A DNA stretch of 64,000 bases from Eledone cirrhosa (lineage: Eukaryota), in contig OZ024743.1 of the NCBI GenBank assembly GCA_964016885.1, positions 205,654,001 to 205,718,000 of the forward strand. The letters are read 5' to 3'. The translations under genes were made by a program, and so were the position numbers. Numbering within the stretch: the first letter of the stretch is position 1; every line of letters starts with the position of its first letter. Positions 1-64,000 of this stretch are shown here, in pieces. The notes below the pieces were generated by a model. That model did not search any database. It had not been told where the DNA came from and saw nothing but the letters and a program-made list of their open reading frames with translations.

Positions 1-3000
1 GGCTGGAAATTATCTCCCCTTGATTTTTTTACAAATTATCTCCCCCTGATTTTTTTTTACAAATTATCTCCCCCTGATTTTTTTTTTACAAATTATCTCC
101 CCTTGGACGGGTGGAAATTATCTCCCCTTGATTTTTTTACAAATTATCTCCCCCTGATTTTTTTTTACCAATCTACCCCTGATTTAAAAAAAAAAATTAT
201 CTCCCCTTCGCTGGCTGGAAATTATCTCCCCTTGGACGGCTTGAAATTATCTCCCCTTGGACGGCTAGAAATTACCTCTCCTTGGACGGCTGAAAATTAT
301 CTCCCCTTGATTTTTTTTACAAATTATCTCCCCCTGATTTTTTTTTTTACAAATTATCTCCCCCTGGTTTTATTTTACATATTATCTACCCCTGATTTTT
401 TTTTACAAATTATCTCCACCTGATCTTTTTTACAAATTATCTCCCCCTGATTTTTTTTTTACAAATTATCTCCCTCTGATTTTTTTACAAATTATCTCCC
501 CCTGATTTTTTTTTCAAATTATCTCCGCCTGATTTTTTTAAATATTATCTTCCCTTGGCTGGCGGGAAATTATCTCCCCTTGGACGGCTGGAAATTATCT
601 CCCCTTGGAAGGATGGAAATTATCTCCCCTTGGACGGCTGGAAATTATCTCCCCTTGCACTGCTGGAAATTATCTCCCCTTGGACGGCTGGAAATTATCT
701 CCCCTTGGCTGGAAATTATCTCCCCTTGGACGGCTAGAAATTATCTCTTTGGACGGCTGGAAATTATCTCCCCTTGATTTTTTTACAAATTATCTCCCCC
801 TTATTTTTTTTACAAATCTCCCAGTGATTTTTTTTAAAAAATTATCTCCCCTTCGCTGGCTGGAAATTATCTCCCCTTGGACGCTGGAAATTATAGCCCC
901 TTGGAGGGCTGGAAATTATCTTCCCTTGGACGGCTGGAAATTATCTCCCCTTGATTTCTTTTACAAATTATCTCCCCCTGATTTTTTTTTACAAATTTTC
1001 TCCCCCTGATTTTTTTTTACAAATTATCTCCCCCTGATTTTTTTTACAACTTATCTCCGCCTGATTTTTTTAAAAAAATTATCTCCCCTTGGACGGCTGG
1101 AAATTATCTCCCCTTGGACGGCTGGAAATTATCTCTCCTTGGACGGCTGGAAATTATCTCCCCTTGATTTTTTTTACTAATTATCTCCCCCTGATTTTTT
1201 TTTACAAATATCTCCCCTTGGCTGCCTGGAAATTATCTCCCCTTGGCAGGCTGGAAATGATCTCCCCTTGGACGGCTGGAAATTATCTCCTCTTGGACGC
1301 CTAGAAATTACCTCTCCTTGGACAGCTGTAAATTATCTCCCCTTGGACGGCTGGAAATTATCTTGCCTTGGACGGCTGGAAATTATCTCCCCTTGATTTT
1401 GTATACAAATTATCTCCCCCTGATTTTTTTTTACAAATTATCTGCCCCTGATTATTTTTTTACAAATTAGCTTCGCCTGATTTTTTTTTAAAATTATCTC
1501 CCCTTGGACGGCTGGAAATTATCTCCCCTTGGACGGCTGGAAATTATCTCCCCTTGAACGGCTAGAAATTACCTCTCCTTGGACGGCTGAAAATTATCTC
1601 CCCTTGGACGGCTGGAAATTATCGCCCCCTGATTTTTTTTAACAAATTATCTCCACCTGATTTTTTTTACAAATCATCTCCGCCTGATTTTTTTAAAAAA
1701 TTATCTCCCTTTCGCTGGCTGGAAATTATCTCCCCTTGGACGCTGGAAATTATAGCCCCTTGGACGGCTGGAAATTATCTCCCCTTGATTTTTTTTACAT
1801 ATTATCTCCCCCTGATTTTTTTTTACGAATTATCTCCCCGATTTTTTTTTACAAATTATCTCCCCCTGATTTTTTTTTACAAATTATCTCCGCCTGATTT
1901 TTTAAAAAAAATTATCTCCCCTTGGACGGCTGGAAATTATCTCCCCTTGAACGGCTGGAAATTATCTCCCCTTGGACGGCTGGAAATTATCTCCCCTTGG
2001 ACGGCTGGAAATTATCTCCCCTTGGACGGCTAGAAATTACCTATCCTTGGACGGCTGGAAATTATCTCCCCTTGGACGGCTGGAAATTATCTCCCCTTGG
2101 ACGGCTGGAAATTATTTCCCCTTGATTTTTTTTACAAATTATCTCCCCCTGATTTTTTTTACAAATCTCCCCCTAATTTAAAAAAAAATTATCTCCCCTT
2201 CGCTGGCTGGAAATTATCTCCCTTTGGACGGCTGGAAATTATAGCTGCTTGTAGGGCTGGAAATGATCTCCCCTTGGACGGCTGGAAATTATCTCCCCTT
2301 TATGTCTTCTACAAATTATCTACCCCTGATTTTTTTTTTAGAAATTATCTCCGCCTGATTTTTTTTTACAAATTATCTGCGCCTGATTTTTTTTTACAAA
2401 TTAGCTCCGCCTGATTTTTTAAAAAATTATCTCCCCTTGGACGGCTGGAAATTATCTCCCCTTGGACGGCTGGAAATTATCTCCCCTTGGACGGCTAGAA
2501 ATTATCTCTCTTTGGACGACTGGAAATTATCTCCCCTTGGACGGCTGCAAATTATCTCCCCTTGATTTTTTTTACAAATTATCTCCCCCTGATTTTTTTT
2601 ACAAATTATCTCCCCCTGATTTTTTTTTACAAATTATCTACCCCTGATTTTTTTACAAATTATCTCCCCCTGATTTTTTTTTACAAATTATCTCCCCCTG
2701 ATTTTTTTTACAAATTATCTCCCCCTGATTTTTTTTTACAAATTATCTCCCCCTGATTTTTTTACAAATTATCTCCCCCTGATTTTTTTAAAAATTATCT
2801 TCCCTGGGCTGGCGGGAAATTATCTCCCCTTGGACGGCTGGAAATTATCTTCCCTTGCACGGCTGGAAATTATCTCCCCTTGGACAGCTGGAAATTATCT
2901 GCCCTTGATTTTGTTTTTACAAATTATCTCCCCCTGATTTTTTTTACAAATTATCTCCACCTGATTTTTTAAAAAATTATCTCCCCTTGGACGGCTGGAA

Positions 3001-6000
3001 ATTATCTCCCCTTGGCTGGAAATTATCTCCCCTTGGACGGCTAGAAATTATCTCTCTTTGGACGGCTGGAAATAATCTCCCTTTGATTTTTTTACAATTT
3101 ATCTCCCTCTGATTTTTTTTACAAATCTCCCCCTGATTTTTTAAAAAAAATTATCTCCCCTTCGCTGGCTGGAAATTATCTCCCCTTGGACACTTGAAAT
3201 TATATCCCCTTGGAGGGCTGGAAATTATCTTCCCTTGGACGGCTGGAAATTATCTCCCCTTGATTTTTTTTACAAATTATCTCCCCCTGATTTTTTTTAC
3301 AAATTATCTGCCCCTGATTTTTTTTTACAAATTATCTCCGCCTGATTTTTTTTTAAATTATCTCTCCTTGGACGGCTGGAAATTATCTCCCCTTGATTTT
3401 TTTTACAAATTATCTCCCCCTGATTTTTTTTTACAAATTATCTACCCCTGATTTTTTTTTACAAATTATCTCCCCCTGATTTTTTTTACAAATTATCTCC
3501 CCCTGATTTTTTTTTTACAAATTATCTCCCCCTGATTTTTTTACAAATTATCTCCCCCTGATTTTTTTTTCAAATTATCTCCGCCTGATTTTTTTAAATA
3601 TTATCTTCCCTTGGCTGGCGGGAAATTATCTCCCCTTGGACGGCTGGAAATTATCTCCCCTTGGAAGGATGGAAATTATCTCCCCTTGGACGGCTGGAAA
3701 TTATCTCCCCTTGCACTGCTGGAAATTATCTCCCCTTGGACGGCTGGAAATTATCTCCCCTTGGCTGAAAATTATCTCCCCTTGGACGGCTAGAAATTAT
3801 CTCTCTTTGGACGGCTGGAAATTATCTCCCCTTGATTTTTTTACAAATTATCTCCCCCTGATTTTTTTACAAATCTCCCAGTGTTTTTTTTTTTAAATTA
3901 TCTCCCCTTCGCTGGCTGGAAATTATCTCCCCTTGGACGCTGGAAATTATAGCCCCTTGGAGGGCTGGAAATTATCTTCCCTTGGACGGCTGGAAATTAT
4001 CTCCCCTTGATTTTTTTTACAAATTATCTCCCCCTGATTTTTTTTACAAATTATCTCCCCCTGATTTTTTTTTACAAATTATCTCCCCCTGATTTTTTTT
4101 ACAACTTATCTCCGCCTGATTTTTTAAAAAAAATTATCTCCCCTTGGACGGCTAGAAATTACCTCTCCTTGGACGGCTGAAAATTATCTCCCCTTGGACG
4201 GCTGGAAATTATCTCCCCTTGATTTTTTTTACAAATTATCTCCCCCTGATTTTTTTTTACAAATTATCTCCCCCTGATTTTTTTTACAAATTATCTCCCC
4301 CTGATTTTTTTTTACAAATTATCTCCCCCTGATTTTTTTTACAAATTATATCCCCTTGGCTGGCTGGAAATTATCTCCCCTTGGAGGCTGGAATTTATCT
4401 CCCCTTGGACGGCTAGAAATTACCTCTCCTTGGACGGCTGGAAATTATGTCTCCTTGGACGGCTAGAAATTACCTCTCCTTGGACGGCTGAAAATTATCT
4501 CCCCTTGGACGGCTGGAAATTATCTCCCCTTGATTTTTTTTACAAATTATCTCCCCCTGATTTTTTTTACAAATTATCTCCCCCTGATTTTTTTTTACAA
4601 ATTATCTCCCCCTGATTTTTTTTACAAATTATATCCCCTTGGCTGGCTGGAAATTATCTCCCCTTGGAGGCTGGAATTTATCTCCCCTTGGACGGCTAGA
4701 AATTACCTCTCCTTGGACGGCTGGAAATTATGTCTCCTTGGACGGCTGGAAATTATCTCCCCTTGGACGGCTGGAAATTATCTCCCCTTGGACGGCTGGA
4801 AATTATCTCCCCTTGGACGGCTAGATATTACCTCTCCTTGGACGGCTGGAAATTATCTGCCCTTGGACGGCTGGAAATTATCTCCCCTTGGACGGCTGGA
4901 AATTATTTCCCCTTGATTTTTTTTACAAATTATCTCCCGCTGATTTTTTTTTACAAATCTCCACCTAATTAAAAAAAAAATTATCTCCCCTTCGCTGGCT
5001 GGAAATTATCTTGCTTTGGACGGCTGGAAATTATAGCCGCTTGTAGAGCTGGAAATTATCTCCCCTTGGACGGCTGGAAATTATCTCCCCTTGATTTTTT
5101 TTACTAAGTATCTCACCCTGATTTTTTTTTACAAATTATCTCCGCCTGATTTTTAAAAAAAAATTATCTCCCCTTGGCTGGATGGAAATTATCTCCCCTT
5201 GGACGGCTGGAAATTATCTTCCCTTGATTTCTTCTACAAATTATCTACCCCTGATTTTTTTTACAAATTATCTCTCCCTGATTTTTTTTTACAAATATCT
5301 CTCCTTGGCTGGCTGGAAATTATCTCCCCTTGGCTGGCTGGAAATTATCTCCCCCTGATATTTTTTTACAAATTAGCTCCCCCTGATTTTTTTTACAAAT
5401 TATCTCCCCCTGATTTTTTTCACAAATTATCTCCCCCTGATTTTTTTTACAAATTATCTCCCCTGATTTAAAAAGAAAAAGTATCTCCCCTTGGACGGCT
5501 GGAAATTATCTCCCCTTGGACGGCTGGAAATTATCGCCCCCTGATTTTTTTTTTACAAATTATCTCCACCTGATTTTTTTTACAAATCATCTCAGCCTGA
5601 TTTTTTTTAAATATTATCTCCCTTGGCTTGCTGGAAATTATCTCCCCTTGGACGGCTATAAATTATCTCTCCTTCGACGGCTGGAAATTATCTCCCCTTG
5701 ATTTTTTTACAAATTATCTCCCCCTGATTTTTTTTTACCAATCAACCCCTGATTTAAAAACAAAAATTATCACCCCTTCGCTGGCTGGAAATTATCTCCC
5801 CTTGGACGGCTGGAAATTATCTCCCCTTGATTTTTTTTACAAATTATCTACCCCTGATTTTTTTACAAATTATCTCCCCCTGATTTTTTTTACAAATTAT
5901 CTCCCCCTGATTTTTTTTTTTTACAAATTATCTCCGCCTGATTTTTTTAGAATTATCTCCCCTTGGCTGGATGGAAATTATCTCCCCTTGGACGGCTGGA

Positions 6001-9000
6001 AATTATCTCCCCTTGGAAGGATGGAAATTATCTCCCCTTGGACGCCTGGAAATTATCTCCCCTTGCACGGCTGGAAATTATCTCCCCTTGGACGGCTAGA
6101 AATTACCTCTCCTTGGACGGCTGAAAATTATCTCCCCTTGGACGGCTGGAAATTATGTCCACCTGATTTTTTTTACAAATCATCTCCGCCTGATTTTTTT
6201 AAAAACTTATCTCCCTTGGCTTGCTGGAAATTATCTCCCCTTGGACGGCTATAAATTATCTCTCCTTCGACGGCTGGAAATTATCTCCCCTTGATTTTTT
6301 TACAAATTATCTCCCCCTGATTTTTTTTTACCAATCTACCCCTGATTTAAAAAAAAATTATCTCTCCTTCGCTGGCTGGAAATTATCTCCCCTTGGACGG
6401 CTGGAAATTATCTCCCCTTGATTTTTTTTACAAATTATCTACCCCTGATTTTTTTACAAATTATCTCCCCCTGATTTTTTTTTACAAATTATCTCCCTTT
6501 GATTTTTTTTTTTTACAAATTATCTCCGCCTGATTTTCTTAAAATTATCTCCCCTTGGCTGGATGGAAATTATCTCCCCTAGGACGGCTGGAAATTATCT
6601 CCCCTTGCACGGCTGGAAATTATCTTCCCTTGGACGGCTAGAAATTACCTCTCCTTGGACGGCTGAAAATTATCTCCCCTTGGACGGCTGGAAATTATCT
6701 CCCCCTGATTTTTTTTACAAATTATCTCCCCTTGCACGGCTGGAAATTATCTCCCCTTGGACGGCTGGAAATTATCTGCCCTTGATTTTGTTTTTACAAA
6801 TTATCTCCCCCTGATTTTTTTTACAAATTATCTCCACCTGATATTTTAAAAAATTATCTCCCCTTGGACGGCTGGAAATTATCTCCCCTTGGCTGGAAAT
6901 TATCTCCCCTTGGACGGCTAGAAATTATCTCTCTTTGGACGGCTGGAAATTATCTCCCCTTGATTCTTTTTACAAATTATCTCCCCCTGATTTTTTTTAC
7001 AAATCTCCCAGTGATTTTTTTAAAAAAATTATCTCCCCTTCGCTGGCTGGAAATTATCTCCCCTTGGACGCTGGAAATTATAGCCCCTTGGACGCTGGAA
7101 ATTATCTTCCCTTGGACGGCTGGAAATTATCTCCCCTTGATTTTTTTACAAATTATCTCCCCCTGATTTTTTTTTACAAATTATCTCCCCCTGATTTTTT
7201 TTTTACAAATTATCTCCCCTTGGACGGGTGGAAATTATCTCCCCTTGATTTTTTTACAAATTATCTCCCCCTGATTTTTTTTTACCAATCTACCCCTGAT
7301 TTAAAAAAAAAAATTATCTCCCCTTCGCTGGCTGGAAATTATCTCCCCTTGGACGGCTTGAAATTATCTCCCCTTGGACGGCTAGAAATTACCTCTCCTT
7401 GGACGGCTGAAAATTATCTCCCCTTGATTTTTTTTACAAATTATCTCCCCCTGATTTTTTTTTTTACAAATTATCTCCCCCTGGTTTTATTTTACATATT
7501 ATCTACCCCTGATTTTTTTTTACAAATTATCTCCACCTGATCTTTTTTACAAATTATCTCCCCCTGATTTTTTTTTTACAAATTATCTCCCTCTGATTTT
7601 TTTACAAATTATCTCCCCCTGATTTTTTTTTCAAATTATCTCCGCCTGATTTTTTTAAATATTATCTTCCCTTGGCTGGCGGGAAATTATCTCCCCTTGG
7701 ACGGCTGGAAATTATCTCCCCTTGGAAGGATGGAAATTATCTCCCCTTGGACGGCTGGAAATTATCTCCCCTTGCACTGCTGGAAATTATCTCCCCTTGG
7801 ACGGCTGGAAATTATCTCCCCTTGGCTGGAAATTATCTCCCCTTGGACGGCTAGAAATTATCTCTCTTTGGACGGCTGGAAATTATCTCCCCTTGATTTT
7901 TTTACAAATTATCTCCCCCTTATTTTTTTTACAAATCTCCCAGTGATTTTTTTTAAAAAATTATCTCCCCTTCGCTGGCTGGAAATTATCTCCCCTTGGA
8001 CGCTGGAAATTATAGCCCCTTGGAGGGCTGGAAATTATCTTCCCTTGGACGGCTGGAAATTATCTCCCCTTGATTTCTTTTACAAATTATCTCCCCCTGA
8101 TTTTTTTTTACAAATTATCTCCCCCTGATTTTTTTTTACAAATTATCTCCCTCTGATTTTTTTTACAACTTATCTCCGCCTGATTTTTTTAAAAAAATTA
8201 TCTCCCCCTGGACGGCTGGAAATTATCTCCCCTTGGACGGCTGGAAATTATCTCTCCTTGGACGGCTGGAAATTATCTCCCCTTGATTTTTTTTACTAAT
8301 TATCTCCCCCTGATTTTTTTTTACAAATATCTCCCCTTGGCTGCCTGGAAATTATCTCCCCTTGGCAGGCTGGAAATGATCTCCCCTTGGACGGCTGGAA
8401 ATTATCTCCTCTTGGACGCCTAGAAATTACCTCTCCTTGGACAGCTGTAAATTATCTCCCCTTGGACGGCTGGAAATTATCTCGCCTTGGACGGCTGGAA
8501 ATTATCTCCCCTTGATTTTGTATACAAATTATCTTTACAAATTATCTGCCCCTGATTATTTTTTTACAAATTAGCTTCGCCTGATTTTTTTTTAAAATTA
8601 TCTTCCCTTGGACGGCTGGAAATTATCTCCCCTTGGACGGCTGGAAATTATCTCCCCTTGAACGGCTAGAAATTACCTCTCCTTGGACGGCTGAAAATTA
8701 TCTCCCCTTGGACGGCTGGAAATTATCGCCCCCTGATTTTTTTTAACAAATTATCTCCACCTGATTTTTTTTACAAATCATCTCCGCCTGATTTTTTTAA
8801 AAAATTATCTCCCTTTCGCTGGCTGGAAATTATCTCCCCTTGGACGCTGGAAATTATAGCCCCTTGGACGGCTGGAAATTATCTCCCCTTGATTTTTTTT
8901 ACATATTATCTCCCCCTGATTTTTTTTTACGAATTATCTCCCAGATTTTTTTTTACAAATTATCTCCCCCTGATTTTTTTTTACAAATTATCTCCGCCTG

Positions 9001-11670
9001 ATTTTTTAAAAAAAATTATCTCCCCTTGGACGGCTGGAAATTATCTCCCCTTGAACGGCTGGAAATTATCTCCCCTTGGACGGCTGGAAATTATCTCCCC
9101 TTGGACGGCTGGAAATTATCTCCCCTTGGACGGCTAGAAATTACCTATCCTTGGACGGCCGGAAATTATCTCCCCTTGGACGGCTGGAAATTATCTCCCC
9201 TTGGACGGCTGGAAATTATTTCCCCTTGATTTTTTTTACAAATTATCTCCCCCTGATTTTTTTTACAAATCTCCCCCTAATTTAAAAAAAAATTATCTCC
9301 CCTTCGCTGGCTGGAAATTATCTCCCTTTGGACGGCTGGAAATTATAGCTGCTTGTAGGGCTGGAAATGATCTCCCCTTGGACGGCTGGAAATTATCTCC
9401 CCTTTATGTCTTCTACAAATTATCTACCCCTGATTTTTTTTTTACAAATTATCTCCGCCTGATTTTTTTTTACAAATTATCTGCGCCTGATTTTTTTTTA
9501 CAAATTAGCTCCGCCTGATTTTTTAAAAAATTATCTCCCCTTGGACGGCTGGAAATTATCTCCCCTTGGACGGCTGGAAATTATCTCCCCTTGGACGGCT
9601 AGAAATTATCTCTCTTTGGACGACTGGAAATTATCTCCCCTTGGACGGCTGCAAATTATCTCCCCTTGATTTTTTTTACAAATTATCTCCCCCTGATTTT
9701 TTTTACAAATTATCTCCCCCTGATTTTTTTTTACAAATTATCTACCCCTGATTTTTTTACAAATTATCTCCCCCTGATTTTTTTTTACAAATTATCTCCC
9801 CCTGATTTTTTTTACAAATTATCTCCCCCTGATTTTTTTTTACAAATTATCTCCCCCTGATTTTTTTACAAATTATCTCCCCCTGATTTTTTTAAAAATT
9901 ATCTTCCCTGGGCTGGCGGGAAATTATCTCCCCTTGGACGGCTGGAAATTATCTTCCCTTGCACGGCTGGAAATTATCTCCCCTTGGACAGCTGGAAATT
10001 ATCTGCCCTTGATTTTGTTTTTACAAATTATCTCCCCCTGATTTTTTTTACAAATTATCTCCACCTGATTTTTTAAAAAATTATCTCCCCTTGGACGGCT
10101 GGAAATTATCTCCCCTTGGCTGGAAATTATCTCCCCTTGGACGGCTAGAAATTATCTCTCTTTGGACGGCTGGAAATAATCTCCCTTTGATTTTTTTACA
10201 ATTTATCTCCCTCTGATTTTTTTTACAAATCTCCCCCTGATTTTTTTAAAAAAATTATCTCCCCTTCGCTGGCTGGAAATTATCTCCCCTTGGACACTTG
10301 AAATTATATCCCCTTGGAGGGCTGGAAATTATCTTCCCTTGGACGGCTGGAAATTATCTCCCCTTGATTTTTTTTACAAATTATCTCCCCCTGATTTTTT
10401 TTACAAATTATCTGCCCCTGATTTTTTTTTACAAATTATCTCCGCCTGATTTTTTTTAAAATTATCTCTCCTTGGACGGCTGGAAATTATCTCCCCTTGA
10501 TTTTTTTTACAAATTATCTCCCCCTGATTTTTTTTTACAAATTATCTACCCCTGATTTTTTTTTACAAATTATCTCCCCCTGATTTTTTTTACAAATTAT
10601 CTCCCCCTGATTTTTTTTTTACAAATTATCTCCCCCTGATTTTTTTACAAATTATCTCCCCCTGATTTTTTTTTCAAATTATCTCCGCCTGATTTTTTTA
10701 AATATTATCTTCCCTTGGCTGGCGGGAAATTATCTCCCCTTGGACGGCTGGAAATTATCTCCCCTTGGAAGGATGGAAATTATCTCCCCTTGGACGGCTG
10801 GAAATTATCTCCCCTTGCACTGCTGGAAATTATCTCCCCTTGGACGGCTGGAAATTATCTCCCCTTGGCTGAAAATTATCTCCCCTTGGACGGCTAGAAA
10901 TTATCTCTCTTTGGACGGCTGGAAATTATCTCCCCTTGATTTTTTTACAAATTATCTCCCCCTGATTTTTTTACAAATCTCCCAGTGTTTTTTTTTTTAA
11001 ATTATCTCCCCTTCGCTGGCTGGAAATTATCTCCCCTTGGACGCTGGAAATTATAGCCCCTTGGAGGGCTGGAAATTATCTTCCCTTGGACGGCTGGAAA
11101 TTATCTCCCCTTGATTTTTTTTACAAATTATCTCCCCCTGATTTTTTTTACAAATTATCTCCCCCTGATTTTTTTTTACAAATTATCTCCCCCTGATTTT
11201 TTTTACAACTTATCTCCGCCTGATTTTTTAAAAAAAATTATCTCCCCTTGGACGGCTAGAAATTACCTCTCCTTGGACGGCTGAAAATTATCTCCCCTTG
11301 GACGGCTACAAATTATCTCCCCTTGATTTTTTTTACAAATTATCTCCCCCTGATTTTTTTTTACAAATTATCTCCCCCTGATTTTTTTTACAAATTATCT
11401 CCCCCTGATTTTTTTTTACAAATTATCTCCCCCTGATTTTTTTTACAAATTATATCCCCTTGGCTGGCTGGAAATTATCTCCCCTTGGAGGCTGGAATTT
11501 ATCTCCCCTTGGACGGCTAGAAATTACCTCTCCTTGGACGGCTGGAAATTATGTCTCCTTGGACGGCTAGAAATTACCTCTCCTTGGACGGCTGAAAATT
11601 ATCTCCCCTTGGACGGCTGGAAATTATCTCCCCTTGATTTTTTTTACAAATTATCTCCCCCTGATTTTTT
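1..11670 (+). repeat. Direct duplication at ~7.1 kb offset (1-~4570 matches ~7118-~11670)
   Basis: 555/7672 (+7117), 1785/8889, 2462/9566 and 3611/10715 (+7104). The offset change is explained by a 2-bp CT indel near 748 and a 15-bp deletion near 8535. Confidence 0.92.
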
Positions 11671-14625
11671 TTTACAAATTATCTCCCCCTGATTTTTTTT
11701 ACAAATTATCTACGCCTGATTTTTTTTTCCAAATTATCTCCCCCTGATTTTTTTTTACAAATTATCTCCCCCTGTTTTTTTTTACAAATTATTTCCCCCT
11801 GATTATTTTACAAATTATCTCCGCCTGATTTTTTTAATTATCTTCCCTTGGCTGGCGGGAAATTATCTCCCCTTGGACGCCTGGAAATTATCTCCCCTTG
11901 GAAGGATGGAAATTATCTCCCCTTGGACGGCTGGAAATTATCTGCACTTGATTTTGTTTTTACAAATTATCTTCCCCTGATTTTTTTTACAAATTATCTC
12001 CACCTGATTTTTTAAAAAATTATCTCTCCTTGGACGGCTGGAAATTATCTCCCCTTGGCTGGAAATTATCTCCCCTTGGACGGCTAGAAATTATCTCTCT
12101 TTGGACGGCTGGAAATTATCTCCCCTTGATTTTTTTACAAATTATCTCCCCCAGATTTTTTTTACAAATCTCCCAGTGATTTTTTTAAAAAAATTATCTC
12201 CCCTTCGCTGGCTGGAAATTATCTCCCCTTGGACGCTGGAAATTATAGCCCCTTGGAGGGCTGGAAGTTATCTTCGCTTCGAGGGCTGGAAATTATCTTC
12301 CCTTGGACGGCTAGAAATTATCTCCCCTTGATTTTTTTTACAAATTATCTCCCCCTGATTTTTTTTTTACAAATTATCTCCGCCTGATTTTTTTTTTAAA
12401 TTATCTCCCCTTGGACGGCTGGAAATTATCTCCCCTTGGACGGCTGGAAATTATCTCCCCTTGGACGGCTAGAAATTACGTCTCCTTGGACGGCTGAAAA
12501 TTATCTCCCCTTGGACGGCTGGAAATTATCTCCCCTTGATTTTTTTTTACAAATTGTCTCCCCCTGATTTTTTTTTACAAATTATCTACCCCTGATTTTT
12601 TTTTACAAATTATCTCCCCCTTATTTTTTTTACAAATTATCTCCCCCTGATTTTTTTTTACAAATTATCTCCCCCTGATTTTTTTTACAAATCTCCCCCT
12701 AATTTAAAAAAAAATTATCTCCCCTTCGCTGGCTGGAAATTATCTCCCTTTGGACGGCTGGAAATTATAGCTGCTTGTAGGGCTGGAAATTATCTCCCCT
12801 TGGACGGCTGGAAATTATCTCCCCTTGATTTTTTTTACTAATTATCTCCCCCTGATTTTTTTTTACAAATATCTCCCCTTGGCTGCCTGGAAATTATCTC
12901 CCCTTGGCAGGCTGGAAATGATCTCCCCTTGGACGGCTGGAAATTATCTCCCCTTGAACGGCTGGAAATTATCTCCCCTTGGACGGCTGGAAATTATCTC
13001 CCCTTGGACGGCTGGAAATTATCTCCCCTTGGACGGCTAGAAATTACCTCTCCTTGGACGGCTGGATATTATCTCCCCTTGGACGGCTGGAAATTATCTC
13101 CCCTTGGACGGCTGGAAATTATTTCCCCTTGATTTTTTTTACAAATCATCTCCCCCTGATTTTTTTTACAAATCTCCCCCTAATTAAAAAAAAAATTATC
13201 TCCCCTTCGCTGGCTGGAAATTATCTCCCTTTGGACGGCTGGAAATTATAGCTGCTTGTAGGGCTGGAAATTATCTCCCCTTGGACGGCTGGAAATTATC
13301 TCCCCTTGATTTTTTTTTACTAATTATCTCCCCCTGATTTTTTTTTACAAATATCTCCCCTTGGCTGCCTGGAAATTATCTCCCCTTGGCAGGCTGGAAA
13401 TGATCTCCCCTTGGACGGCTGGAAATTATCTCCCCTTGGACGCCTAGAAATTACCTCTCCTTGGACAGCTGTAAATTATCTCCCCTTGGACGGCTGGAAA
13501 TTATCTCGCCTTGGACGGCTGGAAATTATCTCCCCTTGATTTTGTATACAAATTATCTCCCCCTGATTTTTTTTTACAAATTATCTGCCCCTGATTATTT
13601 TTTTACAAATTAGCTCCGCCTGATTTTTTTTTAAAATTATCTCCCCTTGGACGGCTGGAAATTATCTCCCCTTGGACGGCTGGAAATTATCTCCCCTTGA
13701 ACGGCTAGAAATTACCTCTCCTTGGACGGCTGAAAATTATCTCCCCTTGGACGGCTGGAAATTATCGCCCCCTGATTTTTTTAAACAAATTATCTCCACC
13801 TGATTTTTTTTACAAATCATCTCCGCCTGATTTTTTTAAGAAATTATCTCCCTTGGCTTGCTGGAAATTATCTTCCCTTGGACGGCTAGAAATTACCTCT
13901 CCTTGGACGGCTGGAAATTATGTCTCCTTGGACGGCTGGAAATTATCTCCCCTTGGACGGCTGGAAATTATCTCCCCTTGGACGGCTGGAAATTATCTCC
14001 CCTTGGACGGCTAGATATTACCTCTCCTTGGACGGCTGGAAATTATCTGCCCTTGGACGGCTGGAAATTATCTCCCCTTGGACGGCTGGAAATTATTTCC
14101 CCTTGATTTTTTTTACAGATTATCTCCCCCTGATTTTTTTTTACAAATCTCCCCCTAATTTAAAAAAAAATTATCTCCCCTTCGCTGGCTGGAAATTATC
14201 TTCCTTTGGACGGCTGGAAATTATAGCCGCTTGTAGGGCTGGAAATTATCTCCCCTTGGACGGCTGGAAATTATCTCCCCTTGATTTTTTTTACTAATTA
14301 TCTTACCCTGAATTTTTTTTACAAATTATCTCCCCTTGGCTGGATGGAAATTATCTCCCCTTGGACGGCTGGAAATTATCTCCCCTTGATTTCTTCTACA
14401 AAGTATCTACCCCTGATTTTTTTTTTACAAATTATTTGTCCCTGATTTTTTTTTACAAATATCTGCCCTTGGCTGGCTGGAAATTACCTCCCCTTGGCTG
14501 GCTGGAAATTATCTCCCCCTGATATTTTTTTACAAATTAGCTCCCCCTGATTTTTTTTTACAAATTATCTCCCCCTGATTTTTTTTTACCAATCTACCCC
14601 TGATTTAAAAAAAAAATTATCTCCC

Positions 14626-15176
14626 CTTCGCTGGCTGGAAATTATCTCCCCTTGGACGGCTGGAAATTATCTCCCCTTGGAAAGATGGAAATTATCTCCC
14701 CTTGGACGGCTGGAAATTATCTCCCCTTGCACGGCTGGAAATTATCTCCCCTTGGACGGCTAGAAATTACCTCTCCTTGGACGGCTGAAAATTATCTCCC
14801 CTTGGACGGCTGGAAATTATCTCCCCTTGGAAGGATGGAAATTATCTCCCCTTGGACGGCTGGAAATTATCTCCCCTTGCACGGCTGGAAATTATCTCCC
14901 CTTGGACGGCTGAAAATTATCTCCCCTTGGAAGGATGGAAATTATCTCCCCTTGGACGGCTGGAAATTATCTCCCCTTGCACGGCTGGAAATTATCTCCC
15001 CTTGGACGGCTAGAAATTACCTCTCCTTGGACGGCTGAAAATTATCTCCCCTTGCACGGCTGGAAATTATCTCCCCTTGGACGGCTAGAAATTACCTCTC
15101 CTTGGACGGCTGAAAATTATCTCCCCTTGCACGGCTGGAAATTATCTCCCCTTGGACGGCTGGAAATTATCTGCCC
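14626..15176 (+). repeat. Type A monomer GGAAATTATCTCCCCTTGGACGGCT; longest pure run seen (22 consecutive 25-bp units)
   Basis: Exact 25-bp phase from 14626 to 15151. Spacer variants are GACGG, GAAGGAT, CACGG, CTAG+TTACCTCT and CTGAAAA. Confidence 0.95.
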
Positions 15177-17400
15177 TTGACTTTGTTTTTACAAATTATC
15201 TCCCCCTGATTTTTTTTACAAATTATCTCCACCTGATATTTAAAAAAATTATCTCCCCTTGGACGGCTGGAAATTATCTCCCCTTGGCTGGAAATTATCT
15301 CCCCTTCGCTGGCTGGAAATTATCTCCCCTTGGACGCTGGAAATTATAGCCCCTTGGAGGCTGGAAATTATCTTCCCTTGGACGGCTGGAAATTATCTCC
15401 CCTTGATTTTTTTTACAAATTATCTCCCCCTGATTTTTTTTTACAAATTATCTCCCCCTGATTTTTTTTTTACAAATTATCTCCGCCTGATTTTTTTTTT
15501 AAAATTATCTCCCCTTGGACGGCTGGAAATTATCTCCCCTTGGACGGCTGGAAATTATCTCCCCTTGGACGGCTAGAATTTACCTCTCCTTGGACGGCTG
15601 AAAATTATCTCCCCTTGATTTTTTTTACAAATTATCTCCCCCTGATTTTTTTTTTTACAAATTATCTCCCCCTGATTTTATTTTACATATTATCTACCCC
15701 TGATTTTTTTTTACAAATTATCTCCGCCTGATTTTTTTACAAATTATCTCCCCCTGATTTTTTTACAAATTATCTCCCCCTGATTTATTTTACAAATTAT
15801 CTCCGCCTGATTTTTTTAAATATTATCTTCCCTTGGCTGGCGGGAAATAATCTCCCCTTGGACGGCTGGAAATTATCTCCCCTTGGAAGGATGGAAATTA
15901 TCTCCCCTTGGACGGCTGGAAATTATCTCCCCTTGCACGGCTGGAAATTATCTCCCCTTGGACGGCTAGAAATTATCTCTCTTTGGACGGCTGGAAATTA
16001 TCTCCCCTTGATTTTTTTTACAAATTATCTCCCCCTGATTTTTTTTACAAATCTCCCAGTGATTTTTTAAAAAAAATAATCTCCCTTTCGCTGGCTGGAA
16101 ATTATCTCCCCTTGGACGCTGGAAATTATAGCCCCTTGGAGGGCTGGAAATTATCTTCCCTCGGACGGCTGGAAATTATCTCCCCTTGATTTTTTTTATA
16201 TATTATCTCCCCCTGATTTTTTTTTACAAATTATCTCCCCGATTTTTTTTTACAAATTATCTCCCCCTGATTTTTTTTTTACAAATTATCTCCGCCTGAT
16301 TTTTAAAAAAAAATTATCTCCCCTTGGACGGCTGGAAATTATCTCCCCTTGAACGGCTGGAAATTATCTCCCCTTGGACGGCTGGAAATTATTTCCCCTT
16401 GATTTTTTTTACAAATTATCTCCCCCTGATTTTTTTTACAAATCTCCCCCTAATTTAAAAATAAATTATCTCCCCTTCGCTGGCTGGAAATTATCTCCCT
16501 TTGGACGGCTCGAAATTATAGCTGCTTGTAGGGCTGGAAATTATCTCCCCTTGGACGGCTGGAAATTATCTCCCCTTGATTTTTTTTACTAATTATCTCC
16601 CCCTGATTTTTTTTTACAAATTATCTCCGCCTGATTTTTTTTTAAAAATTATCTCCCTGGATGGAAATTTTCTCCCCTTGGACGGCTGGAAATTATCTCC
16701 CCTTTATGTCTTCTACAAATTATCTACCCCTGATTTTTTTTTTACAAATTATCTCTCCCTGATTTTTTTTACAAATATCTCGCCTAGGCTGGCTGGAAAT
16801 TATCTCCCCTTGGCTGACTGGAAATTATCTCCCCTTGGACGGCTGGAAATTATCTCCCCTTGGACGCCTAGAAATTACCTCTCCTTGGACAGCTGTAAAT
16901 TATCTCCCCTTGGACGGCTGTAAATTATCTCCCCTTGGACGGCTGGAAATTATCTCCCCTTGATTTTGTATACAAATTATCTCCCCCTGATTTTTTTTTA
17001 CAAATTATCTGCCCCTGATTATTTTTTTACAAATTAGCAACGCCTGATTTTTTTAAAAAATTATCTCCCCTTGGACGGCTGGAAATTATCTCCCCTTGGA
17101 CGGCTGGAAATTATCTCCCCTTGAACGGCTAGAAATTACCTCTCTTTGGACGGCTGAAAATTATCTCCCCTTGGACGGCTGGAAATTATCTCCCCTTGAA
17201 TTTTTTACAAATTATCTCCCCCTTATTTTTTTTTACAAATTATCTCCCCCTGATTTTTTTTTACAAATTATCTACCCCTGATTTTTTTTCCAGATTATCT
17301 CCCCCTGATTTTTTTTTACAAATTATCTCCCCCTGTTTTTTTTTACAAATTATTTCCCCCTGATTTTTTTACAAATTATCTCCCCCTGATTTTTTTTACA
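15120..17400 (+). repeat. ~2.3 kb block present four times (also ~29750-32030, ~45970-48250, ~55140-57420)
   Basis: 15152/29779/46003/55168 and 17096/31722/47947/57112. Shared private variants include TAGCAACGCC, CTCGCCTAGGCT, GGCTCGAAA and ATCTCCCTGGATGG. Confidence 0.92.
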
Positions 17401-20400
17401 AATTATCTCCCCCTGATTTTTTTTTACAAATTATCTCCCCCTGATTTTTTTTACAAATTATATCCCCTTGGCTGGCTGGAAATTATCTCCCCTTGGAGGC
17501 TGGAATTTATCTCCCCTTGGACGGCTAGAAATTACCTCTCCTTGGACGGCTGGAAATTATGTCTCCTTGGACGGCTAGAAATTACCTCTCCTTGGACGGC
17601 TGAAAATTATCTCCCCTTGGACGGCTGGAAATTATCTCCCCTTGATTTTTTTTACAAATTATCTCCCCCTGATTTTTTTTACAAATTATCTCCCCCTGAT
17701 TTTTTTTACAAATTATATCCCCTTGGCTGGCTGGAAATTATCTCCCCTTGGAGGCTGGAATTTATCTCCCCTTGGACGGCTAGAAATTACCTCTCCTTGG
17801 ACGGCTGGAAATTATGTCTCCTTGGACGGCTGGAAATTATCTCCCCTTGGACGGCTGGAAATTATCTCCCCTTGGACGGCTGGAAATTATCTCCCCTTGG
17901 ACGGCTAGATATTACCTCTCCTTGGACGGCTGGAAATTATCTGCCCTTGGACGGCTGGAAATTATCTCCCCTTGGACGGCTGGAAATTATTTCCCCTTGA
18001 TTTTTTTTACAAATTATCTCCCGCTGATTTTTTTTTACAAATCTCCACCTAATTAAAAAAAAAATTATCTCCCCTTCGCTGGCTGGAAATTATCTTGCTT
18101 TGGACGGCTGGAAATTATAGCCGCTTGTAGAGCTGGAAATTATCTCCCCTTGGACGGCTGGAAATTATCTCCCCTTGATTTTTTTTACTAAGTATCTCAC
18201 CCTGATTTTTTTTTACAAATTATCTCCGCCTGATTTTTAAAAAAAAATTATCTCCCCTTGGCTGGATGGAAATTATCTCCCCTTGGACGGCTGGAAATTA
18301 TCTTCCCTTGATTTCTTCTACAAATTATCTACCCCTGATTTTTTTTACAAATTATCTCTCCCTGATTTTTTTTTACAAATATCTCTCCTTGGCTGGCTGG
18401 AAATTATCTCCCCTTGGCTGGCTGGAAATTATCTCCCCCTGATATTTTTTTACAAATTAGCTCCCCCTGATTTTTTTTACAAATTATCTCCCCCTGATTT
18501 TTTTCACAAATTATCTCCCCCTGATTTTTTTTACAAATTATCTCCCCTGATTTAAAAAAAAAAAGTATCTCCCCTTGGACGGCTGGAAATTATCTCCCCT
18601 TGGACGGCTGGAAATTATCGCCCCCTGATTTTTTTTTTACAAATTATCTCCACCTGATTTTTTTTACAAATCATCTCAGCCTGATTTTTTTAAAATATTA
18701 TCTCCCTTGGCTTGCTGGAAATTATCTCCCCTTGGACGGCTATAAATTATCTCTCCTTCGACGGCTGGAAATTATCTCCCCTTGATTTTTTTACAAATTA
18801 TCTCCCCCTGATTTTTTTTTACCAATCAACCCCTGATTTAAAAACAAAAATTATCACCCCTTCGCTGGCTGGAAATTATCTCCCCTTGGACGGCTGGAAA
18901 TTATCTCCCCTTGAATTTTTTTACAAATTATCTACCCCTGATTTTTTTACAAATTATCTCCCCCTGATTTTTTTTACAAATTATCTCCCCCTGATTTTTT
19001 TTTTTTACAAATTATCTCCGCCTGATTTTTTTAGAATTATCTCCCCTTGGCTGGATGGAAATTATCTCCCCTTGGACGGCTGGAAATTATCTCCCCTTGG
19101 AAGGATGGAAATTATCTCCCCTTGCACGGCTGGAAATTATCTCCCCTTGGACGGCTAGAAATTACCTCTCCTTGGACGGCTGAAAATTATCTCCCCTTGG
19201 ACGGCTGGAAATTATGTCCACCTGATTTTTTTTACAAATCATCTCCGCCTGATTTTTTTAAAAACTTATCTCCCTTGGCTTGCTGGAAATTATCTCCCCT
19301 TGGACGGCTATAAATTATCTCTCCTTCGACGGCTGGAAATTATCTCCCCTTGATTTTTTTACAAATTATCTCCCCCTGATTTTTTTTTACCAATCTACCC
19401 CTGATTTAAAAAAAAATTATCTCTCCTTCGCTGGCTGGAAATTATCTCCCCTTGGACGGCTGGAAATTATCTCCCCTTGATTTTTTTTTACAAATTATCT
19501 ACCCCTGATTTTTTTACAAATTATCTCCCCCTGATTTTTTTTTACAAATTATCTCCCCTTGATTTTTTTTTTTACAAATTATCTCCGCCTGATTTTCTTA
19601 AAATTATCTCCCCTTGGCTGGATGGAAATTATCTCCCCTAGGACAGCTGGAAATTATCTCCCCTTGCACGGCTGGAAATTATCTTCCCTTGGACGGCTAG
19701 AAATTACCTCTCCTTGGACGGCTGAAAATTATCTCCCCTTGGACGGCTGGAAATTATCTCCCCCTGATTTTTTTTACAAATTATCTCCCCTTGCACGGCT
19801 GGAAATTATCTCCCCTTGGACGGCTGGAAATTATCTGCCCTTGATTTTGTTTTTACAAATTATCTCCCCCTGATTTTTTTTACAAATTATCTCCACCTGA
19901 TATTTTAAAAAATTATCTCCCCTTGGACGGCTGGAAATTATCTCCCCTTGGCTGGAAATTATCTCCCCTTGGACGGCTAGAAATTATCTCTCTTTGGACG
20001 GCTGGAAATTATCTCCCCTTGATTCTTTTTACAAATTATCTCCCCCTGATTTTTTTTACAAATCTCCCAGTGATTTTTTAAAAAAAATTATCTCCCCTTC
20101 GCTGGCTGGAAATTATCTCCCCTTGGACGCTGGAAATTATAGCCCCTTGCACGCTGGAAATTATCTTCCCTTGGACGGCTGGAAATTATCTCCCCTTGAT
20201 TTTTTTACAAATTATCTCCCCCTGATTTTTTTTTACAAATTATCTCCCCTTGGACGGGTGGAAATTATCTCCCCTTGATTTTTTTACAAATTATCTCCCC
20301 CTGATTTTTTTTTACCAATCTACCCCTGATTTAAAAAAAAAAATTATCTCCCCTTCGCTGGCTGGAAATTATCTCCCCTTGGACGGCTTGAAATTATCTC

Positions 20401-23400
20401 CCCTTGGACGGCTAGAAATTACCTCTCCTTGGACGGCTGAAAATTATCTCCCCTTGATTTTTTTTACAAATTATCTCCCCCTGATTTTTTTTTTACAAAT
20501 TATCTCCCCCTGGTTTTATTTTACATATTATCTACCCCTGATTTTTTTTTACAAATTATCTCCACCTGATCTTTTTTACAAATTATCTCCCACTGATTTT
20601 TTTTTACAAATTATCTCCCCCTGATTTTTTTACAAATTATCTCCCCCTGATTTTTTTTTCAAATTATCTCCGCCTGATTTTTTTAAATATTATCTTCCCT
20701 TGGCTGGCGGGAAATTATCTCCCCTTGGACGGCTGGAAATTATCTCCCCTTGGAAGGATGGAAATTATCTCCCCTTGGACGGCTGGAAATTATCTCCCCT
20801 TGCACTGCTGGAAATTATCTCCCCTTGGACGGCTGGAAATTATCTCCCCTTGGCTGGAAATTATCTCCCCTTGGACGGCTAGAAATTATCTCTCTTTGGA
20901 CGGCTGGAAATTATCTCCCCTTGATTTTTTTACAAATTATCTCCCCCTGATTTTTTTTACAAATCTCCCAGTGATTTTTTTTAAAAAATTATCTCCCCTT
21001 CACTGGCTGGAAATTATCTCCCCTTGGACGCTGGAAATTATAGCCCCTTGGAGGGCTGGAAATTATCTTCCCTTGGACGGCTGGAAATTATCTCCCCTTG
21101 ATTTCTTTTACAAATTATCTCCCCCTGATTTTTTTTTACAAATTATCTCCCCCTGATTTTTTTTTACAAATTATCTCCCCCTGATTTTTTTTACAACTTA
21201 TCTCCGCCTGATTTTTTTAAAAAAATTATCTCCCCTTGGACGGCTGGAAATTATCTCCCCTTGGACGGCTGGAAATTATCTCTCCTTGGACGGCTAGAAA
21301 TTACCTCTCCTTGGACGGCTGAAAATTATCTCCCCTTGGACGGCTGGAAATTATCTCCCCTTGATTTTTTTTACAAATTATCTCCCCCTGATTTTTTTTT
21401 ACAAATTATCTCCCCCTGATTTTTTTTACAAATTATCTCCCCCTGATTTTTTTTTACAAATTATCTCCCCCTGATTTTTTTTACAAATTATATCCCCTTG
21501 GCTGGCTGGAAATTATCTCCCCTTGGAGGCTGGAATTTATCTCCCCTTGGACGGCTAGAAATTACCTCTCCTTGGACGGCTGGAAATTATGTCTCCTTGG
21601 ACGGTTGGAAATTATCTCCCCTTGGACGGCTGGAAATTATCTCCCCTTGGACGGCTGGAAATTATCTCCCCTTGGACGGCTAGATATTACCTCTCCTTGG
21701 ACGGCTGGAAATTATCTGCCCTTGGACGGCTGGAAATTATCTCCCCTTGGACGGCTGGAAATTATTTCCCCTTGATTTTTTTTACAAATTATCTCCCCCT
21801 GATTTTTTTTTACAAATCTCCACCTAATTAAAAAAAAAATTATCTCCCCTTCGCTGGCTGGAAATTATCTTCCTCTGGACGGCTGGAAATTATAGCCGCT
21901 TGTAGGGCTGGAAATTATCTCCCCTTGGACGGCTGGAAATTATCTCCCCTTGATTTTTTTTACTAAGTATCTCACCCTGATTTTTTTTTACAAATTATCT
22001 CCGCCTGATTTTTAAAAAAAAATTATCTCCCCTTGGCTGGATGGAAATTATCTCCCCTTGGACGGCTGGAAATTATCTTCCCTTGATTTCTTCTACAAAT
22101 TATCTACCCCTGATTTTTTTTTTACAAATTATCTCTCCCTGATTTTTTTTTACAAATATCTCCCCTTCGCTGGCTGACAAATCATCTCCGCCTGATTTTT
22201 TTAAAAACTTATCTCCCTTGGCTTGCTTGAAATTATCTCCCCTTGGACGGCTATAAATTATCTCTCCTTCGACGGCTGGAAATTATCTCCCCTTGATTTT
22301 TTTACAAATTATCTCCCCCTGATTTTTTTTACCAATCTACCCCTGATTTAAAAAAAAATTATCTCTCCTTCGCTGGCTGGAAATTATCTCCCCTTGGACG
22401 GCTGGAAATTATCTCCCCTTGATTTTTTTTACAAATTATCTACCCTGATTTTTTTACAAATTATCTCCCCCTGATTTTTTTTTACAAATTATCTCCCCCT
22501 GATTTTTTTTTTTACAAATTATCTCCGCCTGATTTTTTTAAAATTATCTCCCCTTGGCTGGATGGAAATTATCTCCCCTTGGACGGCTGGAAATTATCTC
22601 CCCTTGCACGGCTGGAAATTATCTTCCCTTGGACGGCTAGAAATTACCTCTCCTTGGACGGCTGAAAATTATCTCCCCTTGGACGGCTGGAAATTATCTC
22701 CCCCTGATTTTTTTTACAAATTATCTCCCCTTGCACGGCTGGAAATTATCTCCCCTTGGACGGCTGGAAATTATCTGCCCTTGATTTTGTTTTTACAAAT
22801 TATCTCCCCCTGATTTGTTTTACAAATTATCTCCACCTGATATTTTAAAAAATTATCTCCCCTTGGACGGCTGGAAATTATCTCCCCTTGGCTGGAAATT
22901 ATCTCCCCTTGGACGGCTAGAAATTATCTCTCTTTGGACGGCTGGAAATTATCTCCCCTTGATTCTCTTTACAAATTATCTCCCCCTGATTTTTTTTACA
23001 AATCTCCCCCTAATTTAAAAAAAAATTATCTCCCCTTCGCTGGCAGGAAATTATCTCCCCTTGGACGCTGAAAATTATAGCCCCTTGGAGGCTGGAAATT
23101 ATCTTCCCTTGGACGGCTGGAAATCTCCCCTTGATTTTTTTACAAATTATCTCCCCCTGATTTTTTTTTACAAATTATCTCCCCCTGATTTTTTTTTTAC
23201 AAATTATCTCCCCTTGGACGGGTGGAAATTATCTCCCCTTGGACGGCTTGAAATTATCTCCCCTTGGACGGCTAGTAATTACCTCTCCTTGGACGGCTGA
23301 AAATTATCTCTCCTTGATTTTTTTTACAAATTATCTCCCCCTGATTTTTTTTTTTACAAATTATCTCCCCCTGATTTTATTTTACATATTATCTACCCCT

Positions 23401-24959
23401 GATTTTTTTTTACAAATTATCTCCACCTGATCTTTTTTACAAATTATCTCCCCCTGATTTTTTTTTTACAAATTATCTCCCCCTGATTTTTTTACAAATT
23501 ATCTCCCCCTAATTTATTTTACAAATTATCTCCGCCTGATTTTTTTAAATATTATCTTCCCTTGGCTGGCGGGAAATAATCTCCCCTTGGACGGCTGGAA
23601 ATTATCTCCCCTTGGAAGGATGGAAATTATCTTCCCTTGGACGGCTGGAAATTATCTCCCCTTGCACGGCTGGAAATTATCTCACCTTGGACGGCTGGAA
23701 ATTATCTCCCCTTCGCTGGAAATTATCTCCCCTTGGATGGCTAGAAATTATCTCTCTTTGGACGGCTGGAAATTATCTCCCCTTGATTCTTTTTACAAAT
23801 TATCTCCCCCTGATTTTTTTTACAAATCTCCCAGTGATTTTTAAAAAAAAATTATCTCCCTTTCGCTGGCTGGAAATTATCTCCCCTTGGACGCTGGAAA
23901 TTATAGCCCCTTGGAGGGCTGGAAATTATCTTCCCTTGGACGGCTGGAAATTATCTACCCTTGATTTTTTTTACATATTATCTCCCCCTGATTTTTTTTA
24001 CAACTTATCTTCGCCTGATTTTTAAAAAAAAATTATCTCCCCTTGGACGGCTGGAAATTATCTCCCCTTGGACGGCTGGAAATTATCTCTCCTTGGACGG
24101 CTAGAAATTACCTCTCCTTGGACGGCTGAAAATTATCTCCCCTTGGACGGCTGGAAATTATCTCCCCTTGATTTTTTTTACAAATTATCTCCCCCTGATT
24201 TTTTTTTACAAATTATCTCCCCCTGATTTTTTTTACAAATTATATTCCCTTGGCTGGCTGGAAATTATCTCCCCTTGGAGGCTGGAATTTATCTCCCCTT
24301 GGACGGCTAGAAATTACCTCTCCTTGGACGGCTGGAAATTATGTCTCCTTGGACGGCTGGAAATTATCTCCCCTTGGACGGCTGGAAATTATCTCCCCTT
24401 GGACGGCTGGAAATTATCTCCCCTTGATTTTGTATACAAATTATCTCCCCCTGATATTTTTTTACAAATTATCTGCCCCTGATTATTTTTTACAAATTAG
24501 CTCCGCCTGATTTTTTTTAAAAATTATCTCCCCTTGGACGGCTGGAAATTATCTCCCCTTGGACGGCTGGAAATTATCTCCCCTTGAACGGCTAGAAATT
24601 ACCTGTCCTTGGACGGCTGAAAATTATCTCCCCTTGGACGGCTGGAAATTATCTCCCCTTGATTTTTTACAAATTATCTCCCCCTGATTTTTTTTACAAA
24701 TTATCTCCCCCTGATTTTTTTTTACAAATTATCTACCCCTGATTTTTTTTACAAATCTCCCAGTGATTTTTTTAAAAAAATTATCTCCCCTTCGCTGGCT
24801 GGAAATTATCTCCCCTTGGACGCTGGAAATTATAGCTCCTTGGAGGGCTGGAAGTTATCTTTCCTTGGAGGGCTGGAATTTATCTTCCCTTGGACGGCTG
24901 GAAATTATCTCCCCTTGATTTTTTTTACAAATTATCTCCCCCTGATTTTTTTTTACAAA

Positions 24960-25510
24960 TTATCTCCCCCTGATTTTTTTTTTACAAATTATCTCCGCCT
25001 GATTTTTTTTAAAAATTATCTCCCCTTGGACGGCTGGAAATTATCTCCCCTTGGACGGCTGGAAATTATCTCCCCTTGGACGGCTAGAAATTACCTCTCC
25101 TTGGACGGCTTAAAATTATCTCCCCTTGATTTTTTTTACAAATTATCTACCCCTGATTTTTTTTTACAAATTATCTACGCCTGATTTTTTTTTCCAAATT
25201 ATCTCCCCCTGATTTTTTTTTACAAATTATCTCCCCCTGATTTTTTTTTTACAAATTATCTCCGCCTGATTTTTTTTAAAAATTATCTCCCCTTGGACGG
25301 CTGGAAATTATCTCCCCTTGGACGGCTGGAAATTATCTCCCCTTGGACGGCTAGAAATTACCTCTCCTTGGACGGCTTAAAATTATCTCCCCTTGATTTT
25401 TTTTTACAAATTATCTACCCCTGATTTTTTTTTACAAATTATCTACGCCTGATTTTTTTTTCCAAATTATCTCCCCCTGATTTTTTTTTACAAATTATCT
25501 CCCCCTGTTT
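24960..25510 (+). repeat. Local tandem duplication of ~268 bp (about 10 monomers)
   Basis: The rare variant GGACGGCTTAAAA occurs at ~25103 and ~25370, each followed by CTACGCC and TTCCAAATT. It is single-copy in the sister region near 43140. Confidence 0.85.
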
Positions 25511-28500
25511 TTTTTTACAAATTATTTCCCCCTGATTATTTTACAAATTATCTCCGCCTGATTTTTTTAAATATTATCTTCCCTTGGCTGGCGGGAAATT
25601 ATCTCCCCTTGGACGCCTGGAAATTATCTCCCCTTGGAAGGATGGAAATTATCTCCCCTTGGACGGCTGGAAATTATCTGCACTTGATTTTGTTTTTACA
25701 AATTATCTTCCCCTGATTTTTTTTACAAATTATCTCCACCTGATTTTTTAAAAAATTATCTCTCCTTGGACGGCTGGAAATTATCTCCCCTTGGCTGGAA
25801 ATTATCTCCCCTTGGACGGCTAGAAATTATCTCTCTTTGGACGGCTGGAACTTATCTCCCCTTGATTTTTTTACAAATTATCTCCCCCAGATTTTTTTTA
25901 CAAATCTCCCAGTGATTTTTTTTAAAAAATTATCTCCCCTTCGCTGGCTGGAAATTATCTCCCCTTGGACGCTGGAAATTATAGCCCCTTGGAGGGCTGG
26001 AAGTTATCTTCGCTTCGAGGGCTGGAAATTATCTTCCCTTGGACGGCTAGAAATTATCTCCCCTTGATTTTTTTTACAAATTATCTCCCCCTGATTTTTT
26101 TTTTACAAATTATCTCCGCCTGATTTTTTTTTTAAATTATCTCCCCTTGGACGGCTGGAAATTATCTCCCCTTGGACGGCTGGAAATTATCTCCCCTTGG
26201 ACGGCTAGAAATTACGTCTCCTTGGACGGCTGAAAATTATCTCCCCTTGGACGGCTGGAAATTATCTCCCCTTGATTTTTTTTTACAAATTGTCTCCCCC
26301 TGATTTTTTTTTACAAATTATCTACCCCTGATTTTTTTTTACAAATTATCTCCCCCTGATTTTTTTTACAAATTATCTCCCCCTGATTTTTTTTTACAAA
26401 TTATCTCCCCCTGATTTTTTTTACAAATCTCCCCCTAATTTAAAAAAAAATTATCTCCCCTTCGCTGGCTGGAAATTATCTCCCTTTGGACGGCTGGAAA
26501 TTATAGCTGCTTGTAGGGCTGGAAATTATCTCCCCTTGGACGGCTGGAAATTATCTCCCCTTGATTTTTTTTGCTAATTATCTCCCCCTGATTTTTTTTT
26601 ACAAATATCTCCCCTTGGCTGCCTGGAAATTATCTCCCATTGGCAGGCTGGAAATGATCTCCCCTTGGACGGCTGGAAATTATCTCCCCTTGGACGCCTA
26701 GAAATTACCTCTCCTTGGACAGCTGTAAATTATCTCCCCTTGGACGGCTGGAAATTATCTCCCCTTGATTTTGTATACAAATTATCTCCCCCTGATTTTT
26801 TTTTACAAATTATCTGCCCCTGATTATTTTTTTACAAATTAGCTCCGCCTGATTTTTTTTTAAAATTATCTCCCCTTGGACGGCTGGAAATTATCTCCCC
26901 TTGGACGGCTGGAAATTATCGCCCCCTGATTTTTTTTAACAAATTATCTCCACCTGATTTTTTTTACAAATCATCTCCGCCTGATTTTTTAAAGAAATTA
27001 TCTCCCTTGGCTTGCTGGAAATTATCTCCCCTTGGACGGCTATAAATTATCTCTCCTTCGACGGCTGGAAATTATCTCCCCTTGATTTTTTTACAAATTA
27101 TCTCCCCCTGATTTTTTTTTACCAATCTACCCCTGATTTAAAAAAAAAAATTATCTCCCCTTCGCTGGCTGGAAATTATCTCCCCTTGGACGGCTGGAAA
27201 TTATCTCCCCTTGGAAGGATGGAAATTATCTCCCCTTGGACGGCTGGAAATTATCTCCCCTTGCACGGCTGGAAATTATCTCCCCTTGGACGGCTAGAAA
27301 TTGCCTCTCCTTGAACGGCTGAAAATTATCTCCCCTTGGACGGCTGGAAATTATCTCACCCTGATTTTTTTTACAAATTATCTCCCCTTGCACGGCTGGA
27401 AATTATCTCCCCTTGGACGGCTGGAAATTATCTGCCCTTGATTTTGTTTTTACAAATTATCTCCCCCTGATTTTTTTTACAAATTATCTCCACCTGATAT
27501 TTAAAAAAATTATCTCCCCTTGGACGGCTGGAAATTATCTCCCCTTGGCTGGAAATTATCTCCCCTTTGACGGCTAGAAATTATCTCTCTTTGGACGGCT
27601 GGAAATTATCTCCCCTTGGACGCTGGAAATTATAGCCCCTTGGAGGCTGGAAATTATCTTCCCTTGGACGGCTGGAAATTATCTCCCCTTGATTTTTTTA
27701 CAAATTATCTCCCCCTGATTTTTTTTTACAAATTATCTCCCCCTGATTTTTTTTTACAAATTATCTCCCCCTGATTTTTTTTACAAATTATCTCCCCCTG
27801 ATTTTTTTACCAATTATCTCCCCTTGGCTGGCTGGAAATTATCTCCCCTTGGAGGCTGGAATTTATCTCCCCTTGGACGGCTGGAAATTATCTCCCATTG
27901 GACGGCTAGAAATTACCTCTCCTTGGACGGCTGAAAATTATCTCCCCTTGGACGGCTGGAAATTATCTCCCCTTGATTTTTTTACAAATTATCTCCCCCT
28001 GATTTTTTTTTACAAATTATCTCCCCCTGAATTTTTTTTTACAAATTATCTCCCCCTGATTTTTTTTACAAATTATCTCCCCCTGATTTTTTTACAAATT
28101 ATCTCCCCTTGGCTGGCTGGAAATTATCTCCCCTTGGAGGCTGGAATTTATCTCCCCTTGGACGGCTGGAAATTATCTCCCCTTGGACGGCTAGAAATTA
28201 CCTCTCCTTGGACGGCTGGAAATTATCTCCCCTTGAACGGCTGGAAATTATCTCCCCTTGGACGGCTGGAAATTATCTCCCCTTGGACGGCTGGAAATTA
28301 TCTCCCCTTGGACGGCTAGAAATTACCTCTCCTTGGACGGCTGGAAATTATCTCCCCTTGGACGGCTGGAAATTATCTCCCCTTGGACGGCTGGAAATTA
28401 TTTCCCCTTGATTTTTTTTACAAATCATCTCCCCCTGATTTTTTTTACAAATCTCCCCCTAATTTAAAAAAAAATTAGCTCCCCTTCGCTGGCTGGAAAT

Positions 28501-31500
28501 TATCTCCCTTTGGACGGCTGGAAATTATAGCTGCTTGTAGGGCTGGAAATTATCTCCCCTTGGACGGCTGGAAATTATCTCCCCTTGATTTTTTTTTACA
28601 AATATCTCCCCTTGGCTGCCTGGAAATTATCTCCCCTTGGCAGGCTGGAAATGATCTCCCCTTGGACGGCTGGAAATTATCTCCCCTTGGACGCCTAGAA
28701 ATTACCTCTCCTTGGACAGCTGTAAATTATCTCCCCTTGGACGGCTGGAAATTATCTCGCCTTGGACGGCTGGAAATTATCTCTCCTTGATTTTGTATAC
28801 AAATTATCTCCCCCTGATTTTTTTTTACAAATTATCTGCCCCTGATTATTTTTTTACAAATTAGCTCCGCCTGATTTTTTTTAAAAATTATCTCCCCTTG
28901 GACGGCTGGAAATTATCTCCCCTTGGACGGCTGGAAATTATCTCCCCTTGAACGGCTAGAAATTACCTCTCCTTGGACGGCTGAAAATGATCTCCCCTTG
29001 GACGGCTGGAAATTATCGCCCCCTGATTTTTTTTAACAAATTATCTCCACCTGATTTTTTTTACAAATCATCTCCGCCTGATTTTTTTAAGAAATTATCT
29101 CCCTTGGCTTGCTGGAAATTATCTTCCCTTGGACGGCTAGAAATTACCTCTCCTTGGACGGCTGGAAATTATGTCTCCTTGGACGGCTGGAAATTATCTC
29201 CCCTTGGACGGCTGGAAATTATCTCCCCTTGGACGGCTGGAAATTATCTCCCCTTGATTTTTTTTACTAATTATCTTACCCTGAATTTTTTTTACAAATT
29301 ATCTCCGCCTGATTTTTTAAAAAAATTATCTCCCCTTGGCTGGATGGAAATTATCTCCCCTTGGACGGCTGGAAATTATCTCCCCTTGATTTCTTCTACA
29401 AAGTATCTACCCCTGATTTTTTTTTTACAAATTATTTCTCCCTGATTTTTTTTTACAAATATCTCCCCTTGGCTGGCTGGAAATTACCTCCCCTTGGCTG
29501 GCTGGAAATTATCTCCCCCTGATATTTTTTTACAAATTAGCTTCCCCTGATTTTTTTTTACAAATTATCTCCCCCTGATTTTTTTTTACCAATCTACCCC
29601 TGATTTAAAAAAAAAATTATCTCCCCTTCGCTGGCTGGAAATTATCTCCCCTTGGACGGCTAGAAATTACCTCTCCTTGGACGGCTGAAAATTATCTCCC
29701 CTTGGACGGCTGGAAATTATCTCCCCCTGATTTTTTTTAAAAATTATCTCCCCTTGCACGGCTGGAAATTATCTCCCCTTGGACGGCTGGAAATTATCTG
29801 CCCTTGATTTTGTTTTTACAAATTATCTCCCCCTGATTTTTTTTACAAATTATCTCCACCTGATATTTAAAAAAATTATCTCCCCTTGGACGGCTGGAAA
29901 TTATCTCCCCTTGGCTGGAAATTATCTCCCCTTCGCTGGCTGGAAATTATCTCCCCTTGGACGCTGGAAATTATAGCCCCTTGGAGGCTGGAAATTATCT
30001 TCCCTTGGACGGCTGGAAATTATCTCCCCTTGATTTTTTTTACAAATTATCTCCCCCTGATTTTTTTTTACAAATTATCTCCCCCTGATTTTTTTTTTAC
30101 AAATTGTCTCCGCCTGATTTTTTTTTTAAAATTATCTCCCCTTGGACGGCTGGAAATTATCTCCCCTTGGACGGCTGGAAATTATCTCCCCTTGGACGGC
30201 TAGAATTTACCTCTCCTTGGACGGCTGAAAATTATCTCCCCTTGATTTTTTTTACAAATTATCTCCCCCTGATTTTTTTTTTTACAAATTATCTCCCCCT
30301 GATTTTATTTTACATATTATCTACCCCTGATTTTTTTTTACAAATTATCTCCGCCTGATTTTTTTACAAATTATCTCCCCCTGATTTTTTTACAAATTAT
30401 CTCCCCCTGATTTATTTTACAAATTATCTCCGCCTGATTTTTTTAAATATTATCTTCCCTTGGCTGGCGGGAAATAATCTCCCCTTGGACGGCTGGAAAT
30501 TATCTCCCCTTGGAAGGATGGAAATTATCTCCCCTTGGACGGCTGGAAATTATCTCCCCTTGCACGGCTGGAAATTATCTCCCCTTGGACGGCTAGAAAT
30601 TATCTCTCTTTGGACGGCTGGAAATTATCTCCCCTTGATTTTTTTACAAATTATCTCCCCCTGATTTTTTTTACAAATCTCCCAGTGATTTTTTTAAAAA
30701 AATAATCTCCCTTTCGCTGGCTGGAAATTATCTCCCCTTGGACGCTGGAAATTATAGCCCCTTGGAGGGCTGGAAATTATCTTCCCTCGGACGGCTGGAA
30801 ATTATCTCCCCTTGATTTTTTTTACATATTATCTCCCCCTGATTTTTTTTTACAAATTATCTCCCCGATTTTTTTTTACAAATTATCTCCCCCTGATTTT
30901 TTTTTTACAAATTATCTCCGCCTGATTTTTTTAAAAAAATTATCTCCCCTTGGACGGCTGGAAATTATCTACCCTTGAACGGCTGGAAATTATCTCCCCT
31001 TGGACGGCTGGAAATTATTTCCCCTTGATTTTTTTTACAAATTATCTCCCCCTGATTTTTTTTACAAATCTCCCCCTAATTTAAAAATAAATTATCTCCC
31101 CTTCGCTGGCTGGAAATTATCTCCCTTTGGACGGCTCGAAATTATAGCTGCTTGTAGGGCTGGAAATTATCTCCCCTTGGACGGCTGGAAATTATCTCCC
31201 CTTGATTTTTTTTACTAATTATCTACCCCTGATTTTTTTTTACAAATTATCTCCGCCTGATTTTTTTTTAAAAATTATCTCCCTGGATGGAAATTTTCTC
31301 CCCTTGGACGGCTGGAAATTATCTCCCCTTTATGTCTTCTACAAATTATCTACCCCTGATTTTTTTTTTACAAATTATCTCTCCCTGATTTTTTTTACAA
31401 ATATCTCGCCTAGGCTGGCTGGAAATTATCTCCCCTTGGCTGACTGGAAATTATCTCCCCTTGGACGGCTGGAAATTATCTCCCCTTGGACGCCTAGAAA

Positions 31501-34500
31501 TTACCTCTCCTTGGACAGCTGTAAATTATCTCCCCTTGGACGGCTGTAAATTATCTCCCCTTGGACGGCTGGAAATTATCTCCCCTTGATTTTGTATACA
31601 AATTATCTCCCCCTGATTTTTTTTTACAAATTATCTGCCCCTGATTATTTTTTTACAAATTAGCAACGCCTGATTTTTTTAAAAAATTATCTCCCCTTGG
31701 ACGGCTGGAAATTATCTCCCCTTGGACGGCTGGAAATTATCTCCCCTTGAACGGCTAGAAATTACCTCTCTTTGGACGGCTGAAAATTATCTCCCCTTGG
31801 ACGGCTGGAAATTATCTCCCCTTGAATTTTTTACAAATTATCTCCCCCTTATTTTTTTTTACAAATTATCTCCCCCTGATTTTTTTTTACAAATTATCTA
31901 CCCCTGCTTTTTTTTCCAGATTATCTCCCCCTGATTTTTTTTTACAAATTATCTCCCCCTGTTTTTTTTTACAAATTATTTCCCCCTGATTTTTTTACAA
32001 ATTATCTCCCCCTGATTTTTTTTACAAATTATCTCCGCCTGATTTTTTTAAATATTATCTTCCCTTGGCTGGCGGGAAATTATCTCCCCTTGGACGCCTG
32101 GAAATTATCTCCCCTTGGAAGGATGGAAATTATCTCCCCTTGGACGGCTGGAAATTATCTCCCCTTGCACTGCTGGAAATTATCTCCCCTTGGACGGCTG
32201 GAAATTATCTGCCCTTGATTTTGTTTTTACAAATTATCTTCCCCTGATTTTTTTTACAAATTATCTCCACCTGATTTTTTAAAAAATTATCTCCCCTTGG
32301 ACGGCTGGAAATTATCTCCCCTTGGCTGGAAATTATCTCCCCTTGGACGGCTAGAAATTATCTCTCTTTGGACGGCTGTAAATTATCTCCCCTTGATTTT
32401 TTTACAAATTATCTCTCCCTGATTTTTTTTACAAATCTCCCAATGATTTTTTAAAAAAATTATCTCCCCTTCGCTGGCTGGAAATTATCTCCCCTTGGAC
32501 GCTGGAAATTATAGCCCCTTGGAGGGCTGGAAGTTATCTTCCCTTGGAGGGCTGGAAATTATCTTCCCTTGGACGGCTGGAAATTATCTCCCCTTGATTT
32601 TTTTTACAAATTATCTCCCACTGATTTTTTTTTACAAATTATCTCCCCCTGATTTTTTTTTTACAAATTATCTCCGCCTGATTTTTTTTAAAAATTATCT
32701 CCCCTTGGACGGCTGGAAATTATCTCCCCTTGGACGGCTGGAAATTATATCCCCTTGGACGGCTAGAAATTACCTCTCCTTGGACGGCTGAAAATTATCT
32801 CCCCCTGATTTTTTTTTACAAATTATCTCCCCCTGATTTTTTTTTACAAATTATCTCCCCCTGATTTTTTTACAAATTATCTCCCCTTGGCTGGCTGGAA
32901 ATTATCTCCCCTTGGAGGCTGGAATTTATCTCCCCTTGGAGGGCTGGAAATTATCTCCCCTTGGACGGCTAGAAATTACCTCTCCTTGGACGGCTGGAAA
33001 TTATCTCCCCTTGAACGGCTGGAAATTATTTCCCCTTGGACGGCTGGAAATTATCTCCCCTTGAACGGCTGGAAATTATCTCCCCTTGGACGGCTAGAAA
33101 TTACCTCTCCTTGGACGGCTGGAAATTATCTCCCCTTGGACGGCTGGAAATTATCTCCCCTTGGACGGCTGGAAATTATTTCCCCTTGATTTTTTTTACA
33201 AATTATCTCTCCCTGATTTTTTTTACAAATATCCCCCTAATTTAAAAAAAAATTATCTCCCCTTCGCTGGCTGGACATTATCTCCCTTTGGACGGCTGGA
33301 AATTATAGCTGCTTGTCGGGCTAGAAATTATCTCCCCTTGGACGGCTGGAAATTATCTCCCCTTGATTTTTTTTACTAATTATCTACCCCTGATTTTTTT
33401 TTACAAATTATCTCCGCCTGATTTTTTTTTTAAAATTATCTCCCCTTGGCTGGATGGAAATTTTCTCCCCTTGGACGGCTGGAAATTATCTCCCCTTGAT
33501 GTCTTCTACAAATTATCTACCCCTGATTTTTTTTTTACAAATCATCTCTCCCTGATTTTTTTAACAAATATCTCCCCTTGGCTGGCTGGAAATTATCTCC
33601 CCTTGGCTGGCTGGAAATTATCTCCCCTTGGACGGCTGGAAATTATCTCCCCTTGGACGCCTAGAAATTACCTCTCCTTGGACAGCTGTAAATTATCTCC
33701 CCTTGGACGGCTGGAAATTCTCTCGCCTTGGACGGCTGGAAATTATCTCCCCTTGGACGGCTATAAATTATCTCTCCTTCGACGGCTGGAAATTATCTCC
33801 CCTTGATTTTTTTACAAATTATCTCCCCCTGATTTTTTTTTACCAATCTACCCCTGATTTAAAAAAAAAATTATCTCCTCTTCGCTAGCTGGAAATTATC
33901 TCCCCTTGGACGGCTGGAAATTATCTCCCCTTGATTTATTTTACAAATTATCTACCCTGATTTTTTTACAAATTATCTCCCCCTGATTTTTTTTTACAAA
34001 TTATCTCCCCCTGATTTTTTTTTTACAAATTATCTCCGCCTGATTTTTTTAAAATTATCTCCCCTTGGCTGGATGGAAATTATCTCCCCTTGGACGGCTG
34101 GAAATTATCTCCCCTTGCACGGCTGGAAATTATCTTCCCTTGGACGGCTAGAAATTACCTCTCCTTGGACGGCTGAAAATTATCTCCCCTTGGACGGCTG
34201 GAAATTATCTCCCCCTGATTTTTTTTACAAATTATCTCCCCTTGCACGGCTGGAAATTATCTCCCCTTGGACGGCTGGAAATTATCTGCCCTTGATATTG
34301 TTTTTACAAATTATCTCCCCCTGATTTTTTTTACAAATTATCTCCACCTGATATTTTAAAAAATTATCTCCCTTGGACGGGTGGAAATTATCTCCCCTTG
34401 GACGGCTTGAAATTATCTCCCCTTGGACGGCTAGAAATTACCTCTCCTTGGACGGCTGAAAATTATCTCCCCTTGATTTTTTTTACAAATTATCTCCCCC

Positions 34501-37500
34501 TGATTTTTTTTTTTACAAATTATCTCCCCCTGATTTTATTTTACATATTATCTACCCCTGATTTTTTTTTACAAATTATCTCCACCTGATCTTTTTTACA
34601 AATTATCTCCCCCTGATTTTTTTTTTACAAATTATCTCCCCCTGATTTTTTTACAAATTATCTCCCCCTAATTTATTTTACAAATTATCTCCGCCTGATT
34701 TTTTTAAATATTAACTTCCCTTGGCTGGCGGGAAATAATCTCCCCTTGGAAGGATGGAAATTATCTCCCCTTGGACGGCTGGAAATTATCTCCCCTTGCA
34801 CGGCTGGAAATTATCTCCCCTTGGACGGCTGGAAATTATCTCCCCTTGGCTGGAAATTATCTCCCCTTGGACGGCTAGAAATTATCTCTCTTTGGACGGC
34901 TGGAAATTATCTCCCCTTGATTTTTTTTACAAATTATCTCCCCCTGATTTTTTTTACAAATCTCCCAGTGATTTTTAAAAAAAAATTATCTCCCTTTCGC
35001 TGGCTGGAAATTATCTCCCCTTGGACGCTGGAAATTATAGCCCCTTGGAGGGCTGGAAATTATCTTCCCTTGGACGGCTGGAAATTATCTCCCCTTGATT
35101 TTTTTTACATATTATCTCCCCCTGATTTTTTTTTACAAATTATCTCCCCGATTTTTTTTTACAAATTATCTCCCCCTGATTTTTTTTTTACAAATTATCT
35201 CCGTCTGATTTTTTTTTTAAATTATCTCCCCTTGGACGGCTGGAAATTATCTCCCCTTGGACGGCTGGAAATTATCTCCCCTTGGACGGCTAGAAATTAC
35301 CTCTCCTTGGACGGCTGAAAATTATCTCCCCTTGGACGGCTGGAAATTATCTCCCCTTGATTTTTTTTACAAATTATCTCCCCCTGATTTTTTTTTACAA
35401 ATTATCTCCCCCTGATTTTTTTTTTATAAATTATCTCCCCCTGATTTTTTTTACAAATTATCTCCCCCTGATTTTTTTACAAATTATCTCCCCTTGGCTG
35501 GCTGGAAATTATCTCCCCTTGGAGGCTGGAATTTATCTCCCCTTGGACGGCTGGAAATTATCTCCCCTTGGACGGCTAGAAATTACCTCTCCTTGGACGG
35601 CTGGAAATTATCTCCCCTTGAACGGCTGGAAATTATCTCCCCTTGGACGGCTGGAAATTATCTCCCCTTGGACGGCTGGAAATTATCTCCCCTTGGATGG
35701 CTAGAAATTACCTCTCCTTGGACGGCTGGAAATTATCTCCCCTTGGACAGCTGGAAATTATCTCCCCTTGGACGGCTGGAAATTATTTCCCCTTGATTTT
35801 TTTTTTCAAATTATCTCCCCCTGATTTTTTTTACAAATCTCCCCCTAATTTAAAAAAAAATTATCTCCCCTTCGCTGGCTGGAAATTATCTCCCTTTGGA
35901 CGGCTGGAAATTATAGCTGCTTGTAGGGCTAGAAATTATCTCCCCTTGGACGGCTGGAAATTATCTCCCCTTGATTTTTTTTACTAATTATCTCCCCCTG
36001 ATTTTTTTTTACAAATATCTCCCCTTGGCTGCCTGGAAATTATCTCCCCTTGGCAGGCTGGAAATGATCTCCCCTTGGACGGCTGGAAATTATCTCCTCT
36101 TGGACGCCTAGAAATTACCTCTCCTTGGACAGCTGTAAATTATCTCCCCTTGGACGGCTGGAAATTATCTCGCCTTGGACGGCTGGAAATTATCTCCCCT
36201 TGATTTTGTATACAAATTATCTCCCCCTGATTTTTTTTTACAAATTATCTGCCCCTGATTATTTTTTTACAAATTAGCTCCGCCTGATTTTTTTTTAAAA
36301 TTATCTCCCCTTGGACGGCTGGAAATTATCTCCCCTTGGACGGCTGGAAATTATCTCCCCTTGAACGGCTAGAAATTACCTCTCCTTGGACGGCTGAAAA
36401 TTATCTCCCCTTGGACGGCTGGAAATTATCGCCCCCTGATTTTTTTTAACAAATTATCTCCACCTGATTTTTTTTACAAATCATCTCCGCCTGATTTTTT
36501 TAGAAAATTATCTCCCTTTCGCTGGCTGGAAATTATCTCCCCTTGGACGCTGGAAATTATAGCCCCTTGGACGGCTGGAAATTATCTCCCCTTGATTTTT
36601 TTTACATATTATCTCCCCCTGATTTTTTTTTACGAATTATCTCCCCGATTTTTTTTTACAAATTATCTCCCCCTGATTTTTTTTTACAAATTATCTCCGC
36701 CTGATTTTTTTAAAAAAATTATCTCCCCTTGGACGGCTGGAAATTATCTCCCCTTGAACGGCTGGAAATTATCTCCCCTTGGACGGCTGGAAATTATCTC
36801 CCCTTGGACGGCTGGAAATTATCTCCCCTTGGACGGCTAGAAATTACCTATCCTTGGACGGCTGGAAATTATCTCCCCTTGGACGGCTGGAAATTATCTC
36901 CCCTTGGACGGCTGGAAATTATTTCCCCTTGATTTTTTTTACAAATTATCTCCCCCTGATTTTTTTTACAAATCTCCCCCTAATTTAAAAAAAAATTATC
37001 TCCCCTTCGCTGGCTGGAAATTATCTCCCTTTGGACGGCTGGAAATTATAGCTGCTTGTAGGGCTGGAAATTATCTCCCCTTGGACGGCTGGAAATTATC
37101 TCCCCTTTATGTCTTCTACAAATTATCTACCCTTGATTTTTTTTTTACAAATTATCTCCGCCTGATTTTTTTTTACAAATTATCTGCGCCTGATTTTTTT
37201 TTACAAATTAGCTCCGCCTGATTTTTTAAAAAATTATCTCCCCTTGGACGGCTGGAAATTATCTCCCCTTGGACGGCTAGAAATTATCTCTCTTTGGACG
37301 ACTGGAAATTATCTCCCCTTGGACGGCTGCAAATTATCTCCCCTTGATTTTTTTTACAAATTATCTCCCCCTGATTTTTTTTACAAATTATCTCCCCCTG
37401 ATTTTTTTTTACAAATTATCTACCCCTGATTTTTTTACAAATTATCTCCCCCTGATTTTTTTTTACAAATTATCTCCCCCTGATTTTTTTTACAAATTAT

Positions 37501-40500
37501 CTCCCCCTGATTTTTTTTTACAAATTATCTCCCCCTGATTTTTTTACAAATTATCTCCCCCTGATTTTTTTTTACAAATTATCTCCCCTTGATTTTTTTT
37601 TTTTTACAAATTATCTCCGCCTGATTTTTTTTAAATTATCTCCCCTTGGCTGGATGGAAATTATCTCCCCTTGGACGGCTGGAAATTATCTTCCCTTGGA
37701 CGGCTAGAAATTACCTCTCCTTGGACGGCTGAAAATTATCTCCCCTTGGACGGCTGGAAATTATCTCCCCCTGATTTTTTTTACAAATTATCTCCCCTTG
37801 CACGGCTGGAAATTATCTCCCCTTGGACGGCTGGAAATTATCTGCCCTTGATTTTGTTTTTACAAATTATCTCCCCCTGATTTTTTTTACAAATTATCTC
37901 CACCTGATATTTTAAAAAATTATCTCCCCTTGGACGGCTGGAAATTATCTCCCCTTGGCTGGAAATTATCTCCCCTTGGACGGCTAGAAATTATCTCTCT
38001 TTGGACGGCTGGAAATTATCTCCCCTTGATTCTTTTTACAAATTATCTCCCCCTGATTTTTTTTACAAATCTCCCAGTGATTTTTTAAAAAAAATTATCT
38101 CCCCTTCGCTGGCTGGAAATTATCTCCCCTTGGACGCTGGAAATTATAGCCCCTTGGACGCTGGAAATTATCTTCCCTTGGACGGCTGGAAATTATCTCC
38201 CCTTGATTTTTTTACAAATTATCTCCCCCTGATTTTTTTTTACAAATTATCTCCCCCTGATTTTTTTTTTACAAATTATCTCCCCTTGGACGGGTGGAAA
38301 TTATCTCCCCTTGATTTTTTTACAAATTATCTCCCCCTGATTTTTTTTTACCAATCTACCCCTGATTTAAAAAAAAAAATTATCTCCCCTTCGCTGGCTG
38401 GAAATTATCTCCCCTTGGACGGCTTGAAATTATCTCCCCTTGGACGGCTAGAAATTACCTCTCCTTGGACGGCTGAAAATTATCTCCCCTTGATTTTTTT
38501 TACAAATTATCTCCCCCTGATTTTTTTTTTTACAAATTATCTCCCCCTGATTTTATTTTACATATTATCTACCCCTGATTTTTATTTACAAATTATCTCC
38601 ACCTGATCTTTTTTACAAATTATCTCCCCCTGATTTTTTTTTTACAAATTATCTCCCCCTGATTTTTTTACAAATTATCTCCCCCTGATTTTTTTTTCAA
38701 ATTATCTCCGCCTGATTTTTTTAAATATTATCTTCCCTTGGCTGGCGGGAAATTATCTCCCCTTGGACGGCTGGAAATTATCTCCCCTTGGAAGGATGGA
38801 AATTATCTCCCCTTGGACGGCTGGAAATTATCTCCCCTTGCAATGCTGGAAATTATCTCCCCTTGGACGGCTGGAAATTATCTCACCTTGGCTGGAAATT
38901 ATCTCCCCTTGGACGGCTAGAAATTATCTCTCTTTGGACGGCTGGAAATTATCTCCCCTTGATTTTTTTACAAATTATCTCCCCCTGATTTTTTTTACAA
39001 ATCTCCCAGTGATTTTTTTTTAAAAATTATCTCCCCTTCGCTGGCTGGAAATTATCTCCCCTTGGACGCTGGAAATTATAGCCCCTTGGAGGGCTGGAAA
39101 TTATCTTCCCTTGGACGGCTGGAAATTATCTCCCCTTAATTTCTTTTACAAATTATCTCCCCCTGATTTTTTTTTACAAATTATCTCCCCCTGATTTTTT
39201 TTTACAAATTATCTCCCCCTGATTTTTTTTACAACTTATCTCCGCCTGATTTTTTTAAAAAAATTATCTCCCCTTGGACGGCTGGAAATTATCTCCCCTT
39301 GGACGGCTGGAAATTATCTCTCCTTGGACGGCTAGAAATTACCTCTCCTTGGACGGCTGAAAATTATCTCCCCTTGGACGGCTGGAAATTATCTCCCCTT
39401 GATTTTTTTTACAAATTATCTCCCCCTGATTTTTTTTTACAAATTATCTCCCCCTGATTTTTTTTACAAATTATCTCCCCCTGATTTTTTTTTACAAATT
39501 ATCTCCCCCTGATTTTTTTTACAAATTATATCCCCTTGGCTGGCTGGAAATTATCTCCCCTTGAAGGCTGGAATTTATCTCCCCTTGGACGGCTAGAAAT
39601 TACCTCTCCTTGGACGGCTGGAAATTATGTCTCCTTGGACGGTTGGAAATTATCTCCCCTTGGACGGCTGGAAATTATCTCCCCTTCGACGGCTGGAAAT
39701 TATCTCCCCTTGGACGGCTAGATATTACCTCTCCTTGGACGGCTGGAAATTATCTGCCCTTGGACGGCTGGAAATTATCTCCCCTTGGACGGCTGGAAAT
39801 TATTTCCCCTTGATTTTTTTTACAAATTATCTCCCCCTGATTTTTTTTTACAAATCTCCACCTAATTAAAAAAAAATTATCTCCCCTTCGCTGGCTGGAA
39901 ATTATCTTCCTCTGGACGGCTGGAAATTATAGCCGCTTGTAGGGCTGGAAATTATCTCCCCTTGGACGGCTGGAAATTATCTCCCCTTGATTTTTTTTAC
40001 TAAGTATCTCACCCTGATTTTTTTTTACAAATTATCTCCGCCTGATTTTTAAAAAAAAATTATCTCCCCTTGGCTGGATGGAAATTATCTCCCCTTGGAC
40101 GGCTGGAAATTATCTTCCCTTGATTTCTTCTACAAATTATCTACCCCTGATTTTTTTTTTACAAATTATCTCTCCCTGATTTTTTTTTACAAATATCTCC
40201 CCTTCGCTGGCTGACAAATCATCTCCGCCTGATTTTTTTAAAAACTTATCTCCCTTGGCTTGCTTGAAATTATCTCCCCTTGGACGGCTATAAATTATCT
40301 CTCCTTCGACGGCTGGAAATTATCTCCCCTTGATTTTTTTACAAATTATCTCCCCCTGATTTTTTTTTACCAATCTACCCCTGATTTAAAAAAAAATTAT
40401 CTCTCCTTCGCTGGCTGGAAATTATCTCCCCTTGGACGGCTGGAAATTATCTCCCCTTGATTTTTTTTACAAATTATCTACCCTGATTTTTTTACAAATT

Positions 40501-43500
40501 ATCTCCCCCTGATTTTTTTTTACAAATTATCTCCCCCTGATTTTTTTTTTACAAATTATCTCCGCCTGATTTTTTTAAAATTATCTCCCCTTGGCTGGAT
40601 GGAAATTATCTCCCCTTGGACGGCTGGAAATTATCTCCCCTTGCACGGCTGGAAATTATCTTCCCTTGGACGGCTAGAAATTACCTCTCCTTGGACGGCT
40701 GAAAATTATCTCCCCTTGGAAGGCTGGAAATTATCTCCCCCTGATTTTTTTTACAAATTATCTCCCCTTGCACGGCTGGAAATTATCTCCCCTTGGACGG
40801 CTGGAAATTATCTGCCCTTGATTTTGTTTTTACAAATTATCTCCCCCTGATTTTTTTTACAAATTATCTCCACCTGATATTTTAAAAAATTATCTCCCCT
40901 TGGACGGCTGGAAATTATCTCCCCTTGGCTGGAAATTATCTCCCCTTGGACGGCTAGAAATTATCTCTCTTTGGACGGCTGGAAATTATCTCCCCTTGAT
41001 TCTTTTTACAAATTATCTCCCCCTGATTTTTTTTACAAATCTCCCCCTAATTTAAAAAAAAATTATCTCCCCTTCGCTGGCTGGAAATTATCTCCCCTTG
41101 GACGCTGAAAATTATAGCCCCTTGGAGGCTGGAAATTATCTTCCCTTGGACGGCTGGAAATTATCTCCCCTTGATTTTTTTACAAATTATCTCCCCCTGA
41201 TTTTTTTTTACAAATTATCTCCCCCTGATTTTTTTTTTACAAATTATCTCCCCTTGGACGGGTGGAAATTATCTCCCCTTGGACGGCTTGAAATTATCTC
41301 CCCTTGGACGGCTAGAAATTACCTCTCCTTGGACGGCTGAAAATTATCTCCCCTTGATTTTTTTTACAAATTATCTCCCCCTGATTTTTTTTTTTACAAA
41401 TTATCTCCCCCTGATTTTATTTTACATATTATCTACCCCTGATTTTTTTTTACAAATTATCTCCACCTGATCTTTTTTACAAATTATCTCCCCCTGATTT
41501 TTTTTTTACAAATTATCTCCCCCTGATTTTTTTACAAATTATCTCCCCCTAATTTATTTTACAAATTATCTCCGCCTGATTTTTTTAAATATTATCTTCC
41601 CTTGGCTGGCGGGAAATAATCTCCCCTTGGACGGCTGGAAATTATCTCCCCTTGGAAGGATGGAAATTATCTTCCCTTGGACGGCTGGAAATTATCTCCC
41701 CTTGCACGGCTGGAAATTATCTCACCTTGGACGGCTGGAAATTATCTCCCCTTGGCTGGAAATTATCTCCCCTTGGATGGCTAGAAATTATCTCTCTTTG
41801 GACGGCTGGAAATTATCTCCCCTTGATTTTTTTTACAAATTATCTCCCCCTGATTTTTTTACAAATCTCCCAGTGATTTTTAAAAAAAAATTATCTCGCT
41901 TTCGCTGGCTGGAAATTATCTCCCCTTGGACGCTGGAAATTATAGCCCCTTGGAGGGCTGGAAATTATCTTCCCTTGGACGGCTGGAAATTATCTCCCCT
42001 TGATTTTTTTTACATATTATCTCCCCCTGATTTTTTTTACAACTTATCTCCGCCTGATTTTTTTAAAAAAATTATCTCCCCTTGGACGGCTGGAAATTAT
42101 CTCCCCTTGGACGGCTGGAAATTATCTCTCCTTGGACGGCTAGAAATTACCTCTCCTTGGACGGCTGAAAATTATCTCCCCTTGGACGGCTGGAAATTAT
42201 CTCCCCTTGATTTTTTTTACAAATTATCTCCCCCTGATTTTTTTTTACAAATTATCTCCCCCTGATTTTTTTTACAAATTATATTCCCTTGGCTGGCTGG
42301 AAATTATCTCCCCTTGGAGGCTGGAATTTATCTCCCCTTGGACGGCTAGAAATTACCTCTCCTTGGATGGCTGGAAATTATGTCTCCTTGGACGGCTGGA
42401 AATTATCTCCTCTTGGACGGCTGGAAATTATCTCCCCTTGGACGGCTGGAAATTATCTCCCCTTGATTTTGTATACAAATTATCTCCCCCTGATATTTTT
42501 TTACAAATTATCTGCCCCTGATTGTTTTTTACAAATTAGCTCCGCCTGATTTTTTTTAAAAATTATCTCCCCTTGGACGGCTGGAAATTATCTCCCCTTG
42601 GACGGCTGGAAATTATCTCCCCTTGAACGGCTAGAAATTACCTGTCCTTGGACGGCTGAAAATTATCTCCCCTTGGACGGCTGGAAATTATCTCCCCTTG
42701 ATTTTTTACAAATTATCTCCCCCTGATTTTTTTTACAAATTATCTCCCCCTGATTTTTTTTTACAAATTATCTACCCCTGATTTTTTTTACAAATCTCCC
42801 AGTGATTTTTTTAAAAAAATTATCTCCCCTTCGCTGGCTGGAAATTATCTCCCCTTGGACGCTGGAAATTATAGCTCCTTGGAGGGCTGGAAGTTATCTT
42901 TCCTTGGAGGGCTGGAATTTATCTTCCCTTGGACGGCTGGAAATTATCTCCCCTTGATTTTTTTTACAAATTATCTCCCCCTGATTTTTTTTTACAAATT
43001 ATCTCCCCCTGATTTTTTTTTTACAAATTATCTCCGCCTGATTTTTTTAAAAATTATCTCCACTTGGACGGCTGGAAATTATCTCCCCTTGGACGGCTGG
43101 AAATTATCTCCCCTTGGACGGCTAGAAATTACCTCTCCTTGGACGGCTTAAAATTATCTCCCCTTGATTTTTTTTTACAAATTATCTACCCCTGATTTTT
43201 TTTTACAAATTATCTACGCCTGATTTTTTTTTCCAAATTATCTCCCCCTGATTTTTTTTTACAAATTATCTCCCCCTGTTTTTTTTTACAAATTATTTCC
43301 CCCTGATTATTTTACAAATTATCTCCGCCTGATTTTTTTAATTATCTTCCCTTGGCTGGCGGGAAATTATCTCCCCTTGGACGCCTGGAAATTATCTCCC
43401 CTTGGAAGGATGGAAATTATCTCCCCTTGGACGGCTGGAAATTATCTGCACTTGATTTTGTTTTTACAAATTATCTTCCCCTGATTTTTTTTACAAATTA

Positions 43501-46500
43501 TCTCCACCTGATTTTTTAAAAAATTATCTCTCCTTGGACGGCTGGAAATTATCTCCCCTTGGCTGGAAATTATCTCCCCTTGGACGGCTAGAAATTATCT
43601 CTCTTTGGACGGCTGGAAATTATCTCCCCTTGATTTTTTTACAAATTATCTCCCCCAGATTTTTTTTACAAATCTCCCAGTGATTTTTTTAAAAAAATTA
43701 TCTCCCCTTCGCTGGCTGGAACTTATCTCCCCTTGGACGCTGGAAATTATAGCCCCTTGGAGGGCTGGAAGTTATCTTCGCTTCGAGGGCTGGAAATTAT
43801 CTTCCCTTGGACGGCTAGAAATTATCTCCCCTTGATTTTTTTTACAAATTATCTCCCCCTGATTTTTTTTTTACAAATTATCTCCGCCTGATTTTTTTTT
43901 TAAATTATCTCCCCTTGGACGGCTGGAAATTATCTCCCCTTGGACGGCTGGAAATTATCTCCCCTTGGACGGCTAGAAATTACGTCTCCTTGGACGGCTG
44001 AAATTTATCTCCCCTTGGACGGCTGGAAATTATCTCCCCTTGATTTTTTTTTACAAATTGTCTCCCCCTGATTTTTTTTTACAAATTATCTACCCCTGAT
44101 TTTTTTTTACAAATTATCTCCCCCTTATTTTTTTTACAAATTATCTCCCCCTGATTTTTTTTTACAAATTATCTCCCCCTGATTTTTTTACAAATCTCCC
44201 CCTAATTTAAAAAAAAATTATCTCCCCTTCGCTGGCTGGAAATTATCTCCCTTTGGACGGCTGGAAATTATAGCTGCTTGTAGGGCTGGAAATTATCTCC
44301 CCTTGGACGGCTGGAAATTATCTCCCCTTGATTTTTTTTACTAATTATCTCCCCCTGATTTTTTTTTACAAATATCTCCCCTTGGCTGCCTGGAAATTAT
44401 CTCCCCTTGGCAGGCTGGAAATGATCTCCCCTTGGACGGCTGGAAATTATCTCCCCTTGAACGGCTGGAAATTATCTCCCCTTGGACGGCTGGAAATTAT
44501 CTCCCCTTGGACGGCTGGAAATTACCTCCCCTTGGACGGCTAGAAATTACCTCTCCTTGGACGGCTGGATATTATCTCCCCTTGGACGGCTGGAAATTAT
44601 CTCGCCTTGGACGGCTGGAAATTATCTCCCCTTGATTTTGTATACAAATTATCTCCCCCTGATTTTTTTTTACAAATTATCTGCCCCTGATTATTTTTTT
44701 ACAAATTAGCTCCGCCTGATTTTTTTTTAAAATTATCTCCCCTTGGACGGCTGGAAATTATCTCCCCTTGGACGGCTGGAAATTATCTCCCCTTGAACGG
44801 CTAGAAATTACCTCTCCTTGGACGGCTGAAAATTATCTCCCCTTGGACGGCTGGAAATTATCGCCCCCTGATTTTTTTTAACAAATTATCTCCACCTGAT
44901 TTTTTTTACAAATCATCTCCGCCTGATTTTTTTAAGAAATTATCTCCCTTGGCTTGCTGGAAATTATCTTCCCTTGGACGGCTAGAAATTACCTCTCCTT
45001 GGACGGCTGGAAATTATGTCTCCTTGGACGGCTGGAAATTATCTCCCCTTGGACGGCTGGAAATTATCTCCCCTTGGACGGCTGGAAATTATCTCCCCTT
45101 GGACGGCTAGATATTACCTCTCCTTGGACGGCTGGAAATTATCTGCCCTTGGACGGCTGGAAATTATCTCCCCTTGGACGGCTGGAAATTATTTCCCCTT
45201 GATTTTTTTTACAGATTATCTCCCCCTGATTTTTTTTTACAAATCTCCCCCTAATTTAAAAAAAAATTATCTCCCCTTCGCTGGCTGGAAATTATCTTCC
45301 TTTGGACGGCTGGAAATTATAGCCGCTTGTAGGGCTGGAAATTATCTCCCCTTGGACGGCTGGAAATTATCTCCCCTTGATTTTTTTTACTAATTATCTT
45401 ACCCTGAATTTTTTTTACAAATTATCTCCGCCTGATTTTTTTAAAAAAATTATCTCCCCTTGGCTGGATGGAAATTATCTCCCCCTGGACGGCTGGAAAT
45501 TATCTCCCCTTGATTTCTTCTACAAAGTATCTACCCCTGATTTTTTTTTTACAAATTATTTCTCCCTGATTTTTTTTTACAAATATCTCCCCTTGGCTGG
45601 CTGGAAATTACCTCCCCGTGGCTGGCTGGAAATTATCTCCCCATGATATTTTTTTACAAATTAGCTCCCCCTGATTTTTTTTTACAAATTATCTCCCCCT
45701 GATTTTTTTTTACCAATCTACCCCTGATTTAAAAAAAAAATTATCTCCCCTTCGCTGGCTGGAAATTATCTCCCCTTGGACGGCTGGAAATTATCTCCCC
45801 TTGGAAGGATGGAAATTATCTCCCCTTGGACGGCTGGAAATTATCTCCCCTTGCACGGCTGGAAATTATCTCCCCTTGGACGGCTAGAAATTACCTCTCC
45901 TTGGACGGCTGAAAATTATCTCCCCTTGGACGGCTGGAAATTATCTCCCCCTGATTTTTTTTTAAAATTATCTCCCCTTGCACGGCTGGAAATTATCTCC
46001 CCTTGGACGGCTGGAAATTATCTGCCCTTGATTTTGTTTTTACAAATTATCTCCCCCTGATTTTTTTTACAAATTATCTCCACCTGATATTTAAAAAAAT
46101 TATCTCCCCTTGGACGGCTGGAAATTATCTCCCCTTGGCTGGAAATTATCTCCCCTTCGCTGGCTGGAAATTATCTCCCCTTGGACGCTGGAAATTATAG
46201 CCCCTTGGAGGCTGGAAATTATCTTCCCTTGGACGGCTGGAAATTATCTCCCCTTGATTTTTTTTACAAATTATCTCCCCCTGATTTTTTTTTACAAATT
46301 ATCTCCCCCTGATTTTTTTTTTACAAATTATCTCCGCCTGATTTTTTTTTTAAAATTATCTCCCCTTGGACGGCTGGAAATTATCTCCCCTTGGACGGCT
46401 GGAAATTATCTCCCCTTGGACGGCTAGAATTTACCTCTCCTTGGACGGCTGAAAATTATCTCCCCTTGATTTTTTTTACAAATTATCTCCCCCTGATTTT

Positions 46501-49500
46501 TTTTTTTACAAATTATCTCCCCCTGATTTTATTTTACATATTATCTACCCCTGATTTTTTTTTACAAATTATCTCCGCCTGATTTTTTTACAAATTATCT
46601 CCCCCTGATTTTTTTACAAATTATCTCCCCCTGATTTATTTTACAAATTATCTCCGCCTGATTTTTTTAAATATTATCTTCCCTTGGCTGGCGGGAAATA
46701 ATCTCCCCTTGGACGGCTGGAAATTATCTCCCCTTGGAAGGATGGAAATTATCTCCCCTTGGACGGCTGGAAATTATCTCCCCTTGCACGGCTGGAAATT
46801 ATCTCCCCTTGGACGGCTAGAAATTATCTCTCTTTGGACGGCTGGAAATTATCTCCCCTTGATTTTTTTTACAAATTATCTCCCCCTGATTTTTTTTACA
46901 AATCTCCCAGTGATTTTTTAAAAAAAATAATCTCCCTTTCGCTGGCTGGAAATTATCTCCCCTTGGACGCTGGAAATTATAGCCCCTTGGAGGGCTGGAA
47001 ATTATCTTCCCTCGGACGGCTGGAAATTATCTCCCCTTGATTTTTTTTACATATTATCTCCCCCTGATTTTTTTTTACAAATTATCTCCCCGATTTTTTT
47101 TTACAAATTATCTCCCCCTGATTTTTTTTTTACAAATTATCTCCGCCTGATTTTTAAAAAAAAATTATCTCCCCTTGGACGGCTGGAAATTATCTCCCCT
47201 TGAACGGCTGGAAATTATCTCCCCTTGGACGGCTGGAAATTATTTCCCCTTGATTTTTTTTACAAATTATCTCCCCCTGATTTTTTTTACAAATCTCCCC
47301 CTAATTTAAAAATAAATTATCTCCCCTTCGCTGGCTGGAAATTATCTCCCTTTGGACGGCTCGAAATTATAGCTGCTTGTAGGGCTGGAAATTATCTCCC
47401 CTTGGACGGCTGGAAATTATCTCCCCTTGATTTTTTTTACTAATTATCTCCCCCTGATTTTTTTTTACAAATTATCTCCGCCTGATTTTTTTTTAAAAAT
47501 TATCTCCCTGGATGGAAATTTTCTCCCCTTGGACGGCTGGAAATTATCTCCCCTTTATGTCTTCTACAAATTATCTACCCCTGATTTTTTTTTTACAAAT
47601 TATCTCTCCCTGATTTTTTTTACAAATATCTCGCCTAGGCTGGCTGGAAATTATCTCCCCTTGGCTGACTGGAAATTATCTCCCCTTGGACGGCTGGAAA
47701 TTATCTCCCCTTGGACGCCTAGAAATTACCTCTCCTTGGACAGCTGTAAATTATCTCCCCTTGGACGGCTGTAAATTATCTCCCCTTGGACGGCTGGAAA
47801 TTATCTCCCCTTGATTTTGTATACAAATTATCTCCCCCTGATTTTTTTTTACAAATTATCTGCCCCTGATTATTTTTTTACAAATTAGCAACGCCTGATT
47901 TTTTTTAAAAATTATCTCCCCTTGGACGGCTGGAAATTATCTCCCCTTGGACGGCTGGAAATTATCTCCCCTTGAACGGCTAGAAATTACCTCTCTTTGG
48001 ACGGCTGAAAATTATCTCCCCTTGGACGGCTGGAAATTATCTCCCCTTGAATTTTTTACAAATTATCTCCCCCTTATTTTTTTTTACAAATTATCTCCCC
48101 CTGATTTTTTTTTACAAATTATCTACCCCTGATTTTTTTTCCAGATTATCTCCCCCTGATTTTTTTTTACAAATTATCTCCCCCTGTTTTTTTTTACAAA
48201 TTATTTCCCCCTGATTTTTTTACAAATTATCTCCCCCTGATTTTTTTTACAAATTATCTCCGCCTGATTTTTTTAAATATTATCTTCCCTTGGCTGGCGG
48301 GAAATTATCTCCCCTTGGACGCCTGGAAATTATCTCCCCTTGGAAGGATGGAAATTATCTCCCCTTGGACGGCTGGAAATTATCTCCCCTTGCACTGCTG
48401 GAAATTATCTCCCCTTGGACGGCTGGAAATTATCTGCCCTTGATTTTGTTTTTACAAATTATCTTCCCCTGATTTTTTTTACAAATTATCTCCACCTGAT
48501 TTTTTAAAAAATTATCTCCCCTTGGACGGCTGGAAATTATCTCCCCTTGGCTGGAAATTATCTCCCCTTGGACGGCTAGAAATTATCTCTCTTTGGACGG
48601 CTGTAAATTATCTCCCCTTGATTTTTTTTACAAATTATCTCCCCCTGATTTTTTTTACAAATCTCCCAGTGATTTTTTAAAAAAATTATCTCCCCTTCGC
48701 TGGCTGGAAATTATCTCCCCTTGGACGCTGGAAATTATAGCCCCTTGGAGGGCTGGAAGTTATCTTCCCTTGGAGGGCTGGAAATTATCTTCCCTTGGAC
48801 GGCTGGAAATTATCTCCCCTTGATTTTTTTTACAAATTATCTCCCACTGATTTTTTTTTACAAATTATCTCCCCCTGATTTTTTTTTTACAAATTATCTC
48901 CGCCTGATTTTTTTTAAAAATTATCTCCCCTTGGACGGCTGGAAATTATCTCCCCTTGGACGGCTGGAAATTATATCCCCTTGGACGGCTAGAAATTACC
49001 TCTCCTTGGACGGCTGAAAATTATCTCCCCTTGGACGGCTGGAAATTATCTCCCCTTGATTTTTTTTACAAATTATCTCCCCCTGATTTTTTTTACAAAT
49101 TATCTCCCCCTGATTTTTTTTTACAAATTATCTCCCCCTGATTTTTTTTTACAAATTATCTCCCCCTGATTTTTTTTTACAAATTATCTCCCCCTGATTT
49201 TTTTACAAATTATCTCCCCTTGGCTGGCTGGAAATTATCTCCCCTTGGAGGCTGGAATTTATCTCCCCTTGGAGGGCTGGAAATTATCTCCCCTTGGACG
49301 GCTAGAAATTACCTCTCCTTGGACGGCTGGAAATTATCTCCCCTTGAACGGCTGGAAATTATTTCCCCTTGGACGGCTGGAAATTATCTCCCCTTGAACG
49401 GCTGGAAATTATCTCCCCTTGGACGGCTAGAAATTACCTCTCCTTGGACGGCTGGAAATTATCTCCCCTTGGACGGCTGGAAATTATCTCCCCTTGGACG

Positions 49501-51949
49501 GCTGGAAATTATCTCCCCTTGATTTTTTTTACAAATTATCTCTCCCTGATTTTTTTTACAAATATCCCCCTAATTTAAAAAAAAATTATCTCCCCTTCGC
49601 TGGCTGGACATTATCTCCCTTTGGACGGCTGGAAATTATAGCTGCTTGTCGGGCTAGAAATTATCTCCCCTTGGACGGCTGGACATTATCTCCCCTTGAT
49701 TTTTTTTACTAATTATCTACACCTGATTTTTTTTTACAAATTATCTCCGCCTGATTTTTTTTTTTAAATTATCTCCCCTTGGCTGGATGGAAATTTTCTC
49801 CCCTTCGACGGCTGGAAATTATCTCCCCTTGATGTCTTCTACAAATTATCTACCCCTGATTTTTTTTTTACAAATCATCTCTCCCTGATTTTTTTTACAA
49901 ATATCTCCCCTTGGCTGGCTGGAAATTATCTCCCCTTGGCTGGCTGGAAATTATCTCCCCTTGGACGGCTGGAAATTATCTCCCCTTGGACGCCTAGAAA
50001 TTACCTCTCCTTGGACAGCTGTAAATTATCTCCCCTTGGACGGCTGGAAATTCTCTCGCCTTGGACGGCTGGAAATTATCACCCCTTGGACGGCTATAAA
50101 TTATCTCTCCTTCGACGGCTGGAAATTATCTCCCCTTGATTTTTTTACAAATTATCTCCCCCTGATTTTTTTTTACCAATCTACCCCTGATTTAAAAAAA
50201 AAATTATCTCCTCTTCGCTAGCTGGAAATTATCTCCCCTTGGACGGCTGGAAATTATCTCTCCTTGATTTATTTTACAAATTATCTACCCTGATTTTTTT
50301 ACAAATTATCTCCCCGATTTTTTTTTACAAATTATCTCCCCCTGATTTTTTTTTTACAAATTATCTCCGCCTGATTTTTTTAAAATTATCTCCCCTTGGC
50401 TGGATGGAAATTATCTCCCCTTGGACGGCTGGAAATTATCTCCCCTTGCACGGCTGGAAATTATCTTCCCTTGGACGGCTAGAAATTACCTCTCCTTGGA
50501 CGGCTGAAAATTATCTCCCCTTGGACGGCTGGAAATTATCTCCCCCTGATTTTTTTTACAAATTATCTCCCCTTGCACGGCTGGAAATTATCTCCCCTTG
50601 GACGGCTGGAAATTATCTGCCCTTGATATTGTTTTTACAAATTATCTCCCCCTGATTTTTTTTACAAATTATCTCCACCTGATATTTTAAAAAATTATCT
50701 CCCTTGGACGGGTGGAAATTATCTCCCCTTGGACGGCTTGAAATTATCTCCCCTTGGACGGCTAGAAATTACCTCTCCTTGGACGGCTGAAAATTATCTC
50801 CCCTTGATTTTTTTTACAAATTATCTCCCCCTGATTTTTTTTTTTACAAATTATCTCCCCCTGATTTTATTTTACATATTATCTACCCCTGATTTTTTTT
50901 TACAAATTATCTCCACCTGATCTTTTTTACAAATTATCTCCCCCTGATTTTTTTTTTACAAATTATCTCCCCCTGATTTTTTTACAAATTATCTCCCCCT
51001 AATTTATTTTACAAATTATCTCCGCCTGATTTTTTTAAATATTAACTTTCCTTGGCTGGCGGGAAATAATCTCCCCTTGGAAGGATGGAAATTATCTCCC
51101 CTTGGACGGCTGGAAATTATCTCCCCTTGCACGGCTGGAAATTATCTCCCCTTGGACGGCTGGAAATTATCTCCCCTTGGCTGGAAATTATCTCCCCTTG
51201 GACGGCTAGAAATTATCTCTCTTTGGACGGCTGGAAATTATCTCCCCTTGATTTTTTTTACAAATTATCTCCCCCTGATTTTTTTTACAAATCTCCCAGT
51301 GATTTTTTAAAAAAAATTATCTCCCTTTCGCTGGCTGGAAATTATCTCCCCTTGGACGCTGGAAATTATAGCCCCTTGGAGGGCTGGAAATTATCTTCCC
51401 TTGGACGGCTGGAAATTATCTCCCCTTGATTTTTTTTACATATTATCTCCCCCTGATTTTTTTTTACAAATTATCTCCCCGATTTTTTTTTACAAATTAT
51501 CTCCCCCTGATTTTTTTTTTACAAATTATCTCCGTCTGATTTTTTTTAAAAATTATCTCCCCTTGGACGGCTGGAAATTATCTCCCCTTGGACGGCTGGA
51601 AATTATCTCCCCTTGGACGGCTAGAAATTACCTCTCCTTGGACGGCTGAAAATTATCTCCCCTTGGACGGCTGGAAATTATCTCCCCTTGATTTTTTTTA
51701 CAAATTATCTCCCCCTGATTTTTTTTTACAAATTATCTCCCCCTGATTTTTTTTTTATAAATTATCTCCCCCTGATTTTTTTTACAAATTATCTCCCCCT
51801 GATTTTTTTACAAATTATCTCCCCTTGGCTGGCTGGAAATTATCTCCCCTTGGAGGCTGGAATTTATCTCCCCTTGGACGGCTGGAAATTATCTCCCCTT
51901 GAACGGCTGGAAATTATCTCCCCTTGGACGGCTGGAAATTATCTCCCCT

Positions 51950-53770
51950 TGGACGGCTGGAAATTATCTCCCCTTGATTTTGTATACAAATTATCTCCCC
52001 CTGATTTTTTTTTACAAATTATCTGCCCCTGATTATTTTTTTACAAATTAGCTCCGCCTGATTTTTTTTTAAAATTATCTCCCCTTGGACGGCTGGAAAT
52101 TATCTCCCCTTGGACGGCTGGAAATTATCTCCCCTTGAACGGCTAGAAATTACCTCTCCTTGGACGGCTGAAAATTATCTCCCCTTGGACGGCTGGAAAT
52201 TATCGCCCCCTGATTTTTTTTAACAAATTATCTCCACCTGATTTTTTTTACAAATCATCTCCGCCTGATTTTTTTAAAAAATTATCTCCCTTTCGCTGGC
52301 TGGAAATTATCTCCCCTTGGACGCTGGAAATTATAGCCCCTTGGACGGCTGGAAATTATCTCCCCTTGATTTTTTTTACATATTATCTCCCCCTGATTTT
52401 TTTTTACGAATTATCTCCCCGATTTTTTTTTACAAATTATCTCCCCCTGATTTTTTTTTACAAATTATCTCCGCCTGATTTTTTTACAAAAATTATCTCC
52501 CCTTGGACGGCTGGAAATTATCTCCCCTTGAACGGCTGGAAATTATCTCCCCTTGGACGGCTGGAAATTATCTCCCCTTGGACGGCTGGAAATTATCTCC
52601 CCTTGGACGGCTGGAAATTATCTCCCCTTGGACGGCTAGAAATTACCTCTCCTTGGACGGCTGGAAATTATCTCCCCTTGGACAGCTGGAAATTATCTCC
52701 CCTTGGACGGCTGGAAATTATTTCCCCTTGATTTTTTTTTTCAAATTATCTCCCCCTGATTTTTTTTACAAATCTCCCCCTAATTTAAAAAAAATTATCT
52801 CCCCTTCGCTGGCTGGAAATTATCTCCCTTTGGACGGCTGGAAATTATAGCTGCTTGTAGGGCTAGAAATTATCTCCCCTTGGACGGCTGGAAATTATCT
52901 CCCCTTGATTTTTTTTACTAATTATCTCCCCCTGATTTTTTTTTACAAATATCTCCCCTTGGCTGCCTGGAAATTATCTCCCCTTGGCAGGCTGGAAATG
53001 ATCTCCCCTTGGACGGCTGGAAATTATCTCCTCTTGGACGCCTAGAAATTACCTCTCCTTGGACAGCTGTAAATTATCTCCCCTTGGACGGCTGGAAATT
53101 ATCTCGCCTTGGACGGCTGGAAATTATCTCCCCTTGATTTTGTATACAAATTATCTCCCCCTGATTTTTTTTTACAAATTATCTGCCCCTGATTATTTTT
53201 TTACAAATTAGCTCCGCCTGATTTTTTTTTAAAATTATCTCCCCTTGGACGGCTGGAAATTATCTCCCCTTGGACGGCTGGAAATTATCTCCCCTTGAAC
53301 GGCTAGAAATTACCTCTCCTTGGACGGCTGAAAATTATCTCCCCTTGGACGGCTGGAAATTATCGCCCCCTGATTTTTTTTAACAAATTATCTCCACCTG
53401 ATTTTTTTTACAAATCATCTCCGCCTGATTTTTTTAAAAAATTATCTCCCTTTCGCTGGCTGGAAATTATCTCCCCTTGGACGCTGGAAATTATAGCCCC
53501 TTGGACGGCTGAAAATTATCTCCCCTTGATTTTTTTTACATATTATCTCCCCCTGATTTTTTTTTACGAATTATCTCCCCGATTTTTTTTTACAAATTAT
53601 CTCCCCCTGATATTTTTTTACAAATTATCTCCGCCTGATTTTTTTAAAAAAATTATCTCCCCTTGGACGGCTGGAAATTATCTCCCCTTGAACGGCTGGA
53701 AATTATCTCCCCTTGGACGGCTGGAAATTATCTCCCCTTGGACGGCTGGAAATTATCTCCCCTTGGACGG
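51950..53770 (+). repeat. Nested ~0.65 kb repeat at +1160 inside the 9,165-bp unit (also in copy 2 at ~61115-62935)
   Basis: 52366/53526 and 61531/62691. The TTTTGTATAC...TTACGAATT module occurs twice per unit. Confidence 0.85.
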
Positions 53771-54277
53771 CTAGAAATTACCTATCCTTGGACGGCTGGA
53801 AATTATCTCCCCTTGGACGGCTGGAAATTATTTCCCCTTGATTTTTTTTACAAATTATCTCCCCCTGATTTTTTTTACAAATCTCCCCCTAATTTAAAAA
53901 AAAATTATCTCCCCTTCGCTGGCTGGAAATTATCTCCCTTTGGACGGCTGGAAATTATAGCTGCTTGTAGGGCTGGAAATTATCTCCCCTTGGACGGCTG
54001 GAAATTATCTCCCCTTTATGTCTTCTACAAATTATCTACCCCTGATTTTTTTTTTACAAATTATCTCCGCCTGATTTTTTTTTACAAATTATCTGCGCCT
54101 GATTTTTTTTTACAAATTAGCTACGCCTGATTTTTTAAAAAATTATCTCCCCTTGGACGGCTGGAAATTATCTCCCCTTGGACGGCTGGAAATTATCTCC
54201 CCTTGGACGGCTAGAAATTATCTCTCTTTGGACGACTGGAAATTATCTCCCCTTGGACGGCTGCAAATTATCTCCCC

Positions 54278-54565
54278 TTGATTTTTTTTACAAATTATCT
54301 CCCCCTGATTTTTTTTACAAATTATCTCCCCCTGATTTTTTTTTACAAATTATCTACCCCTGATTTTTTTACAAATTATCTCCCCCTGATTTTTTTTTAC
54401 AAATTATCTCCCCCTGATTTTTTTTACAAATTATCTCCCCCTGATTTTTTTTTACAAATTATCTCCCCCTGATTTTTTTACAAATTATCTCCCCCTGATT
54501 TTTTTTTACAAATTATCTCCCCCTGATTTTTTTACAAATTATCTCCCCCTGATTTTTTTAAAAAT
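54278..54565 (+). repeat. Type B monomer ACAAATTATCTCCCCCTGA(T)n; example long pure run (about 10 units)
   Basis: Consecutive units differ mainly in T-tract length. Similar long runs lie at ~2563-2790, ~17198-17460, ~37346-37632 and ~63443-63730. Confidence 0.93.
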
Positions 54566-57500
54566 TATCTTCCCTGGGCTGGCGGGAAATTATCTCCCCT
54601 TGGACGGCTGGAAATTATCTTCCCTTGGCTGGATGGAAATTATCTCCCCCTGGACGGCTGGAAATTATCTCCCCTTGATTTCTTCTACAAAGTATCTACC
54701 CCTGATTTTTTTTTTACAAATTATTTCTCCCTGATTTTTTTTTACAAATATCTCCCCTTGGCTGGCTGGAAATTACCTCCCCGTGGCTGGCTGGAAATTA
54801 TCTCCCCCTGATATTTTTTTACAAATTAGCTCCCCCTGATTTTTTTTTACAAATTATCTCCCCCTGATTTTTTTTTACCAATCTACCCCTGATTTAAAAA
54901 AAAAATTATCTCCCCTTCGCTGGCTGGAAATTATCTCCCCTTGGACGGCTGGAAATTATCTCCCCTTGGAAGGATGGAAATTATCTCCCCTTGGACGGCT
55001 GGAAATTATCTCCCCTTGCACGGCTGGAAATTATCTCCCCTTGGACGGCTAGAAATTACCTCTCCTTGGACGGCTGAAAATTATCTCCCCTTGGACGGCT
55101 GGAAATTATCTCCCCCTGATTTTTTTTTAAAATTATCTCCCCTTGCACGGCTGGAAATTATCTCCCCTTGGACGGCTGGAAATTATCTGCCCTTGATTTT
55201 GTTTTTACAAATTATCTCCCCCTGATTTTTTTTACAAATTATCTCCACCTGATATTTAAAAAAATTATCTCCCCTTGGACGGCTGGAAATTATCTCCCCT
55301 TGGCTGGAAATTATCTCCCCTTCGCTGGCTGGAAATTATCTCCCCTTGGACGCTGGAAATTATAGCCCCTTGGAGGCTGGAAATTATCTTCCCTTGGACG
55401 GCTGGAAATTATCTCCCCTTGATTTTTTTTACAAATTATCTCCCCCTGATTTTTTTTTACAAATTATCTCCCCCTGATTTTTTTTTTACAAATTATCTCC
55501 GCCTGATTTTTTTTTTAAAATTATCTCCCCTTGGACGGCTGGAAATTATCTCCCCTTGGACGGCTGGAAATTATCTCCCCTTGGACGGCTAGAATTTACC
55601 TCTCCTTGGACGGCTGAAAATTATCTCCCCTTGATTTTTTTTACAAATTATCTCCCCCTGATTTTTTTTTTTACAAATTATCTCCCCCTGATTTTATTTT
55701 ACATATTATCTACCCCTGATTTTTTTTTACAAATTATCTCCGCCTGATTTTTTTACAAATTATCTCCCCCTGATTTTTTTACAAATTATCTCCCCCTGAT
55801 TTATTTTACAAATTATCTCCGCCTGATTTTTTTAAATATTATCTTCCCTTGGCTGGCGGGAAATAATCTCCCCTTGGACGGCTGGAAATTATCTCCCCTT
55901 GGAAGGATGGAAATTATCTCCCCTTGGACGGCTGGAAATTATCTCCCCTTGCACGGCTGGAAATTATCTCCCCTTGGACGGCTAGAAATTATCTCTCTTT
56001 GGACGGCTGGAAATTATCTCCCCTTGATTTTTTTTACAAATTATCTCCCCCTGATTTTTTTTACAAATCTCCCAGTGATTTTTTAAAAAAAATAATCTCC
56101 CTTTCGCTGGCTGGAAATTATCTCCCCTTGGACGCTGGAAATTATAGCCCCTTGGAGGGCTGGAAATTATCTTCCCTCGGACGGCTGGAAATTATCTCCC
56201 CTTGATTTTTTTTACATATTATCTCCCCCTGATTTTTTTTTACAAATTATCTCCCCGATTTTTTTTTACAAATTATCTCCCCCTGATTTTTTTTTTACAA
56301 ATTATCTCCGCCTGATTTTTAAAAAAAAATTATCTCCCCTTGGACGGCTGGAAATTATCTCCCCTTGAACGGCTGGAAATTATCTCCCCTTGGACGGCTG
56401 GAAATTATTTCCCCTTGATTTTTTTTACAAATTATCTCCCCCTGATTTTTTTTACAAATCTCCCCCTAATTTAAAAATAAATTATCTCCCCTTCGCTGGC
56501 TGGAAATTATCTCCCTTTGGACGGCTCGAAATTATAGCTGCTTGTAGGGCTGGAAATTATCTCCCCTTGGACGGCTGGAAATTATCTCCCCTTGATTTTT
56601 TTTACTAATTATCTCCCCCTGATTTTTTTTTACAAATTATCTCCGCCTGATTTTTTTTTAAAAATTATCTCCCTGGATGGAAATTTTCTCCCCTTGGACG
56701 GCTGGAAATTATCTCCCCTTTATGTCTTCTACAAATTATCTACCCCTGATTTTTTTTTTACAAATTATCTCTCCCTGATTTTTTTTACAAATATCTCGCC
56801 TAGGCTGGCTGGAAATTATCTCCCCTTGGCTGACTGGAAATTATCTCCCCTTGGACGGCTGGAAATTATCTCCCCTTGGACGCCTAGAAATTACCTCTCC
56901 TTGGACAGCTGTAAATTATCTCCCCTTGGACGGCTGTAAATTATCTCCCCTTGGACGGCTGGAAATTATCTCCCCTTGATTTTGTATACAAATTATCTCC
57001 CCCTGATTTTTTTTTACAAATTATCTGCCCCTGATTATTTTTTTACAAATTAGCAACGCCTGATTTTTTTTAAAAATTATCTCCCCTTGGACGGCTGGAA
57101 ATTATCTCCCCTTGGACGGCTGGAAATTATCTCCCCTTGAACGGCTAGAAATTACCTCTCTTTGGACGGCTGAAAATTATCTCCCCTTGGACGGCTGGAA
57201 ATTATCTCCCCTTGAATTTTTTACAAATTATCTCCCCCTTATTTTTTTTTACAAATTATCTCCCCCTGATTTTTTTTTACAAATTATCTACCCCTGATTT
57301 TTTTTCCAGATTATCTCCCCCTGATTTTTTTTTACAAATTATCTCCCCCTGTTTTTTTTTACAAATTATTTCCCCCTGATTTTTTTACAAATTATCTCCC
57401 CCTGATTTTTTTTACAAATTATCTCCGCCTGATTTTTTTAAATATTATCTTCCCTTGGCTGGCGGGAAATTATCTCCCCTTGGACGCCTGGAAATTATCT

Positions 57501-60500
57501 CCCCTTGGAAGGATGGAAATTATCTCCCCTTGGACGGCTGGAAATTATCTCCCCTTGCACTGCTGGAAATTATCTCCCCTTGGACGGCTGGAAATTATCT
57601 GCCCTTGATTTTGTTTTTACAAATTATCTTCCCCTGATTTTTTTTACAAATTATCTCCACCTGATTTTTTAAAAAATTATCTCCCCTTGGACGGCTGGAA
57701 ATTATCTCCCCTTGGCTGGAAATTATCTCCCCTTGGACGGCTAGAAATTATCTCTCTTTGGACGGCTGTAAATTATCTCCCCTTGATTTTTTTTACAAAT
57801 TATCTCCCCCTGATTTTTTTTACAAATCTCCCAGTGATTTTTTAAAAAAATTATCTCCCCTTCGCTGGCTGGAAATTATCTCCCCTTGGACGCTGGAAAT
57901 TATAGCCCCTTGGAGGGCTGGAAGTTATCTTCCCTTGGAGGGCTGGAAATTATCTTCCCTTGGACGGCTGGAAATTATCTCCCCTTGATTTTTTTTACAA
58001 ATTATCTCCCACTGATTTTTTTTTACAAATTATCTCCCCCTGATTTTTTTTTTACAAATTATCTCCGCCTGATTTTTTTTAAAAATTATCTCCCCTTGGA
58101 CGGCTGGAAATTATCTCCCCTTGGACGGCTGGAAATTATATCCCCTTGGACGGCTAGAAATTACCTCTCCTTGGACGGCTGAAAATTATCTCCCCTTGGA
58201 CGGCTGGAAATTATCTCCCCTTGATTTTTTTTACAAATTATCTCCCCCTGATTTTTTTTACAAATTATCTCCCCCTGATTTTTTTTTACAAATTATCTCC
58301 CCCTGATTTTTTTTTACAAATTATCTCCCCCTGATTTTTTTTTACAAATTATCTCCCCCTGATTTTTTTACAAATTATCTCCCCTTGGCTGGCTGGAAAT
58401 TATCTCCCCTTGGAGGCTGGAATTTATCTCCCCTTGGAGGGCTGGAAATTATCTCCCCTTGGACGGCTAGAAATTACCTCTCCTTGGACGGCTGGAAATT
58501 ATCTCCCCTTGAACGGCTGGAAATTATTTCCCCTTGGACGGCTGGAAATTATCTCCCCTTGAACGGCTGGAAATTATCTCCCCTTGGACGGCTAGAAATT
58601 ACCTCTCCTTGGACGGCTGGAAATTATCTCCCCTTGGACGGCTGGAAATTATCTCCCCTTGGACGGCTGGAAATTATCTCCCCTTGATTTTTTTTACAAA
58701 TTATCTCTCCCTGATTTTTTTTACAAATATCCCCCTAATTTAAAAAAAAATTATCTCCCCTTCGCTGGCTGGACATTATCTCCCTTTGGACGGCTGGAAA
58801 TTATAGCTGCTTGTCGGGCTAGAAATTATCTCCCCTTGGACGGCTGGACATTATCTCCCCTTGATTTTTTTTACTAATTATCTACACCTGATTTTTTTTT
58901 ACAAATTATCTCCGCCTGATTTTTTTTTTTAAATTATCTCCCCTTGGCTGGATGGAAATTTTCTCCCCTTCGACGGCTGGAAATTATCTCCCCTTGATGT
59001 CTTCTACAAATTATCTACCCCTGATTTTTTTTTTACAAATCATCTCTCCCTGATTTTTTTTACAAATATCTCCCCTTGGCTGGCTGGAAATTATCTCCCC
59101 TTGGCTGGCTGGAAATTATCTCCCCTTGGACGGCTGGAAATTATCTCCCCTTGGACGCCTAGAAATTACCTCTCCTTGGACAGCTGTAAATTATCTCCCC
59201 TTGGACGGCTGGAAATTCTCTCGCCTTGGACGGCTGGAAATTATCACCCCTTGGACGGCTATAAATTATCTCTCCTTCGACGGCTGGAAATTATCTCCCC
59301 TTGATTTTTTTACAAATTATCTCCCCCTGATTTTTTTTTACCAATCTACCCCTGATTTAAAAAAAAAATTATCTCCTCTTCGCTAGCTGGAAATTATCTC
59401 CCCTTGGACGGCTGGAAATTATCTCTCCTTGATTTATTTTACAAATTATCTACCCTGATTTTTTTACAAATTATCTCCCCGATTTTTTTTTACAAATTAT
59501 CTCCCCCTGATTTTTTTTTTACAAATTATCTCCGCCTGATTTTTTTAAAATTATCTCCCCTTGGCTGGATGGAAATTATCTCCCCTTGGACGGCTGGAAA
59601 TTATCTCCCCTTGCACGGCTGGAAATTATCTTCCCTTGGACGGCTAGAAATTACCTCTCCTTGGACGGCTGAAAATTATCTCCCCTTGGACGGCTGGAAA
59701 TTATCTCCCCCTGATTTTTTTTACAAATTATCTCCCCTTGCACGGCTGGAAATTATCTCCCCTTGGACGGCTGGAAATTATCTGCCCTTGATATTGTTTT
59801 TACAAATTATCTCCCCCTGATTTTTTTTACAAATTATCTCCACCTGATATTTTAAAAAATTATCTCCCTTGGACGGGTGGAAATTATCTCCCCTTGGACG
59901 GCTTGAAATTATCTCCCCTTGGACGGCTAGAAATTACCTCTCCTTGGACGGCTGAAAATTATCTCCCCTTGATTTTTTTTACAAATTATCTCCCCCTGAT
60001 TTTTTTTTTTACAAATTATCTCCCCCTGATTTTATTTTACATATTATCTACCCCTGATTTTTTTTTACAAATTATCTCCACCTGATCTTTTTTACAAATT
60101 ATCTCCCCCTGATTTTTTTTTTACAAATTATCTCCCCCTGATTTTTTTACAAATTATCTCCCCCTAATTTATTTTACAAATTATCTCCGCCTGATTTTTT
60201 TAAATATTAACTTTCCTTGGCTGGCGGGAAATAATCTCCCCTTGGAAGGATGGAAATTATCTCCCCTTGGACGGCTGGAAATTATCTCCCCTTGCACGGC
60301 TGGAAATTATCTCCCCTTGGACGGCTGGAAATTATCTCCCCTTGGCTGGAAATTATCTCCCCTTGGACGGCTAGAAATTATCTCTCTTTGGACGGCTGGA
60401 AATTATCTCCCCTTGATTTTTTTTACAAATTATCTCCCCCTGATTTTTTTTACAAATCTCCCAGTGATTTTTTAAAAAAAATTATCTCCCTTTCGCTGGC

Positions 60501-63500
60501 TGGAAATTATCTCCCCTTGGACGCTGGAAATTATAGCCCCTTGGAGGGCTGGAAATTATCTTCCCTTGGACGGCTGGAAATTATCTCCCCTTGATTTTTT
60601 TTACATATTATCTCCCCCTGATTTTTTTTTACAAATTATCTCCCCGATTTTTTTTTACAAATTATCTCCCCCTGATTTTTTTTTTACAAATTATCTCCGT
60701 CTGATTTTTTTTAAAAATTATCTCCCCTTGGACGGCTGGAAATTATCTCCCCTTGGACGGCTGGAAATTATCTCCCCTTGGACGGCTAGAAATTACCTCT
60801 CCTTGGACGGCTGAAAATTATCTCCCCTTGGACGGCTGGAAATTATCTCCCCTTGATTTTTTTTACAAATTATCTCCCCCTGATTTTTTTTTACAAATTA
60901 TCTCCCCCTGATTTTTTTTTTATAAATTATCTCCCCCTGATTTTTTTTACAAATTATCTCCCCCTGATTTTTTTACAAATTATCTCCCCTTGGCTGGCTG
61001 GAAATTATCTCCCCTTGGAGGCTGGAATTTATCTCCCCTTGGACGGCTGGAAATTATCTCCCCTTGAACGGCTGGAAATTATCTCCCCTTGGACGGCTGG
61101 AAATTATCTCCCCTTGGACGGCTGGAAATTATCTCCCCTTGATTTTGTATACAAATTATCTCCCCCTGATTTTTTTTTACAAATTATCTGCCCCTGATTA
61201 TTTTTTTACAAATTAGCTCCGCCTGATTTTTTTTTAAAATTATCTCCCCTTGGACGGCTGGAAATTATCTCCCCTTGGACGGCTGGAAATTATCTCCCCT
61301 TGAACGGCTAGAAATTACCTCTCCTTGGACGGCTGAAAATTATCTCCCCTTGGACGGCTGGAAATTATCGCCCCCTGATTTTTTTTAACAAATTATCTCC
61401 ACCTGATTTTTTTTACAAATCATCTCCGCCTGATTTTTTTAAAAAATTATCTCCCTTTCGCTGGCTGGAAATTATCTCCCCTTGGACGCTGGAAATTATA
61501 GCCCCTTGGACGGCTGGAAATTATCTCCCCTTGATTTTTTTTACATATTATCTCCCCCTGATTTTTTTTTACGAATTATCTCCCCGATTTTTTTTTACAA
61601 ATTATCTCCCCCTGATTTTTTTTTACAAATTATCTCCGCCTGATTTTTTTACAAAAATTATCTCCCCTTGGACGGCTGGAAATTATCTCCCCTTGAACGG
61701 CTGGAAATTATCTCCCCTTGGACGGCTGGAAATTATCTCCCCTTGGACGGCTGGAAATTATCTCCCCTTGGACGGCTGGAAATTATCTCCCCTTGGACGG
61801 CTAGAAATTACCTCTCCTTGGACGGCTGGAAATTATCTCCCCTTGGACAGCTGGAAATTATCTCCCCTTGGACGGCTGGAAATTATTTCCCCTTGATTTT
61901 TTTTTTCAAATTATCTCCCCCTGATTTTTTTTACAAATCTCCCCCTAATTTAAAAAAAATTATCTCCCCTTCGCTGGCTGGAAATTATCTCCCTTTGGAC
62001 GGCTGGAAATTATAGCTGCTTGTAGGGCTAGAAATTATCTCCCCTTGGACGGCTGGAAATTATCTCCCCTTGATTTTTTTTACTAATTATCTCCCCCTGA
62101 TTTTTTTTTACAAATATCTCCCCTTGGCTGCCTGGAAATTATCTCCCCTTGGCAGGCTGGAAATGATCTCCCCTTGGACGGCTGGAAATTATCTCCTCTT
62201 GGACGCCTAGAAATTACCTCTCCTTGGACAGCTGTAAATTATCTCCCCTTGGACGGCTGGAAATTATCTCGCCTTGGACGGCTGGAAATTATCTCCCCTT
62301 GATTTTGTATACAAATTATCTCCCCCTGATTTTTTTTTACAAATTATCTGCCCCTGATTATTTTTTTACAAATTAGCTCCGCCTGATTTTTTTTTAAAAT
62401 TATCTCCCCTTGGACGGCTGGAAATTATCTCCCCTTGGACGGCTGGAAATTATCTCCCCTTGAACGGCTAGAAATTACCTCTCCTTGGACGGCTGAAAAT
62501 TATCTCCCCTTGGACGGCTGGAAATTATCGCCCCCTGATTTTTTTTAACAAATTATCTCCACCTGATTTTTTTTACAAATCATCTCCGCCTGATTTTTTT
62601 AAAAAATTATCTCCCTTTCGCTGGCTGGAAATTATCTCCCCTTGGACGCTGGAAATTATAGCCCCTTGGACGGCTGAAAATTATCTCCCCTTGATTTTTT
62701 TTACATATTATCTCCCCCTGATTTTTTTTTACGAATTATCTCCCCGATTTTTTTTTACAAATTATCTCCCCCTGATATTTTTTTACAAATTATCTCCGCC
62801 TGATTTTTTTAAAAAAATTATCTCCCCTTGGACGGCTGGAAATTATCTCCCCTTGAACGGCTGGAAATTATCTCCCCTTGGACGGCTGGAAATTATCTCC
62901 CCTTGGACGGCTGGAAATTATCTCCCCTTGGACGGCTAGAAATTACCTATCCTTGGACGGCTGGAAATTATCTCCCCTTGGACGGCTGGAAATTATTTCC
63001 CCTTGATTTTTTTTACAAATTATCTCCCCCTGATTTTTTTTACAAATCTCCCCCTAATTTAAAAAAAAATTATCTCCCCTTCGCTGGCTGGAAATTATCT
63101 CCCTTTGGACGGCTGGAAATTATAGCTGCTTGTAGGGCTGGAAATTATCTCCCCTTGGACGGCTGGAAATTATCTCCCCTTTATGTCTTCTACAAATTAT
63201 CTACCCCTGATTTTTTTTTTACAAATTATCTCCGCCTGATTTTTTTTTACAAATTATCTGCGCCTGATTTTTTTTTACAAATTAGCTACGCCTGATTTTT
63301 TAAAAAATTATCTCCCCTTGGACGGCTGGAAATTATCTCCCCTTGGACGGCTGGAAATTATCTCCCCTTGGACGGCTAGAAATTATCTCTCTTTGGACGA
63401 CTGGAAATTATCTCCCCTTGGACGGCTGCAAATTATCTCCCCTTGATTTTTTTTACAAATTATCTCCCCCTGATTTTTTTTACAAATTATCTCCCCCTGA

Positions 63501-64000
63501 TTTTTTTTTACAAATTATCTACCCCTGATTTTTTTACAAATTATCTCCCCCTGATTTTTTTTTACAAATTATCTCCCCCTGATTTTTTTTACAAATTATC
63601 TCCCCCTGATTTTTTTTTACAAATTATCTCCCCCTGATTTTTTTACAAATTATCTCCCCCTGATTTTTTTTTACAAATTATCTCCCCCTGATTTTTTTAC
63701 AAATTATCTCCCCCTGATTTTTTTAAAAATTATCTTCCCTGGGCTGGCGGGAAATTATCTCCCCTTGGACGGCTGGAAATTATCTTCCCTTGCACGGCTG
63801 GAAATTATCTCCCCTTGGACAGCTGGAAATTATCTGCCCTTGATTTTGTTTTTACAAATTATCTCCCCCTGATTTTTTTTACAAATTATCTCCACCTGAT
63901 TTTTAAAAAAATTATCTCCCCTTGGACGGCTGGAAATTATCTCCCCTTGGCTGGAAATTATCTCCCCTTGGACGGCTAGAAATTATCTCTCTTTGGACGG

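What the first reader, a model, noticed from the sequence alone, without database searches (positions are those of the whole stretch)
1..64000. Binary satellite: constant 13-bp core plus one of two unrelated spacers, read out as alternating A and B blocks
Seen: every unit is AAATTATCTCCCC-YTG followed by either a GC-rich 9-mer (GACGGCTGG) or an AT-rich A(T)7-11AC spacer. The two spacers have no evident similarity to each other, while the core is shared. The array therefore reads as a two-letter string with runs of mostly 1-10 units. Inference: one ancestral monomer gave rise to the other by spacer replacement, or two satellites were shuffled through the shared core. Retention of the core in both types may reflect a protein-binding constraint. 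I do not recognise this repeat family.
Basis: partly seen in the sequence, partly recalled or inferred. Interest (0 to 1): 0.75.

Follow-up and report, generated by a model that had tools for sequence, protein, structure and literature searches.

The report
Two-block satellite of fused octopus chromosomes
This window is part of a roughly 16-million-base repeat made of alternating short runs of two 25-28-base units near the middle of four giant chromosomes of a likely octopus genome; it likely grew by copying one ancestral two-block unit rather than by a function of the shared core, and it likely marks heterochromatin at old chromosome-fusion sites.

Summary
In detail: 2,477 units (1,366 A, 25 bp; 1,111 B, ~27 bp) in 569 runs fill the window. 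The string is not freely shuffled. Junctions carry fixed marks (first B has TTG, inner B CTG; last B usually ends in poly-A; first A usually has GCT), shared by all arrays sampled. Paralogous blocks differ by like-with-like unit gains and losses, with no true A/B swap. The commonest cassette is B3A4, 177-178 bp. The core is exact in only 57% of units and has no fewer inferred substitution events than the A spacer, so the protein-constraint idea is unsupported. About 16 Mb lies at mid-chromosome satellite clusters on the four giant chromosomes (379-443 Mb) and two unplaced scaffolds of a likely octopod genome; two rare-variant samplers found none on the smaller chromosomes. A one-base variant of A without B survives at array edges and on small chromosomes, likely the parent. 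A centromere role is untested, and other satellites are rival candidates. The scan noted this family before on another piece of this genome (e1-10323831). Paper searches found no description.

The parts
1..64000 (+). Uninterrupted A/B two-block satellite, one orientation; part of an array of about 966 kb at G000:C4:205,461,643-206,427,690 (left end read through, right end at an assembly gap)
761..937 (+). Example of the commonest cassette, B3A4 (177 bp): first B with TTG, inner B, shortened poly-A last B, first A with CGCTGGCTGG, three further A variants
   Evidence: 67 of 282 cassettes in the window are B3A4
14614..15163 (+). Longest A run (22 units)
45644..63792 (+). Exact tandem duplication: 8,984 bases (45644-54627) repeated 9,165 bases further on; a very young duplication or an assembly duplication
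7..11545 (+). Older tandem duplication with an offset of about 7.1 kb (7-4724 against 7124-11545): 158 of 182 aligned units identical, one 11-unit indel
8526..8538 (+). 13-bp deletion unit (partial core fused to the end of a B spacer)

Best explanation
This is a megabase satellite built from cassettes of a B run followed by an A run, and it likely arose from one ancestral two-block cassette that was amplified passively, not from repeated shuffling of two satellites through a functional core. Steps: (1) Shown: a 25-bp repeat A' (one base from A) exists without B in small arrays on several chromosomes and at array edges, where on C1 it alternates with a ~300-bp AT-rich block. (2) Inferred: an A-type core gained a short AT-rich spacer (B), B was tandemly copied, and a cassette near B3A4 (~178 bp) formed; its two junctions were made once or a few times. 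(3) Shown by comparing paralogous blocks: the array grows by tandem duplications of 7-40 kb offset, and run lengths drift through gain or loss of whole units between like units plus T-tract slippage. (4) Inferred: junction units are shielded from homogenisation and keep old variants. (5) Shown: arrays sit in satellite clusters at 43-63% of the length of the four giant chromosomes. (6) Inferred: these clusters are (peri)centromeric heterochromatin at or near fusion sites. The core is shared by descent.
For: Junction marks: 245/283, 797/827, 207/284, 791/827, Fisher p < 1e-150 though units are not independent; the same marks in all 9 array groups sampled and the same B>A junction classes across arrays. 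First A has GCT in 483 of about 741 cases against GAC in inner A. A' has GCC, one step from each (302 of 325 spacers in 24 kb). Runs are not geometric: length-1 runs A 9 observed against 59 expected, B 16 against 72; B-run length correlates with the next A run (rho 0.43; 0.33 on 177 distinct cassettes). Paralogue comparison: 1,745 identical, 116 substituted, 44 homopolymer-only, 0 true swaps of 1,907 pairs; 10 distinct indels, 5 pure A, 2 pure B, 3 mixed and in register. No core constraint. A' dimer 1,239 matches, listed on C1, C3, C21, C25. Location. Mapped arrays (16.3 Mb assumed) predict 104,236 A 23-mers against 105,716 counted. On C2 a degenerate TTAGGG array (242.0-243.5 Mb), a 196-bp satellite and an AT-rich short satellite lie directly before the array. 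Octopods typically have 30 chromosomes and an argonaut reached 28 by two fusions (10.1101/2025.05.16.652989, passages).
Against: Raw variant frequency is lower in the core than in the spacer. 157 of 743 B>A and 97 of 749 A>B junctions lack the usual mark, so core crossovers happen at times. A' is barely more diverged than A (7.6% over 64 units against 6.5% over 1,206), so A' being the parent is a parsimony argument; it could be derived. The likeness of B to the ~300-bp block is weak (best post hoc p 0.03, single motifs p 0.07 and 0.56). B3A4 is not the top cassette on C1, C3+ or C123. The 14 paralogous pairs are partly redundant through the 9-kb duplication. No synteny test of fusion points was possible. 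Most array ends examined are assembly gaps, so order and orientation are scaffolded. C1 has two separate sites 27 Mb apart.
Confidence: 0.68

Rival explanations
1. The satellite is the active centromere DNA of the four giant chromosomes, and the ~178-bp B3A4 cassette is kept because it positions centromeric nucleosomes (A run wrapped, T-tract run as linker).
For: One main mid-chromosome cluster on each giant, megabase size, shared between chromosomes (29-45% of sampled 61-mers of other arrays occur in the window against 69% for its own array). B3A4 is the top cassette in 7 of 11 sample groups; two lineages reach 177-178 bp by different deletions (113 of 141 and 44 of 46), other B3A4 cassettes spread over 175-184.
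Against: Absent from the smaller chromosomes in two samplers, so not the general centromere repeat. Only 6-28% of cassettes are 170-185 bp. A 196-bp satellite lies beside it on C1 and C2, and earlier unreviewed notes name that and an AT-rich family as wider candidates. Two lineages are too few to show selection on length.
Confidence: 0.17
2. One reading: two satellites are shuffled through a 13-16-bp core that is kept by a binding protein, as with the Meloidogyne boxes.
For: Core shared by A, B and A'; the AT-rich block of the sister array also leaves and rejoins at the core; lower raw variability of the core; a minority of junctions look like core crossovers.
Against: Inferred substitution events are no rarer in the core; core exact in 57% of units; junction marks are inherited; no true swap in 1,907 pairs.
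Confidence: 0.1
3. The block pattern is an assembly artefact.
For: An exact 8,984-base tandem duplication in the window; many array ends at gaps.
Against: The same units and junctions are in contigs of runs X1 and X4 and in raw reads of X21, a different study with the same species label; the grammar is consistent over 9 array groups. An artefact could affect single duplications and array lengths, not the pattern.
Confidence: 0.03

Closest known systems
Meloidogyne box-sharing satellites (17-bp Box 1, PMC3694981, abstract and section 13 read; 19-bp box, PMC8097292, abstract read)
   Same: Unrelated-looking sequences joined at a short shared motif; junctions between monomer types fall at the motif.
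   Different: There the box is far more conserved than the rest (one change between monomers of 32% identity; 'completely conserved' in CenH3-bound repeats). Here the core is over half of each unit, mutates as often as the spacer, and junctions are mostly inherited. No CENP-A data here.
Patchwork bovine 1.706 satellite and other satellites with internal subrepeats (recalled, no call)
   Same: Long unit made of alternating segments of two related short subrepeats.
   Different: Recalled as a fixed long repeat of related subrepeats; here run lengths vary from cassette to cassette and the two spacers are unrelated.
Human minisatellite variant repeat loci such as MS32 and MSY1 (recalled; the search listed no paper on them)
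   Same: Short units of a few types read as a digital string, with blocks changing by unit gain and loss.
   Different: Those are kilobase single loci whose types differ by one or two bases; this is ~16 Mb on four chromosomes with whole-spacer differences.
Ditypic satellite centromeres (10.64898/2026.09.17.752431, passages read)
   Same: Megabase arrays shared by several chromosomes; several families in one region; sub-100-bp monomers occur.
   Different: The passages describe two families intermixed or on separate chromosomes, not two subrepeats inside one cassette; 'cephalopod' and 'mollus' have 0 hits in its main text; supplements were closed.

Membership tests
Satellite DNA (concertedly evolving tandem array) | Long head-to-tail arrays, hundreds of kb or more | tested here: met
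   ~966 kb on C4, ~16 Mb in all
Satellite DNA (concertedly evolving tandem array) | Higher similarity within than between arrays; growth by tandem duplication | tested here: met
   61-mer sharing 0.69 against 0.29-0.45; duplications
Box-sharing satellites (Meloidogyne type) | Shared motif more conserved than the rest of the monomer | tested here: not met
   14.2 against 13.1 inferred events per site in A, 7.3 against 6.0 in B; raw frequency leans the other way
Box-sharing satellites (Meloidogyne type) | Transitions between monomer types at the shared motif | tested here: inconclusive
   A>B switch falls after core+TTG; most B>A switches pass through a poly-A junction unit; 157 of 743 join at the core
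Box-sharing satellites (Meloidogyne type) | Association with CenH3 | not testable with these tools
   No ChIP data
Centromeric satellite | One locus per chromosome on most chromosomes | tested here: not met
   Found on C1-C4, C123, C1499 only: 46 of 46 hits and the first 100 of 125, listed in contig order past C27; two sites on C1
Centromeric satellite | CENP-A enrichment and position at the primary constriction | not testable with these tools
   No ChIP, FISH or Hi-C
Regular higher-order repeat (alpha-satellite type) | Fixed multimer repeated at high identity | tested here: not met
   80 B>A and 69 A>B junction types and variable run lengths; duplication offsets 7-40 kb vary along the window
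Telomeric repeat | At chromosome ends | tested here: not met
   Interstitial; 4 of 19 contig starts read are plain telomere hexamers and none has the core

The most novel reading that the evidence does not exclude
This satellite is the centromere DNA specific to four fusion chromosomes of an octopod: a low-copy 25-bp repeat was turned into a nucleosome-length two-block cassette and amplified to ~16 Mb only at the fused centromeres, with its ancestor still lying at the array edges. It would give the first named cephalopod centromere repeat and a readable case of centromere turnover after fusion.
Probability: 0.15. Interest if true: 0.72.

Novelty: new member of a known kind. Interest (0 to 1): 0.4.

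Why it matters
Cephalopod centromeres and satellites seem barely described (searches found no such paper). This family gives a FISH/ChIP probe confined to the four giant chromosomes. Its letter-like units make array turnover directly countable, and a likely parent repeat survives beside it. The lesson is cautionary: a shared core in a mixed satellite can be plain descent, and the junction units show it. If the arrays prove to be the centromeres of fusion chromosomes, the case would bear on centromere turnover after karyotype change.

Tried and rejected
Dispersed copies of the unit: 99% of laid RAD reads of X21 run on into unlike sequence, but all 6 read-end hotspots shown (of 15) fall on AATT, so these are likely restriction-ligation chimeras; no exact A 23-mer lies on C1 before 251.19 Mb. 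Conservation in other species: runs labelled organisms B, C, D, E, G hold the units, but at peak depths of about 27,500, 16,400, 20, 9,000 and 575 against 5.6 million in X1, with a similar profile in all but the thinnest run; cross-contamination is the simpler reading, so no claim is made. Expression: no RNA holder listed; the kind of run X4 is not on record. Descent from the neighbouring 196-bp satellite: best p 0.04 of 18 alignment tests against shuffles, rejected. B spacer from the ~300-bp AT block: weak. Convergent orientation as a fusion mark: + then - on C1, C2 and C3, but the inner ends examined on C1 and C2 are assembly gaps and C3 has a further + patch at 168.8-169.0 Mb; not used. No telomere dimers in the 220 kb between the two C2 arrays. 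G-quadruplex: G4Hunter maximum 1.20, fraction of windows at 1.2 or more 0.000. CpG decay in A: 3,016 CG against 26 TG and 53 CA, little decay. Rfam on the first 10 kb of 64: none. Plasmid collection: no match. Papers: 0 hold the core 13-mer; 123 hold one of three short motifs, and the 15 listed are on unrelated subjects. Dfam, Repbase and nt could not be searched. A direct genome search for long B-free runs of consensus A was not completed; counts alone leave no room for a large near-consensus A-only array (ratio of A 23-mer to junction 3.42 observed, 3.64 predicted from mixed arrays). A B-only parent was not searched for.
Full report
Observation. The window is one uninterrupted, single-orientation satellite. 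Decomposition with the two commonest units as templates gave 2,477 units, 1,366 A (mostly 25 bp) and 1,111 B (mostly 26-29 bp), in 569 runs with modes A4 and B3. The core is exact in 1,414 of 2,475 complete units. The spacers share no similarity.

Grammar. The string is not a free two-letter code. B units after an A carry TTG in 245 of 283 cases; B units after a B carry CTG in 797 of 827. The last B before an A run ends in poly-A in 207 of 284 cases, TAC in 58, other in 19; inner B units end in TAC in 791 of 827. The first A of a run mostly has GCT where inner A units have GAC. The same marks appear in all nine array groups sampled on C1-C4, C123 and C1499, and the same B>A junction classes recur across chromosomes. 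Single-unit runs are far rarer than a memoryless switch predicts (A 9 against 59, B 16 against 72 of 283 runs each). B-run length correlates with the following A run (rho 0.43; 0.33 on distinct cassettes), while A-run against following B-run does not (rho -0.08; -0.14). The inherited unit is therefore a B-run plus A-run cassette. B3A4 is the commonest (67 of 282 in the window), 177-178 bp in most cases, and the top type in 7 of 11 sample groups.

How it changes. The window holds nested duplications with offsets of 7-40 kb, one of them exact over 8,984 bases. Aligning the 14 longest paralogous pairs unit by unit gave 1,745 identical, 116 substituted and 44 homopolymer-only pairs; the 2 apparent A/B swaps were one 13-bp deletion unit. 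The 10 distinct indels were whole units: 5 pure A, 2 pure B, 3 mixed and in register (some pairs are redundant). Crossovers between unlike units do seem to have happened: 157 of 743 B>A junctions lack the poly-A unit and 97 of 749 A>B junctions have CTG, but most of the former belong to one lineage found on nearly all arrays. T-tracts are capped: with fixed flanks T12 has 46 genome matches, T13 one, T14 none.

Core constraint. Raw variant frequency is lower in the A core than the A spacer (5.4% against 9.0% after collapsing), but that counts amplified and position-specific variants many times. Counting substitution events on a nearest-neighbour network of 322 A types (3,682 units) and 149 B types (2,618 units; last-B units and T-run columns left out) gave 14.2 events per site in the A core against 13.1 in the spacer (p for spacer > core 0.98 stratified, 0.63 unstratified) and 7.3 against 6.0 in B; G/C sites change more than A/T sites in both parts.

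Host and location. The window is G000:C4:205,654,001-205,718,000 in a 3.0-Gb assembly. Molluscan hemocyanin domains occur in three sets of seven on C1; seven units per subunit is the octopod arrangement (recalled), and the best single-unit PDB matches are 4yd9_C and 1js8_A (recalled as squid and octopus). Four chromosomes are 443, 416, 379 and 379 Mb; the next are 135, 103, 94 and 61 down to 22 Mb, about 26-27 in all (C17, C19, C21, C23 and C28 onward not measured). The A 23-mer has 105,716 matches. Arrays were mapped at C1 251.19-252.1 (+) and 279.16-279.3 (-), C2 244.31-244.32, 245.59-248.28 (+) and 248.50-251.1 (-), C3 162.70-165.6 (+), 165.9-167.9 (-) and 168.8-169.0 (+), C4 205.46-206.43 (+), and scaffolds C123 and C1499. 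With 16.3 Mb assumed they predict 104,236 matches. Two rare-variant samplers gave no hit on C5-C27 (46 of 46 listed; 100 of 125 listed in contig order). On C2 the array follows a degenerate TTAGGG array, a 196-bp satellite and an AT-rich 11-13-bp satellite; the 196-bp satellite also lies near the C1 279-Mb patch; an AT-rich block at the C4 left edge is about 99% identical to a ~6-kb repeat at the C2 array end. Octopods typically have 30 chromosomes, and fusions reduced an argonaut to 28 (10.1101/2025.05.16.652989, passages); three octopods have 2n=60, mostly biarmed (PMC5646656, passages). Four giants of about twice the usual largest size (recalled) fit four fusions, and the arrays would lie near the joins. 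This is inference; no synteny test was possible, and most array ends examined are assembly gaps.

Likely parent. At C1 251.77-252.2 Mb the array passes without a gap into a sister satellite: runs of A' (GCC for GAC) alternating with a 240-360-bp AT-rich block that leaves after the core and rejoins before a core, with no B units beyond the transition. Its junction has 190 matches, the 100 listed all on C1. The A' dimer has 1,239 matches, the 100 listed at C1 231.6 and 251.8-252.0, C3 165.86 and 179.4, C21 and C25. GCC is one step from inner-A GAC and one CpG transition from first-A GCT, so A' is the parsimonious ancestor. A' is only slightly more diverged than A, so the direction is not proven. 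The source of the B spacer is open: likeness to the AT-rich block is weak and to the 196-bp repeat not significant.

Comparison and novelty. It works like a patchwork satellite with variable subrepeat numbers. It resembles the Meloidogyne box satellites in layout (PMC3694981, abstract and section 13; PMC8097292, abstract) but fails their defining test of motif conservation. Ten paper searches found no description of this repeat; a 2026 Octopus vulgaris repeat annotation has 0 hits for 'satellite' or 'centromer' (PMC13282606, find), and a 325-species centromere atlas 0 hits for 'cephalopod' in its main text (its supplements were closed and may bear on this). Repeat databases could not be searched. 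An earlier unreviewed note of this scan (e1-10323831) covers the same family on another piece and reached a similar reading; I saw it, after the junction analysis, and it prompted the look for parents.

Verdict. A real, apparently undescribed, large satellite with an unusually readable history. Its binary look is best explained by passive amplification of a two-block cassette. Sequence mechanism about 0.75 likely, fusion-site or pericentromeric location about 0.55, active centromere about 0.17. Interest 0.40.

Noticed in passing
L231, L232, L251-L262 (G000:C1:251.77-252.2 Mb): Sister two-block satellite: runs of A' units alternating with a 240-360-bp AT-rich block ending in a GAAAC-rich tail; 190 junction matches; joined without a gap to the A/B array.
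   Followed up: partly
L203-L204 (G000:C2:244,310,588-244,320,872): A gap-free 10-kb island of the A/B satellite inside a GC-rich 196/227-bp satellite, joined at short T and A runs.
   Followed up: partly
L227, L241-L243 (G000:C2:242.0-243.5 Mb): Degenerate TTAGGG array of at least 1.5 Mb in mid-chromosome, next to the satellite cluster; possible fusion relic.
   Followed up: no
L111-L116, L068, L009 (C2:248.283-248.337 Mb; C4:205.45-205.46 Mb): A ~6-kb AT-rich tandem unit ends the C2 + array; a 1.6-kb piece flanking the C4 array start is about 99% identical to it, suggesting exchange between chromosomes.
   Followed up: partly
L153-L159, L163-L166, L248 (C2:245.2-245.59; C3:168.0-168.6 Mb) and L162, L168, L196-L197: Two short AT-rich satellites (11-13-bp units with variable T-tracts; 8-bp units) flank the arrays on C2 and C3; the first resembles the B spacer by eye, untested.
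   Followed up: no
L020, L021, L023, L221-L226 (C4:206.5-210.5 Mb): At least five further unrelated satellites follow the array on C4 over 4 Mb.
   Followed up: no
L132 (C2:248.494 Mb) and run X6: A LINE-like reverse-transcriptase stretch (by eye) lies before the gap at the C2 - array; a similar sequence is joined to the satellite in one contig of X6.
   Followed up: no
G000:C1:173.7-173.9 Mb and C26:21.9-22.0 Mb: Three tandem seven-unit hemocyanin genes on C1 and an inverted pair on C26.
   Followed up: no
run X4: A small run of the same species label holds B units at about three times the depth of A units (X1 about 1.1 times); its kind is not on record.
   Followed up: no
window 45644-63792: Exact 8,984-base tandem duplication; may be very young or an assembly duplication.
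   Followed up: partly
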